Shown: positions 1 to 64,000 of the stretch, one piece after another
Layout: every line of letters begins with the position of its first letter
Position numbering within the stretch: position 1 is the first letter of the stretch
Assembly: GCA_963714085.1 (NCBI GenBank)
Contig: OY970229.1
Location: 376,392 to 440,391 of the forward strand
DNA length: 64,000 nucleotides
Origin: an uncultured Candidatus Micrarchaeota archaeon
GTDB lineage: Archaea; Micrarchaeota; Micrarchaeia; Anstonellales; Bilamarchaeaceae
Reading direction: 5' to 3'
Translations under genes and position numbers: made by a program
The notes under the pieces: generated by a model
Databases searched by the model: none
What the model saw: the letters and a program-made list of their open reading frames with translations, nothing else
What the model was told of the DNA's origin: nothing

Positions 1-2040
1 GATGACTGCGTTGTCAGTCCTGCTCACCATGAAAGCGTTGTTTCCGATGGATCCCGTGACGCTGACGTTATTGACCGTCGAGCCGTCGGCATTGCACAGT
101 ATCGCCTCGGATGCGGGTATGTTGCTCCAGAAGACCGATGAGTTCGCGTATAGTATAGGCAGGCCGCCCGTGCCGGTGTTGCCCGTTATTGCGTTGTCGC
201 AGTCCGCGTCGCTTGTCACGGCGCCGTAAGGCGGAAGGTTATCCACCGTCAGGTCGTACTGGGAGTTGTTCTGTGCCGTGTTGTTGGCCACGATGTTGCC
301 GGATGAATGTTTCAGATAGATGCCGAAGAACGAATTGTCCGTGGCGCTGTCGTTCGTCAGGTTGTTGCCGTATGCGTTCTGCAGCTCGAAGCCGCTCGTG
401 CCGTTCGTGGCGCTGTCGTCGTACAGGGTATCGTTGCCCGCGGAATCCAGGAGATAAAAGCCGATTGTCGAATTGACGACGCTGTTGTCGTATACGACAT
501 CGTTGTCCGATCCGTCGACGCTGATGCCCTTGTTCGAGCTGTTGCCGACGCTGTTGCCGTACAGGGCATTGTCGTCCGATCCGCCCAGGACGATGCCCGC
601 GCCGTTGTTGTCCGCGCTGTTGTTGCACACTGTGTTGTTGACCGAGTAATCGAGCTCGATGCCCTGGTTGCTGCCGCCGGCGCTGTTGTTGCACACGGTG
701 TCGTTGTCCGATCCGCCGACGATGATGCCGTAATGGGCGTTGTTTTGGGCGCTGTTGCCGACCATTGTGTCGTTGTTCGACGCGCTCAGGTAGATGCCGT
801 ACCAGGAATTGGCGTCGAGGCTGTTGTTCTGGACGATGGAATCGTTCGTGTCGCTGAACCAGATGCCGGCCTCGGAGTTGGATCCGGAGACCGTGCCAGA
901 GATGAATTCGGCATCGCTGTCCTCCACATCCAGACCGTTTATCGTGTTGCCTATGGCGGTGTTATTAACGAGCATGCTGTTGTTGTCGGAACCGACGTAG
1001 AAGCCGTCCCCCCCGTCGTAATCGGCGTAGTTGCCCGTGAGGTTGCACCACGATGAGGAGAGAACGAAGCCGTTGTTCCCATCATTGCTGGCGTTGTTGC
1101 CAATGAGCGTGTTGTCCGGCGCATAGCTGGATATCGCGAATCCGGCCGTGACGTAGGGGCTGTCCGCGACGATGTTGCCAGTGAGGTTGTTGAACTGCGA
1201 GAGGGCGCTGTCGTTCTGGCCATCCACCGTGAAACCATCGGACTGGGCGTTGGAGGCGTTGTTGTCGATGAACAGGTTCGAACTGCCGTATGCGAGATAG
1301 TAAGGGTCGGATGCGCTGTCCACACTGTTATCTGAGAAGAGGTTGCCGGACGAGTTCCCTTCGATATCGAAGCCGTAGTTGTTGGAGATCGAGACGACGA
1401 GCACGTTTGCGGTCAGGTTGCTGCCGCTTACGTTGTACAGATAACAAAGAGTCCCGGTACCGTTGCCCTGGACATTGTTGTTGGTGAATAGCAGTCCGGT
1501 TGAATTCTGCAGGTCGAAGCCGATCTCGGAGTAGGCCGTGGCGTCGTCGGTCGCGTTGACGCCGTCGTTCGTGAAATTGAGGTACTGGTCGTTGTAGGCT
1601 GCGAAACCGTCCGACCCCATGCTTATGGCGTTGCTGTTCAGCACGCTGCCCTGGATGACGCCGCTCAGACCGAGGTCGTAGGTGTAGTTCTTCAGGGTGC
1701 AGTTCTCGATCGTGATGTTGGAGTAGGTGCCTGGGGCGGTGCCGTTCGCGATGATTCCGATCTGGAAGGGGCCGTTGGAGGTCAGGCTATGGCCGTTGCA
1801 GTCCAGGACCACGTCCGAGTGCGCGATCACCATGCATGCCGTGCTGACCTGGAATACGGTGGATACGCTGTTCGGAGCGCCCACGACGCCATTGCTGAGC
1901 GCATACTCCCCTGAGGCGCTTATCACGCCGCAGTTAGTCAGATAAGTGGGGGACTGGGCGTGGCTGAGTGGCACGCACGCCAAGCCGAAGAACAAGGCCA
2001 GTAGTAGCACTACGATGGCCGTACTTCCCCTACGGTGCAT
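1..2040 (-). CDS. Giant parallel beta-helix (PbH1/NosD-like repeat) surface protein, paralog 4. N-terminal 680 codons only; the 3' end runs off the left edge.
   Basis: ATG at 2040-2038 on the minus strand. In the plus-strand triplet frame 1-3, 4-6, ... I checked the triplets for tta/cta/tca over most of the region and found none, so the ORF is open to position 1. It is absent from the ORF track because it has no stop in the window. Own translation: MHRRGSTAIVVLLLALFFGLACVPLSHAQSPTY..., followed by ~22-aa coils (..NNTVCNNSADNNGAGIVLGGSDDNALYGNSVGNSSNKGISVDGS..). It shares the junction motif DCxNxITGNTGTGGLPILY with 28164-35789. Confidence 0.85.
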   Translation of the reverse strand, partial: MHRRGSTAIVVLLLALFFGLACVPLSHAQSPTYLTNCGVISASGEYALSNGVVGAPNSVSTVFQVSTACMVIAHSDVVLDCNGHSLTSNGPFQIGIIANGTAPGTYSNITIENCTLKNYTYDLGLSGVIQGSVLNSNAISMGSDGFAAYNDQYLNFTNDGVNATDDATAYSEIGFDLQNSTGLLFTNNNVQGNGTGTLCYLYNVSGSNLTANVLVVSISNNYGFDIEGNSSGNLFSDNSVDSASDPYYLAYGSSNLFIDNNASNAQSDGFTVDGQNDSALSQFNNLTGNIVADSPYVTAGFAISSYAPDNTLIGNNASNDGNNGFVLSSSWCNLTGNYADYDGGDGFYVGSDNNSMLVNNTAIGNTINGLDVEDSDAEFISGTVSGSNSEAGIWFSDTNDSIVQNNSLDANSWYGIYLSASNNDTMVGNSAQNNAHYGIIVGGSDNDTVCNNSAGGSNQGIELDYSVNNTVCNNSADNNGAGIVLGGSDDNALYGNSVGNSSNKGISVDGSDNDVVYDNSVVNSTIGFYLLDSAGNDTLYDDSATNGTSGFELQNAYGNNLTNDSATDNSFFGIYLKHSSGNIVANNTAQNNSQYDLTVDNLPPYGAVTSDADCDNAITGNTGTGGLPILYANSSVFWSNIPASEAILCNADGSTVNNVSVTGSIGNNAFMVSRTDNAVI

Positions 2041-2060
2041 GCATCTGTTACTTATACATC

Positions 2061-2071
2061 ATTTAAAAAGA
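2061..2071 (-). promoter_or_regulatory. TATA box of giant paralog 4
   Basis: The minus strand reads aatCTTTTTAAATg, then 20 nt, then ATG(2040). The same box and spacing occur at 35809, 42570 and 48078. Confidence 0.5.
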
Positions 2072-2150
2072 TTCTTGCTCGGTGAGCATGACGGAACCGC
2101 GCTCGCCAAGCATTTTAAAGCACGCGTGAGGAAACCGTTCGGTGGTTGAT

Positions 2151-2423
2151 ATGGTTGAAACGATAGATGAATTCGCGGACGAGCTGAAAGACATCCGCGC
2201 GGAGATGAGGGAGAAGGGCGCCTACGCTGATGCGAAGCTCGTGGCGAGCTGGCTGGACCGGCTGGTGGAGGCCATGGAGAGCCTGACCCCGATGCTCGGC
2301 CTCATGGGCGAAAGCATCGAGCAGGTCGCCGAGAACGAGCCCTGCGACTGCTGCAGCGGGATGGCCGCGCCGAAGAAAGCTAAGAAGGCTGCCAAGCCTA
2401 TGAAGGCGAAGAAGAGGAGATAG
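2151..2423 (+). CDS. Small hypothetical protein with a CDCC motif and a Lys-rich tail
   Basis: The track ORF at 2142 begins at GTG. ATG 2151 is preceded by ggtgg (2141-2145), and cattttaaag lies at 2111-2120. The protein is acidic and helical, then ends ..CDCCSGMAAPKKAKKAAKPMKAKKRR. I recognise no family. Confidence 0.5.
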   Translation: MVETIDEFADELKDIRAEMREKGAYADAKLVASWLDRLVEAMESLTPMLGLMGESIEQVAENEPCDCCSGMAAPKKAKKAAKPMKAKKRR

Positions 2424-2483
2424 GCACCGATAAAAAAATCAAGATTCGGATCGGACGCGCGACGCAATCCGCCCGCGCGCCAG

Positions 2484-2521
2484 TTTTTTTTGTTCCGCGT
2501 TTTTTTTGCTGGAATTTTTTT
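2484..2521 (+). terminator. Three oligo-T tracts (T8, T8, T7) in a convergent intergenic region
   Basis: T runs at 2484-2491, 2500-2507 and 2515-2521, downstream of 2151-2423. A7 at 2432-2438 gives a T7 run for the minus-strand gene ending at 2530. Oligo-T is the usual archaeal termination signal. Confidence 0.5.
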
Positions 2522-2529
2522 GTTTGAAA

Positions 2530-4965
2530 TTATTCCCAGATGCCGTTTATCTTCTTCTTGCAGAAGCGGCATGCGCCTTTGATTATGTTGTTCGATGCCA
2601 CTGAGAAGCCCATCCGCTCGACGAGCGTTTTGCCGCACGAGGGGCAGTACGTGGTCTCGTACTGCGAATAGGAGAACGGCACGTTGCCGGTGTAGACGTG
2701 CTCCAATCCCGCGGCCTTCCCCAGCTCCCTCGCGCGCATGAGGACCTCAGGCGCGGTCGGCTCCTTGTCCAGCATCTTGTAATCAGGATGGAACGCGGTG
2801 ACGTGCCACGGCATGCCCTTGTCTATGGCCGCGAGCCACTCGGCCTCGGCCTTGAGCTCCCCCATGTCGTCGTTCTCCCCCGGGACTATGAGCGTGGTGA
2901 CCTCCACCCAGATGCCGCGCTTCTTCGCCAGCTTTATGGACTCCTTCACCGGCTCCATGTCCGCCTTGCAGAGGTTGCCGTAGAACTTCTGGTTGAACGC
3001 CTTGAGGTCTATGTTCGCCGCGTCCAGTTTCCCCTTGAGAGCGTCCCAGCACTCAGGCGTCTCGTAGCCGTTGGTGACGTAGACGTGCTTGAGCCCCGTG
3101 CCCTTGGCCGCGTCCATCACGTCCAGCGCGTATTCCGTGAATATCGTCGGCTCGTTATAGGTGTATGCTATCGATTTGCATCCGGCTGCGAGCGCGTTCT
3201 CCACGACCTTTTCCGGAGGGAGCGAGACCTTGCTGCGCTCCACGAGCCGCTCGAAATACTCCCTCCAGCCCTTGGGGTCATGCAGACGCGCCTCCTGCGG
3301 CGCCTGGGAGATGTCCCAGTTCTGGCAGTTGCAGACTGCCACGAAATTGGCGAGGTAGGAATGTTCTTCTTCCACTTCGCAGTTGTACACGTGGCCGCGG
3401 TATGCTTTCTTTTCTATCTTGAACACCGGAACGAGCCAGTGATCGGGTGTCTCCCTGAATCTTAGGTTCTCCTCGCTCTTTTTCCTTAGTTTATAGCTGG
3501 TATTCCCGAGGAACGATTCCCTGAATTTCTCAGCCTTCAGTTTCACGTAATAAAGGGTGGACTGGTTCACTGTCCTGCCTTCTATCATCTTTGTCTTAGG
3601 CGGGCTCCACACGTAGAAGCTCGGAAGATAACCTAGAAGAAGGAGGAGATGATACAGCCCCATGGCTAATCTCCTGGAAACGGTGTTGAATGCGATGTTG
3701 TCTTTGAGCACGCAGCCGCCCCCGGCGAGGAACGCCTTCATGAAGGAATGGATGACCGCGCGCTTCGAGCGTGCGATCTCTGACGGGACCTTCTTGTTGT
3801 GCGCCTTGTTTCCGCACAAGTCGGTGAGCAGGATTCCGAGAGACGACTTGCCTGCCTCCATGGTGATTGTCGTCCTCCGCGTCACGATTTTCGGCGTTAT
3901 GCCGAAGATTTTTCTCAGCAGGTATGCGGTCCGTTTTATAAGCGCAACCTCGTGCCTCCCATAGGAGAAGACCACGTTGAAGGAGCTCGGCCTGTCCGCG
4001 CATTTCGTGGAATGACCTTCTGCGCAATAATACCCGATCAACTCCGCGAACTCCTCGTCAACGGGGATCGCAGCGGGTATGCCGTCGCCCTTTTCCATCT
4101 TGAACCTGACACGCCCCGCGGACCGCATCACAGTGTTATCGTGCGTGGGGGAGCCGATGCCCCTGTTCCGCCTGCTCAGTATTCCCCTCACGGACGAAGG
4201 GTTCAACGACAAGGCGGCACCGATTTCACGGGAGCTTCTTCCAGAGTTCTTCATCTCGATTATCTTTGAGAGGACCGCTTTGGACGTCACCCTCCCATGC
4301 CTGATTTTGGAGATATACTTGCCGAGGAGGTCTTCGGAGTCCAACAGCACGTCCTCATCCTTCGTCTTCAGCTTGGGGACCATGAGCAGATCCCCCTTCC
4401 TCAGCTTTCCCGCAGGGACTTTCTCGATCGCACCGTTCTTATATACGAAAATCCTGTGCTCTGGCGTGCAGGTTATGGCAGGCGCATGCCTCGGCTTGAC
4501 GGTTACCATATCGCCCTCGTAGAAATGCCTGAAGACCTTGGCTATGCTTTCCCTTCTTCCGGATGCGGTTATGGTCTTCCTGTCGCCTGCGATGCCTATT
4601 TCTCCATGCGCTCCCCTTATCGTCCTTGTGCAGCGATCGAACTCTTCCTCGAGGCTTTTTATGGAATCGTCGTTCACGATCGTGCTATCTGGCAGGAAGC
4701 AGAAGGAGCATGAAAAATTACATCCGAAAGTCCCGATGGAATAGCTCGTGGTGCCTGGCAGGAAATGGAACATCGGTTTTTTCTCCACCGGGTCCACCCA
4801 CACCGCGCACGGCTTCCCGTAGACCAGGAGGTTGAATTTCCCGTCATCATTGGCGCGCACGCCGCAGTAGCCGACCTGGCCCGGCGCGATGCGGCAGTAG
4901 CGGTTGCAGGCGCAGCAGGTGAATGTCTTCCCCTTCTTATTCTTTATGAGCGGCTTGGCTTTCAT
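2530..4965 (-). CDS. amrS: AmmeMemoRadiSam-system-type radical SAM enzyme interrupted by a 458-aa intein
   Basis: The exteins read ..YGKPCAVWVDPVEKKPMFHFLPGTTSYSIGTFGCNFSCSF / CQNWDISQAP...YTYNEPTIFTEY...VTNGY..., with a C-terminal CPSC..CRFC. This is typical of the family. The track start at 4974 is GTG; the first ATG is at 4965. Confidence 0.9.
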   Translation of the reverse strand: MKAKPLIKNKKGKTFTCCACNRYCRIAPGQVGYCGVRANDDGKFNLLVYGKPCAVWVDPVEKKPMFHFLPGTTSYSIGTFGCNFSCSFCFLPDSTIVNDDSIKSLEEEFDRCTRTIRGAHGEIGIAGDRKTITASGRRESIAKVFRHFYEGDMVTVKPRHAPAITCTPEHRIFVYKNGAIEKVPAGKLRKGDLLMVPKLKTKDEDVLLDSEDLLGKYISKIRHGRVTSKAVLSKIIEMKNSGRSSREIGAALSLNPSSVRGILSRRNRGIGSPTHDNTVMRSAGRVRFKMEKGDGIPAAIPVDEEFAELIGYYCAEGHSTKCADRPSSFNVVFSYGRHEVALIKRTAYLLRKIFGITPKIVTRRTTITMEAGKSSLGILLTDLCGNKAHNKKVPSEIARSKRAVIHSFMKAFLAGGGCVLKDNIAFNTVSRRLAMGLYHLLLLLGYLPSFYVWSPPKTKMIEGRTVNQSTLYYVKLKAEKFRESFLGNTSYKLRKKSEENLRFRETPDHWLVPVFKIEKKAYRGHVYNCEVEEEHSYLANFVAVCNCQNWDISQAPQEARLHDPKGWREYFERLVERSKVSLPPEKVVENALAAGCKSIAYTYNEPTIFTEYALDVMDAAKGTGLKHVYVTNGYETPECWDALKGKLDAANIDLKAFNQKFYGNLCKADMEPVKESIKLAKKRGIWVEVTTLIVPGENDDMGELKAEAEWLAAIDKGMPWHVTAFHPDYKMLDKEPTAPEVLMRARELGKAAGLEHVYTGNVPFSYSQYETTYCPSCGKTLVERMGFSVASNNIIKGACRFCKKKINGIWE
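3328..4701 (-). mobile_element. Intein with a LAGLIDADG homing-endonuclease domain (458 aa)
   Basis: It starts with Cys (CFLPDSTIV). Block B is TCTPEHRIFV. Two LAGLIDADG-like motifs are present (ELIGYYCAEGHS and FMKAFLAGGGCV). The C-terminal blocks read GHVYNCEVEEEHSYLANFVAVCN, followed by the +1 Cys of CQNWDIS. I verified the boundary codons on the DNA: Asn at 3330-3328 and the +1 Cys at 3327-3325. Confidence 0.85.
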
Positions 4966-5026
4966 GGATGCCACGTGCGGCTATCGGCAACAAGTAATAA
5001 AAAACCAGACGGAGCATCCTACAATC

Positions 5027-5617
5027 ATGGATTTCCTTCCGTTCATACAGGCATTCGTGCTCCTGATCGTCATCATGGACCCGCTGCTGAGCATGGCCGC
5101 GTTCCTGTCCATGACCAAGGGCCTGAGCAAGAAGGAGCGCGACCTCTGCGCGGCAAAGGCCGTGGTCGTGGCCGCCGTGCCCCTGTTCCTCTTCCTGCTC
5201 GCCGGGAACGTGCTACTCGATATAATGAAAGTGGATATAGAGACGTTCAAGGCAGCCGGAGGGCTGATACTGGTGCTGCTCGGCATCCAGCTCTCGCTGG
5301 GCGTGTCTTTCATGAAGCAGGACAACGGGGAGGACGCCCATGACACCAGCGCCATCGCGTCGGTGATCGGCACCCCGCTCATAACCGGGCCCGCGACGAT
5401 ATCCGCGGCCATCATCCTCTCCAACGAGTTCGGCATGGGCGTCACCGCGGTCGCAGGTGTCGGCGCGCTGCTGGTGATATGGCTCGCGCTCATGGCAGGG
5501 ACGCTAATGTACAAGTACCTGGGCCGCACCGGAGTCCGCGTGCTCTCCACCATGATGGGACTCGTCACAATCGCGTGGGGCGTGGCTTTCATAAAGGCGG
5601 GATTCTTCGGGCCGTGA
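5027..5617 (+). CDS. MarC-family (UPF0056) integral membrane protein
   Basis: MDFLPFIQAFVLLIVIMDPLLSMAAFLSMTKGLSKKER... is a multi-TM, MarC-like N-terminus. I chose ATG 5027; the track start at 4904 would overlap the divergent gene. A TATA-like aataaaaaa lies ~25 nt upstream. Confidence 0.85.
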   Translation: MDFLPFIQAFVLLIVIMDPLLSMAAFLSMTKGLSKKERDLCAAKAVVVAAVPLFLFLLAGNVLLDIMKVDIETFKAAGGLILVLLGIQLSLGVSFMKQDNGEDAHDTSAIASVIGTPLITGPATISAAIILSNEFGMGVTAVAGVGALLVIWLALMAGTLMYKYLGRTGVRVLSTMMGLVTIAWGVAFIKAGFFGP

Positions 5618-5652
5618 GTTTGCCTGTAGCCAGTGCACTAAACGTATATAAT

Positions 5653-5718
5653 CTATCATTTTGATTATTTTTCATACGAAATGATAGTCATTTTGGATTA
5701 TTATAAGACGAAATGATA
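5653..5718. terminator. Two tandem AT-rich hairpins between convergent marC-like and dnaJ genes
   Basis: ctatcattt (5653-5661) pairs with aaatgatag (5679-5687). A second, similar unit has tcatttt (5688-5694) pairing with aaatga (5711-5716). The units are ~34 bp and clearly related (cattttgattatt vs cattttggattatt). Confidence 0.4.
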
Positions 5719-5723
5719 TTGGC

Positions 5724-6878
5724 TCAGAAGACCCCCTTGAAAACGTTCTCCCAGAATCCCTTCTTCTTGCTCTCGCCGCTCTCCTTCGCGAACTGCTCGA
5801 GGAGTTCTTTCTGCTTGGCCGCGAGCTTCTTCGGCACCTCGACGGTGACGCGGACCATCCCGTCGCCCTTCCTTCCGCTGCGGATGTCCGGCATCCCCTC
5901 GCCTTTCAACCTGAAGACCGTGCCGGGCTGCGTGCCCGGAGGTATGGAGAGCTTGACGTGGCCTGATAATGTCGGGACGTCCATCTTGCCTCCTAATGCC
6001 GCCATGCTGAACGAGATTGGCGCGTCCAGCCAGAGCTCGTCGCCATTGCGTTGCAGGAATTTGTGCGGCTTCACGCGCACCAGGACGTAGAGGTCCCCCG
6101 GTCCGTCGCGGCCGTATTCGCCCAGGCCTTCGAGCCTTATGCGCATGCCGTTCTCTATGCCAGCGGGGATGGTGACCTTTATGTGCTCCTTCTCGCGCAC
6201 CCTGCCCGAGCCGCCGCAGTCCTTGCACGGGTTGCTGATGATCGCGCCCTCGCCCCTGCACCTGGGGCACGTGGTGACGGTGAAGAATGACATCCCTCCC
6301 ATGCGCCTGCCCTGCTGCACCTGGCCGCTCCCCCTGCACTGGTCGCAGGTGGCCGCCTTGGAGCCGGGCTCGGCCCCGCTGCCTTCGCAGCGGCCGCACT
6401 CCTTGGTGCGGTACATCTCGACTTCCTGCTTCGCGCCGCTCGCCGCCTCCTCCAGGCTTATGCCGAGCTCGGCCTCCAGGTCCGCGCCGAACTCGCGCCT
6501 CCTGCCCTTCCTGCCCCCGAAGACAGAGCTGAACGCGCTGTTCCCGAAGGGGCTGCTTCCGCCGAACCCGAAATTCCGCAGGACGTCCTCGAGGTCCCCG
6601 AAGTCGCTGAAATCCGCGCCGCGGAAGATGTCCTCGTTGGTGTACATGCGGTCGAAGCCAGCATGGCCGTACTGGTCGTACTGGCTGCGCTTGTTGTCAT
6701 CGCTGAGCACCGCGTACGCCTCGCTCATCTCCTTGAACTTGGCCGCCGCGTCCGCTGACTTATTGCGGTCCGGATGCAATTCGAACGCCAGTTTGCGGTA
6801 TGCTTTCTTGATGTCGTCCTTGCTGGCGTTCTTCGGGACTCCGAGGATCTCGTAATAATCGCGCTTTTCCGATGCCAT
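5724..6878 (-). CDS. dnaJ: Chaperone DnaJ (Hsp40)
   Basis: J domain with HPD (LHPDRN), a G/F-rich region, four CxxCxGxG zinc-finger repeats, and a C-terminal substrate-binding domain. Confidence 0.95.
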
Positions 6879-6889
6879 GATGCAGCGCC

Positions 6890-7228
6890 TCAGCGGTAGG
6901 AGTTGTTATGCCGCTCGCTAGCAAGGTTCGCCCATACGCGTTGCACATCGATGGAGAACTCCGCGACATCGTACGGGACCACGGCGCGGCGGAAGACCGC
7001 TTCGGCCTGGCGCCTGGGCTCGGGCTGTTTCGGGGCTTTCTCCTTCCCGGTCAGCACAGCGTACGCCTCGCGCACCTGCTTGAATTTCTCCGCGGCCTCG
7101 GGCGATCCGTTGCGGTCCGGATGGTAGCGCATGGCGAGCTTGCGGTACGCGCGGCGTATCTGCGCGGCTGACGCTCCCACTGCCACGCCCAATACCTTGT
7201 AGTAGTCGCTCTCGCTTTTCACTGCCAT
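6890..7228 (-). CDS. J-domain-only co-chaperone (112 aa)
   Basis: [59 protein letters not shown] has an intact HPD. It lacks the G/F region and the zinc finger. It sits between dnaK and dnaJ. Confidence 0.85.
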
Positions 7229-7263
7229 GCGCTAACCTTGCGTGTTCCGCCTTTTATTTCTTC

Positions 7264-9237
7264 TTATTTCTTCTCATCGTCCATCTTCTCGTATTCGCCT
7301 TCCACGACATCGCCGCCCGGACCGCGCTTCTTTTTCTTTCCAGCCGAGGCTCCGGCGCCTTCTCCGGGGCCCCACGCCTCGGAGCCGGGTCCGCCGCTTG
7401 TACCTCCAGGACCTCCGCCCATGTTCGGCCCTGCGCCGGCTCCGCCCTGCTGCTGGTAGATGGCGCTGCCCGCCTCCTGCATCACGGCTTTCAACGCCTC
7501 GATGTCCGTGCGCATCGCCGCGACGTCTTCTCCTTTCATGGTCTCCTTGAGCTTCTCCGCCGCCTTGGTTATCCGCTCCTTGATCTCAGCGGACAGCTTG
7601 TCCTTCAGCTCCTTGTCATTCACTTCCTTCTCCGCGATGTAGACCAGGGATTCGGCCTCGTTGCGCGTGGTCGCGAGCTCGAGCGCCTTCTTGTCCGCGT
7701 CCGAGTATTCCTCGGCCTCCTTCATCTTGGACTTTATCTCGTCGTCGCGCATCTTGAGCGGCGCGATTATCTTCATCTTCTGCTCCTTGCCAGTGCCCAT
7801 GTCCTTCGCGGTCACATGCAGTATGCCGTTCGCGTCTATGTCGAACGAGACCTCGATCTGCGGCACGCCCCTGGGCGCAGGCGGGATGCCCACGAGCTGG
7901 AACCTGCCCAGCTCCACGTTGTCCTTGGCCATGGGCCTCTCGCCCTGGAGCACGTGTATGTCCACCGCGGTCTGGAAGTCCGCTGCAGTGGAGAACACCT
8001 GGCTTTTCGCCACTGGGATCGTGGTGTTCCGCTCTATGAGCTTGGTTGACACCGCGCCCAGAGTTTCTATGCCGAGGGATAACGGCGTGACATCGAGCAA
8101 CAGTATGTCGCGCACCTCTCCTGCGAGCACGCCGGCCTGTATGGCCGCGCCTTGGGCCACGCATTCCATGGGGTCCACTCCGCGTTCCACGCGCGTGCCG
8201 ACGAGGTCCTCCACGAATTTCTGCACTATGGGCATGCGCGTCGGGCCGCCGACAAGTATTATCTTGTCTATCTGCCTGGGGCTGAGCTTGGCGTCCGAGA
8301 GCGCGCGCTCCACCGGGCCGCGGCACTTGTCTATTATCGGCCTCACCAGGTCCTCGAGCTTCGCGCGCGTGAGCGTGTACTTGAAGTGCTTGGGCTGGTT
8401 GTTCACCGAAGCCAGGAACGGCAGGTTGACCTCGCTCTCCAGCGTGGTGGACAGCTCGATCTTCGCCTTCTCCGCTGCCTCCAGTATCCTCATCTTGGCC
8501 TGCGGGTCGCTTGATATGTCCACCCCGGACTCCTTCCTGAACTGGTCAGTGAGGAACTCCGAGATTATCCGGTCCATGTCCGTGCCGCCCAGCTGCGTGT
8601 CCCCGCTCGTGGCCTTGACCTCGAATACCCCGCCTCCGAAATCCATGATCGTGACATCCAGCGTGCCTCCGCCGAAGTCGAACACCATTATCTTCATGTC
8701 CTTGCCGACCTTGTCCACGCCGTATGCTAGGCATGCTGTGGTCGGCTCGTTGACCAGGCGCACGACTTCCAGCCCCGCGATCTCTCCCGCGTCCTTGGTC
8801 GCCTGGCGCTGGTTGTCGTTGAAGTACGCCGGCACTGTGATGACCGCCTTGCTTATGGGCTCGCCGATGAACGCCTCCGCGTCCTTCTTTATCTTCTGGA
8901 GCAGCATGGCTGAGAGCTCCTGCGGCCTGTACTCCTTGCCGAAGATATTGTATTTGTATTCGGTGCCCATCTTGCGCTTGAACGCGGTGAGCGTGCCTTC
9001 CGGATTCGAGACCGCCTGCCTGCGCGCCGGCTCCCCGATTATCCTCTTGCCGTCCTTGGTGAACGCGACGTAGCTCGGGAACGCCTTGCCGTACTGCGTG
9101 ATGCCTTCGGCGCTGGGGATTATCACCGGCCGTCCTGCCTCCAATACCGCTGCGGCTGAGTTCGATGTCCCCAAATCCACGCCTAATATTTTACTCGTCT
9201 TCCTTCCCTGTTTCGATTCCTCTTTTTTCTCTGCCAT
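7264..9237 (-). CDS. dnaK: Chaperone DnaK (Hsp70)
   Basis: [15 protein letters not shown]..., [10 protein letters not shown]-type motifs and a G/P-rich C-terminal tail. gaggtgg lies upstream of the ATG. Confidence 0.97.
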
Positions 9238-9257
9238 TTTCCCACCTCTAGTAATAT

Positions 9258-9368
9258 TCAGGACGCGATCCCTATCCGGACCGGCCTGTTCATGAGCGCC
9301 AGGAGCGCCATCTCCTGCTCGCTGAGATTCGGAACACCCTTCTTTTCCTTCACGGCGATATCGTTCAT
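9258..9368 (-). CDS. Possible 36-codon ORF translationally coupled to grpE
   Basis: My own reading gives [36 protein letters not shown]. Its ATG (9368-9366) overlaps the grpE stop (9367-9365) as ATGA. It fills the grpE-dnaK gap and is below the ORF-track size cutoff. I know of no homology. Confidence 0.25.
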
Positions 9369-9922
9369 TTCTTCGCCTCCTTCTCTTCGGTTTTCTCCTC
9401 TTTTTTCCTGCTCACGACGACCATCGCGTGCCGTAGCACGTTGTCCTTGAACAGGTAGCCCTTCTTCATGACTTCCACGATTTTATTATCCTCCTTGCCT
9501 TCCACGGTCCGCACGGCCTCGTGCCTGTAGGGATCGAACGCCTCTCCAACGCATTTCATCTCCACCAGGCCCTCTTTCTCCAGGACGTGGAGGAATTTCT
9601 TATGCAGCATCTCGAGCCCGTGCCGCATGTCCTTGGCGCCTGCGTTCTGCGTGGCCGCGATCGCGATCTCAAGCTCGTCCAGGATGGGAAGGAGCTTGAG
9701 GATGGTGGCCGCGGAGCCCGCGAGCAGGAGGGTCTCGCGCTCCTTCGCGGTCCGCTTCTGGTAGTTCTCGAATTCGGCCTGGAGCCTTTTGAGCTGGTCC
9801 TCCAGGTCGGCCATGCGCTCGGCATCGGTCTCTTTTATTAGCTTCTGCTCCTCATGCTTTATCAGCTCCGGCTTGTCCGGGGCAGCGAGCTTATCGGGCG
9901 CGGCCTCTTTTTTCGGGTCCAT
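9365..9922 (-). CDS. grpE: Nucleotide exchange factor GrpE
   Basis: Coiled-coil N-terminus, then ..[12 protein letters not shown]...HEAV...V..KGY, which is GrpE-like. The track start at 9955 is TTG. The first ATG is at 9922, and aaaatataaa (complement of 9941-9950) lies 19-28 nt upstream. Confidence 0.9.
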
Positions 9923-9962
9923 GCAACCACTTCCAAATGTTTTATATTTTAACAAATTGTTT

Positions 9963-9988
9963 AATATTTAGAAAGGTTTTTAAATATT
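9963..9988. promoter_or_regulatory. Perfect 8-bp inverted repeat AATATTTA-N10-TAAATATT in the grpE / wHTH divergent promoter region
   Basis: aatattta at 9963-9970 and taaatatt at 9981-9988. It overlaps TATA-like elements for both divergent genes. It is a candidate operator for the adjacent wHTH regulator. Confidence 0.4.
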
Positions 9989-9989
9989 C

Positions 9990-10409
9990 ATGCGGGATAA
10001 TAAACATATGGTGCAACGGAGATACTACCGGCAGATAATAATCCGCTATGTCGGGATACCCGAGCCGGAAGAGAACGCAGACAATGAGATAGACTACGTG
10101 TACCAGTGCCTCGGTTTGGGGGACGAGCGCGACGATGTCGGAAGACACGTGTTCCGCGCGCTCGTGAAAGCGGGCATGCGGGGCGAAGGGATATTGTCGC
10201 GCGACCTGATGCAGCTGAGCGAGGTGAGCCAGGCCGCGGTGATATACCATCTCAACACGTTCCAGCGCTCGGGCCTCGTGATAAAGGATGGCAGGAACTA
10301 TTATTTGCGCGGGCGCACGCTCGCCGCTACTTTGGAAGAGATGGAGAACGACATGCAGCGCAGGTTCGAGCATCTGAAGACGATAGCGAAGAAGATTGAA
10401 GAGAGATAG
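9990..10409 (+). CDS. Winged-helix (ArsR/TrmB-like) transcriptional regulator
   Basis: ..ILSRDLMQLSEVSQAAVIYHLNTFQRSGLVIKDGRNYYL.. has an HTH plus wing. ATG 10008 is an alternative start. It is divergent from the Hsp70 operon. Confidence 0.75.
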   Translation: MRDNKHMVQRRYYRQIIIRYVGIPEPEENADNEIDYVYQCLGLGDERDDVGRHVFRALVKAGMRGEGILSRDLMQLSEVSQAAVIYHLNTFQRSGLVIKDGRNYYLRGRTLAATLEEMENDMQRRFEHLKTIAKKIEER

Positions 10410-10432
10410 GCGAGCGCATTGGGAGTTTTTTC

Positions 10433-10684
10433 TTATTTGTAAACATTCTTCCTGTGCCCGATTTTCAGCACCTCGATTAGTTTTTTTTGCTCGTTTATGT
10501 CCATAAGAACGCGATAGTCGCCCACCCTGAGTTTCCAGCAGTTCACGTCAGTCAATTTCTCTACGAAATGATATGGCGCCAGTTCGAGTTCGACCACTTT
10601 TTTTATTACGCGGCGCGCGGTTTCCGGATCCAGATTCTTGAAGCATTCTTTTGATTTAGGCGACCAGACTATCGAGTATGCCAT
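10433..10684 (-). CDS. RelE/ParE-superfamily toxin (type II TA)
   Basis: MAYSIVWSPKSKECFKNLDPETARRVIKKV..L...P.....KL....CWKLRVGDYRVLMDI......IEVLKIGHRKNVY is the canonical RelE/StbE pattern. Its ATG directly abuts the upstream antitoxin stop. Confidence 0.85.
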   Translation of the reverse strand: MAYSIVWSPKSKECFKNLDPETARRVIKKVVELELAPYHFVEKLTDVNCWKLRVGDYRVLMDINEQKKLIEVLKIGHRKNVYK

Positions 10685-10927
10685 CTAAAGACCCAGGTCC
10701 TTGATCAGCTGTTTCGTGGTCAGCCCTTTCCCTCCACTAAGCTGCCTGCGCGCGATTGCGATGTCTTTCTTCGTGTGCTCGCTTAGCTCGCCCTCGGATT
10801 TGAGCTTCTCGTAAACGGTAATCATCTTGTTTATCACTTCCTCGTAGCTTTCTCTGGCATAGTCCTTAAGCACGGAAAGATGCTCCTTGGTTTCCTTGTG
10901 TATCAGGATGGTTGTGTATTCTGACAT
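10685..10927 (-). CDS. Cognate antitoxin (small, helical)
   Basis: An 80-aa ORF directly upstream of the toxin with a 0-nt spacer. The track start at 10936 is GTG; the first ATG is at 10927 (MSEYTTILIHKETKEHL...). There is an AT-rich promoter upstream. Confidence 0.7.
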   Translation of the reverse strand: MSEYTTILIHKETKEHLSVLKDYARESYEEVINKMITVYEKLKSEGELSEHTKKDIAIARRQLSGGKGLTTKQLIKDLGL

Positions 10928-10982
10928 ATATATCACATATAGCTAATGTATATGCATATATATAAATGAATCTTTCACGCTG

Positions 10983-11459
10983 CTAATGGTAGACCGCGAT
11001 CCGCCCGTCCTTGGCCTGCACGAGCGCGTCACCCGCTTTCCTTGTTTTGATGTTCAGCGCCTCTCCGACAAAAATGACATGGTCGCCCGTCTCGAGCGCA
11101 TGCACGACCTTGCACTCGATGCTCGCCTGGCACTCCTTTATGCTTGGAGCCGCGACTTTCTCGGAGCGCTCCTTGGTGAGCTTTGTTAACAGGAATTTAT
11201 CCTTATCCCTGCCGGAGTTCTCGCCGCATATCTTTGCAGCGTCGAGCAGCTCAGGGCCGGGAATGTTTATCACGAACTCCTTACTTTGCTCCACGAGCGA
11301 ATGGGTGAAGCGCTTCCTGCTGATTGACACCCCGAACATGGGCGGGCTCGCGGAGAGCGGGAAGCACCATGCCGCGGTCATTACGTTGTCCTTCCCGGCG
11401 TGGGAGGAGCTGATGAGCACGACCCGCATCGGATAAATCAAACGATATGGCTTTTCCAT
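10983..11459 (-). CDS. Flavin reductase-like (FMN-binding split-barrel) protein
   Basis: ..YPMRVVLISS......NVMTAAWCFPLSASPPMFGVSIS..R.TH.L......FVINIP is the flavin reductase domain pattern. ATG at 11459 (the track start is GTG at 11468). Confidence 0.85.
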   Translation of the reverse strand: MEKPYRLIYPMRVVLISSSHAGKDNVMTAAWCFPLSASPPMFGVSISRKRFTHSLVEQSKEFVINIPGPELLDAAKICGENSGRDKDKFLLTKLTKERSEKVAAPSIKECQASIECKVVHALETGDHVIFVGEALNIKTRKAGDALVQAKDGRIAVYH

Positions 11460-11501
11460 TGAAAGCACCTAAAAAAAATAAGAATTAAAATAAAAAAAAT
11501 A

Positions 11502-12437
11502 TCAGCCGCTGGCGCTCACGGTGAACGCGTAGTCCCTGGCATATGCGAGGGGTTCCCATACGGTCGCGTTCCAGCTCTGCGTCTGCTGGTCCCTCACCAG
11601 GTTCATCTGCTTGTGGTCCGCATCGCCCACCGTGTTCTTGCTAACCGTGACATAGAGGATGTTCACGTCGTCGGACACGAGCAGCGATGGCGGCCCCGCG
11701 TGGAACACCACCCAGTACCTGCCGGGCTGGAGCTGCGCCTCCACAGGGAAGCCTATCCAGTTCGGCGTCATGGTGATCTGCGACATTGGGACAGACCCGG
11801 TCGCGATGACGCTCCCCGGATTGCCGTTGGAATCCGAGTCTATGTCCGCGATCATGGTCGTGTTCTGGAGCCTGACGGTCTCCTGCGTCATCAGGTACGC
11901 GGTGACCATCTTCACGGTTATGGGGTTGCTCACCTCGAAAGCGACCGCCCTCCAGTTGCTGACTGAGATCGGATCGTAGTCCTCTCCTGCCGCGGTCGTG
12001 TAGCCTATGGGCGACACCGTCCAGTTGGCGGAGTAGACCGTTGTGTGGTCGCTGTCCACGGTCACGTTGTTCGTGCCGTCCATGGCCGCCACCAGGTTGA
12101 ACTCGAGCGTGGCATTGTCACCCGTGACGGCGGACTGGCCAGCCTGCACGCCGTCCACATAGACGGTGATGATCTCGTTCGCCGCGCACGTGGCAATCAC
12201 GGTTATGGAAGCGCTGGATGAGAGCGTCGTGCTCTGCGGGCCGGAGACAGAATATGACGGTGCGCCGCATTGCCCGGCCATCTGGCCGGTCGTATTGAGC
12301 GCCTGCGACACGGACGAGCCGGTCGCGTTGAGCACCTGCGACACGGACGCGCCGGTCGCGTTCTGGAGCCCGGCCGGAGCTCCCACGCACCCGAATACGA
12401 GCATGGCCGCTGCGATCAGTAACAGGATCTTTTTCAT
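11502..12437 (-). CDS. Secreted/lipobox-type hypothetical protein
   Basis: MKKILLLIAAAMLVFGC is a signal peptide with a lipobox-like Cys. ggtga lies 5-9 nt upstream of ATG 12437. A 33-bp in-frame tandem duplication (NATGASVSQVL / NATGSSVSQAL) lies at ~12296-12361. The remainder looks beta-rich. Confidence 0.7.
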   Translation of the reverse strand: MKKILLLIAAAMLVFGCVGAPAGLQNATGASVSQVLNATGSSVSQALNTTGQMAGQCGAPSYSVSGPQSTTLSSSASITVIATCAANEIITVYVDGVQAGQSAVTGDNATLEFNLVAAMDGTNNVTVDSDHTTVYSANWTVSPIGYTTAAGEDYDPISVSNWRAVAFEVSNPITVKMVTAYLMTQETVRLQNTTMIADIDSDSNGNPGSVIATGSVPMSQITMTPNWIGFPVEAQLQPGRYWVVFHAGPPSLLVSDDVNILYVTVSKNTVGDADHKQMNLVRDQQTQSWNATVWEPLAYARDYAFTVSASG

Positions 12438-12505
12438 AATACCTTCACCCCATCCATGCATGAATCTCGAAGATTTTTTATACCCTTCCCCGGCATAGCA
12501 GAATC

Positions 12506-15253
12506 ATGGACGCTTCCCAGATCGCAACGATGGAATCCAGCTGGAGGAAGAGGTGGGCGGATGAAGGCATATACGAGCCGGACCCTGACAAGAGGAGGGA
12601 GAAACGGTTCGTCACCGCCGCGTTCCCGTACCCGAACTCGCCGCAGCACATAGGCCACGGGAGGACGTACACCACCGCGGACATCTATGCCAGGTACCTG
12701 CGGCTCCGCGGCTACAGCGTGCTCTTCCCCATGGGGTTCCATGTGACCGGCACCCCGATCCTGGCGATGGCAAAGCGCATAGCGGCCAAGGACCAGGACG
12801 TGCTCAAGGTCTTCCGCGACATCTACGGCATCCCGGACGAGCTGTCCGCCACGCTGACCGAGCCCAGAGCGCTGGTCACGCACTTCTCGCGCGAGATAGA
12901 GGAGGGCATGAGGGAGATGGGCTACTCCATAGACTGGAGGAGGAAGTTCTACTCCTTCGACCCGAAGTTCAATTGCTTCATCCAGTGGCAGTTCAGGAAG
13001 CTCAAGGAGCTGGGCTACCTGATAAAGGGCGAGTATCCGATCGCATGGTGCCCTCTCGATGGGAACGCGGTGAGCGCGCACGACACCAGGGGCGACGTGG
13101 ACCCGGAGCTCGAGGACGTCACGGTGATAAAATTCGCGACGCAGGGCGCCTCGCTCGTGGTCACCACCTACCGCCCCGAAACCTTGTACGGCGTCACGAA
13201 CATCTGGGTGAACCCGAAGGCGGAATATGTCAAGGCGCAGTACAGGGGCGAGACGATAATCATCGCGAAAAAGGCCGCTGAGATACTCAACCTCCAGATG
13301 AGCTTGAAGATAGAAGGTCCCATACCCGCGGAGGAGATTCTCAAGATGAAGGCGAAGAATCCCCTCACGGGAGACGAGGTGCCAGTCTTCCCCGCGTCCT
13401 TCGTCTCGGACGAGATAGGGACCGGCCTGGTGATGAGCGTGCCGGCCCACGCCCCTTACGATTACCTGGCGCTACGCGACCTGGGAAAGACGGACATGAG
13501 GATGCCGCAGGTGATTGAGCTCAAGGGCTACGGCCCTGCTCCGGCCAAAGACGAGGTGGAGAAGCTCGGGGTGAAGAACCAGGACGACCCGCTCGCGGAG
13601 CAGGCCACCGAGAATATCTACACTAAGGAAGCGCACGAGGGAGTGATGGCGGTCGGGAAATACAAGGGCGAGAAGGCGCTTCTCGCCAAGGAGAAGATAG
13701 CCGCGGACCTCAAGAATGAGAAGAGCGCATTCACCATAGTCACGATAGCCAACGGACCGGTGTATTGCAGGTGCGGCGGCCACGTCATCGTGAACATCCT
13801 CAAGGACCAGTGGTTCATAGATTATGGTATAGCGGCGTGGAAGGCAAAGGCCAAGCAGTGCCTGGACTCCATGCGCACGATCCCGGACAAATCGCGCGAC
13901 GAATATCTGTACACCATAGACTGGCTCAAGACCAGGCCGTGCACCAGGGCCGCTGGCCTCGGCACCAGATTCCCGTTCGACGAGACGAAGATGATAGAGG
14001 CGCTCTCGGACTCGACATTGTACATGGCGTTCTACACCATCGCGCACCTGCTAAAGGATTATGATGAGAAGGACATGGACGAGGCGTTCTTCGACGCAGT
14101 GATCCTCGGCAAGGGGCCGAAGGCGAAGGAGCCGAAACTGGAGAAGCTGCGCGAGAGCTTCCTCTACTGGTATCCGTGCGATTCCAGGCACAGCGCCGGG
14201 GACCTGATAAGGAACCATCTCACGCTCTACATCTTCAACCACGCCGCGATCCTTGATGAAAAGCTCTGGCCGAGGCAGATAGTCACGAACGGGTTCGTGC
14301 TCATGGACGGCATGAAGATGAGCAAATCCATGGGGAACATCCTGCCGCTGCGCAAGGCGATAAAGGAGTACGGCGCGGACGTCATCCGCTTCTCGGTGGT
14401 GAGCGGCGCGGACCTCTCCAGCGACACGGACTTCAGCAGGACCGTCGCCGAGGGCACGAGGAGCAGGCTCGCGTTCATAGGCTCGCTGGTCGAGGCGACC
14501 GCAGGCCAGAAGAACGCCAGGCCCCACGGCCGGGCGGACAAGTGGCTGCTCTCCAGGTTCAACAGGAAGATAAACTCCGCTAAGGGGCTCTACGAGAGCT
14601 GCCAGATGCGCCAGCTCGGACTGGAAATCTTCTACGACGTGGTTTCGGACCTCAAGTGGTACGAGAAGCGCGCGGAGAGCCCGAACCTCCATGCGTTCTT
14701 CATGAAATGGGTGCTTCTGATCAGCCCGTTCATGCCTTACCATGCGGAGGAGTACTGGCAGATGCTCGGCGGCAAGGGCCTTGTCGCCTCTGGAAAGTTC
14801 CCGGAGTGCGATGACAGGGAGGTCGACGCGCGGATGGAGATGGGCGAGGAGCTAGTGCGCACGGTGCATGGCGACGTGGAGAAGATAGGCCAGCTTCTCG
14901 GGAAGAAGCCGCAGAAGGTCGCGATATACGCGGCGAGCGACTGGAAACACGAACTGTACGAACTCGTCAGAGAGCATAAGGTCCTGCCGAAAGTCATGCA
15001 GGAGGCTGCGAAGGACGCTTCGCTCAGACCGCACATGAAGGATGTTCCCAAAGCCGCTGGCCAGCTCGTGAAGAACGCGCACTCGCTCCCCGACGTCCTG
15101 TCCGCGAAGGAGGAGCTCGCGGCGCTCGAGGACGCGCTCGCGTTCTACAAGAAGGAGTTCGGGTGCGAAGTGATTGTTGCAGACGAGGAGAAAGGCACGC
15201 ATCCGAGGGCCAGGAACGCGATGCCCGGAAAGCCGGCGATTGTGCTGGAATGA
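12506..15253 (+). CDS. leuS: Leucyl-tRNA synthetase, archaeal type
   Basis: FPYPNSPQHIGHGRTY is the HIGH-type motif and MKMSKSMGN is KMSKS. The CP1 editing region has an archaeal layout. Confidence 0.97.
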   Translation: MDASQIATMESSWRKRWADEGIYEPDPDKRREKRFVTAAFPYPNSPQHIGHGRTYTTADIYARYLRLRGYSVLFPMGFHVTGTPILAMAKRIAAKDQDVLKVFRDIYGIPDELSATLTEPRALVTHFSREIEEGMREMGYSIDWRRKFYSFDPKFNCFIQWQFRKLKELGYLIKGEYPIAWCPLDGNAVSAHDTRGDVDPELEDVTVIKFATQGASLVVTTYRPETLYGVTNIWVNPKAEYVKAQYRGETIIIAKKAAEILNLQMSLKIEGPIPAEEILKMKAKNPLTGDEVPVFPASFVSDEIGTGLVMSVPAHAPYDYLALRDLGKTDMRMPQVIELKGYGPAPAKDEVEKLGVKNQDDPLAEQATENIYTKEAHEGVMAVGKYKGEKALLAKEKIAADLKNEKSAFTIVTIANGPVYCRCGGHVIVNILKDQWFIDYGIAAWKAKAKQCLDSMRTIPDKSRDEYLYTIDWLKTRPCTRAAGLGTRFPFDETKMIEALSDSTLYMAFYTIAHLLKDYDEKDMDEAFFDAVILGKGPKAKEPKLEKLRESFLYWYPCDSRHSAGDLIRNHLTLYIFNHAAILDEKLWPRQIVTNGFVLMDGMKMSKSMGNILPLRKAIKEYGADVIRFSVVSGADLSSDTDFSRTVAEGTRSRLAFIGSLVEATAGQKNARPHGRADKWLLSRFNRKINSAKGLYESCQMRQLGLEIFYDVVSDLKWYEKRAESPNLHAFFMKWVLLISPFMPYHAEEYWQMLGGKGLVASGKFPECDDREVDARMEMGEELVRTVHGDVEKIGQLLGKKPQKVAIYAASDWKHELYELVREHKVLPKVMQEAAKDASLRPHMKDVPKAAGQLVKNAHSLPDVLSAKEELAALEDALAFYKKEFGCEVIVADEEKGTHPRARNAMPGKPAIVLE

Positions 15254-15299
15254 GACTGAGCATGGTGGATTAAAAATATAACGTTACTAATGATGATAG

Positions 15300-16709
15300 A
15301 TGCTGAAGTCGACGCTGGTACGAAAGGGTGTTTCTGCTCCTCTTGTGAGACCTACTCCCCACAAGATCAAACAGCCGAAAAAAGCGAGGCCGGTCCTGCA
15401 CGAGGGGGTGCTCGGAGGAAGGCGGCAGAAGCTGGTCATCATCGCCGAAGCGGCAACGCGGCTCGACCGCAAATATTCTACCCTGGCTAACCTCGTGAAG
15501 TCGGGGAAGTCCAAAACCGTCGCCATAACCATGCCCGACGGGAGCAAGGAGCTCCTGAAGATCGTGAAGCAGGGCCGAATGAACATGGTGGATGAGGGCG
15601 CCCTGCAGGCGCTTGTCCTCAAGAAGGAGATGGTCGCGAGTTCCACGATGCGCCTGAATGACGTGATGAAAAAGGTGGGCATAGGGGAAACCACGATGAG
15701 CAGGCACCTGACGAGGCAGGGCGGCACGCTGTACTTCGAAGTGCGATCGCCGGAAGGCATTAGGAGATTCGAAGTGAAAGAGGCGAACACTAATACGAAA
15801 ACCATGAGGACGGAAGACGTCTTGCAGATAAAGCGGCTGCTCGCGCGCATTCACAGAAGGCTCTCCTTCGAGCAGCTGGCGGACGATTTCAAGCCCGGGA
15901 ACAATTACGATGTCCGTGAAACGGCCATGCTGACCGGCTTCACAAAAAACAGGCTATGGACGATGATACGAGAAAAGGAGTTGGATGCGGAGGAGATCGG
16001 GGGGCGCTTGCGCATCAAGGGCGCGGACATAGAGAAGTATTTTGAAGAGTACAGGAAGACACCGAAAGACCTCGTGAGGGTTATGAAGGCCTTGGAAATC
16101 CTCGGGCACGGGGACCGCTGGATAACAAGGCGCCTGGTGGAGAGGGATGGTAGGAAATTCCTGGAGTACAAGAACGACGCCGTATCCGTCTCCATCCCGG
16201 TCCACAGGCTGAATATCTGGAAGGGCTTTTCCCGCTCCGAACTGTCCGGATTGAAGCTCATAGCCGAAAGAGTCCCGCTCAGGGATTATCTTGAGAAACA
16301 TGAGAGCACGCACGCTGATCTCATATATGGAAGCTTTTCCGGCCGCATGAGCTCGCATGTCCGCGATTTTTCCGTAGGCGACCAGCGCATGGAGGAGCTC
16401 AAGTGCAGCCAGGCGCCGGAATACGACCTGCGCGGGCAGGACATCAGGCTGGTCAAGGCAGGTGATGCTATTCTCGTGAGGCCGGAGGACGGACCGCTGG
16501 TAGAGCGGATGGTGCTGAGGACCATGCTTCATGGCGGGGAGAGCGAAAGGGATGCGGCCATCTCTGTGCTCGAGGGGATGGAGACCATCACGGAGATGCA
16601 TCACCGGCTTGCAGAGGAAGCGCTGATGAACACCTGCGGAGAGCAGCGGAAAGAACGACTCAAGAGATTTATTGCGAGGTACGACGCGGGAAGGTCCAAG
16701 ACGGAATGA
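15300..16709 (+). CDS. Hypothetical protein with several MerR/excisionase-type HTH modules
   Basis: YDVRETAMLTGFTKNRLWTMIREKELDAEEIGGRLRIKGADIEKY is an HTH_17-like pattern. Two weaker upstream HTH-like segments are present. ttaaaaatataa lies ~20-28 nt upstream of the ATG. Confidence 0.6.
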   Translation: MLKSTLVRKGVSAPLVRPTPHKIKQPKKARPVLHEGVLGGRRQKLVIIAEAATRLDRKYSTLANLVKSGKSKTVAITMPDGSKELLKIVKQGRMNMVDEGALQALVLKKEMVASSTMRLNDVMKKVGIGETTMSRHLTRQGGTLYFEVRSPEGIRRFEVKEANTNTKTMRTEDVLQIKRLLARIHRRLSFEQLADDFKPGNNYDVRETAMLTGFTKNRLWTMIREKELDAEEIGGRLRIKGADIEKYFEEYRKTPKDLVRVMKALEILGHGDRWITRRLVERDGRKFLEYKNDAVSVSIPVHRLNIWKGFSRSELSGLKLIAERVPLRDYLEKHESTHADLIYGSFSGRMSSHVRDFSVGDQRMEELKCSQAPEYDLRGQDIRLVKAGDAILVRPEDGPLVERMVLRTMLHGGESERDAAISVLEGMETITEMHHRLAEEALMNTCGEQRKERLKRFIARYDAGRSKTE

Positions 16710-16777
16710 AAGGGCATCTAGCCGCGCACCCAAACGCTTTCGTCGTGTTTTAAACCCCTTTTTCACAATAGGATTCC

Positions 16778-17803
16778 ATGCTTTTCGCCAAGGCCAGGAA
16801 GAAGGACGGCCAGAAGGTCCTCGAGTTCCTGATCGAGAACGGCGCTTTCGCCAAGGGATACCGGGTCATCAACGAGGGCGGGTCCGTCTACTTCCCGGTC
16901 TCCAGGAGATTGGAGGGCGGTTTCGATATCGTCGAGATGGACGCGGAGCCGCTTCCCAAGCAGATAACCAGGATGGAGGATGCGTTAGCGGGCATGCTGA
17001 CCGAAGACGAGAGGGAGAAACTCGTCACTTCCTTCGACATCGTGGGGGATATCGCCATCATCGACATCCCGGAAGCGCTCGTGAAGAAGGAGAAGGACAT
17101 CGCGGATGCCATACTCGCGGTGCACAGGAGCATCAAGGTCGTTGCGAAGAAGACGGGCGCCATGGAAGGCGAGTACCGCGTGCGTCCGCTTAAAATCATC
17201 GCAGGAGAGGACAGGACGGAGACCGTCTACACCGAGCATGGGGTGAGGATGAGGCTGGATGTCGCGAAGGTCTACTTCTCCGTGCGCCTCAGCGCGGAAA
17301 GGAGAAGGATAGCGGAGCTCGTCCGGCCTGACGAGAAAATCCTCGCCCTGTTCGCTGGCGTAGGGCCTTTTGCCCTCGTGATCGCGAAGAAGCACCCGGA
17401 CGCGCAGATAGTCGCCGTGGAGCTGAACCCTGAGGCCGTGCGCTACATGAAGGGGAATATAACGCTGAACAAATTCAAAAATGTCGAGGCCGTGGAGGGC
17501 GACGCGCGCGCTGTCGTACTGTCGCGTTACCGGGATTTCGCGGACCGCGTGCTCATGCCGCTCCCTAAAAGCGCGGATACGTTCCTTGACGCCGCGATGG
17601 CAGGGGCGAAGGACGGCGGAGTCGTGCATTTCTACGCGTTCGCGCCGGAGGCCGATCCCTATTCCGCCGCTAGGAAGAGGATAGAGGAGGAAGCCGGGAA
17701 AGCTGGCGCGAAAATCGTGTTCCTGAACGAGCGCGTCGTGCGGCCGTACGCGCCGAGGATCGTGCAGGTGTCGATCGATTTCTCAGTATACAAGAAGAGA
17801 TGA
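16778..17803 (+). CDS. trm5: tRNA (guanine37-N1)-methyltransferase Trm5 (Met-10+ family)
   Basis: FDIVGDIAIIDIP..., ..VYFSVRLSAERRRIA..., and LFAGVGPFALVIAK...VAVELNP (SAM-binding site). Confidence 0.9.
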   Translation: MLFAKARKKDGQKVLEFLIENGAFAKGYRVINEGGSVYFPVSRRLEGGFDIVEMDAEPLPKQITRMEDALAGMLTEDEREKLVTSFDIVGDIAIIDIPEALVKKEKDIADAILAVHRSIKVVAKKTGAMEGEYRVRPLKIIAGEDRTETVYTEHGVRMRLDVAKVYFSVRLSAERRRIAELVRPDEKILALFAGVGPFALVIAKKHPDAQIVAVELNPEAVRYMKGNITLNKFKNVEAVEGDARAVVLSRYRDFADRVLMPLPKSADTFLDAAMAGAKDGGVVHFYAFAPEADPYSAARKRIEEEAGKAGAKIVFLNERVVRPYAPRIVQVSIDFSVYKKR

Positions 17804-17805
17804 TA

Positions 17806-18642
17806 TCACAGGCCGAAAACCGCGTACCAGAGCAGCAGGCCGGCCAGCATGCCGAGCACTATCGGAGGCAAAGCTGGCAGCACGAGCTTCTTGCGCCACA
17901 CGAGGGTGAGGAATAACGCCATGGCTACGAACGAGCCGGCCATCACGAAGAGCGCGGCGACAGGCGAGAACTGGAGTATGGACACCTCCATCATCACCGG
18001 AGCGATGAGGTCCCCGGTGCCCAGGTCTATGCGCCTCACCTCGCCGGTCTCGGTCGCCGGCGCCCTCGCGGTCACTGTGAACGCCAGGTCCTTCGAGATT
18101 ATGTAGTTCGCCATCTCCACCATGTGCTTGGTCAGGAAGACCGAGAGGAAATCGTAGATCGAGAGCAGCACGAGGAAGATCAGCACCGGGACTATGCCCA
18201 TGGATATCCCGAATATCACGCCGACGCCGGCGGTCGCCATTATGGCGGCCGGGTTCTTGAGCTGGGGCAGGATGATCTTCGCGATCGCGAACGCTATGCC
18301 GGCCACGATGGCGCCTATCGTGCTCGCCTCGTAGCCGAGCAGGACGCGGAACACCGCGTAGAACACAATGGAGGAGGCGGTGGCTATTATTATGAACTCC
18401 ATGCCCCTGAAGAGGACCAGGCTCACCTTGAGCACGCGTATTATGAATATGATGAGCGCGGCGCCTATCAGCGTGTAGAGGATGAACACCACCGCGGTCA
18501 TGGGGCTCTGGCTGTTCGTGGTGACCACCATGCTGGTGACGAACGGGTTGCTGTTCATGTCCCGCAGTATCGCGTAGCCCGTGAAGATGCCTATGACCTG
18601 CGCAAGCAGGAAGAACAGGAGGAGGGTGTATACGAGCTTCAT
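17806..18642 (-). CDS. Presenilin/signal-peptide-peptidase-like intramembrane aspartyl protease (A22 family)
   Basis: Multi-TM protein with YD (LSIYDFLSVF), GxGD (DLGTGDLIAP) and PAL (LVLPALPPIV) motifs in the canonical order. Its ATG is 2 nt after the mcm stop. Confidence 0.85.
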   Translation of the reverse strand: MKLVYTLLLFFLLAQVIGIFTGYAILRDMNSNPFVTSMVVTTNSQSPMTAVVFILYTLIGAALIIFIIRVLKVSLVLFRGMEFIIIATASSIVFYAVFRVLLGYEASTIGAIVAGIAFAIAKIILPQLKNPAAIMATAGVGVIFGISMGIVPVLIFLVLLSIYDFLSVFLTKHMVEMANYIISKDLAFTVTARAPATETGEVRRIDLGTGDLIAPVMMEVSILQFSPVAALFVMAGSFVAMALFLTLVWRKKLVLPALPPIVLGMLAGLLLWYAVFGL

Positions 18643-18644
18643 GC

Positions 18645-20696
18645 CTATCCCCCTACTATCTTCACCTGGCCGTGCTCCTTGAGGTACAATTCGTTCCTCT
18701 TGTTGAGCAGGTCGTCGATTATGCGGCGTGCCGTGTTCGCGTCGATGTCGTAGGAGGCGGCGTCGGATATCACTTCCTCTATGTTCGCGCTGTCCTTGGT
18801 CTTCAGATGTTCCCTGATGATCTCCATTATCGTGTCCACCTTCTGCAGCTTGTCCCTCTCGGATTTCGGCTTGCCCGTGGCGATCGTGTCCACGTCCAGC
18901 GTGCCGGTCGCCTTGTCGGTCATCACCTGCTGCATCACGTAGCGGAGCAGGTGGACGGCCACGTCGGCGTCCTTCTCCTCGACCACGTTGCAGAGGCGCA
19001 TCTTGGCGCTGGCCTCGGCGAGGCGCACCAGCCCCTCCAGGTACCTCGGGGTTATCGCCACCGAGCCGGAGTCCTGACCCCTCCTCCTGAGGTCCACGTA
19101 GAAGTATTTAATCTTTTCCGATGCCGGGCCCATGAGCTTGGGCCGGATGTTCCTGCGCGCGTAGGCTATGTATTTCCTCAGTATGTCCTTGTCCACCAGC
19201 TGCGCGTTCTTGTTGTAGTCCGTCTCGTCGCCCATGTGCGTGGCGAGTATGTGCTGGGCGAGCTTGGAGTCCTTCTCCTCGTCGAGCACGTCCAGGATGG
19301 GGAATATGAGGTCGAAACGCGAGAGCAGCGTCGGGGCGATGTTGAACTGGTCCGCCAGGTTCTTGTTCTGGTTGAAGCGGCCCCATTTCGGGTTCGCAGC
19401 CGCGAGTATGGACGTCTTGGTCCTGAACTTGGCCACCATCCCCGCCTTGGCTATGGATATCTGGGCGCTCTCCATGGCCTCGTGCAGCGCGGCCCTGTCC
19501 TCGTCCTCTATCTTGTCGAACTCGTCTATCATTGCCATCCCGCCGGAGGCGAGCACGAGCGCGCCGGCCTTGAGCGTCCATCCTCCGTCGCCGAGCTCGT
19601 CCTTTTCTGCACTGACCGTAAGTCCGACGCCCGAGACGGTCTTGCCGCTGACGTAGATGGATTTGGGCGCGAGGTCCGCGGAATTCTGCAGGAACCTGGA
19701 CTTGGCCAGTCCCGGGTCGCCGATGAGCAGCACGTGGATGTCATCACGTATGGTGGCGCCGCCCTTCATGGTCTTGCCCTTGGTGCCGCCGAAGAGCTGG
19801 AGCGCGATGGCCCATTTGACCTCCTCGTGGCCGTATATGCCCGGAGCCACGGAGTCGATGAGTATGCGGTCTATGTTCGGGTCCGCGGCGAGCTCGAGTA
19901 TGCGTTTCTCGTCCTCCTTGGAGATGTCTATCTCCTCGAAATCCCTCTTGAGGCTCTTGACGTTGTTGACCTCCAGATAGCGGCTGTACACCAGCTCCTG
20001 CTTCTGCCTGAATTTCATGGGCTGCTTCAGCCGCAGTATGCCGGCGAGCTCGATGTTCTCTCCAGGAGTGACGACGTTCACCAGGTCGTCCTCCAGCAGC
20101 AGCTCGATTTTCGCCGTTGGAGCGCCTCCTTTTACCCGCTCGAGCAGCTCCTGCACCTCGGCACGCTGTATGTCCACGAAATCCGACTCGTCGTCCATCT
20201 GCTTCAGCGCGAGTTTCTTGCAGGAGTCGCACCTCTTGGGCGGAGTGAAGTTCTTAACCACCGGATAGCGGCTTGTGGAGTCGCATATCTGGCAGCGGTA
20301 GACCGCGATCTTCACCCTGTGCATGACCTCGGCCCGCTTGGTGACCACGGCCTTGAACGCGACCAGCTCGTTGAGGTTCTTGGAGCTCAGCTGCTCGATG
20401 AGCAGTTCCTGAGCAGGTACGTTCACGAACCGGACATGCGGCTCGAATTCCACTCCAGCTGGCAGCGTCCGCTTCATCTCTTTTATTGCGGTCTCCGCGG
20501 CCTCGATGACATTGTCCGGCTCGGTCACTAACCGGTCGGCGACATCCGGGTCGGACTTCTCCAGCTCCTCGTAATCCACGATGAGGCTGCGCTTGGAGGG
20601 GTAAACGCCGAGCAGGTTGTCTATTTGCGATTTATAAGTGACTGTGAAGAAATCGTTGAAGATTGCTATCATAGGGGTGAGGTCAGGTTTTTCCAT
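18645..20696 (-). CDS. mcm: Replicative helicase MCM
   Basis: Zinc motif CQICDS...CDSC, Walker A LLIGDPGLAKS, Walker B MIDEFDK, and arginine finger SRFDLIF. Confidence 0.97.
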   Translation of the reverse strand: MEKPDLTPMIAIFNDFFTVTYKSQIDNLLGVYPSKRSLIVDYEELEKSDPDVADRLVTEPDNVIEAAETAIKEMKRTLPAGVEFEPHVRFVNVPAQELLIEQLSSKNLNELVAFKAVVTKRAEVMHRVKIAVYRCQICDSTSRYPVVKNFTPPKRCDSCKKLALKQMDDESDFVDIQRAEVQELLERVKGGAPTAKIELLLEDDLVNVVTPGENIELAGILRLKQPMKFRQKQELVYSRYLEVNNVKSLKRDFEEIDISKEDEKRILELAADPNIDRILIDSVAPGIYGHEEVKWAIALQLFGGTKGKTMKGGATIRDDIHVLLIGDPGLAKSRFLQNSADLAPKSIYVSGKTVSGVGLTVSAEKDELGDGGWTLKAGALVLASGGMAMIDEFDKIEDEDRAALHEAMESAQISIAKAGMVAKFRTKTSILAAANPKWGRFNQNKNLADQFNIAPTLLSRFDLIFPILDVLDEEKDSKLAQHILATHMGDETDYNKNAQLVDKDILRKYIAYARRNIRPKLMGPASEKIKYFYVDLRRRGQDSGSVAITPRYLEGLVRLAEASAKMRLCNVVEEKDADVAVHLLRYVMQQVMTDKATGTLDVDTIATGKPKSERDKLQKVDTIMEIIREHLKTKDSANIEEVISDAASYDIDANTARRIIDDLLNKRNELYLKEHGQVKIVGG

Positions 20697-20777
20697 AATA
20701 CCACTATAATTAGAGTGGAATACCTCTTTAGGTAAAAGTGTTTAATAAGCCTAACTGTTTAAGGAATTTGTGATGAC

Positions 20778-21983
20778 ATGTCCAAGGCCATAATCCTTAT
20801 CATGGATGGAGTCGGGGACCTCCCCACGCCGAAGACGCCGTTGCAGGCCGCGAAGAAGCCGAATCTGGACAAACTCGCGGAGGACGGCATAACCGGCCTG
20901 CTCAGCCCGGTCGGCCGCGGGGTGGTGCCTGGCAGCGACACGTCTCACCTGGCGATATTCGGCTACGAGCCGAAGGTCTGCTATCCAGGAAGGGGGCCGC
21001 TCGAGGCCCTCGGACTCGGCATGGCGCTCAAGGAAGGCGACGTGGCGTTCAGGGCCAATTTCGCGACTGTCAAGGATGGGATTGTCACGGACAGGAGAGC
21101 GGGCCGCATAGACACCGTGAGCGCTACGGCGATATCCGGCCTCGTGTCCATGAAGATAGAGGATGTCGATGTCGTATTCAAGAATTCCGTTGAGCACCGC
21201 GGGGCGCTCGTGCTGCGCGGCCCGGGCTTGAGCCACGCCGTTAGCGAGACCGATCCGCATGCCGAAGCCGCATTGCACCAATGCCAGCCCCTGGAGGCGG
21301 GGCCTGCGGCTGAGAAGACCGCAAGGATAGTGAATAAGTTCACCCAGGACGTGCAGAAGCGCCTTTCCGGTGCTTCTGAGAACAAAACGAGGGAGAAGAA
21401 AGGGCTCCCGCAGGCGAACGTCGTTCTGCTGCGCGGTGCCGGTTCTTTCAGCAGCGTGCCGTCTTTCGAGGAGCGGTTCGGCCTGCGCGCGGCATGCATC
21501 GCCGGAGGCGCGCTTTACCGCGGGGTCGCCAGGTTCATAGGCATGGATATCTTCATGGTCCCCGGAGCCACGGGCGACAAGAACACGAACCTCTTCGCGA
21601 AGGGCAAGGCGGCGCTGAAGGCGCTGGAGACCCATGATCTCGTTTTCGTGCACGTGAAGGCGTGCGACTCGTTCGGCCATGACGGCGATTTCAAGGGGAA
21701 GACCAGGATGATAGAGAGGATAGACAAGGAATTGATGCCTCTGCTGCTCAAATCCGGCGCCTGCCTCGTGGCGACCGGAGACCACTCCACGCCCTGCTGC
21801 AGGAAGGAGCACTCCGGCCATGAAGTGCCCATCCTCATGTACGGACCCGAGGAGCGCTCGGACGATGTCGAGAGTTTCGACGAGGTCTCCTGCATGGAGG
21901 GCGGCATCGGCCACATCACGGGAAAGCACGTGATGCCCATGGTGCTCAACCTAATGGGGAAGGGGAAGAAGTACGGGAGCTAG
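20778..21983 (+). CDS. apgM: 2,3-bisphosphoglycerate-independent phosphoglycerate mutase, archaeal ApgM type
   Basis: MSKAIILIMDGVGDLP......PLQAAKKPNLDKLA..G..GL......G..PGSDTSHLAIFGY, and a C-terminal ..TGDHSTP....HSG..VP. Confidence 0.95.
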   Translation: MSKAIILIMDGVGDLPTPKTPLQAAKKPNLDKLAEDGITGLLSPVGRGVVPGSDTSHLAIFGYEPKVCYPGRGPLEALGLGMALKEGDVAFRANFATVKDGIVTDRRAGRIDTVSATAISGLVSMKIEDVDVVFKNSVEHRGALVLRGPGLSHAVSETDPHAEAALHQCQPLEAGPAAEKTARIVNKFTQDVQKRLSGASENKTREKKGLPQANVVLLRGAGSFSSVPSFEERFGLRAACIAGGALYRGVARFIGMDIFMVPGATGDKNTNLFAKGKAALKALETHDLVFVHVKACDSFGHDGDFKGKTRMIERIDKELMPLLLKSGACLVATGDHSTPCCRKEHSGHEVPILMYGPEERSDDVESFDEVSCMEGGIGHITGKHVMPMVLNLMGKGKKYGS

Positions 21984-22099
21984 GTCGGCGGCGGACAGGG
22001 GCCGTCCTCGTCCCCGAGCTTGAACAGGTCCTCGATGTCCAGCTCGTCATCCTCGTCCAGCATCGGGACGCTCTTTTCCTGATTCTGTTTTAGTTTCAT
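21980..22099 (-). CDS. Possible 39-codon acidic mini-protein
   Basis: My own reading gives MKLKQNQEKSVPMLDEDDELDIEDLFKLGDEDGPCPPPT. ggtga lies 6-10 nt upstream of ATG 22099, and CTTTTTAAAT (complement of 22131-22140) lies ~31 nt upstream. It is below the track size cutoff, and I recognise no homology. Confidence 0.3.
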   Translation of the reverse strand: MKLKQNQEKSVPMLDEDDELDIEDLFKLGDEDGPCPPPT

Positions 22100-22193
22100 G
22101 TATATCACCGATTAACATAACGAATCACAGATTTAAAAAGCGGTGTAACAAAAAGCAGGAGCTAGGGGATAAGAAGGGAAGAAAAGAGAGGAT

Positions 22194-22200
22194 AAAAAAA
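22194..22200 (-). terminator. Oligo-T (T7) terminator of the pilus-like operon
   Basis: A7 on the plus strand, 6 nt beyond the pilin stop, inside a pyrimidine-rich tract on the minus strand. Confidence 0.4.
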
Positions 22201-22205
22201 GGGAT

Positions 22206-22772
22206 TCAGCCGAGCACGGTTCCGGTGAGCGTCGCGTCCGCGGGCCTCGGGACCGTGGTGACGTCGTTCACGTAGTTGTAGTATATCACCAGCACGCCCT
22301 GGAACGCGCTGTTCGGGGTCAGGCTTATCGGGTTCCCGTTCACGTCCACGCAGGTCGAGGACATCTTCTCGCTCGAGCCCGCGGCGACCAGCTGCTGCGC
22401 GGGCGGCACTTGTGTGGCGAACGTGTAGTTCGCATCCGCGAACGCGGCCGTGGTGCAGAGCACCTTGGACACGTTCACCGCCTGGCCCTTGCCGTTCTGG
22501 AGGTTGAACTCGGCGACAACCTGGTTCGTGGAGGTGTTCATGATTATGGCCGGGTTCGTGGAGCAGGTGAAACCAGGCTGTGAGAACTCGCAGACCTCCG
22601 GGACCGCGGTGAACCTCGGCAGGAAGTACGCCAGCAGCGCGAGCACGATGACTATGACCAGGATCGCCCAGCCGTAGGTCATCAGGTACTCCATGGCCGC
22701 CTGGCCCTTCGAGCGCGACCCGGGCCGCGCGACGCCTTTCCTTCCATCTTTGTTTTTGCTTTTATAGACCAT
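22206..22772 (-). CDS. Class III signal peptide (type IV pilin-like) protein, 188 aa
   Basis: MVYKSKNKDGRKGVARPGSRSKG/QAAMEYLMTYGWAILVIVIVLALLAYF has a basic leader, KG at -2/-1, Glu at +5 and a hydrophobic helix. ATG 22772 is preceded by ggtg. The 549-aa track ORF (22206-23855) only shares this frame by read-through. Confidence 0.85.
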   Translation of the reverse strand: MVYKSKNKDGRKGVARPGSRSKGQAAMEYLMTYGWAILVIVIVLALLAYFLPRFTAVPEVCEFSQPGFTCSTNPAIIMNTSTNQVVAEFNLQNGKGQAVNVSKVLCTTAAFADANYTFATQVPPAQQLVAAGSSEKMSSTCVDVNGNPISLTPNSAFQGVLVIYYNYVNDVTTVPRPADATLTGTVLG

Positions 22773-22783
22773 TCGGTAACACC

Positions 22784-23851
22784 TCAGATAAGAGTCGAGA
22801 AGAACACGTTGAGCGTGGCGCTCACGAACCAGTACACCAGCAGCGAGCCCGCCAGCAGGAACGGGAAGTACTTGAGCCCCTGGCTCCGGGTGCCCGTCCT
22901 TATGGCGCTCACTATGAGCGATGAGGTCGCGGCAGTGACTATCATGGTCGGTATGGCGAAATAGAAGAACTGCGTGGATGATATCATGGGGCCGGAGAAG
23001 CTGAACGAGCTCAGGGCCCCGAACGCGCCCCCTGCGGCCTGGCCCGTCGGCATCTGCGGCGCGATCTTCTCGAAGACCTGCACCAGCTTCTCGGACACCG
23101 CGAAGAGGAACGGGGTGCCGACCATGGACGCGAATATCACGAATATCTCGTAGAGTATGAGGGAGGCGGCGATCTCCTTCCTCATTATGGAGGTGTTGCG
23201 CACGTCCTCGGCGGTCCGCTCCAGGACCTCGGTGAGCTCGCCGCCGCTCGCGGACGCCTGCTTCATGAGCGAAGTGGTCCGCGTGAACACCTTGCTGTCG
23301 AACCTGGACGCGAGGGTGTCCAGCGCGTTCTCCATGGACTGGCCGGAGAACGAGCTCTTGACCACGGCCTTGACCTCGGTCGAGAGCAGACCGAACTCGG
23401 GCTTGGCCGAGTACCACATCGCCTGGTCCAGCGTCATGCCGGCCTTGATGTTGGAGGACACGAGCGTGAGGAAGTCGGGCAATGCGGCCTCCAGCGCGTT
23501 CCTCCTGGCGTCCGCCTGCATGATGAGGTAGGTGGAGAGCAGCATGGTCACGGTGATGTACACCAGCACCAGCATGATTATGAGCACCAGGAGCCCGGTG
23601 AGGACCGCGGGCACCTTGGTTCCCAGCAGCCCGTTCACCGCTGACACCATGAAGGTGGCGGTGGGCGGATAGACCATGAGGACGACCGATAATATGACCG
23701 AGATGATGATGACGTTCATGGCGAGGTAGCCGGCGAACGCGTCCGGCTGCACGGTCAGGCCGGCGGCAGCGGTGTCGGTCTCGAAGCGCTTGACCTGGCT
23801 CCTCGTGAAAAGCAGGCGCCCGAAGAATTCGAAGGATGTGTCTTGTGCCAT
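22784..23851 (-). CDS. T2SSF-domain polytopic membrane protein (TadC/FlaJ-like platform subunit)
   Basis: LPDFLTLVSSNIKAGMTLDQAMWYSAK...LSTEVKAVVKS...GQSMENALDTLASR.....F.R...L..QASASGGELTEVLE is the T2SSF pattern, with flanking TM helices. Confidence 0.85.
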   Translation of the reverse strand: MAQDTSFEFFGRLLFTRSQVKRFETDTAAAGLTVQPDAFAGYLAMNVIIISVILSVVLMVYPPTATFMVSAVNGLLGTKVPAVLTGLLVLIIMLVLVYITVTMLLSTYLIMQADARRNALEAALPDFLTLVSSNIKAGMTLDQAMWYSAKPEFGLLSTEVKAVVKSSFSGQSMENALDTLASRFDSKVFTRTTSLMKQASASGGELTEVLERTAEDVRNTSIMRKEIAASLILYEIFVIFASMVGTPFLFAVSEKLVQVFEKIAPQMPTGQAAGGAFGALSSFSFSGPMISSTQFFYFAIPTMIVTAATSSLIVSAIRTGTRSQGLKYFPFLLAGSLLVYWFVSATLNVFFSTLI

Positions 23852-23862
23852 TCATGACCGCC

Positions 23863-24732
23863 TCATATGATGTATTTGGGCCTGCTGGTCTCTATGAGGC
23901 CAAGGAACAGGAACTGTATGATCGCTATCACTATGAACACCGGCGCCAGTATGGAGGACGTCATGCCGAGCGTGCCTCCTGAGATCGCCGAGAAGACCAC
24001 GGTGGCGAGCACCACTCCCAATGAGGGCACGATGATGCCGAATACCATGAAGAACATGACTATGGGGGTGAGCTTCTGGCTGTACTCCTTGAGGGAGATC
24101 ACCTGCTCCTTGGATATCTGGTCAAGGACCACCTCGACCGAGCTGCCGACATCCGCGCCCGAGGAGATGGAGTTCGAGAGCTGCATGAGCATGCGAACGA
24201 AGTATCTCGAGGGGTTCTGCTGCGCCTCGTCCCGTATGGCCTGGACGAGCGGGACCCCCAATGTCACGCGGTCCGCTATCCTGCTGAACTCCCTGCTCAC
24301 CGCCCCGTACCCGGAGGTCGCGCCCACTATGGCGTCGAAGAGCGGCATGCCGGATTTCACCGCGATGACGATCTGCCTGCCCGCGAACACGACCTCGTAA
24401 TCCAGCTCCTTGGCCCGCTTCAGCACCATGGCGTCCGGATACAGCATGAAGTAGTAGAACAGGACCAGGAAATACACCACCGCCAGGGGCACGAGCCAGA
24501 GCAGCGACACCGGCGGGTTCTGCGAGAGGAATATCACCCCGGTGAGCAGCAGGAAAGCGACCGCCAGGTAGATGGAAGAGAGCGAGGCCTTCTCCAGGAA
24601 TTCGATGGGCGTCTGGCTCATGTTGGCTAGCGCGAGCTTCTTCTTGAGGTCTGGGAAGTAGGGCGAGAACATCTCGGCTATCGCCATCTGGACGCTCCTC
24701 TGCCGGGCCGACGTTTTATCTTCTGCCGCCAT
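23863..24732 (-). CDS. T2SSF-domain polytopic membrane protein (TadB-like platform subunit)
   Basis: FAGRQIVIAVKSGMPLFDAIVGATSGYGAVSREFSRIADRVTLGVPLVQAIRDEA......YFVRMLMQL...I.SGADVGS is the T2SSF pattern. Its ATG is 2 nt after the upstream stop. Confidence 0.85.
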   Translation of the reverse strand: MAAEDKTSARQRSVQMAIAEMFSPYFPDLKKKLALANMSQTPIEFLEKASLSSIYLAVAFLLLTGVIFLSQNPPVSLLWLVPLAVVYFLVLFYYFMLYPDAMVLKRAKELDYEVVFAGRQIVIAVKSGMPLFDAIVGATSGYGAVSREFSRIADRVTLGVPLVQAIRDEAQQNPSRYFVRMLMQLSNSISSGADVGSSVEVVLDQISKEQVISLKEYSQKLTPIVMFFMVFGIIVPSLGVVLATVVFSAISGGTLGMTSSILAPVFIVIAIIQFLFLGLIETSRPKYII

Positions 24733-24734
24733 GG

Positions 24735-26450
24735 CTAGCCCTCTGTTTCGCTGAAGTACTTTCTCACCATATCATCACTTAAACCTTTCTCACGCGCCGT
24801 GATCTCCTTTGCCCTGAATATGGCCTCCTGGCGCGAGACGTGCTTGCGCTCGTACCTCTTGTAGAACTCCGGGTCCTTGCCGTGCAGCATGTAGAGCAGC
24901 GTGCCGTCGTCCATCTCGTTTATCTCCGCCACCAGGTCCTGCACCTTGGCCTCCTTGGCCGGGACGCCCTCCTTGCCGAAGGCCACCCGGCTGGACGTCT
25001 CTATCGTGGCGTCTATCTGCTTCTTCATTATCGCGCGCACGGCCGAGAACTCCTTCGCGTAATCGTCGTCTATCGCCTTGAGGCGGGCGTCCGAATCCTT
25101 CACGAGCTGCTCGTCGCCAGGGCCGAGCGAGGACTTGAGCTGCCTTATCTCGCTCTCGTGCTTCTGGGTGACGTAATCCTGGTACTTGGAGACCGCGCCC
25201 GGGAGCTGCTCCAGGAGCGACGTGAGCTGGAACGTGAGCTTGTCGAACTCCGCCTTCCTGCCTGACTGGTCCTCTTCTGGTAGCGAGCCGACCGCGTCCT
25301 GGAACTTCTGGCGCATGGTGTCCATCTGGGCCTTGTAGCTGCTCAGTATCTTGTCCTTGGCGTCTGCGAGCTCGGTCTTCTGCGTGGAGACCAGCGTCTC
25401 CAGCACCCTGCCCCTGACCTCCTTCTCCGCCATGCCCTTGCCGACCGGCTTTGCCTTCCTCGCGAGCATGTCCTTGAGCACGGTTATCTCGAGCTTTATC
25501 TGCTCCCTCCGGTTCAGGCTCTTCTCCTTGAACAGCTCCTTCGTGAGCGAGAGCATCCTCTTCTTGAGCGAGGCCTCGTCCACCTCCTGGCCGAGCGACG
25601 CGGTTATCTGCTGCTCTATGTCCAGGTACTTCCTGCTAGCGGCCTGTTCCGCCCTCTCGCGGAGCATGGGCGGCACCGGCGCAACGGGCCGCTCCGGCGC
25701 TGCCAAGGGCCTGGCAACGGGCCTCGGCGCGGGCCTTTCCTGGACCTCCTTCGGGAGTTCCTTCTCTTCGGGCAGCTCCCTCACTTGAGGGATCTTCTCT
25801 CGGGGGAGTTCCTTCTCTTCAGGAACCCGGGGCAGTTCTTCCGGCAGTTCCTTCTCCTCCGGCGATTCGGGCGGCTTGGCCTCCGGCGGCTTCTCGATCT
25901 CCAGCTCCTTCTCCGCCGGCTGCTCCTTGTTCCCGCCGAGCAGCTCCAGCTCTATCTCCGCCGGCCTCTCCGCAGGCTTCTCCTCCTTCTGCGGCATGAG
26001 GTCGCGCTCCAGTTCCAGTGGCGGGCTCACCAGCCGCTCGAACTCGATCTCCTCGGAAGGCGGCTTCGCCTCAGGCTTCCCTGCGGCTATGGGGGTCTCC
26101 ATCTCCCTGCCCATCTTCTCCGCGCCGCTGAGCGCCTCGGTCGTGAGCGCCTTCACCTTGCTCTCCACTTCCTCGGTCTTCGCCTTCATCTCCTTCTTGG
26201 CCGCCGGCGTCGGCGCGGCCTTCGCCCCTGCGGGCGCGCCGTACATGCCCATGCCGGCTGATGTCTTGATTATCTTGTCCGCGCGCTCGCAGAGGTTTAT
26301 CAAATCAGCGTACGTATAGTCCGCGAAGTCCGCGGGCTCCAGGTCCAGCACCTTCTCGAACTCCACCTTGCCCTTGAACGCCGTGTAGGGCTGCGCGGAT
26401 TTCTCTATGTTCCTCGCCTGTTCCGCAGCGGAGTAGAAGTCGTCTGGCAT
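24735..26450 (-). CDS. Operon-embedded 571-aa hypothetical protein, coiled-coil with E/K/P-rich EKELP repeats
   Basis: The central region reads PEEKELPEELPRVPEEKELPREKIPQVRELPEEKELPKEV. It is followed by long heptad-like helices and a conserved-looking C-terminus (..LYMLHGKDPEFYKRYERKHVSRQEA..). I recognise no family. Confidence 0.7.
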   Translation of the reverse strand: MPDDFYSAAEQARNIEKSAQPYTAFKGKVEFEKVLDLEPADFADYTYADLINLCERADKIIKTSAGMGMYGAPAGAKAAPTPAAKKEMKAKTEEVESKVKALTTEALSGAEKMGREMETPIAAGKPEAKPPSEEIEFERLVSPPLELERDLMPQKEEKPAERPAEIELELLGGNKEQPAEKELEIEKPPEAKPPESPEEKELPEELPRVPEEKELPREKIPQVRELPEEKELPKEVQERPAPRPVARPLAAPERPVAPVPPMLRERAEQAASRKYLDIEQQITASLGQEVDEASLKKRMLSLTKELFKEKSLNRREQIKLEITVLKDMLARKAKPVGKGMAEKEVRGRVLETLVSTQKTELADAKDKILSSYKAQMDTMRQKFQDAVGSLPEEDQSGRKAEFDKLTFQLTSLLEQLPGAVSKYQDYVTQKHESEIRQLKSSLGPGDEQLVKDSDARLKAIDDDYAKEFSAVRAIMKKQIDATIETSSRVAFGKEGVPAKEAKVQDLVAEINEMDDGTLLYMLHGKDPEFYKRYERKHVSRQEAIFRAKEITAREKGLSDDMVRKYFSETEG

Positions 26451-26467
26451 GTGGAATCACTTTTGGG

Positions 26468-28081
26468 TCAGCGCCCGAACTCCCATTTCACGCCCTTGCG
26501 CGCCGCGTCTATGACCTCGTCCGGGTTCAGGTAGTAATGCGACACTATCTCGCCGACCTGGTCGACGTCCTCGTAGCCGTTCTTCACCATCCAATCGAGT
26601 ATCTCGGTCTTCTCACGGACGTCCTCCTCTATCTCCCGCTCGTCCATGCCCGCGTACAGCGAGAGCAGCCCCGAGAGCCGGTCCATCTTGCCGACCCCCT
26701 TTATCTTGTCGCTCTTGACGTCCCACTTGTAGAGCGTGTTTATCGCCCCGTTCTTCTTGACCTCGCTGAACTCCAGCACCCTCCTGATGTTGAACCTCCT
26801 GTGCCTGAAGGTCACCACGATGCCCGAGAGCGCGTCCAGCATGGCCGCGGGTATGTTTATCGGCGGGTTGGTGAGCCTGGATATCGTCTGCTCGGAGTTG
26901 TCCGCGTGCAGAGTGGCGTACACCGAGTGGCCCGTGTGCATGGCCTCGAAGAGTATCTCGGCCTCGCGCTGGCGCCTTATCTCCCCGACTATTATGCGGT
27001 CGGGCCTCTGCCTCAATGCGTTCACCATCAGGTCGAGCATCGTGACCTCGCCCTTGCCCTCCGGGTTCGGCTCGCGCACCACCATGGGCACCCAGTGCAG
27101 GAACGACGGGAGCGTGAGCTCCCTCGTGTCCTCTATGGAGACTATCCTCTGGTTGGCCGGGATGAGCCCGGACATCGCGTTGAGGAAGGACGTCTTGCCC
27201 GAACCCGTTCCTCCTGTGACCAGGAGCGAGAGCTCGTTCTGTATGCAGAGCCATATCAGGCCGGCCACTTCTGACGATACCGTGTTGGAGCGTATGAAAT
27301 TCGTTATGGTCCAGGGGTTCTTGGCGAACTTCCTGATGGTGATGGTGTTTCCGAAGCTGGATATGGGGAACATCGTGGAGTTCACACGGTCCCCTGAGGG
27401 CAGGTGCGCGTCCAGCATCGGGTTGAGCACGTTTATCTGCCTGCCGATCTTCCTCGCTATCATGGACGCGTAGTCGTATATCTGCTCCTCGCTCCTTAGC
27501 CGGAGGTTGCTCTTGCACCATCCGAACTTCTTGTGGTAGACCCACACCGGGTCCTGCGAGTTGTTGATGACCACTTCTTCCAGCTGGTCGTCGGAGAGGA
27601 ACGCCTCGAGCTCGCCGAGGCCCAGCGTGTTCTGGAGCAGGTAGACCGCGAGTATCTCCTTCTTGTCCGGAGGGAGCGTCGGGAAGTTCCGCTGCAGTAT
27701 GCGCTTGGCCGCCTCCAGGAACTTGCCCTTGACCTCCTCGAATTTCTTCGGGTCGAGGATCTCGGAGATGTCAAGCTTGACCTCTGTGACCAGCTCGCCC
27801 TTGAGCTTGGTCTCCAGGATGAGCTTGGTGCCCTCGGCTATGCCGGGGATCGTGACCTCGTAGCGCGGCACGAAGTCCTTGCCCTTGATTATCTTGACCT
27901 CCACCGGGAGGCCCTCGCTGGTGAAGCTGTAGGACGCGAGCAGGGATATCTTCGTCCGTCTCTCCTCCGGAGGGGCGGATTCGGGCGCTGCGGCCACAGG
28001 AGGGTCTGCTTCGGGAGGCTTCGGCGGGTCAGCCCTGAGCCTGTCCCTTATCCTCTGTCTGATATCGTCATCCTTGGGCAT
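26468..28081 (-). CDS. Type II/IV secretion-family ATPase (FlaI/TadA/VirB11-like)
   Basis: Walker A GGTGSGKTSFLNA, RIVSIEDTRELTL, Walker B/His box RPDRIIVGEIRRQREAEILFEAMHTGHSVYATLHA. I chose ATG 28081 (MPKDDDIRQRI...); the track start at 28186 would overlap the upstream gene. Confidence 0.93.
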   Translation of the reverse strand: MPKDDDIRQRIRDRLRADPPKPPEADPPVAAAPESAPPEERRTKISLLASYSFTSEGLPVEVKIIKGKDFVPRYEVTIPGIAEGTKLILETKLKGELVTEVKLDISEILDPKKFEEVKGKFLEAAKRILQRNFPTLPPDKKEILAVYLLQNTLGLGELEAFLSDDQLEEVVINNSQDPVWVYHKKFGWCKSNLRLRSEEQIYDYASMIARKIGRQINVLNPMLDAHLPSGDRVNSTMFPISSFGNTITIRKFAKNPWTITNFIRSNTVSSEVAGLIWLCIQNELSLLVTGGTGSGKTSFLNAMSGLIPANQRIVSIEDTRELTLPSFLHWVPMVVREPNPEGKGEVTMLDLMVNALRQRPDRIIVGEIRRQREAEILFEAMHTGHSVYATLHADNSEQTISRLTNPPINIPAAMLDALSGIVVTFRHRRFNIRRVLEFSEVKKNGAINTLYKWDVKSDKIKGVGKMDRLSGLLSLYAGMDEREIEEDVREKTEILDWMVKNGYEDVDQVGEIVSHYYLNPDEVIDAARKGVKWEFGR

Positions 28082-28128
28082 AGAATCCACCGGGCAAACG
28101 TCGGCATGATTAAGCGTATTAAGATAAG

Positions 28129-28139
28129 TATATTTATAA
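28129..28139 (-). promoter_or_regulatory. TATA box of the pilus-like operon
   Basis: The minus strand reads cTTATAAATATAc in the 82-nt gap after giant paralog 1. ggtgga lies 5-10 nt upstream of ATG 28081. Confidence 0.45.
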
Positions 28140-28163
28140 GGGCTTAGATGCCCCGGGCGCCGG

Positions 28164-31100
28164 CTAGTCCTTCTTGTTGCCGCCACGCAATTTCCGGTAT
28201 GCCAGGTACGCCAAAATCATGATTACTATGATCGGCAGCGCCCAGTAGTAGTTCAGCGGCTGCTGGACCACGGCAGGCCTGGAGACCTGGGTTGCCGGAG
28301 GGGACAGCCCGACCGCGATGGGATGCATCTTCACGGATACGCCGGCCAGCATCAGCTTGACCGTGTAATTGCCCTGGAAGTCTAACGGCAGCAGGAATTG
28401 GCCATCCGCGTTCGTGACCGTATTGAACGAGGCGCCGTCGGGGAGCATTATCTGGAGCGAGGCATCTGGCAGCGGCTGGCCATCCAGCGTGACCGTGACC
28501 GTTCCCTGCCCGCCCACCAGTCCCTCGTTATCACCCGTGAGGTCAAGAACCTCGCACTTATGTGCGACGCAGATGTTTGCCACAGGGCAGTCTGCGTCCG
28601 CGCAGCATTCGTAGGAATGCCAGGTATGGTTTGCGGCGAATCCGCATGTGCCGTTCATCGGTTTGCAGGTACCGCCGAGGCAGGCCTCGCTGCCGCTGCA
28701 GTCGGCGTCCAGCGCGCATGCGTTTTTCTGAGGGACCGGATGTTCGAGTGTGACGTTTCCTGTGGGTATTATGGGGGATTCGATGCCGCCGCCTCCACCG
28801 CCTCCGCCACCGTAGCCTCCGCCGCCACCTCCACTACCCCCACCGCCGCCTCCGCCGCCACCGCCTCCTGAGGAAATCGTGAAGCCGTAGGTCGCTGATG
28901 AGTTCGTATTGTTGAAGATGTCCCTGCAGGTGACGTTCCAGGCGTAGCTTCCCAGCGCCGTCAGCACCGATATCTGGTCTGGGGATCCGCTCACGACGCT
29001 GGCGTTGGTGTAGTTGAGCAGCCCGTCCAGGTAAAGCGAGCAGTTCATCGTGGGGGACATTGCATCCGTTGCCGTGAAGATGAGGTTGACGGTGATCGGC
29101 GTGCTCGACGTGTAGGAAGCGCCGTTGGCAGGGCTGTTGAGCGCTATGTTCGGCAGGACCGAGCTGGAGTTGAAGCTCCTGGTCTCGCTCGTGTTCGCGT
29201 TGCCCGCATTGTCCGTGCAGTTGACGTACCAGGTGTGGTTGCCGTCGCTTATGCCGCTGACGTTGAAGACGGTGGCTGTGTTGTTGTTCACCGAGGAGTT
29301 GGTCTGGTTCGGGACGTTGTCAAGGAAGAGCAAGCAGCTCATCTTCTGGGCCAGGTTGTCCGTCGCGGTGAAGTTGAAGGAGACTGATGATGAATTTAGC
29401 AGTGACAGGTTGTACGGGGAATTGAGGGTCACGGATGGGACGGTCGTGTCCACTGTGAAATTCCTTGCCGCTGATACACCCAGGTTGTTTGACTGGTCAG
29501 TGCATGTGACATTCCACCGATAGAAGCCGTCCGGTATCCCAGAAACAAGCGGGAACACGGTTGTCGTGCCGTTCTGGACAGACGTATTCGTCTGGTTCAG
29601 GATGCCGTCTATGTACATCGAGCAGTTCATAGTTGTAGAGGCGTCATCAGTGGTATTGAAGCTGAAAGTTACGCTTGAGACATTGCTGATTGTTCCGGAT
29701 AACGGAGCGATGAGATTGACTGCTGGAGGGGTCGTATCATTGTCCTGGAGGATGCCGTAGATGCTTGCTGGGTTCAGGTTCGTGTAGCCCAAGGTATCGA
29801 AGACGATATCCGGGGTGTTGTTCAGCATCGTCCATGTACCGCTGTACTTCCAGAGCTGGAAACGGCTCTGGTTGTACCCGCTAGCTTCTGGATTAGTCCA
29901 GCTCCAGGCTATGGAATCTATCGATACCGTGCCGCCCTGTACGGAGATGTTAGCGAATGTCTGGGCGAAGGAAGCTTTCCCTGCTGGAAGGGATGATGAG
30001 TTGCAAGTCCAATTTATGGTGTATGATTCACCTGAGTTCACGCTGTCGTTGATGGAAAGGTTGGTGTAGTTCTGCATGCCGCCCAAGGGATTGTCGAAGA
30101 TGGAATTCACCATGCTGTAGTTGGACGAGCTGAGGCCTATGGTGTTGTTGACTATGAAGTCGTACGAGTTTTTGTGGAAATATGTGCCTGAAAGGATGGT
30201 GCCGTTCGAGTCCGATATATAGAAACCGTATCCATTGCCAGTGGCATTGTTGCTGAAGAATGTGTTGTTCAGCCCGAATTCGACATAGAAGCCGTTGCCG
30301 CTGTTGTTCGCGGCCAGGTTGTTCGTGAGGTTGTTGAGAGCCGTCATAGACAGGCCATCGCTTTCCACATCGAAGCCATCGGTGTCGTTGTATGCGAGAT
30401 TGTTGCTGAGATTGTTCGAGACCGCGTCGAATACCAGGAATCCTTCCTGGGAATCATTATTGACGATATTGTTCTGCAGTGTGTTATAGTCTCCCCCCTG
30501 GACATTGAATCCGATTCCGGAGCTGTTCGTGACATTATTCCCAATCACACGGTCCCATGAACCCTCCAAATCGAATCCGGAGCCGCTGTTCACCACCAGG
30601 TTGCTTGTGAAATTGCTCCGATTGCCATTGATAGCGAACGGATTGGAGCAGTTGATTATGGTGTTGCCCGTCACCGTGCTGTTCCGGCCGCCGAAATTGA
30701 ATACGTCGCCAGTGAGGTTCGCCGCGGTGTTGTTCGCATAGGTGGCGAAGGTGCCGTCGGCATAGGTGAAACCAGTGGTGCCAGAAGCGCTGTTGTTGAT
30801 GAAACTGCTGTTTATAGCCGTAGCATCATCATCGAATTCGTATGGGACCTGCGCACTGCTGCCATATGCCGAATTGTTCCGGATCATGGAGTTCGAAGAG
30901 TTGTAAACCGCCAGGCCTATGCTCACGTTGGAGAGGTTCAGGATGCAGTTCCGCACTGCCACATTGGTCGAATTCTGTATCGCCACCTGCGTGGGCTGGG
31001 AACCGCTGCCTGTTGAGTTCACCGTATGTCCGGCGCAATCGAAAACGACATTCGATGTGCTGTTTATCAGGATGCACGCGGTCCAGCCGTACCCGTTAGG

Positions 31101-34100
31101 CCCGTATGGATACACGCCTACGCCGCTCACGCTGCTCGGAAGCACGTATGTGCCCGGAGCGCTTATCACCTGGCAGGGGATGCTCGTCGGGATCTCGAGT
31201 ATGCCATAAACGCTCGCCGGATTCATGTTCCTGAGGCCCAGGATATCGGCGGTCGTGTCCGGAGTGCCGTTCAGCAGTACCCAGCCGGAGCTGTATTTCC
31301 AGAGCCCGAAGGTGCTCTCGTTGTGTCCGGAGGATCCTGTGTCGGTCCAGCTCCAGACGATGCTGTTGATGGACAGCGGATTGGAGCCGGGCGTTATGCT
31401 TATGCTCACGAACTCCTGCGCGAATGGTTCGTAGCCGAACGGGGGGGTGGCCGGGGCACCGCTCCAGTTGACTGAATACGATTGGGTGTTGTTACCCAGA
31501 GTGGTGTTGATGGACAGGTTGGTGTAGTTCTGCATGTTGCCCAAAGGGTTGTCAAATATGAGGCTGGAGAAGTTGGATACCATCGGAGAACCGGAATTGT
31601 CCAGCACCTCCATATCCGGACTGTTGTTGGAGAAATGCATGCCCTGCACAACAATCTGGTTGGAGTTGAATATCAGCAGGCCGATATTGGAGCTGTTGAA
31701 CGCTGCGTTGTTGGAAAGCTGGGTGGAATTGCTGTTGTTCAGTTCGAAACCGTACCGTCCCGATGCGTTGTCGCCCGTAAGATTGCCGTTGTTGCTCTGG
31801 TAGAGGCAGATGCCGAAGCTTAACCTGGAGGTTGCGGTGGAGCTGGTGATATTGTCGTTGGGACTATTGTAAATGTCGATTGCGATACTGTTCGTGGTGG
31901 TGGCGTTTGAATTGGAGATTGTCGAGGAACTGGCATTGCAGAATATTATCTGTTCCGTATCGTTTCCATTCAGGACCACCCCGTTCTGGTTATTGTAGTA
32001 GAGTATCGGCTTGCCTGTGCCTCCGCTATTGTTGTTGAGCGTATTGCTGCAGTCGCCGTAGAACCCGAAACCGCCGTTCATCGTCGTGTTGCTGACCATG
32101 TTGTTGGAGCTCAGGTAAAGGAAGACACCGGAGCTTGAGGCGGATGTTCCGGTGGAGCTGTTGAGGTTGTTGCTGTTGCTAGAGGAAAGGACGATGCCAT
32201 AGCCTGAGGAGGATGTCCCGGTGGAGTTGATGAGGTTGTTGCTGTTGCTAGAGGAAAGGACGATGCCGTAGCTTGAGCTCGATGCCCCGGTGGAGTTGAT
32301 GAGGTTGATGCCGGAGCTTGAGGCGAGGCAAATGCCGTAGCTCGAGGAGGATGTCCCGGTGGAGTTGATGATGTTGTCGATGCCTGGGCTTGAGTATATA
32401 ACGATGCCGTAGTTTGAGATGGATGCCCCGGTGGAGCTGTTGAGGTTGTTGCCTGAGCCTCCGTAGATGACGATGCCGTAGCCTGAGGAGGAGGCCCCGG
32501 TGGAGTTGATGAAATTGTTGTTGTTGTTGGTGGCGTCGTAATTGAGTTGGATGCCGGAGCCTGAGGAGGACGCCCCGGTGGAGTTGGTGAAGTTGTTTCC
32601 GGAGCTTCCGGAGAGGTCGATGCCTGCGTATCCGTTGGAGGTTGCGTTGGATATTCCGGTGAAGTTGACGAATATGTTGCCGGAGGACGAGGCGAGGACG
32701 ATGCCGTGGGTTAAGTTGGATGCGGCGGTGGAGCTGGCGAACGTGTTGCCGGAGGCCGAGGAGAGGAGGATGCCGTAGTTTGAGTTGGATATGGCGGTGG
32801 AGTTGGCGAACGTGTTGCCGGAGCTTGAGAGGACGTAGATGCCGTAGCGCGAGTTGGACGTTCCGCTGGAGCTGGTGAAATTGTTGTTGTTGGAGCTCGT
32901 ATCCAGGTTGATGCCGAAACCGGAGTTGCAGTTTCCGGAGGAGTTGGCGAATGCGTTGTTGGAGCTCGAGGAGAGGTATATGCCCGCGTTTGCGTCGGAG
33001 GGCGCCTGGCAGTTTCCGGTGGAGTTGGCGAATGCGTTGCCGGAGCTTGATTGGAGGTATATGCCGTAGTATGTGTTGGTGGTTCCGTTGGAGCTTATGA
33101 ATGTGTCGTTGGAGCTCGATTGTACGTAGATTGCGATGCCGTTTGTGCTGGTGGCGTTCGTATTGGAGATTGTCGAGGAGCTGGCATTGCAGAGCATCAC
33201 CTGCTCGGGATGGATTCCGTTCAGGATCACCCCGTTTTGGTTGTTGTAGTAGAGTATCTTCCTGCCGGTGCCGGCAGTGATGTTGGTGAGGTTATTGGTG
33301 CAGTCGGCGTAGAACCCGAAATCGCCGCTCAACGTATCGTTGGTGAATATATTGTAGGAGCTCGAATCGACGTAGGCGCCAAGGCCGCCGTCGGAGTTTC
33401 CGGTGCAGTTGGTGAACGTGTTGTAGTTGGAGCTTTGGGAGAGGGCGAAACCCGAGCCTGAGCCGAAGCCTGCGCCCGAGGTGATGGTCGCGGTGCAGTT
33501 GGTGAAATTGTTGTAGACGGCGCCTCCGTCGAGGCCGATGCCGGCGATACCACGTGCAACATATCCCGAAGAGGTGTTTGCGGTGCAGTTGGTGAATGTG
33601 TTGTTGGCGGAGCCGTGGAGGTAGATGCCGTTGTTTCCCCCGGGGGTGGTTGCGATGAGATTGACGACTGTGTTGCCGAATCCGCCCCACATGACCATGG
33701 CATCTCCCCCATTTCCAAAGCCAACTTGGCCGGAGGTTGCGGTGCAGTTGGTTAATATGTTGTTGTTGCAGCTTGCGTAGAGCTCGATGCCGTTGCCTGA
33801 GGCGGAGGTTCCGTTGCAGTTGGTGAGATTGTTGTTGGAGCAGCTGTAGAGGTCAATGCCGATGCCTGAGACGGCGATTCCGGTGCAGTTGACGAGTGTG
33901 TTGTAATCGGAGCCCGAGTAAAAGTAGATGCCGTCGTTTGATGAAGAGCCTGATGAAGCGGTGGTTCCGGTGCAGTTGGTGAGTGTGTTGTTGTTGGAGC
34001 CCCAGTAGAAGTAGATGCCGTGGTACCAGCTGGAGTTTCCGGTGGAGTTGGTGATATTGTTGTTGGAACTCGACTGGAGGTAGATTCCGGGAGCGTATAC

Positions 34101-35789
34101 GCTGGTGCCTTTTGCATTGAAGATGGTCGAGTAATTGACACCGCAGAATACTATCTGTTCTGTATCGTTTCCGTTCAGGACCACACCGTTCTGGTTATTG
34201 TAGTAGAGTATCGGCTTGCCGCTGCCGCCAGTGATGTTGGTGAGCGAATTGGTGCAGTCGGTGCCACTACCGAAAGCCATGCTGAAACCGCCGTCCATCG
34301 TCATGTTGGCGATTCTGTTGTAGGAGCTTCCGGGATCTATGTAGAAGGCGTAGAATGGTGCGCTCTTTGCGTAAGAGTTGGTGAAATTGTTGCTGGAGCA
34401 TCCGGAGACGCGGATGCCAAGCGCCCCGGGCCCGCCGTAGGTGGTTGCGTTGAAGTTGATGAATGTGTTGTAGTTGGAGGCTGAGTGGAGGTCGAGGGCG
34501 TCGGTTGAGACTGTGATTGCGGTGGAGTTGATGAACGTGTTGTAGTTGGAGTTTTGGTAAAGTAAAACAGCATAATATCCCCCGGAAGTGCTTCCGGTGG
34601 AATTGATGAATGTGTTGCCGGAGCTCGATTGGAGGTAGATGCCCGGTTCATAGCCGGTGGTTCCGACAGAGTTGGTGATTGTGTTGTTGGAGCTTGATTC
34701 GAGGGAGATGCCGTAGCCTACGCCGCCGCCTGTGCCGACAGAATTGGTGATCGCGTTTCCGGAGCTCGATTGGAGTGAGATGCCGTAGTATTCGTGGAAT
34801 CCGCCGCCCCCGCCGCTGTACGTTCCCGTGGAGTTGGTGATACTGTTGTTGACACTAGATAAGAGCGCGATGCCGGCGTAGGTCGAGGAGGAGGTTCCGG
34901 TAGCGTTGATGATCGTGTTGTTGGAACTCGAGTCCAGCACGATGCCGGCGTAGGTCGAGGCGCCTTTTCCAGTACAGTTGATGATTGTGTCGTAGGAACT
35001 CGCGTAGAGGTAGATGGTTCCGTTGGAGTCGATGATGTTGCTGTTGTTGGAGCCGAAGAAGTATATGCCGGAGTTTGACCCGGAGCTTTCTTTGGAGTTG
35101 GTGATGCTGTTGTAGTTGGAGTCGAGGACATATATGCCGTAGCCCGAGCTTGAGTTTGCGATGGAGTTGGTGATTGCGTTGCCGGAGCCTGATACGAGGT
35201 AGATGCCGTATCCTGAATTATAGGTCGTGCTCACGTTTGTGCCGGCTATCGTCCCGTTGGATGCGGAGCTGAAATTTATGCCGCTTGAGAAGTTGCTTAT
35301 GATGCAGTACGTGATGGTCGTGTTGAAGTTCGAGGTGTAGACCCCGTATGTTCCGGTCGCGTTGTTTCCGGTCAGCGAGTTGCCCGCGCAGGAGATCGTC
35401 ACGTTGTCCGCGGTCACATTGATGCAGGTTACGGTTGAAGTCTGCGGCCCGGTTACGTTGTACACCGTATTGGGCGAATCGGCCGTACAGCCGCAGGCCA
35501 GGTTTGCGCTGTTGCATGACGCCGCGAAGCTGATGCCGCAGAACATGAGAGATACGATGATTCCGGTCAAGAGCGCTCTGGGGGATAGGAACCAGATAAG
35601 GACTCCCATGGCAACCAGGCAGGATATCGCAAGCGCACCAGCGGCGCCGAGCGGCATATTGTTTGCATAGGATATCCGCGTGCTCCCGGTTTGAGATGGC
35701 TGGGTATGGATTAGAATCACGCAGAGAAGTAACGATACGACCAAAGCTAATAGCATCGCTGCGAGCGCACTACCTGCACGTTTGTGCAT
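28164..35789 (-). CDS. Giant surface protein, paralog 1 (2541 aa): beta-helix repeats, Ig-like modules, poly-Gly linker, Cys-rich plus beta-sandwich module, C-terminal TM anchor
   Basis: The N-terminal region is hydrophobic. It has dozens of ~22-aa coils (..SSSGNAITNSVGTGGGVGYGISLESSSNNTITNSVGT..) full of N-x-S/T. The junction motif DCTNxLTNITxGxGxxILYYNNQNGVxLNG occurs 3 times. There are three ~95-aa Ig-like repeats (..TVPSVTLNSPYN..). The C-terminus reads ...YYWALPIIVIMILAYLAYRKLRGGNKKD. Confidence 0.9.
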   Translation of the reverse strand: MHKRAGSALAAMLLALVVSLLLCVILIHTQPSQTGSTRISYANNMPLGAAGALAISCLVAMGVLIWFLSPRALLTGIIVSLMFCGISFAASCNSANLACGCTADSPNTVYNVTGPQTSTVTCINVTADNVTISCAGNSLTGNNATGTYGVYTSNFNTTITYCIISNFSSGINFSSASNGTIAGTNVSTTYNSGYGIYLVSGSGNAITNSIANSSSGYGIYVLDSNYNSITNSKESSGSNSGIYFFGSNNSNIIDSNGTIYLYASSYDTIINCTGKGASTYAGIVLDSSSNNTIINATGTSSSTYAGIALLSSVNNSITNSTGTYSGGGGGFHEYYGISLQSSSGNAITNSVGTGGGVGYGISLESSSNNTITNSVGTTGYEPGIYLQSSSGNTFINSTGSTSGGYYAVLLYQNSNYNTFINSTAITVSTDALDLHSASNYNTFINFNATTYGGPGALGIRVSGCSSNNFTNSYAKSAPFYAFYIDPGSSYNRIANMTMDGGFSMAFGSGTDCTNSLTNITGGSGKPILYYNNQNGVVLNGNDTEQIVFCGVNYSTIFNAKGTSVYAPGIYLQSSSNNNITNSTGNSSWYHGIYFYWGSNNNTLTNCTGTTASSGSSSNDGIYFYSGSDYNTLVNCTGIAVSGIGIDLYSCSNNNLTNCNGTSASGNGIELYASCNNNILTNCTATSGQVGFGNGGDAMVMWGGFGNTVVNLIATTPGGNNGIYLHGSANNTFTNCTANTSSGYVARGIAGIGLDGGAVYNNFTNCTATITSGAGFGSGSGFALSQSSNYNTFTNCTGNSDGGLGAYVDSSSYNIFTNDTLSGDFGFYADCTNNLTNITAGTGRKILYYNNQNGVILNGIHPEQVMLCNASSSTISNTNATSTNGIAIYVQSSSNDTFISSNGTTNTYYGIYLQSSSGNAFANSTGNCQAPSDANAGIYLSSSSNNAFANSSGNCNSGFGINLDTSSNNNNFTSSSGTSNSRYGIYVLSSSGNTFANSTAISNSNYGILLSSASGNTFASSTAASNLTHGIVLASSSGNIFVNFTGISNATSNGYAGIDLSGSSGNNFTNSTGASSSGSGIQLNYDATNNNNNFINSTGASSSGYGIVIYGGSGNNLNSSTGASISNYGIVIYSSPGIDNIINSTGTSSSSYGICLASSSGINLINSTGASSSSYGIVLSSSNSNNLINSTGTSSSGYGIVLSSSNSNNLNSSTGTSASSSGVFLYLSSNNMVSNTTMNGGFGFYGDCSNTLNNNSGGTGKPILYYNNQNGVVLNGNDTEQIIFCNASSSTISNSNATTTNSIAIDIYNSPNDNITSSTATSRLSFGICLYQSNNGNLTGDNASGRYGFELNNSNSTQLSNNAAFNSSNIGLLIFNSNQIVVQGMHFSNNSPDMEVLDNSGSPMVSNFSSLIFDNPLGNMQNYTNLSINTTLGNNTQSYSVNWSGAPATPPFGYEPFAQEFVSISITPGSNPLSINSIVWSWTDTGSSGHNESTFGLWKYSSGWVLLNGTPDTTADILGLRNMNPASVYGILEIPTSIPCQVISAPGTYVLPSSVSGVGVYPYGPNGYGWTACILINSTSNVVFDCAGHTVNSTGSGSQPTQVAIQNSTNVAVRNCILNLSNVSIGLAVYNSSNSMIRNNSAYGSSAQVPYEFDDDATAINSSFINNSASGTTGFTYADGTFATYANNTAANLTGDVFNFGGRNSTVTGNTIINCSNPFAINGNRSNFTSNLVVNSGSGFDLEGSWDRVIGNNVTNSSGIGFNVQGGDYNTLQNNIVNNDSQEGFLVFDAVSNNLSNNLAYNDTDGFDVESDGLSMTALNNLTNNLAANNSGNGFYVEFGLNNTFFSNNATGNGYGFYISDSNGTILSGTYFHKNSYDFIVNNTIGLSSSNYSMVNSIFDNPLGGMQNYTNLSINDSVNSGESYTINWTCNSSSLPAGKASFAQTFANISVQGGTVSIDSIAWSWTNPEASGYNQSRFQLWKYSGTWTMLNNTPDIVFDTLGYTNLNPASIYGILQDNDTTPPAVNLIAPLSGTISNVSSVTFSFNTTDDASTTMNCSMYIDGILNQTNTSVQNGTTTVFPLVSGIPDGFYRWNVTCTDQSNNLGVSAARNFTVDTTVPSVTLNSPYNLSLLNSSSVSFNFTATDNLAQKMSCLLFLDNVPNQTNSSVNNNTATVFNVSGISDGNHTWYVNCTDNAGNANTSETRSFNSSSVLPNIALNSPANGASYTSSTPITVNLIFTATDAMSPTMNCSLYLDGLLNYTNASVVSGSPDQISVLTALGSYAWNVTCRDIFNNTNSSATYGFTISSGGGGGGGGGGGSGGGGGGYGGGGGGGGGIESPIIPTGNVTLEHPVPQKNACALDADCSGSEACLGGTCKPMNGTCGFAANHTWHSYECCADADCPVANICVAHKCEVLDLTGDNEGLVGGQGTVTVTLDGQPLPDASLQIMLPDGASFNTVTNADGQFLLPLDFQGNYTVKLMLAGVSVKMHPIAVGLSPPATQVSRPAVVQQPLNYYWALPIIVIMILAYLAYRKLRGGNKKD
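28785..28868 (-). repeat. Imperfect GGN (plus-strand GCC/ACC) triplet tract encoding a 28-residue Gly linker
   Basis: It encodes GGGGGGGGGGGSGGGGGGYGGGGGGGGG, located between the Ig-like modules and the Cys-rich C-terminal unit of paralog 1. Confidence 0.9.
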
Positions 35790-35808
35790 GAGGATATTAC
35801 ATAGGTCG

Positions 35809-35819
35809 ATTTAAAAGGA
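35809..35819 (-). promoter_or_regulatory. TATA box of giant paralog 1
   Basis: The minus strand reads aatCCTTTTAAATc, then 19 nt, then ATG(35789). Confidence 0.5.
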
Positions 35820-35835
35820 TTATTTACCCGGGCCG

Positions 35836-37531
35836 CTATGGCTTCAACGGCTGCTTCTTTTTGTTCTTGCCGTTGCGCCATTTCCGGTATGCCAGGTATG
35901 CCAGGATCATGGCGATGATCAGCGGGAGCACCCAACAGTAGTTCGTCGGCTGCTGGACCAAGGCCGGCGTCGGGACCTGGGCGGCCGGCGGAGGCAGCGC
36001 GACCGCGATTATGTGCGTCTTCACAGAGGAGCCCGCCAGGAGGAGGTTGACCGTGTAATTGCCGTGGAACGAGAACGGGAGCAGGGCATCGCCGTTCGCA
36101 TCAGTGGTGGTCTGGAACGAGGCGCCGTCGGGCAGGATTATCTGGAGCGTGGCGTTCACGAACGCCTGCCCGCCCACCGTGGCATGGACCTTGCCCTGCC
36201 CTCCGACCAAGCCTTCTTTGTCTCCTGTCAGGTCGACGGGCTCGCATGTGTGCACGATGCATATGTTAGACGGCGCGCAATCGGCATCCTGGCAGCATTG
36301 GTATGAGGACCAGGCGTGGTTGGCTGCGAAGCCGCACACCCCGGTTACGGGTTGGCAGGCTCCTATGCTCAGGTTGCAGAAATCGACCAGCGGGCACTGG
36401 TCGTCCGAGGTGCAGCCCGAGCTCGGCACTGGCGGGGGCACGGGCGGGGGCGCTATCGCGCAGGTTGTGAACGTGAACGTGGCGCTTCCCGGCAGATAGC
36501 CGTTCTGCGAGCCGTCTGCCTCGTAGGTCCCGCTAGCCGAGAGCTGGAATGTCGCCGTGCCGTCGTTTCCTGTGGTCTGCTGGTCGACCAGCCCCTCGTA
36601 CGGGCTGGTGAGCAGGAGCCGTATCTTGGTGCCCGGTCCGCTGTATGCGGTCACGGTCACCTGGTTGGCCGGGCAGGGTGCCCGGGTCAAGGAAAGCGAC
36701 AATGGGACCTCGTTGGATGGGACGTACGGGGATGGCGGGATCGGAGCAGGGGTTGAAGGGGACGAAGGCGCAGCCCCGCCCAGGATGCCGAATACGCTCC
36801 CGAAACCGGTTATGTTGGCGAATACGTATGTGGAATAGGTATCCAAACCGGACGATGACGAGAAGTCCGAGGGGATCACATCCCATCCGCTGCTGTCGTA
36901 TTTCCCTATGAATAGCGTGCTCTCGTTCAGGGACGCGACGTCTGATAGCAGGTAGCTGAAGTTGAGGAAGAGGTAGGAGTCCGGCGAGTTGGCGGTGGAT
37001 TGCACGAACCTGTTGATGTCGCTCAGGCCCGTCGGATCCGGCGCGCTGGTGGCGGAGCTGTTGGTGCCGTTCTCGAAGAGTTTTATCTCGAAGGTGTTGT
37101 TCCCGAAAGTGTCGGAGCCGTCGTATTCCGCATTGTGGTCGTAGGAAATGATGTACACACGATTCGGTGCGGTGCCCGCCACGCCGTAGGTGATGTTGCT
37201 GACCACGCCGTCTGAGACAAGATCGGTCCATAGCCCGGCGACCAGGTAGTCAGAACCCTGGGTTATGCCCTGCGAGCTCATGGTGGCCTGGCCGCAGCAT
37301 GAAGGATCGGATGAAGCGACGGTCTCGTTGCTCAGGTAGATGAAGCCGTTGGTGCTTATCACGATGTGGTCGTTCTGCCTTCCGAAAAGCGTCACGTTGA
37401 ATGGGAGCAAGATGTCGTCGCTGAGAGCATCGTCGCCGGACATGGTCTGCGGACTTGAGATGTCCGATACCGGCGTGATGTCAGTCGGGATTGTGGCTGC
37501 CACTGCACCTCCAGCGGGTGTCTGTGTGTAA
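35836..37531 (-). repeat. 3' cassette, copy A (near-identical to 42703-44400)
   Basis: It is colinear with copy B at a constant offset of 6867 nt, apart from one 3-nt indel. For example, 36300-36425 is identical to 43167-43292 (126 nt). Confidence 0.9.
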
Positions 37532-40500
37532 GCCACGGAGCCGTTATAATCGTTAGAGATCGGGCCGAACGAGGTGATGTCGTTGGAGCCTGCCGGGCCG
37601 TCCGATATGCCCGTGACCTTCTCATTGCTTCCGTCGCTCGAGTAGATGTGGACCTCGACGCTCGGCGAGCCTCCGCTGTATCCTTGCGGGTGCGCGGAAT
37701 CGTTGATATTGATGTCCTTGGAGTCGAACGACACGATGTCATGGCCAAGCGTGAGGTTTTCAGCGACGTTGCCTTGAGAACCGGAATTCGAGGAGAATGC
37801 CCAGTTGGCGTTGCCCGATGCATTGCAGCCGCTGAAGACATTGTTTTGGGAGGAGCCCAGATAGAAACCGTATATGGATTCCGTGGCGGTATCGTTTGTC
37901 ATGTTGCTGGAGGTGACATCATCGAACTCATAAGCGTACTGGTTGTTGCCGGATGCGGAGCTGCCAATGATGCTGTTCGAGTCTGAAAACCACATGAGGA
38001 ATCCGGGGTTGCTGTTGTTATCTGCGGAGTCGTTCAGGTACGTGCCGTTGTTGCTCTGTCCTATATCGAAGCCGAAGTAGTTGTAAGACGAGGATGTGTT
38101 GTTGATGGTGGCGTTATCGTTATAGTATATCAGGAAACCGTCATTGTAAAGCGTGTCGGAGCCGTTGACTACGCTGTTGGTGACATTGGAGCCTGTTGCA
38201 CCGCAAAGCTCGATCTCAGCGGCGTCCAGGCTGTCCCAAGAGACCGGGTCGCTGAAGTAGTAGATGGGACGGTATGCCGAGCCGGTCGTGTTGGTGATGT
38301 TGTTCTGGCATCCATCCGGGCTGGCATACGGGTAAAAAGGATCGACATAGAGGTCCAGATAGCCGTTCTCCATGGCGCTGTTATTGGACAGGACGTTCTG
38401 GTTCGACGCATATAACACGATGCCGAAGTAACGGTTGTTGTTGGCGCTATCGTTGTCCATGGTGGTCTGGTTCGACGCATAGAGCTCAATACCCAAATAA
38501 CTGCTGTTGTCGGCGCTATCGTTGTACAAGGTGTTGTTGTTGCTCATGTCTAAGAAGATGCCTTCGCTGGAGTCGTTGTCGGCGCTATTGTCGTATATGT
38601 TATTGTTGTTGCTGTCTAGCAGGTCAATGCCGAAGAAACTATTGTCGACGTTATTGCTGTATATAGCGTTATTGTCCGTGGCGTCAGTGTTCGATCCATC
38701 AACGAGGTAGATACCCGAGCCGTAGTTGTTGTTGGCGCTGTTGTTGTAGATGTTATTCCAGCTCGATTGTTCGATGTTGAACCCATCCCCCCAACTGCTG
38801 TTGTCGGCGATATTGTTATACAGGTTATTGTTGTTCGAATACCAGAGGGAGATGCCGCTCCAATTGCTCTCGGCGATATTGTTAAACAGGATATTGTTGT
38901 TCGATGAGCCGAAGATGATGCCGTCCTCGCTGTTGTTGTTTGCGCTGCTGTTGGACAGGGTATTGTTGTTCGATGATTGGAGATAGATGCCCCATTGGCC
39001 GTTGTTGTTTGCGCTGCTGTTGGACAGTGTATTGTTGTTCGATGATTGGAGATAGATGCCCCATTGGCCGTTGTTGTTTGCGCTGCTGTTGGACAGTGTA
39101 TTGTTGTTCGATGATTGGAGATAGATGCCCCATTGGCCGTTGTTGTTTGCGCTGCTGTTGGACAGTGTATTGTTGTTCGAATAAAGTATGTAGAAGCCAT
39201 CGTTACCGTTGTTGTCGGCGCTGATGTTGGATACGGTGTTGTTGTCCGAGGAACTGATCGCGATGCCATAGTTGTAGTTGTTGTCGGCGCTGTTGTTGAA
39301 TATGGAGTTGTTGGTTGAATTAGAGGTAACTAGAATGCCGATGCTACCTTCGTTGTCGGCGCTATTGTTGTACACGGTATTGTTGTCCGCTGAAACGAGG
39401 CTGATGCCTAAAGCTGCGTTGTTGTCGGCGATGTTGTTGGATAGCGTATTGCCGCTCGGTGGTGGATAATACGCGGGTGCTTCATACATGCCGATGCCGC
39501 AGTAGCCGTTGCCCTCGGCGTCATTGTTGAACAGGGTATTGTTGGTAGAAGACGCGACCGCGATGCCGTAATAGCGGTTGTTGTCGGCGCTATTGTTATA
39601 CACGGTGACATTGTTCGACATACAATTAACGTAGATGCCGCTATTGGGGCCGTTGCCGGCGACGTTGTTGGACACGTTAATATCGTATCCCGATATCTCG
39701 ATGCCGTAGTAGTCGTTGCTTAACCTATTGTTATATATGCTGGTGTTGGAGCTCGCAATGTTGAAGAGGCTGGTGCCGTATGCCCCATCGCCGAAGTAGA
39801 TGCCGTGGCCGTATGTCATACAGCTGTAGGGGAACGTATAAGGACTGGTGCTGTTTTCGATGATATTGTCATATATGACGTCATTATTGCCCGCCATAGT
39901 GATGCCCCCTGCATTGTTGTTGTTGAAGGTATTGTTATACACGGTGGTGTTGTCGGACGCCCCAAATAAGCCCACAGACGTGTTGCTGACGCTATTGAAA
40001 GACAGGTTGTTGTTGTTGCAGGTCTGCTCACCAAGGTCGATGCCGGCCCCGAATGCGTTAGTGATACTATTGTTATACAAGGCGTTGTTGCTGGAAGCGG
40101 TAAGCGTGATGGCGCCGCTGTTCACGTTGTAGATATTATTGTCATAGAATACGGACTGGTTCACCGAATTGAGGCTGATGCCGCCATAGCTTGCGTTGTA
40201 GACGCTATTGTTATAAACGGCTATCTGAGTCGCTGCGTAGACGGCGAAACCCAGCACGCCCACGTCGAAACCGTCGGGGGTGAAATAAATCGGGCCGTTG
40301 TAGGCGGTATTGTTGTATGCGGTGTTCTGGGACCCGCTCAGCGCGAACGCCAGCTCGAGGGAGTGGGCGGTATTGTTGTACATGGTGTTGTTATTGCTCG
40401 ATGGATCGACCCGGATGCCAGCTCCAGCGTCGTAGTAGAAGACATTGTTATACATGGTGTTCTGGCTCGAATTGACGAGCCAGATGCCATTGCAAACCGC

Positions 40501-42549
40501 GGCGTACGCGCCGTAATCGTCGGCGTAGTCTCTAAAGGCGAGATTGCCGTACAAGGTATTGTTGTTGGATGAATCGAGCACGATGCCGGATTGAGTGTTG
40601 TAGGAAGCGGTATCGTTGCACAGGACATTGTTGTTCGAATTCTCGACCATGATGCCGTGGCCGTTGCTGAGGCTGGGGTCGTTGGTTTCGTTATTGTTGC
40701 ACAGGGTATTGTTGTTCGATGACTGAACCCAGATGCCATACAGGTAGCTGAGTCCGATGGTGTTGTTCAGGATAGAGGAATTGGTCGAGTTGTATTCGAT
40801 TATGGGGTTGGTATAATTGGAGATGATGCAGTTCTTCACCGTGACGTTATCGGTCATTGCAAAGATGATGCCGGTCGCGGGCCAAGCGGTACCAATGATG
40901 CTATGCCCCGCGCAGTCGAATGTGACATTGGACGAGGTGATCCTGACGCAGGTCTGGAAGGCATATCCTACGGGCGTGTAGGTCGGCTGGCCGGTGAAGT
41001 TCATCCCCATCACGTAGGTGCCGGGCTTGGATATGGTCGGGCAGTTGGTGTATAGGGTGCTATACACCTGGCTCGCATTGAAAATGCCGAAGATGCTATA
41101 CGCAGTGGATGGAGGGGGTAGAGTGGATATGTTCGCGAACACGTACTTGTCGGAAGTGTCGACTCCGTATGGGGACGCGAAGTCCGCGGGGTTCGTTATC
41201 CATACGGGGTTGAGTATCGACAGGTTGTATTCCAGCATGAAGAGCGTGTTCTCGTTCAGGGAGACGACGTCTGCAGGCGTGTAGCTGAGGTTGAGGAAGA
41301 TGAATGAGTCAAACGAGTTGGAAGCGACTTCCACGAACCTGTTTATGTCGCTCAGGCCGGGCGGGTCCGATTGCGGGGGGTGGGGGGAGTCCTGGATGCT
41401 GACGTCCTTTGAGGTGAATGATACGGTGTTATTGCCCACCGTGAGGTTCTCGACGACGACGCCCATGGCGCTGAATTGCGAATCGAAAGCCCAGGCGCCG
41501 TTGTTGACAACGCTATTGTTGGAGATGGTACTGTTGCTCGATGTGCCGATGCCGATGCCCGCATAGCCGTTGTTGTTGGCGATATTGTTGTATAAAGCAG
41601 TGTTGTTCGATGTATCGAAGACGATGCCGTAGTTGGAATTGTTGCTGGCGGTATTGTTGGACAGGGTATTGTTATACATGTTGGCGCTGTGCGATGAGAA
41701 AGCGATGCCATCGTAGTTGTTGCCGGCACTGTTGTTGGATACGACGTTGTTAGACGAATTAAAGAAGATGCCATAAAAAGTATTGTTATTGGCGATATTG
41801 TTTGACAGAGTGGCGTTGTTCGATGAGTCCAGGTAGATGCCGGTATTGTTGTCGTTATTGGCGACATTGTCCAGGATATTGGAATTGTTTGAACTGTAGT
41901 AATAGATGCCATAATTATAGTTGAAGACGTTGCAGTTCTGCACAGTGACGTTAGTGACCGGGCCTGCGACAAGGATGCCGAATGTCTGGCCGGCGCTGTT
42001 GTTAGTGATGCTATGGCCCGCGCAGTCGAACACCACGTTGGACGAGTTTATCCTTACACAGGAAGCGCCGGTGAGCGGTGATGCGCTGTTCGGCGCGCCG
42101 GTATAGTTTATCGTCGTCATCGTGTAGGTGCCGGGCAGGGTTATGTTCGGGCAATTGAGAGTAGGATCATTGTCCATTACGCCATAGCCCGCCCCGGACA
42201 CCGCGTATCCGCTGCTCTGGACGGACTGGCCTGTTGTGCCGTTTCCGGACAGCGTACCGTTATCGCTTATGGATTGGTTATCAGGGGTTCCGTTCTGGAC
42301 TGACTGGTCCTGGGTCCCGTTGTCCGTGGGTATGATACCCGGAGGCGTTTGGAGCGCGGTTCCGTTTTGGATGTTCAAAGAACCGTTTTCGGCGAGCGTG
42401 CCGTTATCGCCCATGGACTCCGCGGTCGCATTGAACGCGCCCCCGTTCTGGTCGGACTGCGCATGGCTCACGGTCATGTATGCCAGCAGCGATACGACCA
42501 GGACCAGCAATGTCGCCGCGAACAGTGTACTTCCCCTAGGGCGCCGCAT
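35836..42549 (-). CDS. Giant surface protein, paralog 2 (2237 aa)
   Basis: Signal peptide MRRPRGSTLFAATLLVLVVSLLAYMTVSHAQS, then an N/Q/T-rich spacer, beta-helix coils, a NIDO-like module, a Pro-rich linker, and the same Cys-rich plus beta-sandwich plus TM (..LPLIIAMILAYLAYRKWRNGKNKKK..) C-terminus. Confidence 0.9.
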   Translation of the reverse strand: MRRPRGSTLFAATLLVLVVSLLAYMTVSHAQSDQNGGAFNATAESMGDNGTLAENGSLNIQNGTALQTPPGIIPTDNGTQDQSVQNGTPDNQSISDNGTLSGNGTTGQSVQSSGYAVSGAGYGVMDNDPTLNCPNITLPGTYTMTTINYTGAPNSASPLTGASCVRINSSNVVFDCAGHSITNNSAGQTFGILVAGPVTNVTVQNCNVFNYNYGIYYYSSNNSNILDNVANNDNNTGIYLDSSNNATLSNNIANNNTFYGIFFNSSNNVVSNNSAGNNYDGIAFSSHSANMYNNTLSNNTASNNSNYGIVFDTSNNTALYNNIANNNGYAGIGIGTSSNSTISNNSVVNNGAWAFDSQFSAMGVVVENLTVGNNTVSFTSKDVSIQDSPHPPQSDPPGLSDINRFVEVASNSFDSFIFLNLSYTPADVVSLNENTLFMLEYNLSILNPVWITNPADFASPYGVDTSDKYVFANISTLPPPSTAYSIFGIFNASQVYSTLYTNCPTISKPGTYVMGMNFTGQPTYTPVGYAFQTCVRITSSNVTFDCAGHSIIGTAWPATGIIFAMTDNVTVKNCIISNYTNPIIEYNSTNSSILNNTIGLSYLYGIWVQSSNNNTLCNNNETNDPSLSNGHGIMVENSNNNVLCNDTASYNTQSGIVLDSSNNNTLYGNLAFRDYADDYGAYAAVCNGIWLVNSSQNTMYNNVFYYDAGAGIRVDPSSNNNTMYNNTAHSLELAFALSGSQNTAYNNTAYNGPIYFTPDGFDVGVLGFAVYAATQIAVYNNSVYNASYGGISLNSVNQSVFYDNNIYNVNSGAITLTASSNNALYNNSITNAFGAGIDLGEQTCNNNNLSFNSVSNTSVGLFGASDNTTVYNNTFNNNNAGGITMAGNNDVIYDNIIENSTSPYTFPYSCMTYGHGIYFGDGAYGTSLFNIASSNTSIYNNRLSNDYYGIEISGYDINVSNNVAGNGPNSGIYVNCMSNNVTVYNNSADNNRYYGIAVASSTNNTLFNNDAEGNGYCGIGMYEAPAYYPPPSGNTLSNNIADNNAALGISLVSADNNTVYNNSADNEGSIGILVTSNSTNNSIFNNSADNNYNYGIAISSSDNNTVSNISADNNGNDGFYILYSNNNTLSNSSANNNGQWGIYLQSSNNNTLSNSSANNNGQWGIYLQSSNNNTLSNSSANNNGQWGIYLQSSNNNTLSNSSANNNSEDGIIFGSSNNNILFNNIAESNWSGISLWYSNNNNLYNNIADNSSWGDGFNIEQSSWNNIYNNSANNNYGSGIYLVDGSNTDATDNNAIYSNNVDNSFFGIDLLDSNNNNIYDNSADNDSSEGIFLDMSNNNTLYNDSADNSSYLGIELYASNQTTMDNDSANNNRYFGIVLYASNQNVLSNNSAMENGYLDLYVDPFYPYASPDGCQNNITNTTGSAYRPIYYFSDPVSWDSLDAAEIELCGATGSNVTNSVVNGSDTLYNDGFLIYYNDNATINNTSSSYNYFGFDIGQSNNGTYLNDSADNNSNPGFLMWFSDSNSIIGSSASGNNQYAYEFDDVTSSNMTNDTATESIYGFYLGSSQNNVFSGCNASGNANWAFSSNSGSQGNVAENLTLGHDIVSFDSKDININDSAHPQGYSGGSPSVEVHIYSSDGSNEKVTGISDGPAGSNDITSFGPISNDYNGSVAYTQTPAGGAVAATIPTDITPVSDISSPQTMSGDDALSDDILLPFNVTLFGRQNDHIVISTNGFIYLSNETVASSDPSCCGQATMSSQGITQGSDYLVAGLWTDLVSDGVVSNITYGVAGTAPNRVYIISYDHNAEYDGSDTFGNNTFEIKLFENGTNSSATSAPDPTGLSDINRFVQSTANSPDSYLFLNFSYLLSDVASLNESTLFIGKYDSSGWDVIPSDFSSSSGLDTYSTYVFANITGFGSVFGILGGAAPSSPSTPAPIPPSPYVPSNEVPLSLSLTRAPCPANQVTVTAYSGPGTKIRLLLTSPYEGLVDQQTTGNDGTATFQLSASGTYEADGSQNGYLPGSATFTFTTCAIAPPPVPPPVPSSGCTSDDQCPLVDFCNLSIGACQPVTGVCGFAANHAWSSYQCCQDADCAPSNICIVHTCEPVDLTGDKEGLVGGQGKVHATVGGQAFVNATLQIILPDGASFQTTTDANGDALLPFSFHGNYTVNLLLAGSSVKTHIIAVALPPPAAQVPTPALVQQPTNYCWVLPLIIAMILAYLAYRKWRNGKNKKKQPLKP
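38932..39180 (-). repeat. In-frame 69-bp tandem repeat, ~3.6 copies (one beta-helix coil per unit)
   Basis: Units lie at 38932-39000, 39001-39069 and 39070-39138, with a partial unit to ~39180. Units 2 and 3 are identical and unit 1 differs at one base. Each encodes NNNTLSNSSANNNGQWGIYLQSS. Confidence 0.95.
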
Positions 42550-42569
42550 ACTTAATTTACGCGGCTAGA

Positions 42570-42580
42570 ATTTAAAAAGA
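42570..42580 (-). promoter_or_regulatory. TATA box of giant paralog 2
   Basis: The minus strand reads attCTTTTTAAATt, then 20 nt, then ATG(42549). The whole 5' flank (ctagccgcgtaaatt) is shared with paralog 3. Confidence 0.5.
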
Positions 42581-42598
42581 ATCTTGTTTGAGGGCGCT

Positions 42599-42680
42599 TC
42601 GCTTTTTCTCGTCTTCCCATGGCTTCTTGACGAGCTGGTCCGGCTCCTCGCGCTTGAACCCGTCCTCTTCGTCCCGGGCT
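42599..42680 (-). pseudogene. Remnant of the 3' end of the coiled-coil gene (copy of ~48176-48260)
   Basis: It translates as RDEEDGFKREEPDQLVKKPWEDEKK, versus the authentic C-terminus RDEEDEFKRKREELRQLVKKLWEDEKK*. The stop codon is mutated (tca to tcg on the plus strand) and there is a 6-nt deletion. It lies between paralog 3's stop and paralog 2's promoter. Confidence 0.6.
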
Positions 42681-42702
42681 CCTGTTTTCCCGGCTGGGGA
42701 CG

Positions 42703-44400
42703 CTATGCCTTTTGCGCCGGCTTCCTCTTGTTCTTGCCGTTGCGCCATTTCCGGTATGCCAGGTATGCCAGGATCATGGCGATGATCAGCGGGAGCACCC
42801 AGCAGTAGTTCGGCGGCTGCTCGACCAAGGCCGGCGCCGGGGGCTGGGCGGCCGGCGGAGGCAGCGCGACCGCGATTATGTGGCTCTTCACAGAAGAGCC
42901 CGCCAGGAGGAGGTTGACCGTGTAATTGCCGTGGAACGCGAACGGAAGGACGGCATCGCCGTTCGCATCCGTGGTGGTCTGGAACGAGGGCCCGCCAGGC
43001 AGGATTATCTCGAGCGTGGCGTTCACGAACGCCTGCCCGCCCACCGTGGCATGGACCTTGCCCTGCCCTCCCACCAGGCCTTCTTTGTCGCCTGTCAGGT
43101 CGACGGGCTCGCATGCGTGCGCTATGCACACGTTGGCAGTCGGGCAGTCGGAATCCTGGCAGCAGCGGTATGAGGACCAGGCGTGGTTGGCTGCGAAGCC
43201 GCACACCCCGGTTACGGGTTGGCAGGCTCCTATGCTCAGGTTGCAGAAATCGACCAGCGGGCACTGGTCGTCCGAGGTGCAGCCCGAGCTCGTAACTGGC
43301 GGGGGCACGGGCGGGGGCGCTATCGCGCAGGTGGTGAACGTGAATGTTTCGCTTCCCGGCAGATAGCCGTTCTGCGATGCGTCTGCCTCGTAGGTCCCGC
43401 TCGCCGAGAGCTGGAATGTCGCCGTCCCGTCGCTTCCGGCGATCTGTTGGTCTACGAGCCCCTCGTACGGGCTGGTGAGCAGGAGCCGTATCTTGGTGCC
43501 CGGTCCGCTGTATGCGGTCACGGTGACCTGGTTGGCCGGGCACGGCGCCCGGGTCAAGGAAAGCGACAATGGAATCTCGACGGGCGGGGGTGACGAGGGG
43601 GTGTAGACCGGTGGCGGAGCCTGGGGCGTAGTCGGAGTCCCGCCGAGGATGCCGAATGTGCTCCCGAAATCGATTATGTTCGCGAACACGTATCCGTCGC
43701 TCGTGTCCACCCCGTACGGTGAGGAGAAGTCCGACGAGTTCACGTCCCATCCGGCGGCGTCGTATCTCGCCATGAAGAGCGTGCTCGCGTTCAAAGATGC
43801 GACGTCTGCCGGCGTATAGCTCAGGTTTAGGAAGAGGAAGGAGTCCGGGGAGTTGGAGGTCGATTGCACGAACCTGTTGATGTCGTACAGGCCGGACGGG
43901 TCCGGCGCATTGGTGGCGATAGAGGTCTCGCTGCCGTTCTCGAAGAGCTTTATCTCGAATGTGTCGTTCCCGGACGTGTCGACGCCGTCGTATTCCGCAT
44001 TGTGGTCGTAGGAGATGACGTACACGCGGTTCGGCGCCGTGCCCGCCACGCCGTAGGTGATGTTGCTGACCACGCCGTCTGAGACAAGATCGCCCCATAC
44101 CCCGGCGACCAGGAAGTCCGAACCCTGGGTTATGGTCTGCGAGTCCATGCGGGCCTGGCCGCAGCATGAAGAATCGGATGAAGCGATGATGTCGTTGCTC
44201 AAGTAGACGAAGCCGTTGGTGCTTATCGCGATGTGGTCGTTCTGCCTCCCGAAAAGCGTGACGTTGAACGGGAGCGTTATGTCGCTGCTGAGAGCGTCGT
44301 CGCCGTACATCGTCTGCGGGGACGATATGTCCGATACCGGCGTGATGTCCGTGGGGACGCTGGCGACTGTCGCGCCCGCGTCTGGTGTCGGTGTGTATGC
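42703..44400 (-). repeat. 3' cassette, copy B (near-identical to 35836-37531)
   Basis: See copy A. The shared off-frame ORFs in the track (36059-36499 vs 42926-43366, and 37000-37215 vs 43864-44082) reflect the same nucleotide identity. Confidence 0.9.
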
Positions 44401-47400
44401 TATGGAGCCGTTGTACGCGTTGGAGGTCGGGCCGAAGGAGGTTATGTCACGGGAGCCTGAGGGGCCGTCTGATATACCTGTGACTTTGTCATTGATCGCT
44501 TCGGTCGAGAGTATGTCCACCTCGACGCTAGGCGAACCGCCGATGTATCCTTGCGGCGGCCCGGACTGCTGGACGTTCACGTCCTCCGAATCGAATGAGA
44601 CCATGTCATTGCCGAGCGTGAGGTTGTCCACGATGTTGCCCGTGGAACCCGAGTACGAGGAGAACGCCCAGACGGAGTTGTCGGACGCGTTGAAGCCGCT
44701 GAAGTTATTGCCCTCTGCAGAATAGAGATAGATGCCAATCGGGTTGCCGGATGCTGAGCTGCCGTTGATGCTGTTCGGGCCCGATGATTCCATGTCGAAG
44801 CCATGATACGCGTTGTCGTCTGCGGTGCAGTTGGAGAGGCTGGAGGCGGAGAGCGCGTCCGCATAGAAACCCTGGTAGCCATTTGCGATGGCTGAGTCGT
44901 TGGAGTACACGCCGTTGTCGTCGTATAGCATCCCGAAGCCGAGTGCGTTGTAGGACGAGGCCGTATTGTTGATGGCGGAATTGTCCGTGTAGTACTCCAG
45001 GAAACCGTCGTTGTAGAGCGTGTCCGAGCCGTTGACCACGCTGTTCGTGACATTGGAGCCGTCCGCGCCGCAGAGCTCGATCTCGGCCGCGTCCAGGCTG
45101 TCCCAGGAGACGGAGCCGTTGGAGTAGTATATCGGGCGGGATGCGGAGCCGACCGTATCCGCGATGTCGTTCTGGCAGTCGCTCGATGAGAGCGGGTACA
45201 CATAAAGGTCGAAGTAGTTGTTTTCCATGGCGCTGTTGTTGTACAATGCGTTCTGGCTCGACGAATAGAGCATGATGCCGTTCCAGGTGCTGTTGTCGGC
45301 GACGTTGCCGGACAGGTTGTTCTGGTCCGAGTATTGGAGGTAGATGCCGCCATAGTCGTAATCTGCGCTATTGCCGGAGATGGCGTTCTGGTCCGATGAG
45401 TAGAGGGAGATGCCGTAATTGCCGGAATAGTTGTCGGCGCTGTTGTTGGCCACGTTGTTCTGGTTCGAGGAATCGAGGATTATGCCGGAATATCCGTTGT
45501 CGGCGTCGTTGTCCACGATGCTGTTCTGGTTCGATGACTCGAGATCGACGCCGCCGCCGCTATTGTTCACGATGCTGTTGTTGGATACGCTGTTCTGGTT
45601 CGAGCTGGTAAGGTAGATGTCAGGGAAATAGTCCATGCTGGCGATGGTATTGTTATAAACGGAGTTCTGGTTCGATTGGTCGATATAGACGCCTTCCAGG
45701 ATGCCGTCGATGCTGTTGTCGTGCAGGGCATTGTGGTTGGACGAGTAATAGACGTAGATTGGGCTGTTCGTGTAGTAGAAGCTGCTGTTGTATAGAGCAT
45801 TGTTGCTCGATGAATAGAGATGGACGCCCGAAAAGCTGTAGTTGAAGCTGTCGTTGCATATGACATTGTTGTTCGATGAAGCGAGGGATACGCAGGTGCC
45901 GCTGCTGTTGTCGAAGCTGCTGTTCGCGAATGTGTTGCTGTTGCTCGATGAGACGAGGGCACCGTAAGTGCTGTTACCGAAGCTGATGTTCGAGAAGGTG
46001 TTGTTGTTGCTCGATGATACGAGGTAAGAGTCGTAAGTGCTGTTCTCGATGCTGATGTTTGTCATGGTATTGTTGCTCGATGAGGAGAGGTAAATGCCGT
46101 AGGTGTTGTCATCTAGGATGAGGTTCGAGAGCGTGTTGTTGGCGCTGTAGGCGGAGCCGGGGTACCAGTAAACGGAAGTGAAATAGACGCCGTAGGTGTT
46201 GTTGTCGATGACGCTGTCGGAGACATAATTGTTGTTCGAAGGGGCGAAGTAGATGCCGTACTGGTTGTTGCTGATGTTATTGCCGGAGAGGTTATTGTAG
46301 TTGCCGAAAAGCAGGTAGTAACCTGCAAAGATGCCATAGTGGTCGCCGCTGATGTTATTGCCATAGACGGATTCGCCTGTCTGGGCGTAGAGGTAGATAC
46401 CGCTGTTGGTGTCGTTATCGACGGTGTTTCGACAGACTGTGCCGCCGCTTGCTGAAACGATCGAGATGCCATAGGCGTTGTCGCTGGCATTGTTATCATG
46501 CACGTAAACGTTATTGCCGGCATAGGCAAATACGTAGATGCCGTAACTGTTGTTGGTGGCGCTATTGTTATAGACAGCGCTGTTTGGCGTAGAAATGTAT
46601 ATCCCGTAGGTGTTGTTGTAGGCGATGTTATTATCGATGGTCGCATTCTCGTAGCCGTACTCCCCAATCGAGAGTATGCCGCTTAGGCTGTTGCTCACGA
46701 CGTTGTTATAGATGCTGACGTTGTCCGAGTAATAAGAGTAGATGCTGTAATTGTTGGTGTTGCTCACACTATTATTATAGACGGCAACATTGGGCGCCGG
46801 TCCATTGTAGACGCCCACTTGGATGCCCATGTCGAAGGAGTTGTTGACATTGTTGCTGTAGATGCTGGCGTTAGTCCCGCTAACGAGGATGCCGTTGGGG
46901 GCGCAGCCATCGACAGTGTTGTTATAGATCTGAACGTAGAGTAGGCCGTCGGAATAAGACTCGCTAGAAGCGGTTATGCCGTTGTTGGTATTGTAAGGAC
47001 CCTGATTTCCGTCGTTAATGACGACATTGCTGTAGATGCTGCTCTTGTTTCCTATGAAATCGATTCCGTGGTCGCTCTGGTTAACTACGATATTGTCATA
47101 GATGCTGCTATTGGAGCCTTGAAGGACGATGCCGTCATAGGAGTTGTTATAGACGTTATTGCCATAGACGCTGTTTCCAGACCCGGGCCCGAAGAACATG
47201 CCTCCGTAGTTCCCGTATATGTTATTGTTGGCAATGGTGTTGTTATTGGTAGTCGTGCTGAACCCGCCTCCGTAAATGCCGTAGTAGGTGCCGCCAGTGA
47301 TGTTATTGCCCGTGATTGTGTTGTAGTTGTTGCCGTTGGCGCTGTTCGGAATATAAAAATCAATGCCGATGTCGCATTTGCTTAATATGTTGCCGGAGAT

Positions 47401-48057
47401 AGTAGAGTTAGTCACGTTGTCCAGTTCGATGCCCCTGGGACTGTTGGTGGTAAGGTTAGCGACAGTATTGTTTGCTATAATCAAATTGCTTGAACCGTAT
47501 AGATAAATGCCTACCTGGTAGGTGGTAGGCGCGGCAGGAGGGCCGGAGATTATGCAGTTCGTCAAAGTAACGTTAGTAGAAGTCTGGATAAAAATGCCGT
47601 CTGCGGGATATATGCCGGTGTTCTGGATGGTGTTGTTCGCGCAGTCCAAGGCAACATTGTTTGAAATGATTTTGACGCATGCGTAAGTAAAAATTATCGG
47701 TACGGCGTTCGGCGCGCCGATGGAGCTTATGTTCAGCACGTAGGAGCCTGGCAGGGTTATCACAGGGCAGTTGGTGTTCAGCACGATGGGACCTGGTGGG
47801 CCGCCGAGAGGGCTTTCTGCGGATGTTTGCGATGCGGTCCCGTTTTGCTGGCTCGCGGACTCGCCTTGGACGGATTGGTTCGAGGAGTCATTTGCAACAA
47901 GCGTGCCGTTATCGCCCGCGGACTGGTTATCCGGGGTCGCATTGAACGCGCTCCCGTTCTGGTCGGACTGGGCATGGCTCACTGTCATGTATGTGAACAA
48001 TGATATAGTCAATACCAACAATAATACCGAAAATACTACATTCCCCCTTGGCCGCAT
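42703..48057 (-). CDS. Giant surface protein, paralog 3 (1784 aa)
   Basis: MRPRGNVVFSVLLLVLTISLFTYMTVSHAQS..., with beta-helix coils, a NIDO-like module, and the same C-terminal unit and TM anchor. The track start at 48063 is TTG; ATG 48057 aligns with the paralog 2 start. Confidence 0.9.
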   Translation of the reverse strand: MRPRGNVVFSVLLLVLTISLFTYMTVSHAQSDQNGSAFNATPDNQSAGDNGTLVANDSSNQSVQGESASQQNGTASQTSAESPLGGPPGPIVLNTNCPVITLPGSYVLNISSIGAPNAVPIIFTYACVKIISNNVALDCANNTIQNTGIYPADGIFIQTSTNVTLTNCIISGPPAAPTTYQVGIYLYGSSNLIIANNTVANLTTNSPRGIELDNVTNSTISGNILSKCDIGIDFYIPNSANGNNYNTITGNNITGGTYYGIYGGGFSTTTNNNTIANNNIYGNYGGMFFGPGSGNSVYGNNVYNNSYDGIVLQGSNSSIYDNIVVNQSDHGIDFIGNKSSIYSNVVINDGNQGPYNTNNGITASSESYSDGLLYVQIYNNTVDGCAPNGILVSGTNASIYSNNVNNSFDMGIQVGVYNGPAPNVAVYNNSVSNTNNYSIYSYYSDNVSIYNNVVSNSLSGILSIGEYGYENATIDNNIAYNNTYGIYISTPNSAVYNNSATNNSYGIYVFAYAGNNVYVHDNNASDNAYGISIVSASGGTVCRNTVDNDTNSGIYLYAQTGESVYGNNISGDHYGIFAGYYLLFGNYNNLSGNNISNNQYGIYFAPSNNNYVSDSVIDNNTYGVYFTSVYWYPGSAYSANNTLSNLILDDNTYGIYLSSSSNNTMTNISIENSTYDSYLVSSSNNNTFSNISFGNSTYGALVSSSNSNTFANSSFDNSSGTCVSLASSNNNVICNDSFNYSFSGVHLYSSSNNALYNSSFYYTNSPIYVYYSSNHNALHDNSIDGILEGVYIDQSNQNSVYNNTIASMDYFPDIYLTSSNQNSVSNNSIVNNSGGGVDLESSNQNSIVDNDADNGYSGIILDSSNQNNVANNSADNYSGNYGISLYSSDQNAISGNSADYDYGGIYLQYSDQNNLSGNVADNSTWNGIMLYSSSQNALYNNSAMENNYFDLYVYPLSSSDCQNDIADTVGSASRPIYYSNGSVSWDSLDAAEIELCGADGSNVTNSVVNGSDTLYNDGFLEYYTDNSAINNTASSYNALGFGMLYDDNGVYSNDSAIANGYQGFYADALSASSLSNCTADDNAYHGFDMESSGPNSINGSSASGNPIGIYLYSAEGNNFSGFNASDNSVWAFSSYSGSTGNIVDNLTLGNDMVSFDSEDVNVQQSGPPQGYIGGSPSVEVDILSTEAINDKVTGISDGPSGSRDITSFGPTSNAYNGSIAYTPTPDAGATVASVPTDITPVSDISSPQTMYGDDALSSDITLPFNVTLFGRQNDHIAISTNGFVYLSNDIIASSDSSCCGQARMDSQTITQGSDFLVAGVWGDLVSDGVVSNITYGVAGTAPNRVYVISYDHNAEYDGVDTSGNDTFEIKLFENGSETSIATNAPDPSGLYDINRFVQSTSNSPDSFLFLNLSYTPADVASLNASTLFMARYDAAGWDVNSSDFSSPYGVDTSDGYVFANIIDFGSTFGILGGTPTTPQAPPPVYTPSSPPPVEIPLSLSLTRAPCPANQVTVTAYSGPGTKIRLLLTSPYEGLVDQQIAGSDGTATFQLSASGTYEADASQNGYLPGSETFTFTTCAIAPPPVPPPVTSSGCTSDDQCPLVDFCNLSIGACQPVTGVCGFAANHAWSSYRCCQDSDCPTANVCIAHACEPVDLTGDKEGLVGGQGKVHATVGGQAFVNATLEIILPGGPSFQTTTDANGDAVLPFAFHGNYTVNLLLAGSSVKSHIIAVALPPPAAQPPAPALVEQPPNYCWVLPLIIAMILAYLAYRKWRNGKNKRKPAQKA

Positions 48058-48077
48058 ACGCAATTTACGCGGCTAGC

Positions 48078-48088
48078 ATTTAAAAAGA
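48078..48088 (-). promoter_or_regulatory. TATA box of giant paralog 3
   Basis: The minus strand reads attCTTTTTAAATg, then 20 nt, then ATG(48057). Confidence 0.5.
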
Positions 48089-48175
48089 ATTCCTTTTGCG
48101 TATGCCGATTTACCGAAGATAATGCGATTGTTTCACCGAGGTGGTGGTTTTCCTCCGCTCCGCCACGCGTCGGGC

Positions 48176-49888
48176 TCACTTCTTCTCGTCTTCCCACAGT
48201 TTCTTGACTAGCTGGCGCAGCTCCTCGCGCTTGCGCTTGAACTCGTCCTCCTCGTCCCGCGTGAGCGCTATCTCCTGGGTGAGCTCGCTTGTCTTCTCGG
48301 CAGGGGCCGCGGCTGCCCCTCCGCCGGCCCGCAGCTCCAGCACGCCGGCCTGCCTGGAGAGCAGGGCGAGCTTCTTGTTAAGGTTCTCGGAGGTCTTGGA
48401 CAGCGATTCGATGCTGTTTTTCACGCTTTCGAGCATCTGCCGCTTCTTCTCGATCTCGGCGGCTATTTTCATGACTTCCTCGACCTTCTCGTTGTCCATG
48501 TGCTCGGACGCCTTCTCGGCCTGGGCCTCTATGTCCCGGGTGACGGCGCTGACATCCGACTTCATCTTCCTGAGCTCGGCGTCGAGCCCCTCCATCTCGC
48601 GCCTGTTGCGCTCGAGGGATGGCATCACCTTCTCGCGTATGGACTGGTATGTGAGGAACGTCTCCTTCTCCTCGGACAGCGCGGTGGAGAGCTCCTGGAG
48701 CTGCGCCGAGAGCTCGTCCATCCGCTCGGCCATCCGGTTGCCCAGGTCCTCGAATTCGGCTCCAACGGTCCCGGCGCCTCCGGCCACGTCGAGCAGCTTC
48801 TTCAGCGCCTTCGTGCGCTCGTCTATGCTTTTCTCCGACTTCTGCACCTTCTCCAGCTCCTGGACCAGGCCCTTCTGCGCCGGGAAGCGGTCCAGTATCT
48901 CTTTCGCCACGTTCATGGAATCCGAGAAATGCTCCATGGTCTCCTTGTCCCTCTCGAGCCTGTCCGCGAGCTTCGTGCTCTTGGCCTTGAGCTCCTCGGC
49001 CTGGCCTGAGAGCGTGGAGATGTCCTGTTTCATGGAGGCGATCTTCTTGTCGTAGTCCTTCATGGACTCCCCGATGACCTTGAGCACGTCCTTGCCCTCC
49101 TGCAGCCCGGTGAGGTCCTGCCTCATGCGTGCGGACCGCTCCTTCGTGTCCTTGAATTCGGACATCAGCTCGTCGAGCTTGTCGCGGATGTCATCCATCC
49201 TGGGCATCTCGATCTCCTGGGGCCCTGTTTTCGCATAGCGGTCGGCCTTCAGTTTCAGGGACGAGAGGTCCTTCCTCATGCCCGCTAGCTCGGCCGAGAG
49301 CGCGTCCAGCCGATCGACGGTCTTCTTGGTCGGCCCCTTCTCCATGGTCTTGCCGATGCCCTCAATCTCGCGGCGCGAATCGTCGAGCTCCTTTGTGACG
49401 GAATCCAGCCGGGTCACCGCGTCGTCAAGCTTCTCCAGGTACTCGTCCAGCCTCGCCGTGCCTCCTGCCTTGGCCTTGTCAACGCCCTCGAGCTTCTTCT
49501 CCAGCTCGCTGAGCCTGGGGGAGAGCTTCGCGTAGAGCTCGTTGAAGGAATTGTTCAGCTCGTCCAGCCCCTGCGCCTGGGGCTGGGCCTCTTTCTTCAG
49601 CGCGGCGATCTCTTCCTGGACATCGGTGCGCTTCTTGTAGAACTCCTCCTTCTCCGCGGCGACCTGCTGCTCGGTCGGGGCTACCCACACCAGGTATATC
49701 TTTGTGAGCCGGTACTCTATCCTGATTATGCCTTCCTCCTCGAGCGCCGCGCCCCAGTCCTCGATCGTGGTCTCTGGTATGTTCAGGACCGCTGCGGCTT
49801 CGGTGAGCTCGATGCGCCCCTTGTCCTTGACGAGCCGGACCAGGGCGTCGACTCCGGTTGTGATAAGCAGTTCATCGAACTCGACCAT
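48176..49888 (-). CDS. Winged-helix N-terminal domain plus ~500-aa coiled-coil protein
   Basis: MVEFDELLITTGVDALVRLVKDKGRIELTEAAAVLNIPETTIEDWGAALEEEGIIRIEYRLTKIYLVW, followed by continuous heptad-rich E/K/L sequence. ATG at 49888 (the track start at 49894 is GTG). TATA-like ataatattaataaag lies upstream. Confidence 0.8.
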   Translation of the reverse strand: MVEFDELLITTGVDALVRLVKDKGRIELTEAAAVLNIPETTIEDWGAALEEEGIIRIEYRLTKIYLVWVAPTEQQVAAEKEEFYKKRTDVQEEIAALKKEAQPQAQGLDELNNSFNELYAKLSPRLSELEKKLEGVDKAKAGGTARLDEYLEKLDDAVTRLDSVTKELDDSRREIEGIGKTMEKGPTKKTVDRLDALSAELAGMRKDLSSLKLKADRYAKTGPQEIEMPRMDDIRDKLDELMSEFKDTKERSARMRQDLTGLQEGKDVLKVIGESMKDYDKKIASMKQDISTLSGQAEELKAKSTKLADRLERDKETMEHFSDSMNVAKEILDRFPAQKGLVQELEKVQKSEKSIDERTKALKKLLDVAGGAGTVGAEFEDLGNRMAERMDELSAQLQELSTALSEEKETFLTYQSIREKVMPSLERNRREMEGLDAELRKMKSDVSAVTRDIEAQAEKASEHMDNEKVEEVMKIAAEIEKKRQMLESVKNSIESLSKTSENLNKKLALLSRQAGVLELRAGGGAAAAPAEKTSELTQEIALTRDEEDEFKRKREELRQLVKKLWEDEKK

Positions 49889-49980
49889 GGGCACAAATAA
49901 CCCGAGTAGCTTTATTAATATTATGCCGAATGGTTATTGGTATTGGTAAGTCACAATCGAATGTCCGCCACTGTGATCGC

Positions 49981-51471
49981 ATGGCAAGCTCAGATTACAA
50001 GATAGAGAAGCTGGAGAAGGGCCCGCTCCAGCGCTTCAAGAACCAGAACCTGCTCCTCAAGAAATTCGGAGAGGTCGGCCTCCAGGTATACAAGGTCATA
50101 ACCGGCAAGAGGACCGCTGCCGAACTGCGCAAGGACCTGGACATGGAGGACGCGAAGTTCAATGCCATACTCAAATACATGGAAGAAGCCGGGATGGTGA
50201 AGCTCGTCCCGCTCGGGGCGGAGGCCGGAGAGGAGGCGGCCCCTGAGGAAGCTCCTGAGGAGGAGGCGCCCAGTAAGCAGAAGGAGGAGCTCGCCCCGGA
50301 AGAGGAGATAGCGCCGGAGGAGGAAGTTGAGGAAGCTCCGGCCAGGAAGAAGAAGCCTGCTCCCGAGGAGGAAGAGATCGCTCCCGAGATACAGCCGGAA
50401 GAGGAAGCCGAAGAAGCGCCGAAAAAGAAACCTGCTGTTGAAGAGGAGGAGATAGTCCCTGAGGAGATACAGCCCGAGGAAGTCCCTGAGGAAGCTCCGG
50501 CCAGGAAGAAGAAGCCTGCTCCCGAGGAGGAAGAGATCGCTCCCGAGATACAGCCGGAAGAGGAGGAAGCTCCGAAGAGGAAGCCGGCTGCGGAGGAGGC
50601 TCCGGAAGAAGCGCCTGCAGAGGAGGAGGGCGAGAAGGAGCTCGCTCCGGAAGAGATATCGTTCGGAGGGGAGGAGGCGCCTGAGAAAGCCGAGGAGGGC
50701 GAGGAGGAGAGCCCGGTCGAGAAGATAATACGCGACAAGTACGGCGACATCGGCGTACAGGTGTACACGCTCATAGACGGCCAACGGACAGCGGAGGAGA
50801 TAATGGACGAGACGGGCCTGAGCGAGGCGAAGCTCGTGGAGATCCTGGATTTCCTGGACGAGCAGGGCATAATCAAGCTCGAGTACCCGAAGGGGAAGCC
50901 CGAGGCGACCCCGGTTGCGGAGAAGACGAAGGAGGCCACCGAGGAGTTCGCGCCCATGATAGAGGGCGAGGAGGAGACGGAGAAGACTGCGGTGAAGGAC
51001 ACCTCGCCCGTCCTGCTCCCTGCCAAGTCCCAGGTGGCCATAACTAAATCCGTGCAGATGCGCGCCAAGACCATGCTGCGTTACGGGGACGCGGGGGACA
51101 AGATGCTCTCGGCCATAGACGGCAAGAAGGACGTCATAGACGTCGCGCTCCAGCTCAACCTGCCCCTGCCCAAGGTCATGGAGATGCTGAACTTCGCCAG
51201 GGACGAGGGGGGCATCAGCATCGTCCCGGTGGACAGGGCCGAGGTCCGCAAGAAGTACGGCGAGGACGGCTTCAGCATCTACAAGCGGTACGGCAAGGAG
51301 GGGCTCATGCTCTACGAGCTCATCGGAAAGGAGCTAACGATAAAGGAGATGGCCGAGCGCGTGACCACGGACAAGGCCAAAGTCGTGGACATGTTCCTGT
51401 TCATATACGAGGTGCTCGGCATAGAGATGCCCATAAACAAGGAGACGCTGATGAAGCAGCTGGGGCTCTGA
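49981..51471 (+). CDS. Protein with four ~50-aa winged-helix-like modules separated by E/P/A-rich acidic repeats
   Basis: The modules are GEVGLQVYKVITGKRTAAELRKDL..AKFNAILKYMEEAGMVKL, YGDIGVQVYTLIDGQRTAEEIMDETGLSEAKLVEILDFLDEQGIIKL, and two more. The spacers read EEAPARKKKPAPEEEEIAPEIQPEEE. I chose ATG 49981. Confidence 0.8.
   Translation: MASSDYKIEKLEKGPLQRFKNQNLLLKKFGEVGLQVYKVITGKRTAAELRKDLDMEDAKFNAILKYMEEAGMVKLVPLGAEAGEEAAPEEAPEEEAPSKQKEELAPEEEIAPEEEVEEAPARKKKPAPEEEEIAPEIQPEEEAEEAPKKKPAVEEEEIVPEEIQPEEVPEEAPARKKKPAPEEEEIAPEIQPEEEEAPKRKPAAEEAPEEAPAEEEGEKELAPEEISFGGEEAPEKAEEGEEESPVEKIIRDKYGDIGVQVYTLIDGQRTAEEIMDETGLSEAKLVEILDFLDEQGIIKLEYPKGKPEATPVAEKTKEATEEFAPMIEGEEETEKTAVKDTSPVLLPAKSQVAITKSVQMRAKTMLRYGDAGDKMLSAIDGKKDVIDVALQLNLPLPKVMEMLNFARDEGGISIVPVDRAEVRKKYGEDGFSIYKRYGKEGLMLYELIGKELTIKEMAERVTTDKAKVVDMFLFIYEVLGIEMPINKETLMKQLGL
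50329..50564 (+). repeat. Exact 77-bp direct repeat (50329-50405 and 50488-50564), in frame, 159-bp period
   Basis: gaggaagctccggccaggaagaagaagcctgctcccgaggaggaagagatcgctcccgagatacagccggaagagga occurs twice, verbatim. Confidence 0.9.
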
Positions 51472-51518
51472 GTCCTGATTTTTCTAAACCTGAAATAAGC
51501 TCCCGGGACGCCGGGGCA

Positions 51519-52184
51519 TCATTTGTGGTGTTGCCTCTCCTCGAGGGCCGCTGTCATCAGCGTTCTTATCGCAATGTCATCGGTATGGCTCTGCACGTAT
51601 TCCAGGTTCTCGGTGCGCCTTTCCTGTTTCTCGAGTATCTTGGCCGCGCGGCGCCTTGCGTCAATGCTGCAGGTTGATTTTGCGGCGATATATGTGAGCG
51701 TGTTCAGATGCTGTTCGTTCTCCAGCCTCTCCATGTTGTGCTCCAAGGATGTGTCCACCGCAGATGCTATGCGCGGCTCGGCATTCTTGGCCAGGAATAA
51801 CAGTGTTGGCAGGTCGAAATCCCATATGGCGGTCGTGAGGTTGCTTTCAAGCGCCCTTTTTGCGCCTTCGTGCCCTCTTCGCACTGCCAGCTGAACGAGC
51901 ATGGCCCTTGCTTCGTCCCGCTCGCCCGGGTCACGCCTCCCGAGACCTTTTATGGACTCGCCCACAAGGATGGACATTGCATCGACTGGCGCTTGCGTGG
52001 ACGGGGTTCTGGGTTGTCTGGACCTGGCATCGGGCCGGTCCTGGCCCCCGATGCTTTGCGGGAATGCGCCCACGCGACGCAGCGCTTTTCTGATCCTGGA
52101 CGCTACGTCAAGTAATCTGTCCGTCCTGCGCCTCCGCTGTGTAGGTGCCGCACTCAGTACTGCGAAATGCGCTAATTGATTCAT
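51519..52184 (-). CDS. Hypothetical protein (helical)
   Basis: A 221-aa ORF with ATG at 52184. atttaaaaattttta lies ~30-45 nt upstream. I recognise no family. Competing plus-strand ORFs are shorter and low-complexity. Confidence 0.5.
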   Translation of the reverse strand: MNQLAHFAVLSAAPTQRRRRTDRLLDVASRIRKALRRVGAFPQSIGGQDRPDARSRQPRTPSTQAPVDAMSILVGESIKGLGRRDPGERDEARAMLVQLAVRRGHEGAKRALESNLTTAIWDFDLPTLLFLAKNAEPRIASAVDTSLEHNMERLENEQHLNTLTYIAAKSTCSIDARRRAAKILEKQERRTENLEYVQSHTDDIAIRTLMTAALEERQHHK

Positions 52185-52270
52185 CTGTTCGCCTTTAGTA
52201 CTTTAAACAATAAAAATTTTTAAATCTGTCGGAATGTGGGCTCTCCCGGTTTGGAAGCCCCGGAGCGCGG

Positions 52271-52666
52271 CTAATTCCTTATCCTTGAGAGGGATATCGC
52301 CTCGAGCCGCAGCGGATCGCCGCGCCTTTGGAGCGGTTTCCTGACCTCTTCCGCATCGAGCGCTTCCAGGATTTTTCGTTTGCCCTCCCCGAACGACACT
52401 ACGAGCAGCTCGCCGCCCTTTGGGGCGCTTTTGGCGATTGCGCTCTTTATGTCCGTCTTGCCCGTGAGCCAGAGCAGGAACTCGTACTTGAATCGGTTGG
52501 CGATGCACGCCTTCCTTCCAGAGCACCTCCGCGCCAGATGCTGCGCGAGCTCAAGCTCCTCTATGGATTGCGCGCAGGATGGCGCGAGCGCCAATGCGCC
52601 CAGCGGGCCGGAGCGGGCGATGATATCGGCGGCGGGGAGCCTGCTCCGTGCGAATAGGGCCAGCAT
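52271..52666 (-). CDS. Possible KEOPS subunit Cgi121-like protein
   Basis: ..RFKYEFLLWLTGKTDIKSAIAKSAPKGGELLVVSF.. resembles the Cgi121 core (..MEILLyaSGqrqIxxAIxxxG...), and the size fits (131 aa). This assignment is from memory of the family pattern only. Confidence 0.45.
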   Translation of the reverse strand: MLALFARSRLPAADIIARSGPLGALALAPSCAQSIEELELAQHLARRCSGRKACIANRFKYEFLLWLTGKTDIKSAIAKSAPKGGELLVVSFGEGKRKILEALDAEEVRKPLQRRGDPLRLEAISLSRIRN

Positions 52667-52725
52667 ACATGCTTTAAAAACTGTCCCATTATAAAAACAT
52701 TCTGCTATTTACGAGGTGCATATTT

Positions 52726-53106
52726 ATGGAACAGTATCACAAGCCATCGAACAAGAAGGTGAGCTCCGGGACCGGAGGCAGGAGACGCGCGTTCAACGAC
52801 AAGCGGCGCTGCCAAGTGGGCGGCGTGTTCACGGCGACCAAGGTCGGTAACGTGGACCTGTGCAGGACCAGAAGGACCAGGGGAGGGGACAGCTCGCTCA
52901 AGCTCAAGAAGGCGCTCACCATAAACGTCGTCACCAAGACCGGGTCGAAGAAGGGGAAGATCACGAAAGTGCTCGAGAGCCACAACCCGGAGCACGTGCG
53001 CATGAACATAATCACGAAGGGCACGGTCGTCGAGACCGACCTCGGCAAGGTGAAGGTCACCAACCGCGTGGGCCAGGACGGCATCGTGAACGGAGTGCTA
53101 ATCTGA
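52726..53106 (+). CDS. rps8e: 30S ribosomal protein S8e
   Basis: MEQYHKPSNKKVSSGTGGRRRAFNDKRR...LKLKKA...V.......K.KI..V..N.....R.NIITKG is the S8e pattern. gaggtg lies upstream of the ATG. Confidence 0.9.
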   Translation: MEQYHKPSNKKVSSGTGGRRRAFNDKRRCQVGGVFTATKVGNVDLCRTRRTRGGDSSLKLKKALTINVVTKTGSKKGKITKVLESHNPEHVRMNIITKGTVVETDLGKVKVTNRVGQDGIVNGVLI

Positions 53107-53131
53107 TTTTTTCACTTTTCCTGGAAAAAAA

Positions 53132-53494
53132 TTACTCGGGAGTTTGTGCGGCGGCTGAGCAGATAGACAGGACTATCGCACTCACTTCGCTTGGCTCGGG
53201 CATGCTGCCTTCCACGACCAAGTCCACTTTTTTGTCCCCGCTTTTGAGCCTGCGTCCGAACGTGAATTGACATTCAGAGCATCTGTCGCCAGGGCCCAGT
53301 TCCGGGCGTACGAGGCCGTTTATCTTTGCGACCAGCTCCTCCGCGTTTACGGCATCGACATTGGTCTGCCTGACGCCGCTGATACCCTCGGTCTCGACGC
53401 TCGCCACGAAGCGATGACCCCTGCCTGGTTGAAGCGTTCTTGTGGCATCTCGCCCGTTCATGGGCTCCTTAAACGCGCTTATGTGGACTCTCAT
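53132..53494 (-). CDS. Hypothetical protein (120 aa)
   Basis: The ATG is preceded by gaggcggtgag, and cattataataaaataag lies ~30-45 nt upstream. I recognise no family. Confidence 0.45.
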   Translation of the reverse strand: MRVHISAFKEPMNGRDATRTLQPGRGHRFVASVETEGISGVRQTNVDAVNAEELVAKINGLVRPELGPGDRCSECQFTFGRRLKSGDKKVDLVVEGSMPEPSEVSAIVLSICSAAAQTPE

Positions 53495-53557
53495 CTCACC
53501 GCCTCAGCATTGTGTTTCTTATTTTATTATAATGGAGAAGGTTTTTAGTCCTGAGCA

Positions 53558-54208
53558 TCAAATCTTTTCCCCGAAGCGCATTATCCGCCTCATTATGAGG
53601 AAGCCGTCGAACCACGCGAGCGGCAGCCACAGGGGCGGGCCGAGCATCGCGACCGCATAGTGCCAGTTGCCCGAGAGGATGTTGATAGTCTCCATGGCGG
53701 TGGCGAGCGCCCCTGCGCAGATTCCAGCCGCGAGCTCCTCTTTCTTCAGATACCCCATCAAGAAGAAGCCGACAGTGACGACCACGAATCCGAGCAGCGT
53801 GAGCAGCTCATTCGCGAAGACGAACCTGAGCAGCAACGTGCCCGCGAGAGCCGCGGTCAGCGCCTTCCAAGAGAAGCGCAGCCCCTCGGCCCCTGGAAAC
53901 GCCTCGTCGAAAAGCAGGGCTGCCATGCCCCAGCCGACCGGAGCCCAGAGCGGGGCGGGAAGGTAGTGCGCATTGGAGTACGTCCATATGCCGAACGCCA
54001 CCGCGATGTTCTCGCACGCGCCGCCCACAAGCGTGGCCAGGACGAAGCGCCTGACCTTCGCCCATCTCCCGTATGCGAGGTGTATGGCGCTGAATCCCAG
54101 CATCACCGCGAAGAGCAGCAGCTCGTTCCTGTAAAGCAGCGCCAGGAGGAACGTGCCGATTGCGAAGAATGCGAGCGCCACCGCGGGGCTGACCGTGCGA
54201 TCCTCCAT
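53558..54208 (-). CDS. Integral membrane protein with internal duplication
   Basis: Multi-TM protein. Its two halves share a motif: GGACENIAVAFGIWTYSNAHYLPAPLWAPVGW versus AGALATAMETINILSGNWHYAVAMLGPPLWLPLAW. Its ATG is 4 nt after the metG stop. Confidence 0.7.
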   Translation of the reverse strand: MEDRTVSPAVALAFFAIGTFLLALLYRNELLLFAVMLGFSAIHLAYGRWAKVRRFVLATLVGGACENIAVAFGIWTYSNAHYLPAPLWAPVGWGMAALLFDEAFPGAEGLRFSWKALTAALAGTLLLRFVFANELLTLLGFVVVTVGFFLMGYLKKEELAAGICAGALATAMETINILSGNWHYAVAMLGPPLWLPLAWFDGFLIMRRIMRFGEKI

Positions 54209-54212
54209 GCCA

Positions 54213-56396
54213 TCAGCACAGGCGGCCCTGCTTCACGTTCCGCGTCCTGAGCTCCTCGCTCTGCGTCGCGAGCGGCTTGCCCTCGCAGACCGCGGCGAAA
54301 TCATTCACGTCCATTTTTATGCTCCTGAAATCCTTTATGTCGATCTCGGCTTTAGGCGCGCTTTTGGCGCCTTTTAGCGAGACCTTGTCCCCGACCTTGC
54401 TCTTCTCCAGGAAGAGGGCTTCCACCACGCCCTGCTCCATGGCCGACTTGCCCTCCTTTGGCGGGGCGGATTCGCGGCCTTCAGCGGCCAGGAGCATGCC
54501 CTGGGATTCCACGCCGCGGAGCTTGGCTGGTTTGAGGTTCTTTACTATCACGACTTTTTTGCCCACCAGCTCCTCGGGCAGATAATAGCCGACGAGCCCG
54601 GAGACTATCTGGCGCTCGCCATCTCCGAGCCTTACTTTCTCTATGAAAAGCTTCTCGGCTTCCGGATGCTTCACTACGCTGACTATCTCCCCGACCTCCA
54701 GGTCCAGGTCAGCGAACGAGGCTGTTACAGGCGCCTTGCCAGTGAACCTCTGCTTCAGCTCTTGGATCTGCTTGTCCTCCAGCTTCCTGAAGAGTATCTC
54801 CGGCTTGCCGATGTGATGGCCGGATTCCAATGTCGGCTTGCCGAGGTCTTCCCATTTCCTGGGTTCTATGGCCAATTGCCTGAAGATGCTCGCGCTCGTC
54901 ACCGGCAGGTAGGGCCCGCAGAGTATCGCCAGGTCCTTCACCTGGTGCAGGAGCACGTTCATCACCGTTGCGGCTCTGGTTTTGTCGGTTTTCACCAGCT
55001 CCCAGGGCTTGCTGTCCTGGAAGTATTTGTTCGAGTTCTTCGCGAAATGCATGACCTGGTGCAGCGCGTCCTTGAGCTTCACGGATTCCAGCAGCGCCGT
55101 GGCTTCTGCGATGACCTTCTTCTGCTCGTTGAGGAACTCCTCGTCTTTTTCATCCGGCTTGGCGCCCGGGACCGCACCCTCGAAATTGTTTTGCACGAAG
55201 ACCAGCGTCCGGTTCACCAGATTCCCGAGGTTCGCGAGAAGTTCCGCGTTGTTCTTGTCGCGGAAGTCCTCCCAAGTGAAATCGGAATCAGAGCCCTCCG
55301 GCCTGTTGGTGAGCAGGTAATACCTCCAAACGTCCGATGGGACTCCGGAGGACATGGCATCGTCGCCGAACACCCCGACATGCCTTGATTTGGAGAATTT
55401 TCCTCCCTCGTAGTTGAGGAACTCCGTGGTGCTAAGGTGGTGGACCAGCGTCCATGGCTTGCCGGTGCCCAGAAGCGTGGAAGGGAAGATGACCGCGTGG
55501 AAGGGCACGTTGTCCTTGCCTATGAAATTGTAGAGCTTCACGTTTGCAGGGTCCATCCACCAGTCCTTCCACTTCTCCGTGAGGTTCGCGGTTATGGACA
55601 CATACCCTATCGGGGCCTCAAACCAAACATAAAATACCTTTTTCTCCCACCCTTTAAGCGGAACAGGAACTCCCCATTTAAGGTCCCTGGTTATCGCCCG
55701 CCTCTTTAGCCCCTCGTGGAGCCACGCCTCGGCGATGCGCTTCGTGTTCTCGCTCCACTCGCCCTTCTTGTATGATTCGCGAAGCCACTCTGAAAGCTTT
55801 CCTTCTATTTTCGGCAAATCTATGAACAGGTGCTTCGTCTTCCTGACTACCGGCCGCGTCTTGCTGACCTTGCTCACCGGATTGATGAGTTCGACCGGGC
55901 GGAGGAGCTTGCCGCACTTGTCGCACTGATCCCCGCGCGCGCCCGCATACGAGCAGAACGGGCAGGTGCCTTCTATGTAACGGTCAGCGAGGAACATGCC
56001 CGCCTTCTCGTCGTAGAGCTGCTCCGTCTCTTCCTCCACGATGTACCCGTTTTGGTATAAATCTTGGAATATCGCCTGCGTTATCTCGGTGTGCTTGGGT
56101 GTGGAGGTCCTGCCGAATGTGTCGAAGGCGATGCCGAACCACTCGTATATGCCCTTGTGGATTGCATAATATTTGTCGCATATCTCTTTCGGGCTCACGC
56201 CCTCCTCCAGCGCCTTTATCTCGGTCGCGGTGCCATATTCGTCCGTGCCTCCGATGTGCATGCACTGGTAGCCCTGGGACCTGCAATAGCGCGTGAAGAC
56301 GTCCGCCGAGAGCACGCATCCGATTATGTTCCCAAGATGCGGGATGTTGTTCACATAGGGAAGCGCTGAGGTTATGAGTATCTTCTTGCCTACCAT
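54213..56396 (-). CDS. metG: Methionyl-tRNA synthetase with a C-terminal tRNA-binding (Trbp111/EMAPII-like) domain
   Basis: ALPYVNNIPHLGNIIG is the HIGH-type motif, CPFC...CDKC is a zinc knuckle, and KFSKSRHVG is KMSKS. The C-terminus reads ..VKNLKPAKLRGVESQGMLLAAE. Confidence 0.97.
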   Translation of the reverse strand: MVGKKILITSALPYVNNIPHLGNIIGCVLSADVFTRYCRSQGYQCMHIGGTDEYGTATEIKALEEGVSPKEICDKYYAIHKGIYEWFGIAFDTFGRTSTPKHTEITQAIFQDLYQNGYIVEEETEQLYDEKAGMFLADRYIEGTCPFCSYAGARGDQCDKCGKLLRPVELINPVSKVSKTRPVVRKTKHLFIDLPKIEGKLSEWLRESYKKGEWSENTKRIAEAWLHEGLKRRAITRDLKWGVPVPLKGWEKKVFYVWFEAPIGYVSITANLTEKWKDWWMDPANVKLYNFIGKDNVPFHAVIFPSTLLGTGKPWTLVHHLSTTEFLNYEGGKFSKSRHVGVFGDDAMSSGVPSDVWRYYLLTNRPEGSDSDFTWEDFRDKNNAELLANLGNLVNRTLVFVQNNFEGAVPGAKPDEKDEEFLNEQKKVIAEATALLESVKLKDALHQVMHFAKNSNKYFQDSKPWELVKTDKTRAATVMNVLLHQVKDLAILCGPYLPVTSASIFRQLAIEPRKWEDLGKPTLESGHHIGKPEILFRKLEDKQIQELKQRFTGKAPVTASFADLDLEVGEIVSVVKHPEAEKLFIEKVRLGDGERQIVSGLVGYYLPEELVGKKVVIVKNLKPAKLRGVESQGMLLAAEGRESAPPKEGKSAMEQGVVEALFLEKSKVGDKVSLKGAKSAPKAEIDIKDFRSIKMDVNDFAAVCEGKPLATQSEELRTRNVKQGRLC

Positions 56397-56475
56397 GATG
56401 AGTTCACCGAAAATTATTAAGCTCGGGAAAAGTTAAAAAGAGAAGTACTCGGACGAGAAAAAAATAAAGCGCGGC

Positions 56476-56742
56476 TCAGTTCCGCAAGCCTTCCCGCCCG
56501 CCGCTTTTCGCCGCTGTGGCGAATTGCAGGTATACGTCGCGTTCCTTTCTTCTCCCAGGGCCCAGCTCCTCTACGGTCCATGGCCGGTTCAACTTTGCTA
56601 TCGCGACATGGCGGGGGTTCAGGATTTCTTTGGGGGTTTCTTTGGTTCTGCGCCGGCGCTTCGTTTTTGGCTCGGGCGGTCGTCTTTCCGGATGCGCGCT
56701 GTTCAGTCTGTGCAGTGTCCTGAGGTCCCATACCATCATCAT
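56476..56742 (-). CDS. Possible small basic protein
   Basis: MMMVWDLRTLHRLNSAHPERRPPEPKTKRRRRTKETPKEILNPRHVAIAKLNRPWTVEELGPGRRKERDVYL... aggtg lies next to the ATG cluster and an AT-rich promoter lies upstream. All six frames are open here, so coding status is uncertain. Confidence 0.35.
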   Translation of the reverse strand: MMMVWDLRTLHRLNSAHPERRPPEPKTKRRRRTKETPKEILNPRHVAIAKLNRPWTVEELGPGRRKERDVYLQFATAAKSGGREGLRN

Positions 56743-56793
56743 CACCTGATAATGCTTTAAAATATTCCCATATTTATATTATCCTGAAAAGAA

Positions 56794-56809
56794 TATTCCT
56801 TTAGGAATA
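56794..56809. promoter_or_regulatory. Inverted repeat TATTCCT-tt-AGGAATA between the TATA box and the start of the HTH-CBS operon
   Basis: tattcct at 56794-56800 and aggaata at 56803-56809. A related half-site, aatattcc, also occurs at 56761-56768. tatttatatt (56771-56780) is the likely TATA box. Confidence 0.3.
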
Positions 56810-56818
56810 GGTGATACT

Positions 56819-57388
56819 TTGGAAAACATAAACGCAGACCTGGCGCGCATCGGGAAACTGAGGAGGCAGCTCGGCCTCACGCAGAAGCAGCTGGCCACGC
56901 TGGCAGGAGTGAGCCAGTCATTGATAGCGAAGATAGAGTCGTCCAAGATAGACCCTGCTTATTCCAAGGTCGTGCAGATAACGTCCGTCCTGGAGCAGGA
57001 GCGTGGCCGTAAGGAGACCAGGAAGAGGGCGTCCGACATAATGACCGCCGGCCTGGCATCCGTGTCGCCGAAGGATGATCTGGGCAAGGCCATGGGCCTG
57101 ATGAAGAGGATGAACATATCCCAGCTGCCGGTCTTCGAAGGCCAGGCCTGCGTCGGAAGCCTCTCTGACGGCATGATCATGGAGTGGATGGAGAGGTACG
57201 GGGATAAACTCGCGCACGTGAAGGCTGTCGATGCCATGGGCGAGGCGTTCCCTTCCATACCTGCGGATTCCGAGCTCGAGGTCGTGACAGGCCTGCTCAA
57301 GTTCTACAAGGCCGTGCTCGTCAAAAAGAAAGGCAGAGTCGCAGGGATAATCACCAAGGCCGACCTCATGAAGGCGATCGAGAGATGA
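56819..57388 (+). CDS. XRE-type HTH plus CBS-domain transcriptional regulator
   Basis: LRRQLGLTQKQLATLAGVSQSLIAKIESSK is a Cro/C1 HTH, followed by a CBS pair (..DIMTAGLASVSP...MKRMNISQLPVFEG..). The start appears to be TTG, with aggtga 7 nt upstream and no in-frame ATG before the HTH. Confidence 0.85.
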   Translation: MENINADLARIGKLRRQLGLTQKQLATLAGVSQSLIAKIESSKIDPAYSKVVQITSVLEQERGRKETRKRASDIMTAGLASVSPKDDLGKAMGLMKRMNISQLPVFEGQACVGSLSDGMIMEWMERYGDKLAHVKAVDAMGEAFPSIPADSELEVVTGLLKFYKAVLVKKKGRVAGIITKADLMKAIER

Positions 57389-58587
57389 GCGAGAATCTCG
57401 CGTTCCGCTCCAAGACTCCGGGCATCGGAGGAACCATCAAGTCCTGCCCAGAGGATTTCATAGTGGAGGAAATAGAGCAGGACGGTACGGTGTTCGGCAT
57501 CGATAAAAGGATAGAACGGACAGATGAGAACGGGAGGTTCGTGCACTTCGTACTGCAGAAAAGGAACTGGACCACCATGATGGCTGCCAAGGAGGCCGCG
57601 AGAAGGCTGCATTCGAGCCCGAAGAGGATCAGCTTCGCGGGCTCCAAGGACAAGTGCGCGATAACGACCCAGCTCATGTCGGCCGAGGGAGTAGACAAAA
57701 CAGCGGTCTTGAATCTCGATATCAGAGATATAAGCATAAACGGCGCCTGGAGCGCCAAGGACAGGGTCAAGCTCGGAGGTCTTACGGGGAACCGCTTCAC
57801 GATAAAGGTGAACGGCGCGCAAGTGGATGCCGGGGAGAAGGTGACGAGGATACGCTCCGAACTGGAAACCGGGTTCCCGAATTATTTCGGCGAGCAGAGG
57901 TTCGGGACCACGGCGAACAACACGCACATCATCGGAGAAGCGCTGGTGCGCGGGAACCTTGAGGACGGGGCCATGGCATTCCTCTGCGGAAAGGGCATGG
58001 AGACCAACGCTGAAGCGAGGCTGGCCAGGGAGGAGCTGCTTGCGAGCAATGATTTCGACTCCGCGCTCAAGACGTTCCCCAAGCACCTGCGGCTCGAGCG
58101 CGCGATGCTCGCGCATCTTGCGGAGAGGCCGGACGACTTCATCGGGGCGTTCCGGGCCCTTCCAAGGCAGACGCTGCTGCTGTTCGTGCACGCGTTCCAG
58201 TCGCACATCTTCAACCGCCTGCTCTCCGACCGCATACGCGAGAACGGGGTGGAGATGGAGGAGGGCGAGTATCTCTGCAATGCGGATGCCCTCGGTTTCC
58301 CGGACATTGAAAAGATGGACGTGGACGGCTGGCTCTGCGTGAAGATAATCGGCTACAATTCGAACCTCAACGAAAGGGAGAAGGAGCTGCTCGATTCGCT
58401 CAGGATGTCCAAAGAGGATTTCAGAGTGAAAAGCATTCCGGAGATAGGCTCGAAGGGAACGTTCAGGACCGCGTTCGCACCGCTCCGGGATTTCTCCTTC
58501 GATGCGGACACGTTCCGCTTCTCGCTGCAGTCCGGCTCGTACGCCACATCAGCTTTAAGAGAATTCATTACGGTTGATAAGACATGA
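57385..58587 (+). CDS. truD: tRNA pseudouridine synthase TruD/Pus7 family
   Basis: GGTIKSCPEDFIVEEI, FAGSKDKCAITTQ (catalytic Asp region), NYFGEQRFG. Its start overlaps the upstream stop as ATGA. Confidence 0.92.
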   Translation: MSENLAFRSKTPGIGGTIKSCPEDFIVEEIEQDGTVFGIDKRIERTDENGRFVHFVLQKRNWTTMMAAKEAARRLHSSPKRISFAGSKDKCAITTQLMSAEGVDKTAVLNLDIRDISINGAWSAKDRVKLGGLTGNRFTIKVNGAQVDAGEKVTRIRSELETGFPNYFGEQRFGTTANNTHIIGEALVRGNLEDGAMAFLCGKGMETNAEARLAREELLASNDFDSALKTFPKHLRLERAMLAHLAERPDDFIGAFRALPRQTLLLFVHAFQSHIFNRLLSDRIRENGVEMEEGEYLCNADALGFPDIEKMDVDGWLCVKIIGYNSNLNEREKELLDSLRMSKEDFRVKSIPEIGSKGTFRTAFAPLRDFSFDADTFRFSLQSGSYATSALREFITVDKT

Positions 58588-59675
58588 TGGAAGAGGAAGG
58601 AATATCGTTCAATGCGCCCGAGGGCGTTTTCTACAACCCCAGGATGAGGTTCTGCCGCTCGTTCGCGTCGCTCGCGGTCGGGGCGCTTCCCGAGAAGGAG
58701 CTCGTGGCCTGCGACGCGTTCTGCGCGTCCGGGATAAGGGGGATACGCTACGCGAAGGAGAACAAGAACATATCCAGGACGATATTCGTGGACATAGGAA
58801 AAAGGGAGTTCCTGGCCGCGAAGGCAAACGCGAAGAAAGCGAAAATAAAATACGAGGCGCTGCATGGGAACGTCTCGCGGCTGGTCTTCGACATCTGCGC
58901 GGACTTCCTGGAGATAGACCCGTTCGGCTCCCCGGCTCCTTATCTATACGACTCTTTCCGCGCCTTCAACCCGCTCAAGCGCGCGTACCTCTCGGTCACG
59001 GCGACGGACGTCGCGGTCCTCTGCGGCGGGAAGACGAAAGCGTGCCTGAAGAATTACCACAGCGTCCCGCTCAACAACGAGTTCACGCACGAGACCGGCA
59101 TGCGCATCATGATAAAGAAGATCGCGGAGACCGCCGCGGAGTTCAACATGGGCATCGAGCCGCTGGTCTCGCTTTCGAAGGAACACTACCTCAAGACGAT
59201 AGTCAAGGTGACGCGCGGGGCCGACCTTGCGCACGAATCGCTCATGAAGCTCGGCTACATCAATTTCTGCCCGGCCTGCGGATGGAGGGGGAGCTCGCAG
59301 TTCCCGGAGAAACGCTGCCCGTCCTGCGCCCCAAAAAGCCTCGCGTTGCGGTTCGCCGGGCCGCTCTGGCTCGGGGAGCTCCATGAGAAGAAGACGCTCT
59401 CGCGCATGGGAGTGCTGAACCGGAAAAGAGGGTACTCGGACAGGGACGAGCTGGAGAAGACGATCTCGAGGATGATCGGTGAGGTCGGCATGCCCCCGTT
59501 CTATTACGACGTGCACCAGATGTGCAGGCTGCTCGGGAGGGGGAGCGTGCCGAAGATGGACGCCGTGCTCGAAGGGCTGCACAAGAAGGGGAACAGGGCG
59601 GTGAGGACGCATTTCTCCGAGACCGCGATAAAGACCGACGCTGCGCTCAAGGCCGTGAAATCGGTGATCTCATGA
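58584..59675 (+). CDS. trm1: tRNA (guanine26-N2)-dimethyltransferase Trm1
   Basis: FYNPRMRFCRSF....., DAFCASGIRGIRYAKE, LEIDPFGSPAPYL, and a C-terminal zinc motif CPACG...CPSC. ATGA overlaps at both ends. Confidence 0.92.
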   Translation: MMEEEGISFNAPEGVFYNPRMRFCRSFASLAVGALPEKELVACDAFCASGIRGIRYAKENKNISRTIFVDIGKREFLAAKANAKKAKIKYEALHGNVSRLVFDICADFLEIDPFGSPAPYLYDSFRAFNPLKRAYLSVTATDVAVLCGGKTKACLKNYHSVPLNNEFTHETGMRIMIKKIAETAAEFNMGIEPLVSLSKEHYLKTIVKVTRGADLAHESLMKLGYINFCPACGWRGSSQFPEKRCPSCAPKSLALRFAGPLWLGELHEKKTLSRMGVLNRKRGYSDRDELEKTISRMIGEVGMPPFYYDVHQMCRLLGRGSVPKMDAVLEGLHKKGNRAVRTHFSETAIKTDAALKAVKSVIS

Positions 59676-60565
59676 AGACGCTCAAGTTGCTCGCCACGCA
59701 GATCGGCGGCGAGATCGGAGGGGACGTGAAGGAGGCGTTCGCGGACATATCCTATTTCGTCCGCAGGGGGCACAGTGTGTGCGGCGATTCGGCGTTCGTG
59801 CACGTGGACGACTCGAAGGTGGTCGCGGCGGTGCTGGACGGCGTGAGCGGCGAGGAGGGCGCGGACCACGCGTCTTCGGTGGCCGCTGTGGCGATCGTGA
59901 ACTATCTCAGGGGCATTGCGGCGCCGGACAAGGACGATATACAGGACGCGTTCGTGAAAGCGCACATCAACCTCTCCTTCGGGCTCACCACCGTGGTGCT
60001 TGCCGTGATAATGAAGGATGGGAGGTTCCTGTGCGGCTCGGTGGGCGACTCGATGGCCTATTCGCTCGACACGAAGGGGACCGTGAGGCTGGAGCTGCCG
60101 GGGGCCAGGGTGGTCGGGCCGGGCACGCCGATCCTGCGCTTCCTGATGTACAGGAACGTGGTGCCTGCGGCGCTCGGCATGCAGGGCGGCATGGAGATAC
60201 TCTTCAAGCAGGGGGAGCTGAGGCAGGGGGATTCCATCCTGCTAATGAGCGACGGCGTGACGGACAACCTCACCATCTACGTGGAGGATGGCGTGGTGAA
60301 GGACTGCGGCGGCGCCAAGGACCTCGCCCTGATGGTGGAGGGTGCGAAGGACACGAGGTCCGTCGTGAGGCGCATACGGGACGAGGTGGTGAAGAGGATG
60401 GAGGAGAGGTACGACATCCGGGACCCGGACCGTGTGCTGGTCGCCAAAAAGGACGACGTGGCGCTGATAGGCATCAGGTACACCGGAACCGGCATCGTCG
60501 GAGCGGGGGTTGGACGCCCGTCTAAGATTAGACGCGCGTCAAAGAAAAAAAGGAAAGGTTTATAA
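59672..60565 (+). CDS. PP2C/SpoIIE-like protein phosphatase
   Basis: ..CGDSAFVHV....VAAVLDGVSGEEGADHAS.., ..CGSVGDSMAYSL.., ..LLMSDGVTDNL... ATG 59672 overlaps the trm1 stop. The track's 59522 start is an out-of-context extension inside trm1. Confidence 0.8.
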   Translation: MKTLKLLATQIGGEIGGDVKEAFADISYFVRRGHSVCGDSAFVHVDDSKVVAAVLDGVSGEEGADHASSVAAVAIVNYLRGIAAPDKDDIQDAFVKAHINLSFGLTTVVLAVIMKDGRFLCGSVGDSMAYSLDTKGTVRLELPGARVVGPGTPILRFLMYRNVVPAALGMQGGMEILFKQGELRQGDSILLMSDGVTDNLTIYVEDGVVKDCGGAKDLALMVEGAKDTRSVVRRIRDEVVKRMEERYDIRDPDRVLVAKKDDVALIGIRYTGTGIVGAGVGRPSKIRRASKKKRKGL

Positions 60566-60569
60566 ACGA

Positions 60570-60953
60570 AAAAATCGCAACTTCTATGTCGGTGCGGGCT
60601 GAATGGCCCTACGGGGCTTAAGAAAACCGCGCCGGCCGTATGACCGTTTTTCGCGGTCACATGAAAAAACTGATGCCGGGCCGGTGGATAACCGGGCGAT
60701 GCTGGCTTAGACCCTTTTATCGGGAAAACGCCAAATCGTCTGCTGGAATGGAATTATCCGTCCAAAACCGCTCCGGCTACAGGGAAAAACAAGGCCGAAC
60801 CGGTGGATAGTGGGCGAGGCTGGCTTAGACCCTTTTATCGGGAAAACGCCAAGCGTCTGCTGGAATGGAATTATCCGTCCAAAACCGGTTCGGGGATGAT
60901 TCGAATTCTGATGGTTTGCATAGGCTTACTGAATGGCTTATCCTGCGATTTTT
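60570..60953 (+). ncRNA. Candidate structured ncRNA (~385 nt) of unknown class, containing a tandemly duplicated hairpin domain
   Basis: The helices are nested. 60570-60579 pairs with 60944-60953 (10 bp). 60583-60589 pairs with 60918-60924 (7 bp, 2 G.U). 60590-60597 pairs with 60627-60634 (8 bp, 1 G.U). There is a hairpin at 60641-60646/60654-60659. The two domains are closed by 60676-60684/60768-60776 and 60795-60803/60885-60893. The island sits within a 496-bp noncoding gap in an otherwise tightly packed region. T5 at 60949-60953. Confidence 0.4.
60675..60894 (+). repeat. Tandem ~117-119-bp direct repeat (two copies)
   Basis: Cores at 60681-60770 and 60800-60888 are identical except in two short patches. 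Both contain gctggcttagacccttttatcgggaaaacgcc...gtctgctggaatggaattatccgtccaaaaccg. Confidence 0.9.
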
Positions 60954-61061
60954 CCGGAGTAGCGACACACTAAAACACCGAATGCCATGGAAAATGCGCT
61001 GGAAACAAGCGGGAAGCAGCCGTATCTACGGTATTTAAACATTTCCGATGAAAGCACTCTT

Positions 61062-61493
61062 ATGGGTTCAGAATTGAAAGTAGGAGACATCATGACCAAA
61101 AAGGTCGTCGTCGTCCCTACGGGCTCCGGCCTCCTGGACACCGCCAAGCTGATGAGGAAGAACGAGATAGGTTCCATAATCGTCGTCGAGGGCGCTGAAG
61201 GGAAGCGGGCCAAGGGCATCATCACCGAGAGGGATATCGTTCACAAGGTCATAGCGAAGAACCTCGACCCCTACAGGTCGAAGGTCGATGAGGTTATGTC
61301 CAAGCCCCTCAGGGTGGTCAAGCCGGAGACGACGATCGAAGAAGCCGCGAAAGCGATGAGGGAGAACCGGATAAAGCGGCTCCCCGTCGTGAATGACGAT
61401 AATGAGTTGATAGGCATCATAAGCGAGGGGGACATCATGAAGATATTCCCCATAGTGGTCGACCTCATAGAGGAAAGGGCCACGCTGGGTTGA
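61062..61493 (+). CDS. CBS-domain pair protein (143 aa)
   Basis: MGSELKVGDIMTKKVVVVPTGSGLLDTAKLMRKNEIGSIIVVE...GIITERDIV...V.EVMSKPLRVV.PETTIEEAAKAMRENRIKRLPVV. I chose ATG 61062 because tatttaaac (61032-61040) lies ~22-30 nt upstream. The track start at 60987 adds a non-CBS leader. Confidence 0.85.
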   Translation: MGSELKVGDIMTKKVVVVPTGSGLLDTAKLMRKNEIGSIIVVEGAEGKRAKGIITERDIVHKVIAKNLDPYRSKVDEVMSKPLRVVKPETTIEEAAKAMRENRIKRLPVVNDDNELIGIISEGDIMKIFPIVVDLIEERATLG

Positions 61494-61708
61494 AAGACCC
61501 CTCTTATGTCGTTCATGCGCTGTGCATGGATGGCCGCCCGAGCTATAAGCTTTGAAGGAACCGTCCATCCCGCGAGGGATGGTGGGCCGGTGCGCAAAAC
61601 GCCCCGGATGGTCAACAGTGCACAGTGCCGTGGTCAGGCCGTGGTTCCCCTCTAATTCTGTACCCGCAAGTGATAAACGTGGCTACACGGACATGAAAGG
61701 TGAAAATT

Positions 61709-63079
61709 ATGGCAAAGACGTACATAGATACAGTGAAATATCTCGTATACACCAACGTCGACATCGGCGGCCTGGTGGAGAAGCCCGACGTGGTCGGCGC
61801 GATATTCGGCCAGACCGAGGGCCTGCTGGGCGACGAGCTCGACCTCAGGGACCTGCAGAAGAACGGCAGGATCGGCAGGATAGAGGTCGACCTCAACGGC
61901 AGGGAGGGCAGGACCGTGGGAACGATAAAGATACCCAGCTCCCTGGACATGGTGGAGACCTGCATAATCGCGGCGGCGCTCGAGACAGTCGACAGAATAG
62001 GGCCGTGCGAGGCCAGGCTCAAGGTAATGAAGGTGGAGGACACGCGGAACCTCAAGAGGAAGGCCCTCGTGGACCGCGCAAAGAGCCTGCTCAAGAACCT
62101 GCTCGTGGACGAGATACCAGAGAGCAAGGAGATATCCGACATGGTCCGCGACGAGGTCAAGATGGCCGAGATCGTGGAGTACGGACCGGAGCGCCTCTCA
62201 GCAGGGCCGGGCGTGGCCAGGAGCGACGAGCTCATCCTGGTAGAAGGCAGGGCGGACGTGGTGAACATGCTCAAGAACGACATCACCAACGTGATCGCCA
62301 TAGGAGGCGCCAAGGTGCCCCGCAGCATCCCGGAGCTCTCCAGGAAGAAGGAGGTCACCGCGTTCCTGGACGGCGACCGCGGAGGGGACATCATCCTCAA
62401 CGAGCTCGTGCAGGGAGGCGTGGAGGTCGAATTCGTCGCACGCGCGCCCCAGGGCAAGGAGGTCGAGGAGCTGACACGGAAGGAGCTCATAAAGTGCATC
62501 CGCTCCAAGGTGCCCTTCGAGGACAGCGCGTCGCAGAAGCCGAAGAAATACGAGGAGAGGCCGGATTTCAGGAAGAAGTTCCAGCAGCCTAGGAGACCGG
62601 AGTTCCAGGCCAGGGACGAACAGGCCGTGCCCGACGAGCCGGACAGGCCCTCCGAACCGATAGAGTTCGAGAGGCTGGACAGCCCGACGGTCGTGGACAA
62701 GCCGATAATCCTTGAACCGGCTCCAGTGCCGGGTCCGATGCCCCTGCCAAGGCAGGCGCCGAGGATGATCGAGCCGGCTCCGAGGCCAGGGCTCGACATG
62801 CAGTTCCTGATGAGGGAGCTCGACGGCCTGAACAACACGCTGAGCGCGAAGTTCTACGGCGCGGGGAGCGAGAAGATGGCGGAGATGAAGGTCAGGGACG
62901 TGATAAAATCGCTGGAGGACAGCAGGGACGTCCAGGCCATAGTCTTCGACGGCATCATAACCCAGCGCCTCGTGGACCTGGCCGCCAACAAGGGCGTGAA
63001 GGTGCTTGTCGGCGTGAAGATCGGCAACGTGAACAAGAGGCCGGCTGGCATCGAGATCGCGACCAAGAGCGGCGGATGA
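61709..63079 (+). CDS. dnaG: Archaeal DnaG-type primase (TOPRIM)
   Basis: MAKTYIDTVKYLVYTNVDIGGLVEKPDVVGAIFGQTEGLLG..., and a TOPRIM region ELILVEGRADVVNMLKNDITNVIAIGGAKVP...FLDGDRGGDII. ATG 61709 has aaggtga 6 nt upstream (the track start at 61700 is GTG). Confidence 0.93.
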   Translation: MAKTYIDTVKYLVYTNVDIGGLVEKPDVVGAIFGQTEGLLGDELDLRDLQKNGRIGRIEVDLNGREGRTVGTIKIPSSLDMVETCIIAAALETVDRIGPCEARLKVMKVEDTRNLKRKALVDRAKSLLKNLLVDEIPESKEISDMVRDEVKMAEIVEYGPERLSAGPGVARSDELILVEGRADVVNMLKNDITNVIAIGGAKVPRSIPELSRKKEVTAFLDGDRGGDIILNELVQGGVEVEFVARAPQGKEVEELTRKELIKCIRSKVPFEDSASQKPKKYEERPDFRKKFQQPRRPEFQARDEQAVPDEPDRPSEPIEFERLDSPTVVDKPIILEPAPVPGPMPLPRQAPRMIEPAPRPGLDMQFLMRELDGLNNTLSAKFYGAGSEKMAEMKVRDVIKSLEDSRDVQAIVFDGIITQRLVDLAANKGVKVLVGVKIGNVNKRPAGIEIATKSGG

Positions 63080-63140
63080 TTTTTCTTTTTTCTTATCTTT
63101 ATTTTCCTTTATTGTAGGCAATTCCTGCCAGTACCCGCAG

Positions 63141-64000
63141 CTACCTGATTTTTTGGGGGATGACCCCGCGCTGGAACTTGTTGGATTCGACGTCATAGGT
63201 CACGTTTCTTATTTTCCCGTTTTTTTCTAAATCGTATGTTGACAGGCTGCTGGGTACGGTCGGCGCGAACAAGTCCGCTCCCCAGACCCTGGAGAGCAGC
63301 GCTCCGATGGATTTCTCGTCTTGCCCGGTCGAGCAGGATTCCAAGATGACGGTCGGCTTATCTACGAAATATTGCTTGACCGCGGCCAGCTTGGGGCCGT
63401 CCGTGAGGTCGAGCGTGTTCTCGTCCCTCAATGGGCTGAGTGGGGGTTTGCCAAGGAGTATCCGATCCGGTGATCCGTGCCCGGCTATCAGCATCGTGTC
63501 TATCTTTCCATAATCGCCGGACATCTCCTTGATTCTCGCGTAGACCTCCTTATCGGAGTTGACCTCGACTACGACCACGTTGTAATATTTCATGAGGGAT
63601 TCCAATTGCCCTCCGACACGGTAAAAGGCGCCGGGCGGATCGCTTTTACTGAAGACGGCGAGCAGCACCGGCTTGCTGTTCGCGACCTTGTTGCTCATGT
63701 CCTCGAGCTGTTTTTTGGAATACCTGCCGAAATACTCTATTCCGAACTTGCGGTTCAGAAGTTTTGTTTTCTCCTCGCCTATCGTGGCTATCCCATAGGC
63801 GAAGTTCGCGCACACCTCCACGCTGGATTTCGGTATGCCGAGCGAGGATGCGAGCTTTTGCGCCTTCGGATAATGGTCTATGTATCTCACAACCAATTCG
63901 ATGAACTCGTACGGAGGAGTCGGCGCCTTGCCCGCTGATTCAAGAGGTGCGAACAAGGGGAACGCTTCTTTGGCGTATTCCCTTATCTTCCTGAACGCAT
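63141..64000 (-). CDS. Hypothetical protein, 5'-truncated by the right edge; possible His/Cys-dyad (clan-CD-like) fold
   Basis: The frame stays open upstream of the track's TTG start to position 64000 (..AFRKIREYAKEAFPLFAPLE..). It contains ..TMLIAGHGSPDRILLG.. and ..PTVILESCSTGQDE.., which is the spacing and order of a His-Gly ... Cys catalytic dyad. Confidence 0.55.
   Translation of the reverse strand, partial: AFRKIREYAKEAFPLFAPLESAGKAPTPPYEFIELVVRYIDHYPKAQKLASSLGIPKSSVEVCANFAYGIATIGEEKTKLLNRKFGIEYFGRYSKKQLEDMSNKVANSKPVLLAVFSKSDPPGAFYRVGGQLESLMKYYNVVVVEVNSDKEVYARIKEMSGDYGKIDTMLIAGHGSPDRILLGKPPLSPLRDENTLDLTDGPKLAAVKQYFVDKPTVILESCSTGQDEKSIGALLSRVWGADLFAPTVPSSLSTYDLEKNGKIRNVTYDVESNKFQRGVIPQKIR

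Follow-up and report, generated by a model that had tools for sequence, protein, structure and literature searches.

Organization of the locus

The window, the whole 64-kb stretch of DNA analysed here, derives from a member of the Micrarchaeota (DPANN), and the relatives of its pilus assembly ATPase at 75-97% identity all come from Micrarchaeota MAGs. Nine genes lie on the minus strand from position 49888 down to 22206: a winged-helix/coiled-coil protein, CC572 (48176-49888; 570 aa counted from the ATG); the giant proteins P3 (42703-48057; 1784 aa), P2 (35836-42549; 2237 aa) and P1 (28164-35789; 2541 aa); an ATPase of the FlaI/GspE/TadA family (26468-28081; 537 aa), 82 nt from P1; the conserved operon protein cc571 (24735-26450; ~570 aa); two genes with one T2SSF domain each (23863-24732 and 22784-23851); and a 188-aa pilin precursor bearing a class III signal peptide (22206-22772). 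All nine had been correctly identified in a preliminary description, with the order, strand and sizes given here. A 549-aa ORF at 22206-23855 in the mechanical ORF list is an artefact spanning the pilin and an out-of-frame T2SSF gene. The giants take up ~21.7 kb of the 64 kb, in line with an earlier estimate of about 20 kb. The source contig of 1.57 Mb is not especially compact for DPANN, contrary to the compact genome assumed previously.

A divergently transcribed gene next to CC572 (49930-51471, plus strand) encodes a 513-aa multi-winged-helix protein with TrmB, HTH_5 and HTH_47 matches, a possible regulator; its position is unchanged in the P0002 contig and in loci L085, L086 and L088.

A conserved pilus operon

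Searches by tblastn with the window proteins against 80 Micrarchaeota species loci recover a conserved unit, CC572-ATPase-cc571-T2SSFa-T2SSFb-pilin. Spacers within the operon are 2-17 nt. A CC572 homolog lies immediately upstream of the ATPase, with a gap of at most 200 nt, in 42 of 48 scorable species loci (at most 75 nt in 37 and at most 10 nt in 17), and a cc571 ortholog lies downstream of the ATPase in ~45 loci. The ATPase, 57-97% identical across Micrarchaeota, matches T2SSE in Pfam (6.7e-40) and, in the PDB, Archaeoglobus fulgidus GspE (2oap; 6.5e-70), FlaI (3.6e-58) and CpaF (3.3e-49). Both T2SSF genes match their model (8.9e-16 for the N-terminal and 7.2e-16 for the C-terminal half) and their products align to successive parts of the 484-residue UpsF, positions 29-250 and 264-479, which identifies them as the predicted halves of one split platform protein. 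The pilin has the cleavage region ...SRSKG/QAAMEYLMTYGW with Glu at +5, and its motif KG/QAAMEYL is Flp-like (G/XXXXEY); the pattern [KR]G[QA]xxxE[YFL] is present in 41 of 48 pilin orthologs, the remaining seven being start-calling artefacts or variants. The HMM searches that the preliminary description had called for thus returned T2SSE, T2SSF and, for the giants, NosD/Beta_helix matches, and no Pfam match for the pilin; its FlaI/TadA-like ATPase, its two separate T2SSF membrane proteins and its class III signal peptide pilin all stand.

The same applies to the winged-helix/coiled-coil protein. In CC572 a winged-helix domain of ~70 aa at the N-terminus precedes a coiled coil of ~480 aa; an AF2 model of residues 1-100 has pLDDT 83-90 across residues 10-70 and an H-S-H-H-hairpin topology, Foldseek matches it to the wHTH proteins AspA, ArsR/MarR and TFE-alpha, and a profile search of the PDB with CC572 gives coiled-coil matches only. 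It is probably a regulator or scaffold. In cc571 an acidic central region of EKELP repeats is followed by a C-terminal half that is helical and conserved; the protein is without a match in Pfam, NCBIfam or the PDB even as a 36-sequence profile. Judged by sequence, the unit is a type IV pilus operon of the archaeal Epd or bacterial Tad type, conserved across the sampled Micrarchaeota loci.

Architecture of the giant proteins

P1, P2 and P3 all match NosD and Beta_helix, at 1e-46 to 1e-104 (P2: Beta_helix 8.5e-104; P3: NosD 4.7e-72, Beta_helix 1.2e-71). P3 is identical to database protein P0124, matches TIGR03804 para_beta_helix across 12 stretches and carries 77 sequons. Sequon density in the giants is 4.3-5.8 per 100 aa, with autocorrelation peaks at 22-23, 45-46 and 68-69 residues, and DNA repeats recur every 69 nt as near-identical units in tandem; both periodicities match coils of 23 aa and bear out the 22-23-aa beta-helix coils with sequons described before. 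P1 additionally carries a Gly run, a pair of beta-sandwich caps and three domains of the Ig-like Big_13 type, and has further hydrophobic stretches spanning aa 50-68 and aa 77-95. Codon usage is native (GC3 0.76-0.83 vs 0.77-0.88 in housekeeping genes). Because the N-termini bear Sec-type signal peptides (…SHA/QS; signal peptides and TM segments were called by eye and hydropathy), these would be type I membrane proteins anchored at the C-terminus, and not strictly tail-anchored as had been proposed.

Alignments define the anchor cassette at 28167-28751 in P1, 35839-36441 in P2 and 42706-43308 in P3, all on the minus strand: a 10-Cys module, a beta-sandwich, a Pro-rich linker, a TM helix and a Lys/Arg tail, in that order. 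A common C-terminal unit had been recognized earlier, but with eight Cys where the alignments give ten invariant ones. CarboxypepD_reg scores slightly under the cutoff in the giants, and an AF2 model of the cassette, of low confidence (pLDDT 58), places the sandwich at 84-149 and the helix at 168-190. The Cys part is without a match to any Pfam or NCBIfam model. A profile search with the anchor module returns at least 792 cluster representatives; among the best 150 matches it lies at the extreme C-terminus in 141. Family members reach 6703-7796 aa, and the few named carriers among the matches are annotated 'right-handed parallel beta-helix repeat-containing protein [Candidatus Micrarchaeota]'.

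Duplication and divergence of the paralogs

P2 and P3 share 52% amino acid identity over 1800 aa, distributed unevenly: identity is 72-90% in the C-terminal ~650 aa and 27-47% in the centre, and their 3' ends are 89-91% identical in DNA. P1 is a distant paralog (~25% identity). The spacer between P3 and P2 contains a degenerate copy of the CC572 3' end (42599-42676, minus strand), which by blastn is 80% identical to CC572 across 84 nt, carries a deletion of 6 nt, has lost the stop codon, and is followed by a 40-nt promoter copy of 93% identity at 42543-42582. P2 and P3, as read from these sequences, arose by tandem duplication, with the CC572 remnant between them as its scar. Relative to L001, the flanking genes are 94-98% identical and the giants only 42-46%.

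Two further paralogs lie away from the pilus genes. The fourth, noted previously at the window edge, is represented by its N-terminal 680 aa (1-2040, minus strand, open to the edge; NosD and Beta_helix ~1e-34), and it lies among radical SAM, MarC and DnaJ/K/GrpE genes; its ortholog in the L001 genome, P0131 (2347 aa), carries the C-terminal module of the anchor cassette. A fifth, P0130 (6703 aa), is located elsewhere on the same contig.

Linkage and promoters

The preliminary description had named absence of the linkage from relatives as grounds for rejecting it, and the linkage is not conserved. No giant is present between CC572 and the ATPase in the 80 Micrarchaeota species loci; the anchor-module HMM matches in one of the 80, at a distance of 7 kb and six genes. 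Giants at this junction are confined to the window, with three, and two close relatives with one each: L001/L002 (2686 aa; ATPase 97% identical) and the P0002 contig (1870 aa; ATPase 96% identical). Sister lineages with ATPases of 84-85% identity have cargo unrelated to the giants at the junction. Across the clade the junction holds an AbiEi/AbiEii toxin-antitoxin pair with three other genes in L088, a 629-aa multi-HTH protein in L086, four small ORFs in L085, and nothing inserted in L003 (ATPase 81%). Within the shallow clade (ATPase identity of at least 85%), a giant beta-helix gene does lie at most about 7 kb from the ATPase in four of the seven lineages sampled at ATPase identity of at least 81% (the window, L001, the P0002 contig and L085, the last at another site and in opposite orientation), and thus some local association could be selected rather than inherited.

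The promoters, called by motif only, also fall into two kinds. The TATA-like box TTTTAAAT stands at -27/-28 of all four giants, against a motif density of 0.45 per kb per strand in the window: at 48078-48085 for P3 (28 nt upstream of the ATG), 42570-42577 for P2, 35809-35816 for P1 and 2061-2068 for the unlinked fourth paralog, all on the minus strand. Its geometry differs from that of the ATPase operon promoter, whose TATA box (28133-28139, minus strand; CTTATAAATATAC block) is 58 nt upstream of the ATG and is kept in L001, L085, L086 and L088 regardless of upstream cargo, with TTTATAAAT in L003. A T7 run directly past the pilin stop (22194-22200, minus strand) is the likely operon terminator; no comparable run follows P1, and the 82 nt before the ATPase contain no oligo-T terminator. 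Transcription of each giant most likely starts at its own promoter, independently of the pilus genes.

Interpretation of the neighbourhood

We favour, with a probability of roughly 0.7, the reading that a conserved pilus operon and a separate hypervariable insertion slot lie side by side. The slot would be located between CC572 and the ATPase promoter, filled here by three paralogous giant surface glycoproteins, and the pilus operon would be bounded by its own promoter and by the oligo-T terminator past the pilin. The giant mRNAs would probably be leaderless, and their products presumably exported via Sec, N-glycosylated on a beta-helix rich in Asn-x-Ser/Thr, and retained in the membrane by the C-terminal cassette with a variable beta-helix 'head' projecting outward. 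The array would have grown by the single P2/P3 duplication and by amplification of coil units of 69 nt, with heads that diverge quickly and a signal peptide and stalk that remain conserved. This pattern typifies the variable adhesins or host-contact proteins that ectosymbionts carry, and an adhesin role for the giants is plausible. With a variable 'cargo slot' in a conserved operon, the neighbourhood would be accidental, the product of lineage-specific insertion and duplication, and not a new combined attachment machine in a small symbiotic Micrarchaeota archaeon.

The single coupled system proposed earlier is not supported: the junction cargo varies, the giants have their own promoter motifs and Sec signals, and two further paralogs are unlinked to the pilus genes. 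A narrower version, in which the giants were recruited beside the pilus genes within the window's clade and are co-expressed and act with them, seems to us unlikely. Co-expression could come from read-through, which the lack of a terminator-like T run between P1 and the ATPase would permit, or from a shared regulator (CC572 or the divergent multi-winged-helix protein), and the pilus could make first contact and retract or hold, with the giants locking onto the host surface. The arrangement of nine genes on one strand and the retention of giants at or near the locus in four clade lineages fit such coupling, as do the adhesin or S-layer-like extras often held by archaeal type IV pilus loci (PMC4858521) and the LamG surface proteins linked to such loci in the Micrarchaeon Mia14 (PMC5498576). 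Sister-lineage junctions that are empty or filled with unrelated cargo, and 80 species without giants there, argue otherwise, as do a promoter motif that the giants have in common with the unlinked fourth paralog and whose geometry is not that of the ATPase promoter, signal peptides that are Sec-type and not class III, and two paralogs located elsewhere.

Less probable still is that the giants are not adhesins but beta-helix glycanases of the pectate-lyase/tailspike kind that would remodel the host envelope or break through it, or a structural coat or sheath supplementing the S-layer. Many polysaccharide lyases and hydrolases, as well as NosD, do adopt the right-handed beta-helix fold, a protective coat would also fit the huge size and dense glycosylation, and a C-terminal TM anchor with conserved Cys resembles S-layer-like proteins of type IV pilus loci (PMC4858521). 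The giants, however, have no sequence match to a catalytic family or solved enzyme, and the centre of the recent duplicates P2 and P3, at 20-45% identity, diverges too fast to preserve an active site; the S-layer protein known from Micrarchaeota is a different one, of ~101 kDa with TIGR01564/01567 domains (10.1101/2021.04.28.441871), neither of which is found in P3. We give very little credence to decaying ORFs or assembly artefacts. Assemblers can collapse or expand repetitive DNA such as the 69-nt units, but the three ORFs run unbroken for 5.4-7.6 kb in 58% GC DNA, conservation extends to their signal peptide, anchor cassette and promoter, intact orthologs occur in independent assemblies (L001 and the P0002 contig), and the C-terminal architecture is common to hundreds of family members.

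Comparison with known systems

The pilus operon resembles the Epd-type (clade 1) pili of Methanococcus maripaludis and the bacterial Tad/Flp systems: PDB matches place its ATPase in the FlaI/GspE/CpaF group, its two platform genes with one T2SSF domain apiece recall EpdJ/EpdK and TadB/TadC ('two TadC components' are described for archaeal pili; PMC4858521), its pilin has a short basic leader and the G/xxxxEY processing motif as in Flp, and the genes form a tight operon. It departs from them in adding CC572 and cc571, conserved cytoplasmic proteins without known relatives, in a precursor of 188 aa where clade 1 major pilins have ~70 aa, and in a locus without a prepilin peptidase, minor pilins, a DUF2341 adhesin or a MinD-like ATPase.

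The giants are similar to the PbH1/NosD adhesin-like and S-layer-like proteins of Methanosarcina and Methanobrevibacter in their signal peptide, beta-helix repeats, Ig-like/beta-sandwich spacers, dense sequons, single C-terminal TM anchor, conserved Cys, multi-copy family and generic annotation as right-handed parallel beta-helix repeat-containing proteins. They differ in size (1784-2541 aa, with the family up to 6703-7796 aa) and in their specific cassette of 10-Cys module, CarboxypepD_reg-like sandwich and TM helix, for which the named carriers seen are Micrarchaeota only. Makarova et al. 2016 list adhesin-like/S-layer-like surface proteins of this beta-helix kind beside archaeal type IV pilus loci. 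Surface or adhesin-like proteins in this setting have been described before (PMC4858521, PMC5498576); the preliminary description could put no name to such an archaeal system. One related case is 'Ca. Mancarchaeum acidiphilum' Mia14, of the same phylum; its genomic islands bring surface-protein genes together with type IV pilus loci (PMC5498576). There too strain-specific large surface proteins with a proposed role in host contact lie in a variable region beside the locus (PMC5498576), but these are LamG, PKD, beta-propeller or CARDB proteins and not beta-helix giants, and in the window the variable slot interrupts the operon itself, separating the first gene from the second. A functional likeness only extends to variable large surface proteins of other DPANN symbionts, such as the SPEARE proteins of Nanohaloarchaeum antarcticus (PMC11291902), which have a different architecture according to their authors, and the cell-surface proteins of Nanoarchaeota that evolve fast (PMC6142677). 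Like the giants, these are very large, secreted or membrane-bound and fast-diverging proteins of a host-dependent archaeon, and are presumed to take part in its interaction with the host.

Gene organization of the window

From position 49888 down to 22206 every gene lies on the minus strand, an order proposed in the preliminary description and borne out by the six-frame ORF list and translations from which the genes were called. The run begins with CC572, a winged-helix/coiled-coil protein (48176-49888), and passes through three giant beta-helix surface proteins, P3 (1784 aa, 42703-48057), P2 (2237 aa, 35836-42549) and P1 (2541 aa, 28164-35789); after a spacer of 82 nt there follow an ATPase gene (26468-28081), cc571, a protein of about 570 aa (24735-26450), two membrane proteins (23863-24732 and 22784-23851) and a 188-aa pilin with a class III signal peptide (22206-22772). 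The component identities are upheld by Pfam searches, in which the ATPase matches T2SSE (6.7e-40), the membrane proteins contain one T2SSF domain each, and the giants match NosD and Beta_helix, with Big_13 in addition in P1. The fourth giant paralog, which occupies positions 1-2040 and continues past the window edge, likewise has NosD and Beta_helix matches. One correction to the earlier account concerns the source contig, which is 1.57 Mb (1,571,539 bp) long.

Other features of the window include a complete DnaK-DnaJ-GrpE chaperone set (5724-10373, minus strand), which adjoins the fourth giant paralog and has an extra J-domain-only protein within its stretch (6890-7228), and a radical-SAM gene (2530-4965, minus strand) whose intein bears a LAGLIDADG endonuclease. 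MCM is without an intein in the window (18645-20696) and has one in two close relatives (L001:17870-21541 and L088:17064-20552); such presence and absence among near-identical lineages shows that inteins have been gained and lost between them.

Components of the pilus operon

The ATPase is most similar in the PDB to 2oap, the A. fulgidus GspE (6.5e-70), followed by FlaI (3.6e-58) and CpaF (3.3e-49), a kinship to the FlaI/GspE/CpaF group that reflects similarity ranks rather than tree placement, and its P-loop, GGTGSGKTS, is invariant in 27 homologs, as befits the FlaI/GspE/TadA-family ATPase of a type IV pilus (T4P). Of the two T2SSF proteins, one aligns to the N-terminal half and the other to the C-terminal half of UpsF/FlaJ-type platforms; the platform is thus split, as in Epd and Tad systems, and the polytopic T2SSF component of archaeal T4P (FlaJ/TadC/PilC) is supplied by two adjacent genes. 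Translation of the pilin gene, MVYKSKNKDGRKGVARPGSRSKG/QAAMEYLMTYGWAILVIVIVL (the slash marks the cleavage site), bears out a class III signal peptide with Glu at +5. By its motifs, cleavage at KG/QAAMEYLMTYGWAILVIVIVLALLAYF, a basic leader, Gly at -1 and a hydrophobic helix, the protein is a T4P pilin, and the leader [KR]G/QA(A/V)MEYL, which matches the Flp-type G/XXXXEY pattern, is kept in 41 of 48 pilin orthologs. Together the ATPase, platform and pilin genes assign the operon to the archaeal T4P systems, the predicted filament being known from its genes. No prepilin peptidase (FlaK/PibD/EppA, Peptidase_A24) was found among the window genes scanned with Pfam. The presenilin-type signal-peptide peptidase SPP (PF06550; 17806-18642, minus strand), two genes past the pilus operon and syntenic in relatives, belongs to a family other than A24.

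The remaining two members are less familiar. In CC572 a winged-helix domain, predicted with confidence (pLDDT 83-90; AF2, Foldseek), precedes a coiled coil; a sequence search of the PDB gave no match, and a profile search gave coiled-coil matches only, which are compositional. For cc571 we found no relative in Pfam, NCBIfam or the PDB, a profile search of the latter included, and none is detectable outside the phylum. It always lies 3' of the ATPase in the closer Micrarchaeota clade (orthologs in about 45 loci), its C-terminal motifs are strongly conserved (e.g. DEGTLLYYLH…YKKYERK), and it is an uncharacterised, lineage-specific component of the pilus operon.

Conservation of the operon across Micrarchaeota

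Relatives of the ATPase number in the thousands; the best 120 are 70-97% identical, and the named ones among these are all Candidatus Micrarchaeota, Bilamarchaeaceae or 'ainarchaeum' MAGs. A species scan with the ATPase alignment, taking one genome per GTDB species, yielded 80 Micrarchaeota loci with 10-kb flanks, against which all window proteins were run by tblastn. The conserved block is CC572-ATPase-cc571-T2SSFa-T2SSFb-pilin, usually followed by apgM on the opposite strand. Where both CC572 and the ATPase are callable (48 loci), the gap between them is at most 10 nt in 17, at most 75 nt in 37 and at most 200 nt in 42, so the pair is adjacent in most of the phylum and often translationally coupled. 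The window's housekeeping flanks (MetRS, S8e, TruD and Trm1 on one side; apgM, MCM, SPP, Trm5 and LeuRS on the other) are also kept in L003, a relative that has no giants.

In a distant clade of Micrarchaeota (ATPase about 59-60% identical), which includes Ca. Fermentimicrarchaeum limneticum, a sequon-rich protein of about 1150 aa is encoded convergently, directly 3' of the second T2SSF gene, in the place expected for the pilin. It matches NosD/Beta_helix at one locus (L079:11145-14624, minus strand) and is without a Pfam match at two others (L075:14033-17617 and L080:14071-17472, both minus strand).

A variable junction between CC572 and the ATPase

The stretch that the three giants fill in the window (20 kb) has quite different contents on the contigs with the closest ATPases. 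L001 and L002 (ATPase 97% identical) have one giant of 2686 aa, and on the P0002 contig (96%) a 278-aa gene accompanies a single giant of 1870 aa. At 85% ATPase identity the junction holds four small ORFs in L085 and one 629-aa protein with repeated HTH units in L086 (L086:8065-9954, plus strand); at 84%, L088 and L089 have an AbiEi/AbiEii toxin-antitoxin pair (L088:4146-5539, plus strand), an HTH protein and two unknown genes; and L003 (81%) has nothing but 53 nt. L085 does encode a 3252-aa beta-helix-like giant, on the far side, beyond the divergent TrmB-like gene. A further cluster of accessory genes, a Ser/Thr kinase with an RHH/PIN pair, occupies the pilin-apgM gap of L086 (L086:15815-18645). 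With the genes at the L086 and L088 junctions, these indicate that both edges of the operon behave as accessory-gene hotspots.

The preliminary description had taken the giants and the pilus genes to be, plausibly, one coupled attachment apparatus, and had staked this on the linkage being kept in relatives. Junction content varies among relatives with ATPases 81-97% identical, and none of the 80 species loci has giants between CC572 and the ATPase; the linkage is thus not conserved, and a coupled super-system is not supported. A large sequon-rich ORF does occur within 10 kb of the operon at about 11 of the 80 loci, of mixed types and at varied positions, a frequency that we judge not clearly above expectation for a genome of about 1 Mb with several such genes. 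A mobile-element origin of the island finds no support within the window, where neither a tRNA nor an Rfam element is present and the Pfam matches include no integrase or transposase.

Architecture and family of the giant proteins

Pfam NosD and Beta_helix match all three giants at 1e-46 to 1e-104, in 8-12 stretches per protein, and an NCBIfam scan of P3 finds 12 stretches of TIGR03804. Each giant has 77-148 sequons (4.3-5.8 per 100 aa); their autocorrelation peaks at 22-23, 45-46 and 68-69 residues, and the DNA repeats at a spacing of 69 nt, in agreement with the earlier proposal of a 22-23-aa coil carrying a sequon. Near the C-terminus of each giant CarboxypepD_reg scores just under the Pfam cutoff, and the Cys module, described previously as having eight cysteines, has ten that are invariant. 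By hydropathy and inspection, the giants begin with a hydrophobic segment leading to SHA/QS, a Sec-like signal peptide, and end with a single hydrophobic segment and a Lys/Arg tail. They are therefore type I proteins anchored C-terminally, and the former label 'tail-anchored' does not hold in its strict sense. With Sec-type rather than class III signals and with C-terminal TM anchors, they are also poor candidates for pilins or pilus-tip adhesins, and we reject both. Nor do they qualify as an S-layer protein of the SLP_Mh type (about 100 kDa): the NCBIfam scan, made with P3, returned para_beta_helix and NosD_copper_fam only, with neither TIGR01564 nor TIGR01567, and the three proteins are 1784-2541 aa long. 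The giants are putative adhesins.

P1 differs in some details. After the signal-like segment it has two further hydrophobic segments (aa 50-68 and 77-95; window 35500-35789, minus strand), so its N-terminus may remain in the membrane, and a near-pure glycine run of about 45 residues directly precedes its Cys module (about 28750-28900, minus strand).

The last 195 or so aa, which the giants have in common, were made into a profile that in an exhaustive HMMER search of 1.84 billion cluster representatives matched 792 proteins at E<=1e-3, with 57 still matching at E<=1e-30; P1-P3 and the L001 giant are themselves among the matches. Word-index searches had returned only 2 and 1 matches, a false-negative outcome of that method, and the notion that the module is unique is discarded. 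Of the best 150 matches, 141 have the module no more than 25 aa from the C-terminus, and a hydrophobic tail is present in 138 of these; lengths run from 119 to 7796 aa. The few named members are called 'right-handed parallel beta-helix repeat-containing protein [Candidatus Micrarchaeota…]' or 'parallel beta-helix repeat protein'. One module-bearing protein of 6703 aa, P0130, is encoded elsewhere on the source contig, outside the window, which with the window paralogs gives the genome at least five family members; a 2347-aa ortholog of the fourth window paralog, P0131, bears the module too. The module HMM matches only one of the 80 pilus loci, six genes and 7 kb away from the ATPase. The giants are thus ordinary representatives of a large group of anchored surface proteins, which for the most part have no link to pili at the loci that can be checked.

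In an AF2 model of the module, which is of low confidence (pLDDT 58), small hairpins rich in Cys accompany a beta-sandwich and a TM helix; Foldseek returned generic Ig-like sandwiches only (TM about 0.3), and we use the model for no more than 'beta-sandwich plus TM helix'. A search of the PDB with the P1 sequence found no related solved structure.

Origin of the array

The spacer between P3 and P2 contains a degenerate 84-nt copy of the last CC572 codons, 80% identical, with a 6-nt deletion and the stop codon lost, and after this remnant a copy of the P3 promoter (93% identical). These indicate that P2 and P3 arose by tandem duplication of a unit consisting of the CC572 3' end, the promoter and a giant. 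In the signal peptide and the last 650 or so aa the two proteins are 72-90% identical, but in the beta-helix centre, where indels are numerous, identity falls to 27-47%; P1 is related to them more remotely, as a paralog at about 25% identity. The L001 giant shares no more than 42-46% identity with P2 and P3, at a locus where identity to the window is 94-98% for CC572, the ATPase, cc571 and the platform genes and 84% for the pilin. Within P2 (38866-39277, minus strand) several tandem 69-nt (23-aa) coil units are near-identical, three of them sharing identical stretches, which points to very recent intragenic amplification; the units are a possible source of length variation or of assembly error. 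We reject a foreign origin of the giants, since their GC3 (0.76-0.83, against 0.77-0.88 in housekeeping genes) and synonymous codon use are within the housekeeping range, and their lower GC is an amino-acid effect (Asn/Ser/Thr/Ile).

Transcription signals and interpretation of the locus

Before the ATG of each of the four giants, at a distance of 27-28 nt, stands TTTTAAAT; TATA motifs of this kind have a density of only 0.45 per kb per strand in the window. A TATA box at this distance from the ATG is the archaeal geometry for leaderless mRNAs, and the giants' motifs fit TATA boxes of this kind. All junction variants compared have in common a block CTTATAAATATAC…TAATAGC at 58 nt before the ATG of the ATPase; as it is kept whatever the cargo, the island lies upstream of the ATPase's own promoter. 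The genes of the operon are separated by 17, 2, 11 and 11 nt, and past the stop codon of the pilin there is a T7 run. Divergent from CC572, with about 41 nt between the starts, is a multi-winged-helix protein of 513 aa (49930-51471, plus strand) with three to four wH/HTH units (TrmB, HTH_5, HTH_47); it has the same position in the P0002 contig, L085, L086 and L088 and is a candidate regulator of the locus.

We conclude, with a probability of about 0.7, that a lineage-specific island has broken into a conserved Epd/Tad-like pilus operon, and that its three surface glycoproteins diversify rapidly and are probably adhesive. A functional coupling of giants and pilus genes specific to this clade is unlikely: the lack of a T run after P1 comparable to the one behind the pilin makes read-through into the pilus operon possible and leaves some room for it, but the separate TATA motifs argue for independent starts, as far as such motifs can be read, and the linkage is not conserved. 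More doubtful still is a reading in which the gap between CC572 and the ATPase is a dedicated 'cargo slot' of the clade, swapping host-interaction and defence genes, with the giants and the pilus forming a grab-and-lock module for host attachment. Their co-expression would then be achieved by read-through from P1, by control through CC572 and the divergent multi-winged-helix protein, or by both, and the variable beta-helix heads would set host range.

To our knowledge, host recognition and attachment in DPANN archaea are largely unknown, and most DPANN are uncultured. The locus reveals no new machine, but it does provide three concrete handles: the six-gene operon of the closer Micrarchaeota lineages sampled, with the conserved but uncharacterised CC572 and cc571, as a candidate core filament for attachment or uptake; a giant glycoprotein family whose undescribed C-terminal cassette is joined to fast-changing heads, good candidates for host-range determinants; and near-isogenic lineages with 0, 1 or 3 giants at one junction, a natural series for linking giant repertoire to host identity. 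It is also a cautionary case, in that large same-strand neighbours in a small genome can reflect an insertion hotspot rather than shared function.

Comparison with known systems

In the archaeal T4P and DPANN surface-protein literature cited here we found no description of a variable slot splitting a normally coupled gene pair, nor of the 10-Cys/sandwich/TM anchor cassette, the Cys part of which matches no Pfam or NCBIfam model. Clade 1 archaeal T4P loci have two TadC components (PMC4858521), and with Epd-type (clade 1) T4P and bacterial Tad systems the window shares two separate TadB/TadC-like platform genes beside the ATPase. Epd and Tad loci have small major pilins (about 70 aa), several minor pilins, DUF2341 adhesins and a MinD-like ATPase, whereas the operon here has a single pilin, 188 aa long, and minor pilins, DUF2341 and a MinD-like ATPase are absent from the operon and the window. 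Archaeal T4P loci also include S-layer-like proteins, adhesins and coiled-coil cytoplasmic proteins, as described by Makarova et al., one of these being a putative S-layer protein that is C-terminally anchored and contains Cys (PMC4858521). The Micrarchaeota S-layer protein with experimental support, SLP_Mh (about 101 kDa, with TIGR01564/TIGR01567 domains; 10.1101/2021.04.28.441871), is a different protein from the giants. In the micrarchaeon Mia14, Golyshina et al. reported two T4P systems, strain-specific surface proteins amounting to 2.5% of the genome, and LamG proteins tied to T4P loci in genomic islands (PMC5498576), and in Nanoarchaeota surface proteins and T4P components evolve fast (PMC6142677). 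With adhesin-like surface proteins of the beta-helix (PbH1/NosD) type the giants share the repeats and, judged by hydropathy and inspection, the export signal and the anchor. The locus thus adds a further example to classes that are already known.

Follow-up and report, generated by a model that had tools for sequence, protein, structure and literature searches.

A structured, modular non-coding RNA gene behind a PP2C-type phosphatase gene in one clade of Candidatus Micrarchaeota

Background

The bacterial RNAs CsrB, RsmY and RsmZ are protein-sequestering molecules whose GGA hairpin units, of about 20 nt each, bind CsrA. Among archaea, the sRNA154 of Methanosarcina mazei is a regulator-controlled small RNA, and small RNAs of this kind act through conserved antisense loops. 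Tandem RNA domains are also known from riboswitches, the glycine riboswitch being an example of tandem aptamers, and from the ToxI-like type III antitoxin RNAs, whose repeats measure about 36 nt and are always found with a toxin gene downstream. To our knowledge, almost no regulatory RNAs have been described in the DPANN archaea, whose genomes are small.

Here we analyzed a non-coding gap in a 64-kb stretch of DNA from a member of Candidatus Micrarchaeota; this whole stretch is called the window below, and coordinates without a locus name refer to it. The gap contains a genuine gene for a structured non-coding RNA, which is encoded on the plus strand at about 60588 to 60953. The gene is a stand-alone array of one to three units, named domain A, and occurs within a single clade of Candidatus Micrarchaeota (DPANN archaea). 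It resembles CsrB, RsmY and RsmZ as a stand-alone gene with an apparently dedicated, regulator-controlled promoter, in that its repeated units vary in number by lineage, and in that what is conserved is structure and short motifs, not long stretches of sequence. However, the units here are irregular hairpins of about 100 nt and there is no CsrA homologue; the likeness is one of functional analogy, not of homology. With sRNA154 the locus shares an archaeal intergenic setting, an operator beside the promoter and several stem-loops, but there is no sequence or model similarity between the two and the loops are not conserved here.

The gap, its neighbours and its relatives

The genes upstream of the gap form an operon in the order HTH-CBS, TruD, Trm1 and PP2C, the last of which encodes a PP2C-type phosphatase and ends at 60565. 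The non-coding gap extends from this stop codon to the ATG of a CBS-domain gene at 61062 (or alternatively 61092), which is one of the 3' neighbours together with a DnaG-like Toprim gene. A preliminary description of this DNA had regarded the gap as exceptional in a tightly packed window. It is real and non-coding, but it is not unique, because a crude ORF cover leaves three gaps of at least 450 nt in the window, this one included, the other two being located at 1057-2141 and 10374-10982. Small ORFs in the gap (56-57 aa) were rejected because the repeat copies described below differ by 1-nt indels.

The plus strand of 60566-60960 folds with a minimum free energy of -155.4 kcal/mol (z = -3.96) and the minus strand of the same region with -131.9 kcal/mol (z = -3.63), so that the plus-strand fold is better by 23 kcal/mol. 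A recurring CTG(G)A(A)TGG-like motif had also been pointed out. The gap does contain six instances of the pattern CTG(G)A(A)TG[GC], where 0.09 would be expected (0 of 2000 shuffles), but the pattern is not conserved: two of the occurrences are the two repeat copies and the remaining ones are not kept in relatives.

Related loci were retrieved through protein searches, a genome scan, a DNA pattern scan of metagenomes and a second protein search starting from L006. The PP2C protein has few relatives. A non-coding gap right after the PP2C gene was found in 11 loci: the window, L014, L005, L002, L018, L035, L031, L033, L030, L003 and L006. L014 is identical to L016, L031 is the same as L032 and L033 the same as L034. 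The family is thus small, with 11 loci and about 10 distinct sequences. Four further PP2C loci, with a PP2C identity near 40% (L004, L007, L010 and L011), have no gap and a rhomboid-sized ORF follows PP2C immediately; at the PP2C loci of more distant relatives the element was not found within 4 kb. The metagenome pattern scan yielded one true relative (L014), L013 and L015 being chance-level matches. In viral contigs no domain A was found, as the pattern scans gave 0 and 11 chance matches, none of which fitted the model.

Fold and covariation of domain A

The gap contains a direct repeat in two copies that lie 117-119 nt apart. A tandem duplication of a domain of about 100 nt had been recognized from the start, and its limits and helices are as follows.

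60676 to 60776, plus strand: domain A, copy 1 (115 bits)
60795 to 60893, plus strand: domain A, copy 2 (111 bits), with the architecture of copy 1
60676-84 with 60768-76, plus strand: closing stem of copy 1
60686-89 with 60760-63, plus strand: GGAU/GUCC helix of copy 1
60693-98 with 60737-42, plus strand: CGGGCG/CGUCUG helix of copy 1
60703-06 with 60730-33, plus strand: UGGC/GCCA helix of copy 1
60712-14 with 60722-24, plus strand: CCC/GGG apex of copy 1
60750-59, plus strand: possible mini-hairpin GGA-AUUA-UCC of copy 1
60764-67, plus strand: AAAA bulge of copy 1

Domain A is thus an irregular hairpin of about 100 nt. Its outer end is formed by a closing stem of 9 bp, followed inwards by an AAAA bulge in the 3' strand, a GGAY/GUYC helix of 4 bp and a long arm. 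This arm has three short helices, an apical loop that varies and a 3' internal loop with the conserved sequence GGGAA(A)AC. The 3' segment of the domain, of about 17 nt, may form a GGA-loop-UCC mini-hairpin and its GG/CC is invariant; with this mini-hairpin the modelled domain would possibly be a three-way junction.

The closing stems read CCGGGCCGG/CCGCUCCGG in copy 1 and CCGAACCGG/CCGGUUCGG in copy 2, where pairing is perfect. From copy 1 to copy 2 a G-C pair becomes A-U and a G.U pair becomes A-U. This compensatory difference, already noticed in the preliminary description, is present as described there and is backed by the much stronger covariation of the distant homologues (see below). 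The second copies of the window and of L014 have the AA/UU form of the stem in common, and therefore the duplication is older than the split of those two species.

Eight close copies of domain A are 91% identical, and on them the structure as drawn earlier is 92% paired. Its inner stem GGAUAA/UUAUCC, which had been taken as conserved, shows a C.A mismatch in six of the eight copies; GGAY/GUCC in its place fits better and gives a helix that is paired in all of them (100%). The structure revised in this way is 95% paired over the eight copies, with two pairs changed on both sides. These copies were used to build a first covariance model (R1), which matched diverged copies at the same genomic position in the following loci.

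L003: E 2e-5
L006: E 4e-4, ending at the contig end
L035: E 2e-22
L031: E 1e-9
L033: E 4e-9 and 1e-3
L030: E 3e-3 and 1e-2

Each helix of the L003 copy differs in sequence yet pairs: its closing stem is CGAUGUGA/UCACAUCG and its second, third and fourth helices are GAAC/GUUC, GGAA/UUCC and ACAU/AUGU, respectively. Over 15 domain A copies, from which a second covariance model (R2) was built, 93% of the cells pair and 19 of the 26 pairs change on both sides, counts that are inflated to some extent by the alignment of the distant copies through fitting to the model, which favours the structure; in slid controls of the same alignment at most 50% of the cells pair. The covariation score of the 15 copies was 0.478, compared with at most 0.12 when the partners were slid by 1-3 columns, and none of 500 shuffles reached it. 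Single-sequence minimum-free-energy folds of L035, the L033 copy at 2417-2513, L003 and L031 gave the same outer stem and long arm. The RNA was assigned to the plus strand because the frequent G.U pairs would be A.C mismatches on the other one, and all model matches fall on the PP2C strand. This covariation bears out the initial proposal of a plus-strand structured non-coding RNA with a duplicated hairpin domain. While the helices covary, the loop sequences drift throughout the family except for short A-rich strings. The apical loop varies in length and sequence, with an insert of 29 nt in L006.

Putative promoter, operator and terminator

The following signals were located around the RNA gene.

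60510 to 60543, no strand assigned: palindromes TTGGACGCCCGTCTAA (60510-25) and TTAGACGCGCGTCAAA (60528-43), a presumed transcription-factor operator
60559 to 60566, plus strand: archaeal TATA box TTTATAAA of the RNA gene, an A/T octamer at the same position in all loci
61034 to 61041, plus strand: TATA box TTTAAACA of the CBS gene, kept in the window, L014, L005 and L002

Both palindromes sit within the 3' end of the PP2C ORF. The sequence TTAGAC-N4-GTCTAA is present twice in nine of the 11 loci, and in L018 and L030 the first palindrome is degenerate and the second alone matches. The arms of the palindromes never change but their 4-nt spacers do, a pattern typical of DNA sites bound by proteins and not of RNA hairpins; a transcription-factor operator is the most likely identity of the double palindrome, and the HTH-CBS protein of the upstream operon is a natural first candidate for the factor. 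In the window clade the PP2C ORF runs through the operator and ends within the TATA box of the RNA gene, where its stop codon TAA is located (60563-65). The A/T octamer reads TTTATAAA or TTTAAATA depending on the locus. In every locus with both mapped, the palindromes are 18 nt apart and the distance from the start of the second one to the octamer is exactly 31 nt.

In all mapped loci the first RNA helix is found 21-23 nt past the TATA box. Because this spacing fits the usual distance between archaeal TATA boxes and transcription starts, the start of the RNA was placed near 60588, its predicted 5' end. The arrangement suggests that the RNA gene has its own TATA promoter, located within the 3'-terminal part of the PP2C gene. 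At the other end, an oligo-T run is found past the last module in the window, L014, L005, L031 (T7), L033 and L030, and the T5 run of the window (60949-53) is the presumed archaeal terminator of the RNA. As expected for an archaeon, a scan for bacterial promoters and terminators gave nothing. The TATA box of the CBS gene is a separate one, placed after the T-run, and the CBS gene is outside the RNA. A stand-alone gene furnished with an operator suggests that the RNA is probably conditionally expressed.

The 5' hairpins, the tail and the terminal stem

Outside the two copies of domain A the gap shows the following elements.

60588 to 60636, plus strand: hairpin H1, lower helix 60588-97 with 60627-36
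60605-09 with 60614-18, plus strand: apical helix GGCCC/GGGCU of H1
60637 to 60663, plus strand: hairpin H2 (CGUAUGACCG/CGGUCACAUG) with a U-rich loop
60894 to 60953, plus strand: fast-evolving 3' tail ending in GGCUUAUCCUGCGAUUUUU
60570 to 60579, plus strand: 5' arm of a 10-bp terminal stem (AAAAATCGCA), located 3' of the TATA box and 5' of the predicted start

Of the helices that had been drawn in this region, the one of 8 bp (60590-97/60627-34) and the hairpin at 60641-59 exist. In five close sequences, 91.8% pairing was obtained for H1 and H2, five pairs being changed on both sides, compared with at most 38% in slid controls. The compensatory changes in H1 are G-C to A-U in L018 and C-G to U-A in L014, and in H2 an A-U pair is changed to G-C in L005, L002 and L018. 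In the window clade, H1 plus H2 represent a shortened first module.

The outermost helices of the same drawing fared differently. The 10-bp terminal stem, whose 3' arm is 60944-53, is present, but half of it consists of an A-run against a T-run, and a perfect 10-bp inverted repeat was also obtained in 21 of 500 shuffles. Eight of its ten pairs are kept in L014 and eight to ten in four close relatives (by eye), and there is no counterpart in the distant ones. Since the TATA box precedes its 5' arm and the predicted start follows it, this arm is probably promoter DNA outside the primary transcript; the stem could be relevant solely in operon read-through transcripts. By eye, no counterpart of the 7-bp helix 60583-89/60918-24 was seen in L014. 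The picture of a single large molecule of about 385 nt nested in the terminal stem was also abandoned, as the L031 gene consists of one domain of about 100 nt and the arrays are modular.

Size and context of the array

The number of domain A units is one in L031, two in the window, L014, L005, L035, L030 and L003, and three in L033. The first hairpins of four of these loci were matched by R2.

L033, 2203-2301: E = 2e-5
L035, 3426-3522: E = 3e-3
L030, 3388-3487: E = 5e-7
L003, 3942-4048: E = 0.28, a weak match

The whole gene of L031 is made up of the operator, the TATA box, 23 nt, one domain A (a hairpin of about 97 nt), 10 nt and the T7 run. The three copies of L033 are highly diverged from each other. 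This divergence and the AA/UU copy 2 shared by the window and L014 indicate that the multi-domain arrays are old and have been maintained. L005 has two copies of a further module of about 110 nt, module B, which also occurs in L002, L003 and L030 but not in the window. Assemblies break within the repeat (L001 and L006) and copy number differs between close relatives, so some copy numbers could be assembly artefacts.

The same breaks and the variable copy number speak for a locus with no RNA function, as does the fact that both strands fold better than shuffles. The repeat would then act at the level of DNA, either as a plain tandem repeat, as the remnant of a MITE-like element or as an array of protein-binding DNA sites. 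We consider this very improbable. The compensatory and G.U-preserving changes maintain the helices on a single strand, among copies with hardly any primary sequence in common, and the repeat is framed by promoter and terminator signals. Moreover, its position is constant and it is never dispersed: the 64-kb window contains just the two domain A copies of the gap, and in all 11 relatives the element occupies the same locus. The MITE-like dispersal that the preliminary description had named as a possible refutation was therefore not observed, and a MITE was rejected for this lack of dispersal. A replication origin was discarded as well, since there is no GC-skew turn and the covariation argues for RNA.

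Concerning the genes downstream, a CBS gene follows in the window clade and a TrkH gene in L003 and L030, whereas the downstream gene is convergent in L031, L033 and L035. This variation ties the element to the 3' end of the PP2C gene and points to a stand-alone RNA gene rather than a leader. These data also bear on a possible action in cis, either as a 3' UTR or terminator that would stabilise or end the TruD-Trm1-PP2C mRNA or as a tandem riboswitch leader of the gene downstream. Such roles would agree with the constant position directly after the PP2C stop codon, and the 5' arm of the terminal stem would be part of a read-through transcript; the pairing of this stem is largely kept in four close relatives. 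In addition, tandem aptamers are known in riboswitches, and CBS and TrkH genes are typical ligand-linked genes. The locus indeed resembles tandem riboswitch aptamers in having two similar junction-containing domains of about 100 nt with conserved junction and bulge nucleotides. However, it shows no expression platform and no conserved downstream gene, it has a terminator of its own and the CBS gene has its own conserved promoter past the T-run. A riboswitch or cis-acting leader was rejected on these grounds: the downstream gene is CBS, TrkH or convergent, and the T-run and a second TATA box precede CBS. With the TATA box and operator at fixed spacing just upstream of the RNA, and with no riboswitch family matched, a cis element in general appears quite unlikely.

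Type III toxin-antitoxin RNAs likewise combine a promoter, tandem direct RNA repeats and a terminator, but here the units are about 100 nt long, one copy suffices (L031) and the downstream gene varies. A type III antitoxin was rejected on this context.

Comparison with known RNA families

A search of the whole 64 kb against Rfam 15 at the gathering score gave no match. At E<=10, the regions window 60450-61150, L005 1300-1930 and L003 3880-4300 showed no RNase P, SRP or 5S RNA, riboswitch or ribozyme; the only hits were chance-level matches to WT1-AS_2, ctRNA_pGA1, STnc410 and GlsR14, also in the relatives at E<=1. The caution of the preliminary description, which had assigned no class, was thus apt: the full Rfam search, with RNase P and SRP included, gives no family. 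No tRNA or tmRNA was found. Inspection by eye for C/D boxes, K-turns, bulge-helix-bulge motifs and hammerhead or twister cores revealed no consistent motif, and the tail string GGGAUGA...CUGA was discarded because its spacing is wrong and it is not conserved. A box H/ACA guide RNA was rejected because the internal loop is one-sided (3 nt vs 17 nt) and there is no GA/AG K-turn signature. An ACA lies 3' of the stem in window copy 1, L014, L005, L035 and L031 and not in window copy 2, L018, L003, L030 and L033. In the literature searched, no description of such an RNA was found.

Archaeal RNase P RNA (RF00373, RF02357) deserved a closer comparison. The total length is similar in the window, a 5'/3' terminal helix can be drawn and two strings, GGAUAACCGGGC and ACUGAAUGGCUUAUCC, loosely resemble what we take to be the RNase P CR-I and CR-V consensus. 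This loose resemblance, raised in the preliminary description, did not survive. No covariance model matches at E<=10, and the CR-V-like tail GGCUUAUCC has become GGCUCAUCC in L014 and is absent in L005, two of the closest relatives. Its long-range P4-type pairing with GGACAACC fails (by eye) and is not conserved, and the CR-I-like string pairs locally within the duplicated, self-contained domain A hairpin. RNase P RNA was further rejected for the presence of one to three domain copies instead of one fixed architecture of about 200 nt or more, the minimal homologue here measuring about 100 nt. Archaeal SRP (7S) RNA was rejected for lack of a model match and because domain A has an apical loop of variable length and sequence. 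5S rRNA was rejected too, since there was no RF00001 match at E<=10 and a third arm would be no more than a mini-hairpin of 3 bp.

It is consequently extremely improbable that the element is one of the housekeeping RNAs of a reduced DPANN genome (RNase P RNA, SRP RNA or 5S rRNA) in a highly divergent form. In favour of such an identity are, besides the CR-I-like and CR-V-like strings, the topology of the three-way junction and the size, which resemble 5S rRNA, and the absence of RNase P, SRP and 5S genes from the 64-kb window. Against it, apart from the missing model matches in the window, L005 and L003, the divergent tail and the variable apical loop, are a copy number of one to three with a single hairpin of about 100 nt in the minimal L031 gene, a regulator-type operator that would be unusual for such RNAs, and the absence of the element within 4 kb at the PP2C loci of more distant relatives.

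A last similarity concerns the string GAUG(C/U)UGGCUUAGA of domain A in the window clade, which matches about 13 of 14 nt of GAUGUUGGCUUAGA, presumably the universal sequence of 23S rRNA helix 43 (GTPase-associated centre, L11/thiostrepton loop). In both cases the string lies in the long arm of a three-way junction. However, in L003, L006, L031 and L033 it is replaced by covarying sequence, and given the search space the likeness is compatible with a chance match.

The element is therefore a new RNA family within the known broad kind of regulator-controlled modular small RNAs.

Proposed function

By exclusion and by analogy with the systems described above, we tentatively favour a stand-alone gene whose trans-acting RNA domains would each bind a protein or ligand, as a scaffold or sponge; we hold this reading, its structural part included, to be plausible but short of probable. 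A factor at the operator would switch on the RNA promoter, and the RNA would then act in trans as a multivalent binding platform. Through its conserved shape and A-rich bulges (AAAA, GGGAAAAC, AUCC-GUYC), each domain would bind a single protein molecule or sequester it, or would possibly do so with a small ligand, and the number of domains would set the binding capacity. No gene for an RNA-binding protein was consistently adjacent among the loci.

The main rival to this binding platform is a trans-acting antisense small RNA, in which unpaired segments such as the 17-nt 3' loop CUGGAAUGGAAUUAUCC would pair with target mRNAs. A gene that stands alone behind a promoter of regulated appearance would suit such an RNA, each domain offers a large single-stranded 3' segment, and repeated hairpins presenting similar loops are typical of antisense small RNAs. 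Nevertheless, the loop sequence is not kept across the family whereas the helices covary, and no site complementary to the 17-nt loop exists within the 64-kb window. We regard this alternative as unlikely.

The binding-platform reading also admits a bolder form, in which the element would be the first sequestration- or receptor-type RNA in Archaea: DPANN-specific, switched by a transcription factor and with a domain number that tunes the capture of a protein or metabolite. We consider this form doubtful. In one version of it, domain A would mimic a ribosomal RNA site, for example the GTPase-associated centre.

If the element were an ordinary lineage-specific small RNA, its value would be restricted to that of a new Rfam family. 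In any case, the array exemplifies the growth of structured RNAs by tandem duplication of domains. The operator offers a handle on the transcription factor and the domain of about 100 nt a handle for pull-downs or ligand screens. An RNA family supported by covariation, with a conserved operator and promoter and one to three modular domains, would add a directly testable case of regulation in DPANN archaea.

Putative operator and the 3' end of the PP2C gene
Upstream of the RNA gene lies a double palindrome, TTAGAC-N4-GTCTAA, which was found at the following positions in the window and in loci of relatives (L-handles).

Double palindrome TTAGAC-N4-GTCTAA
Window, 60510-60543
L003, 3862-3895
L005, 1274-1307
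L006, 4197-4230
L031, 3394-3427
L033, 2123-2156
L035, 3346-3379

Among the loci compared the spacers vary and the arms are invariant, and the double palindrome stands at a constant 31 nt from that gene's TATA box. No further copy occurs within the 64-kb window. The double palindrome is probably a transcription-factor operator. In the window clade, the PP2C ORF (window 60520-60566) runs on through the putative operator and so gains a K/R-rich tail (...SKIRRASKKKRKGL); its stop codon is a TAA within the TATA box. In L003, L031 and L033 the PP2C stop precedes the palindromes.

Candidate signals within and after the RNA gene
The loop of hairpin H2 (window 60647-60651) holds a T5-T6 run in the window, L014 and L005. 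In an archaeon, such a run might serve as a terminator or attenuator early in the RNA, some 60 nt from its start. Immediately 3' of the T5 run that presumably terminates the gene, a block of about 25-30 nt (window 60962-60986, AGCGACACACTAAAACACCGAATGCC) is kept in the window, L014, L005 and L002. The relatives' version, ACATATTAAAACATC, is TATA-like in appearance, and the block could be a further promoter or binding site.

Module B and look-alike strings
In some relatives a second module of about 110 nt, module B (...UACUGUWAUYCAU...CGCUUCGUCC...CUUAGGCUCGCGAAGCC), lies 3' of domain A, in tandem duplicate in L005; the window lacks it.

Module B
L005, 1660-1885
L002, 2980-3095
L003, 4160-4245
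L030, 3581-3680

The string GGCUUA(A/G)ACCC-hairpin-GGGAAAACGCC was matched in two unrelated metagenome contigs, one of them bacterial, where a bactofilin-like ORF lies downstream of it. Two matches are as many as chance alone would give, and both score at E>1 with the domain models.

Matches to GGCUUA(A/G)ACCC-hairpin-GGGAAAACGCC
L013, 35-64
L015, 999-1032 (-)

Other features of the window
By crude ORF cover, two more long stretches, 1057-2141 and 10374-10982, lack an ORF of at least 90 aa; neither has an Rfam or tRNA match. Many tandem repeats with a period of 66-72 nt (23-24 aa) lie within long ORFs at 32099-35002, 38397-39393 and 45903-46059, and have the appearance of repetitive proteins of the surface or adhesin type.

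Copy number
Assemblies often end within the repeat, as do L001 (end, 4059) and L006 (end, 4373). Two ENA contigs of the PP2C protein P0002 encode an identical protein and differ in gap length (450 vs 674 nt), which suggests either copy-number polymorphism or assembly collapse.
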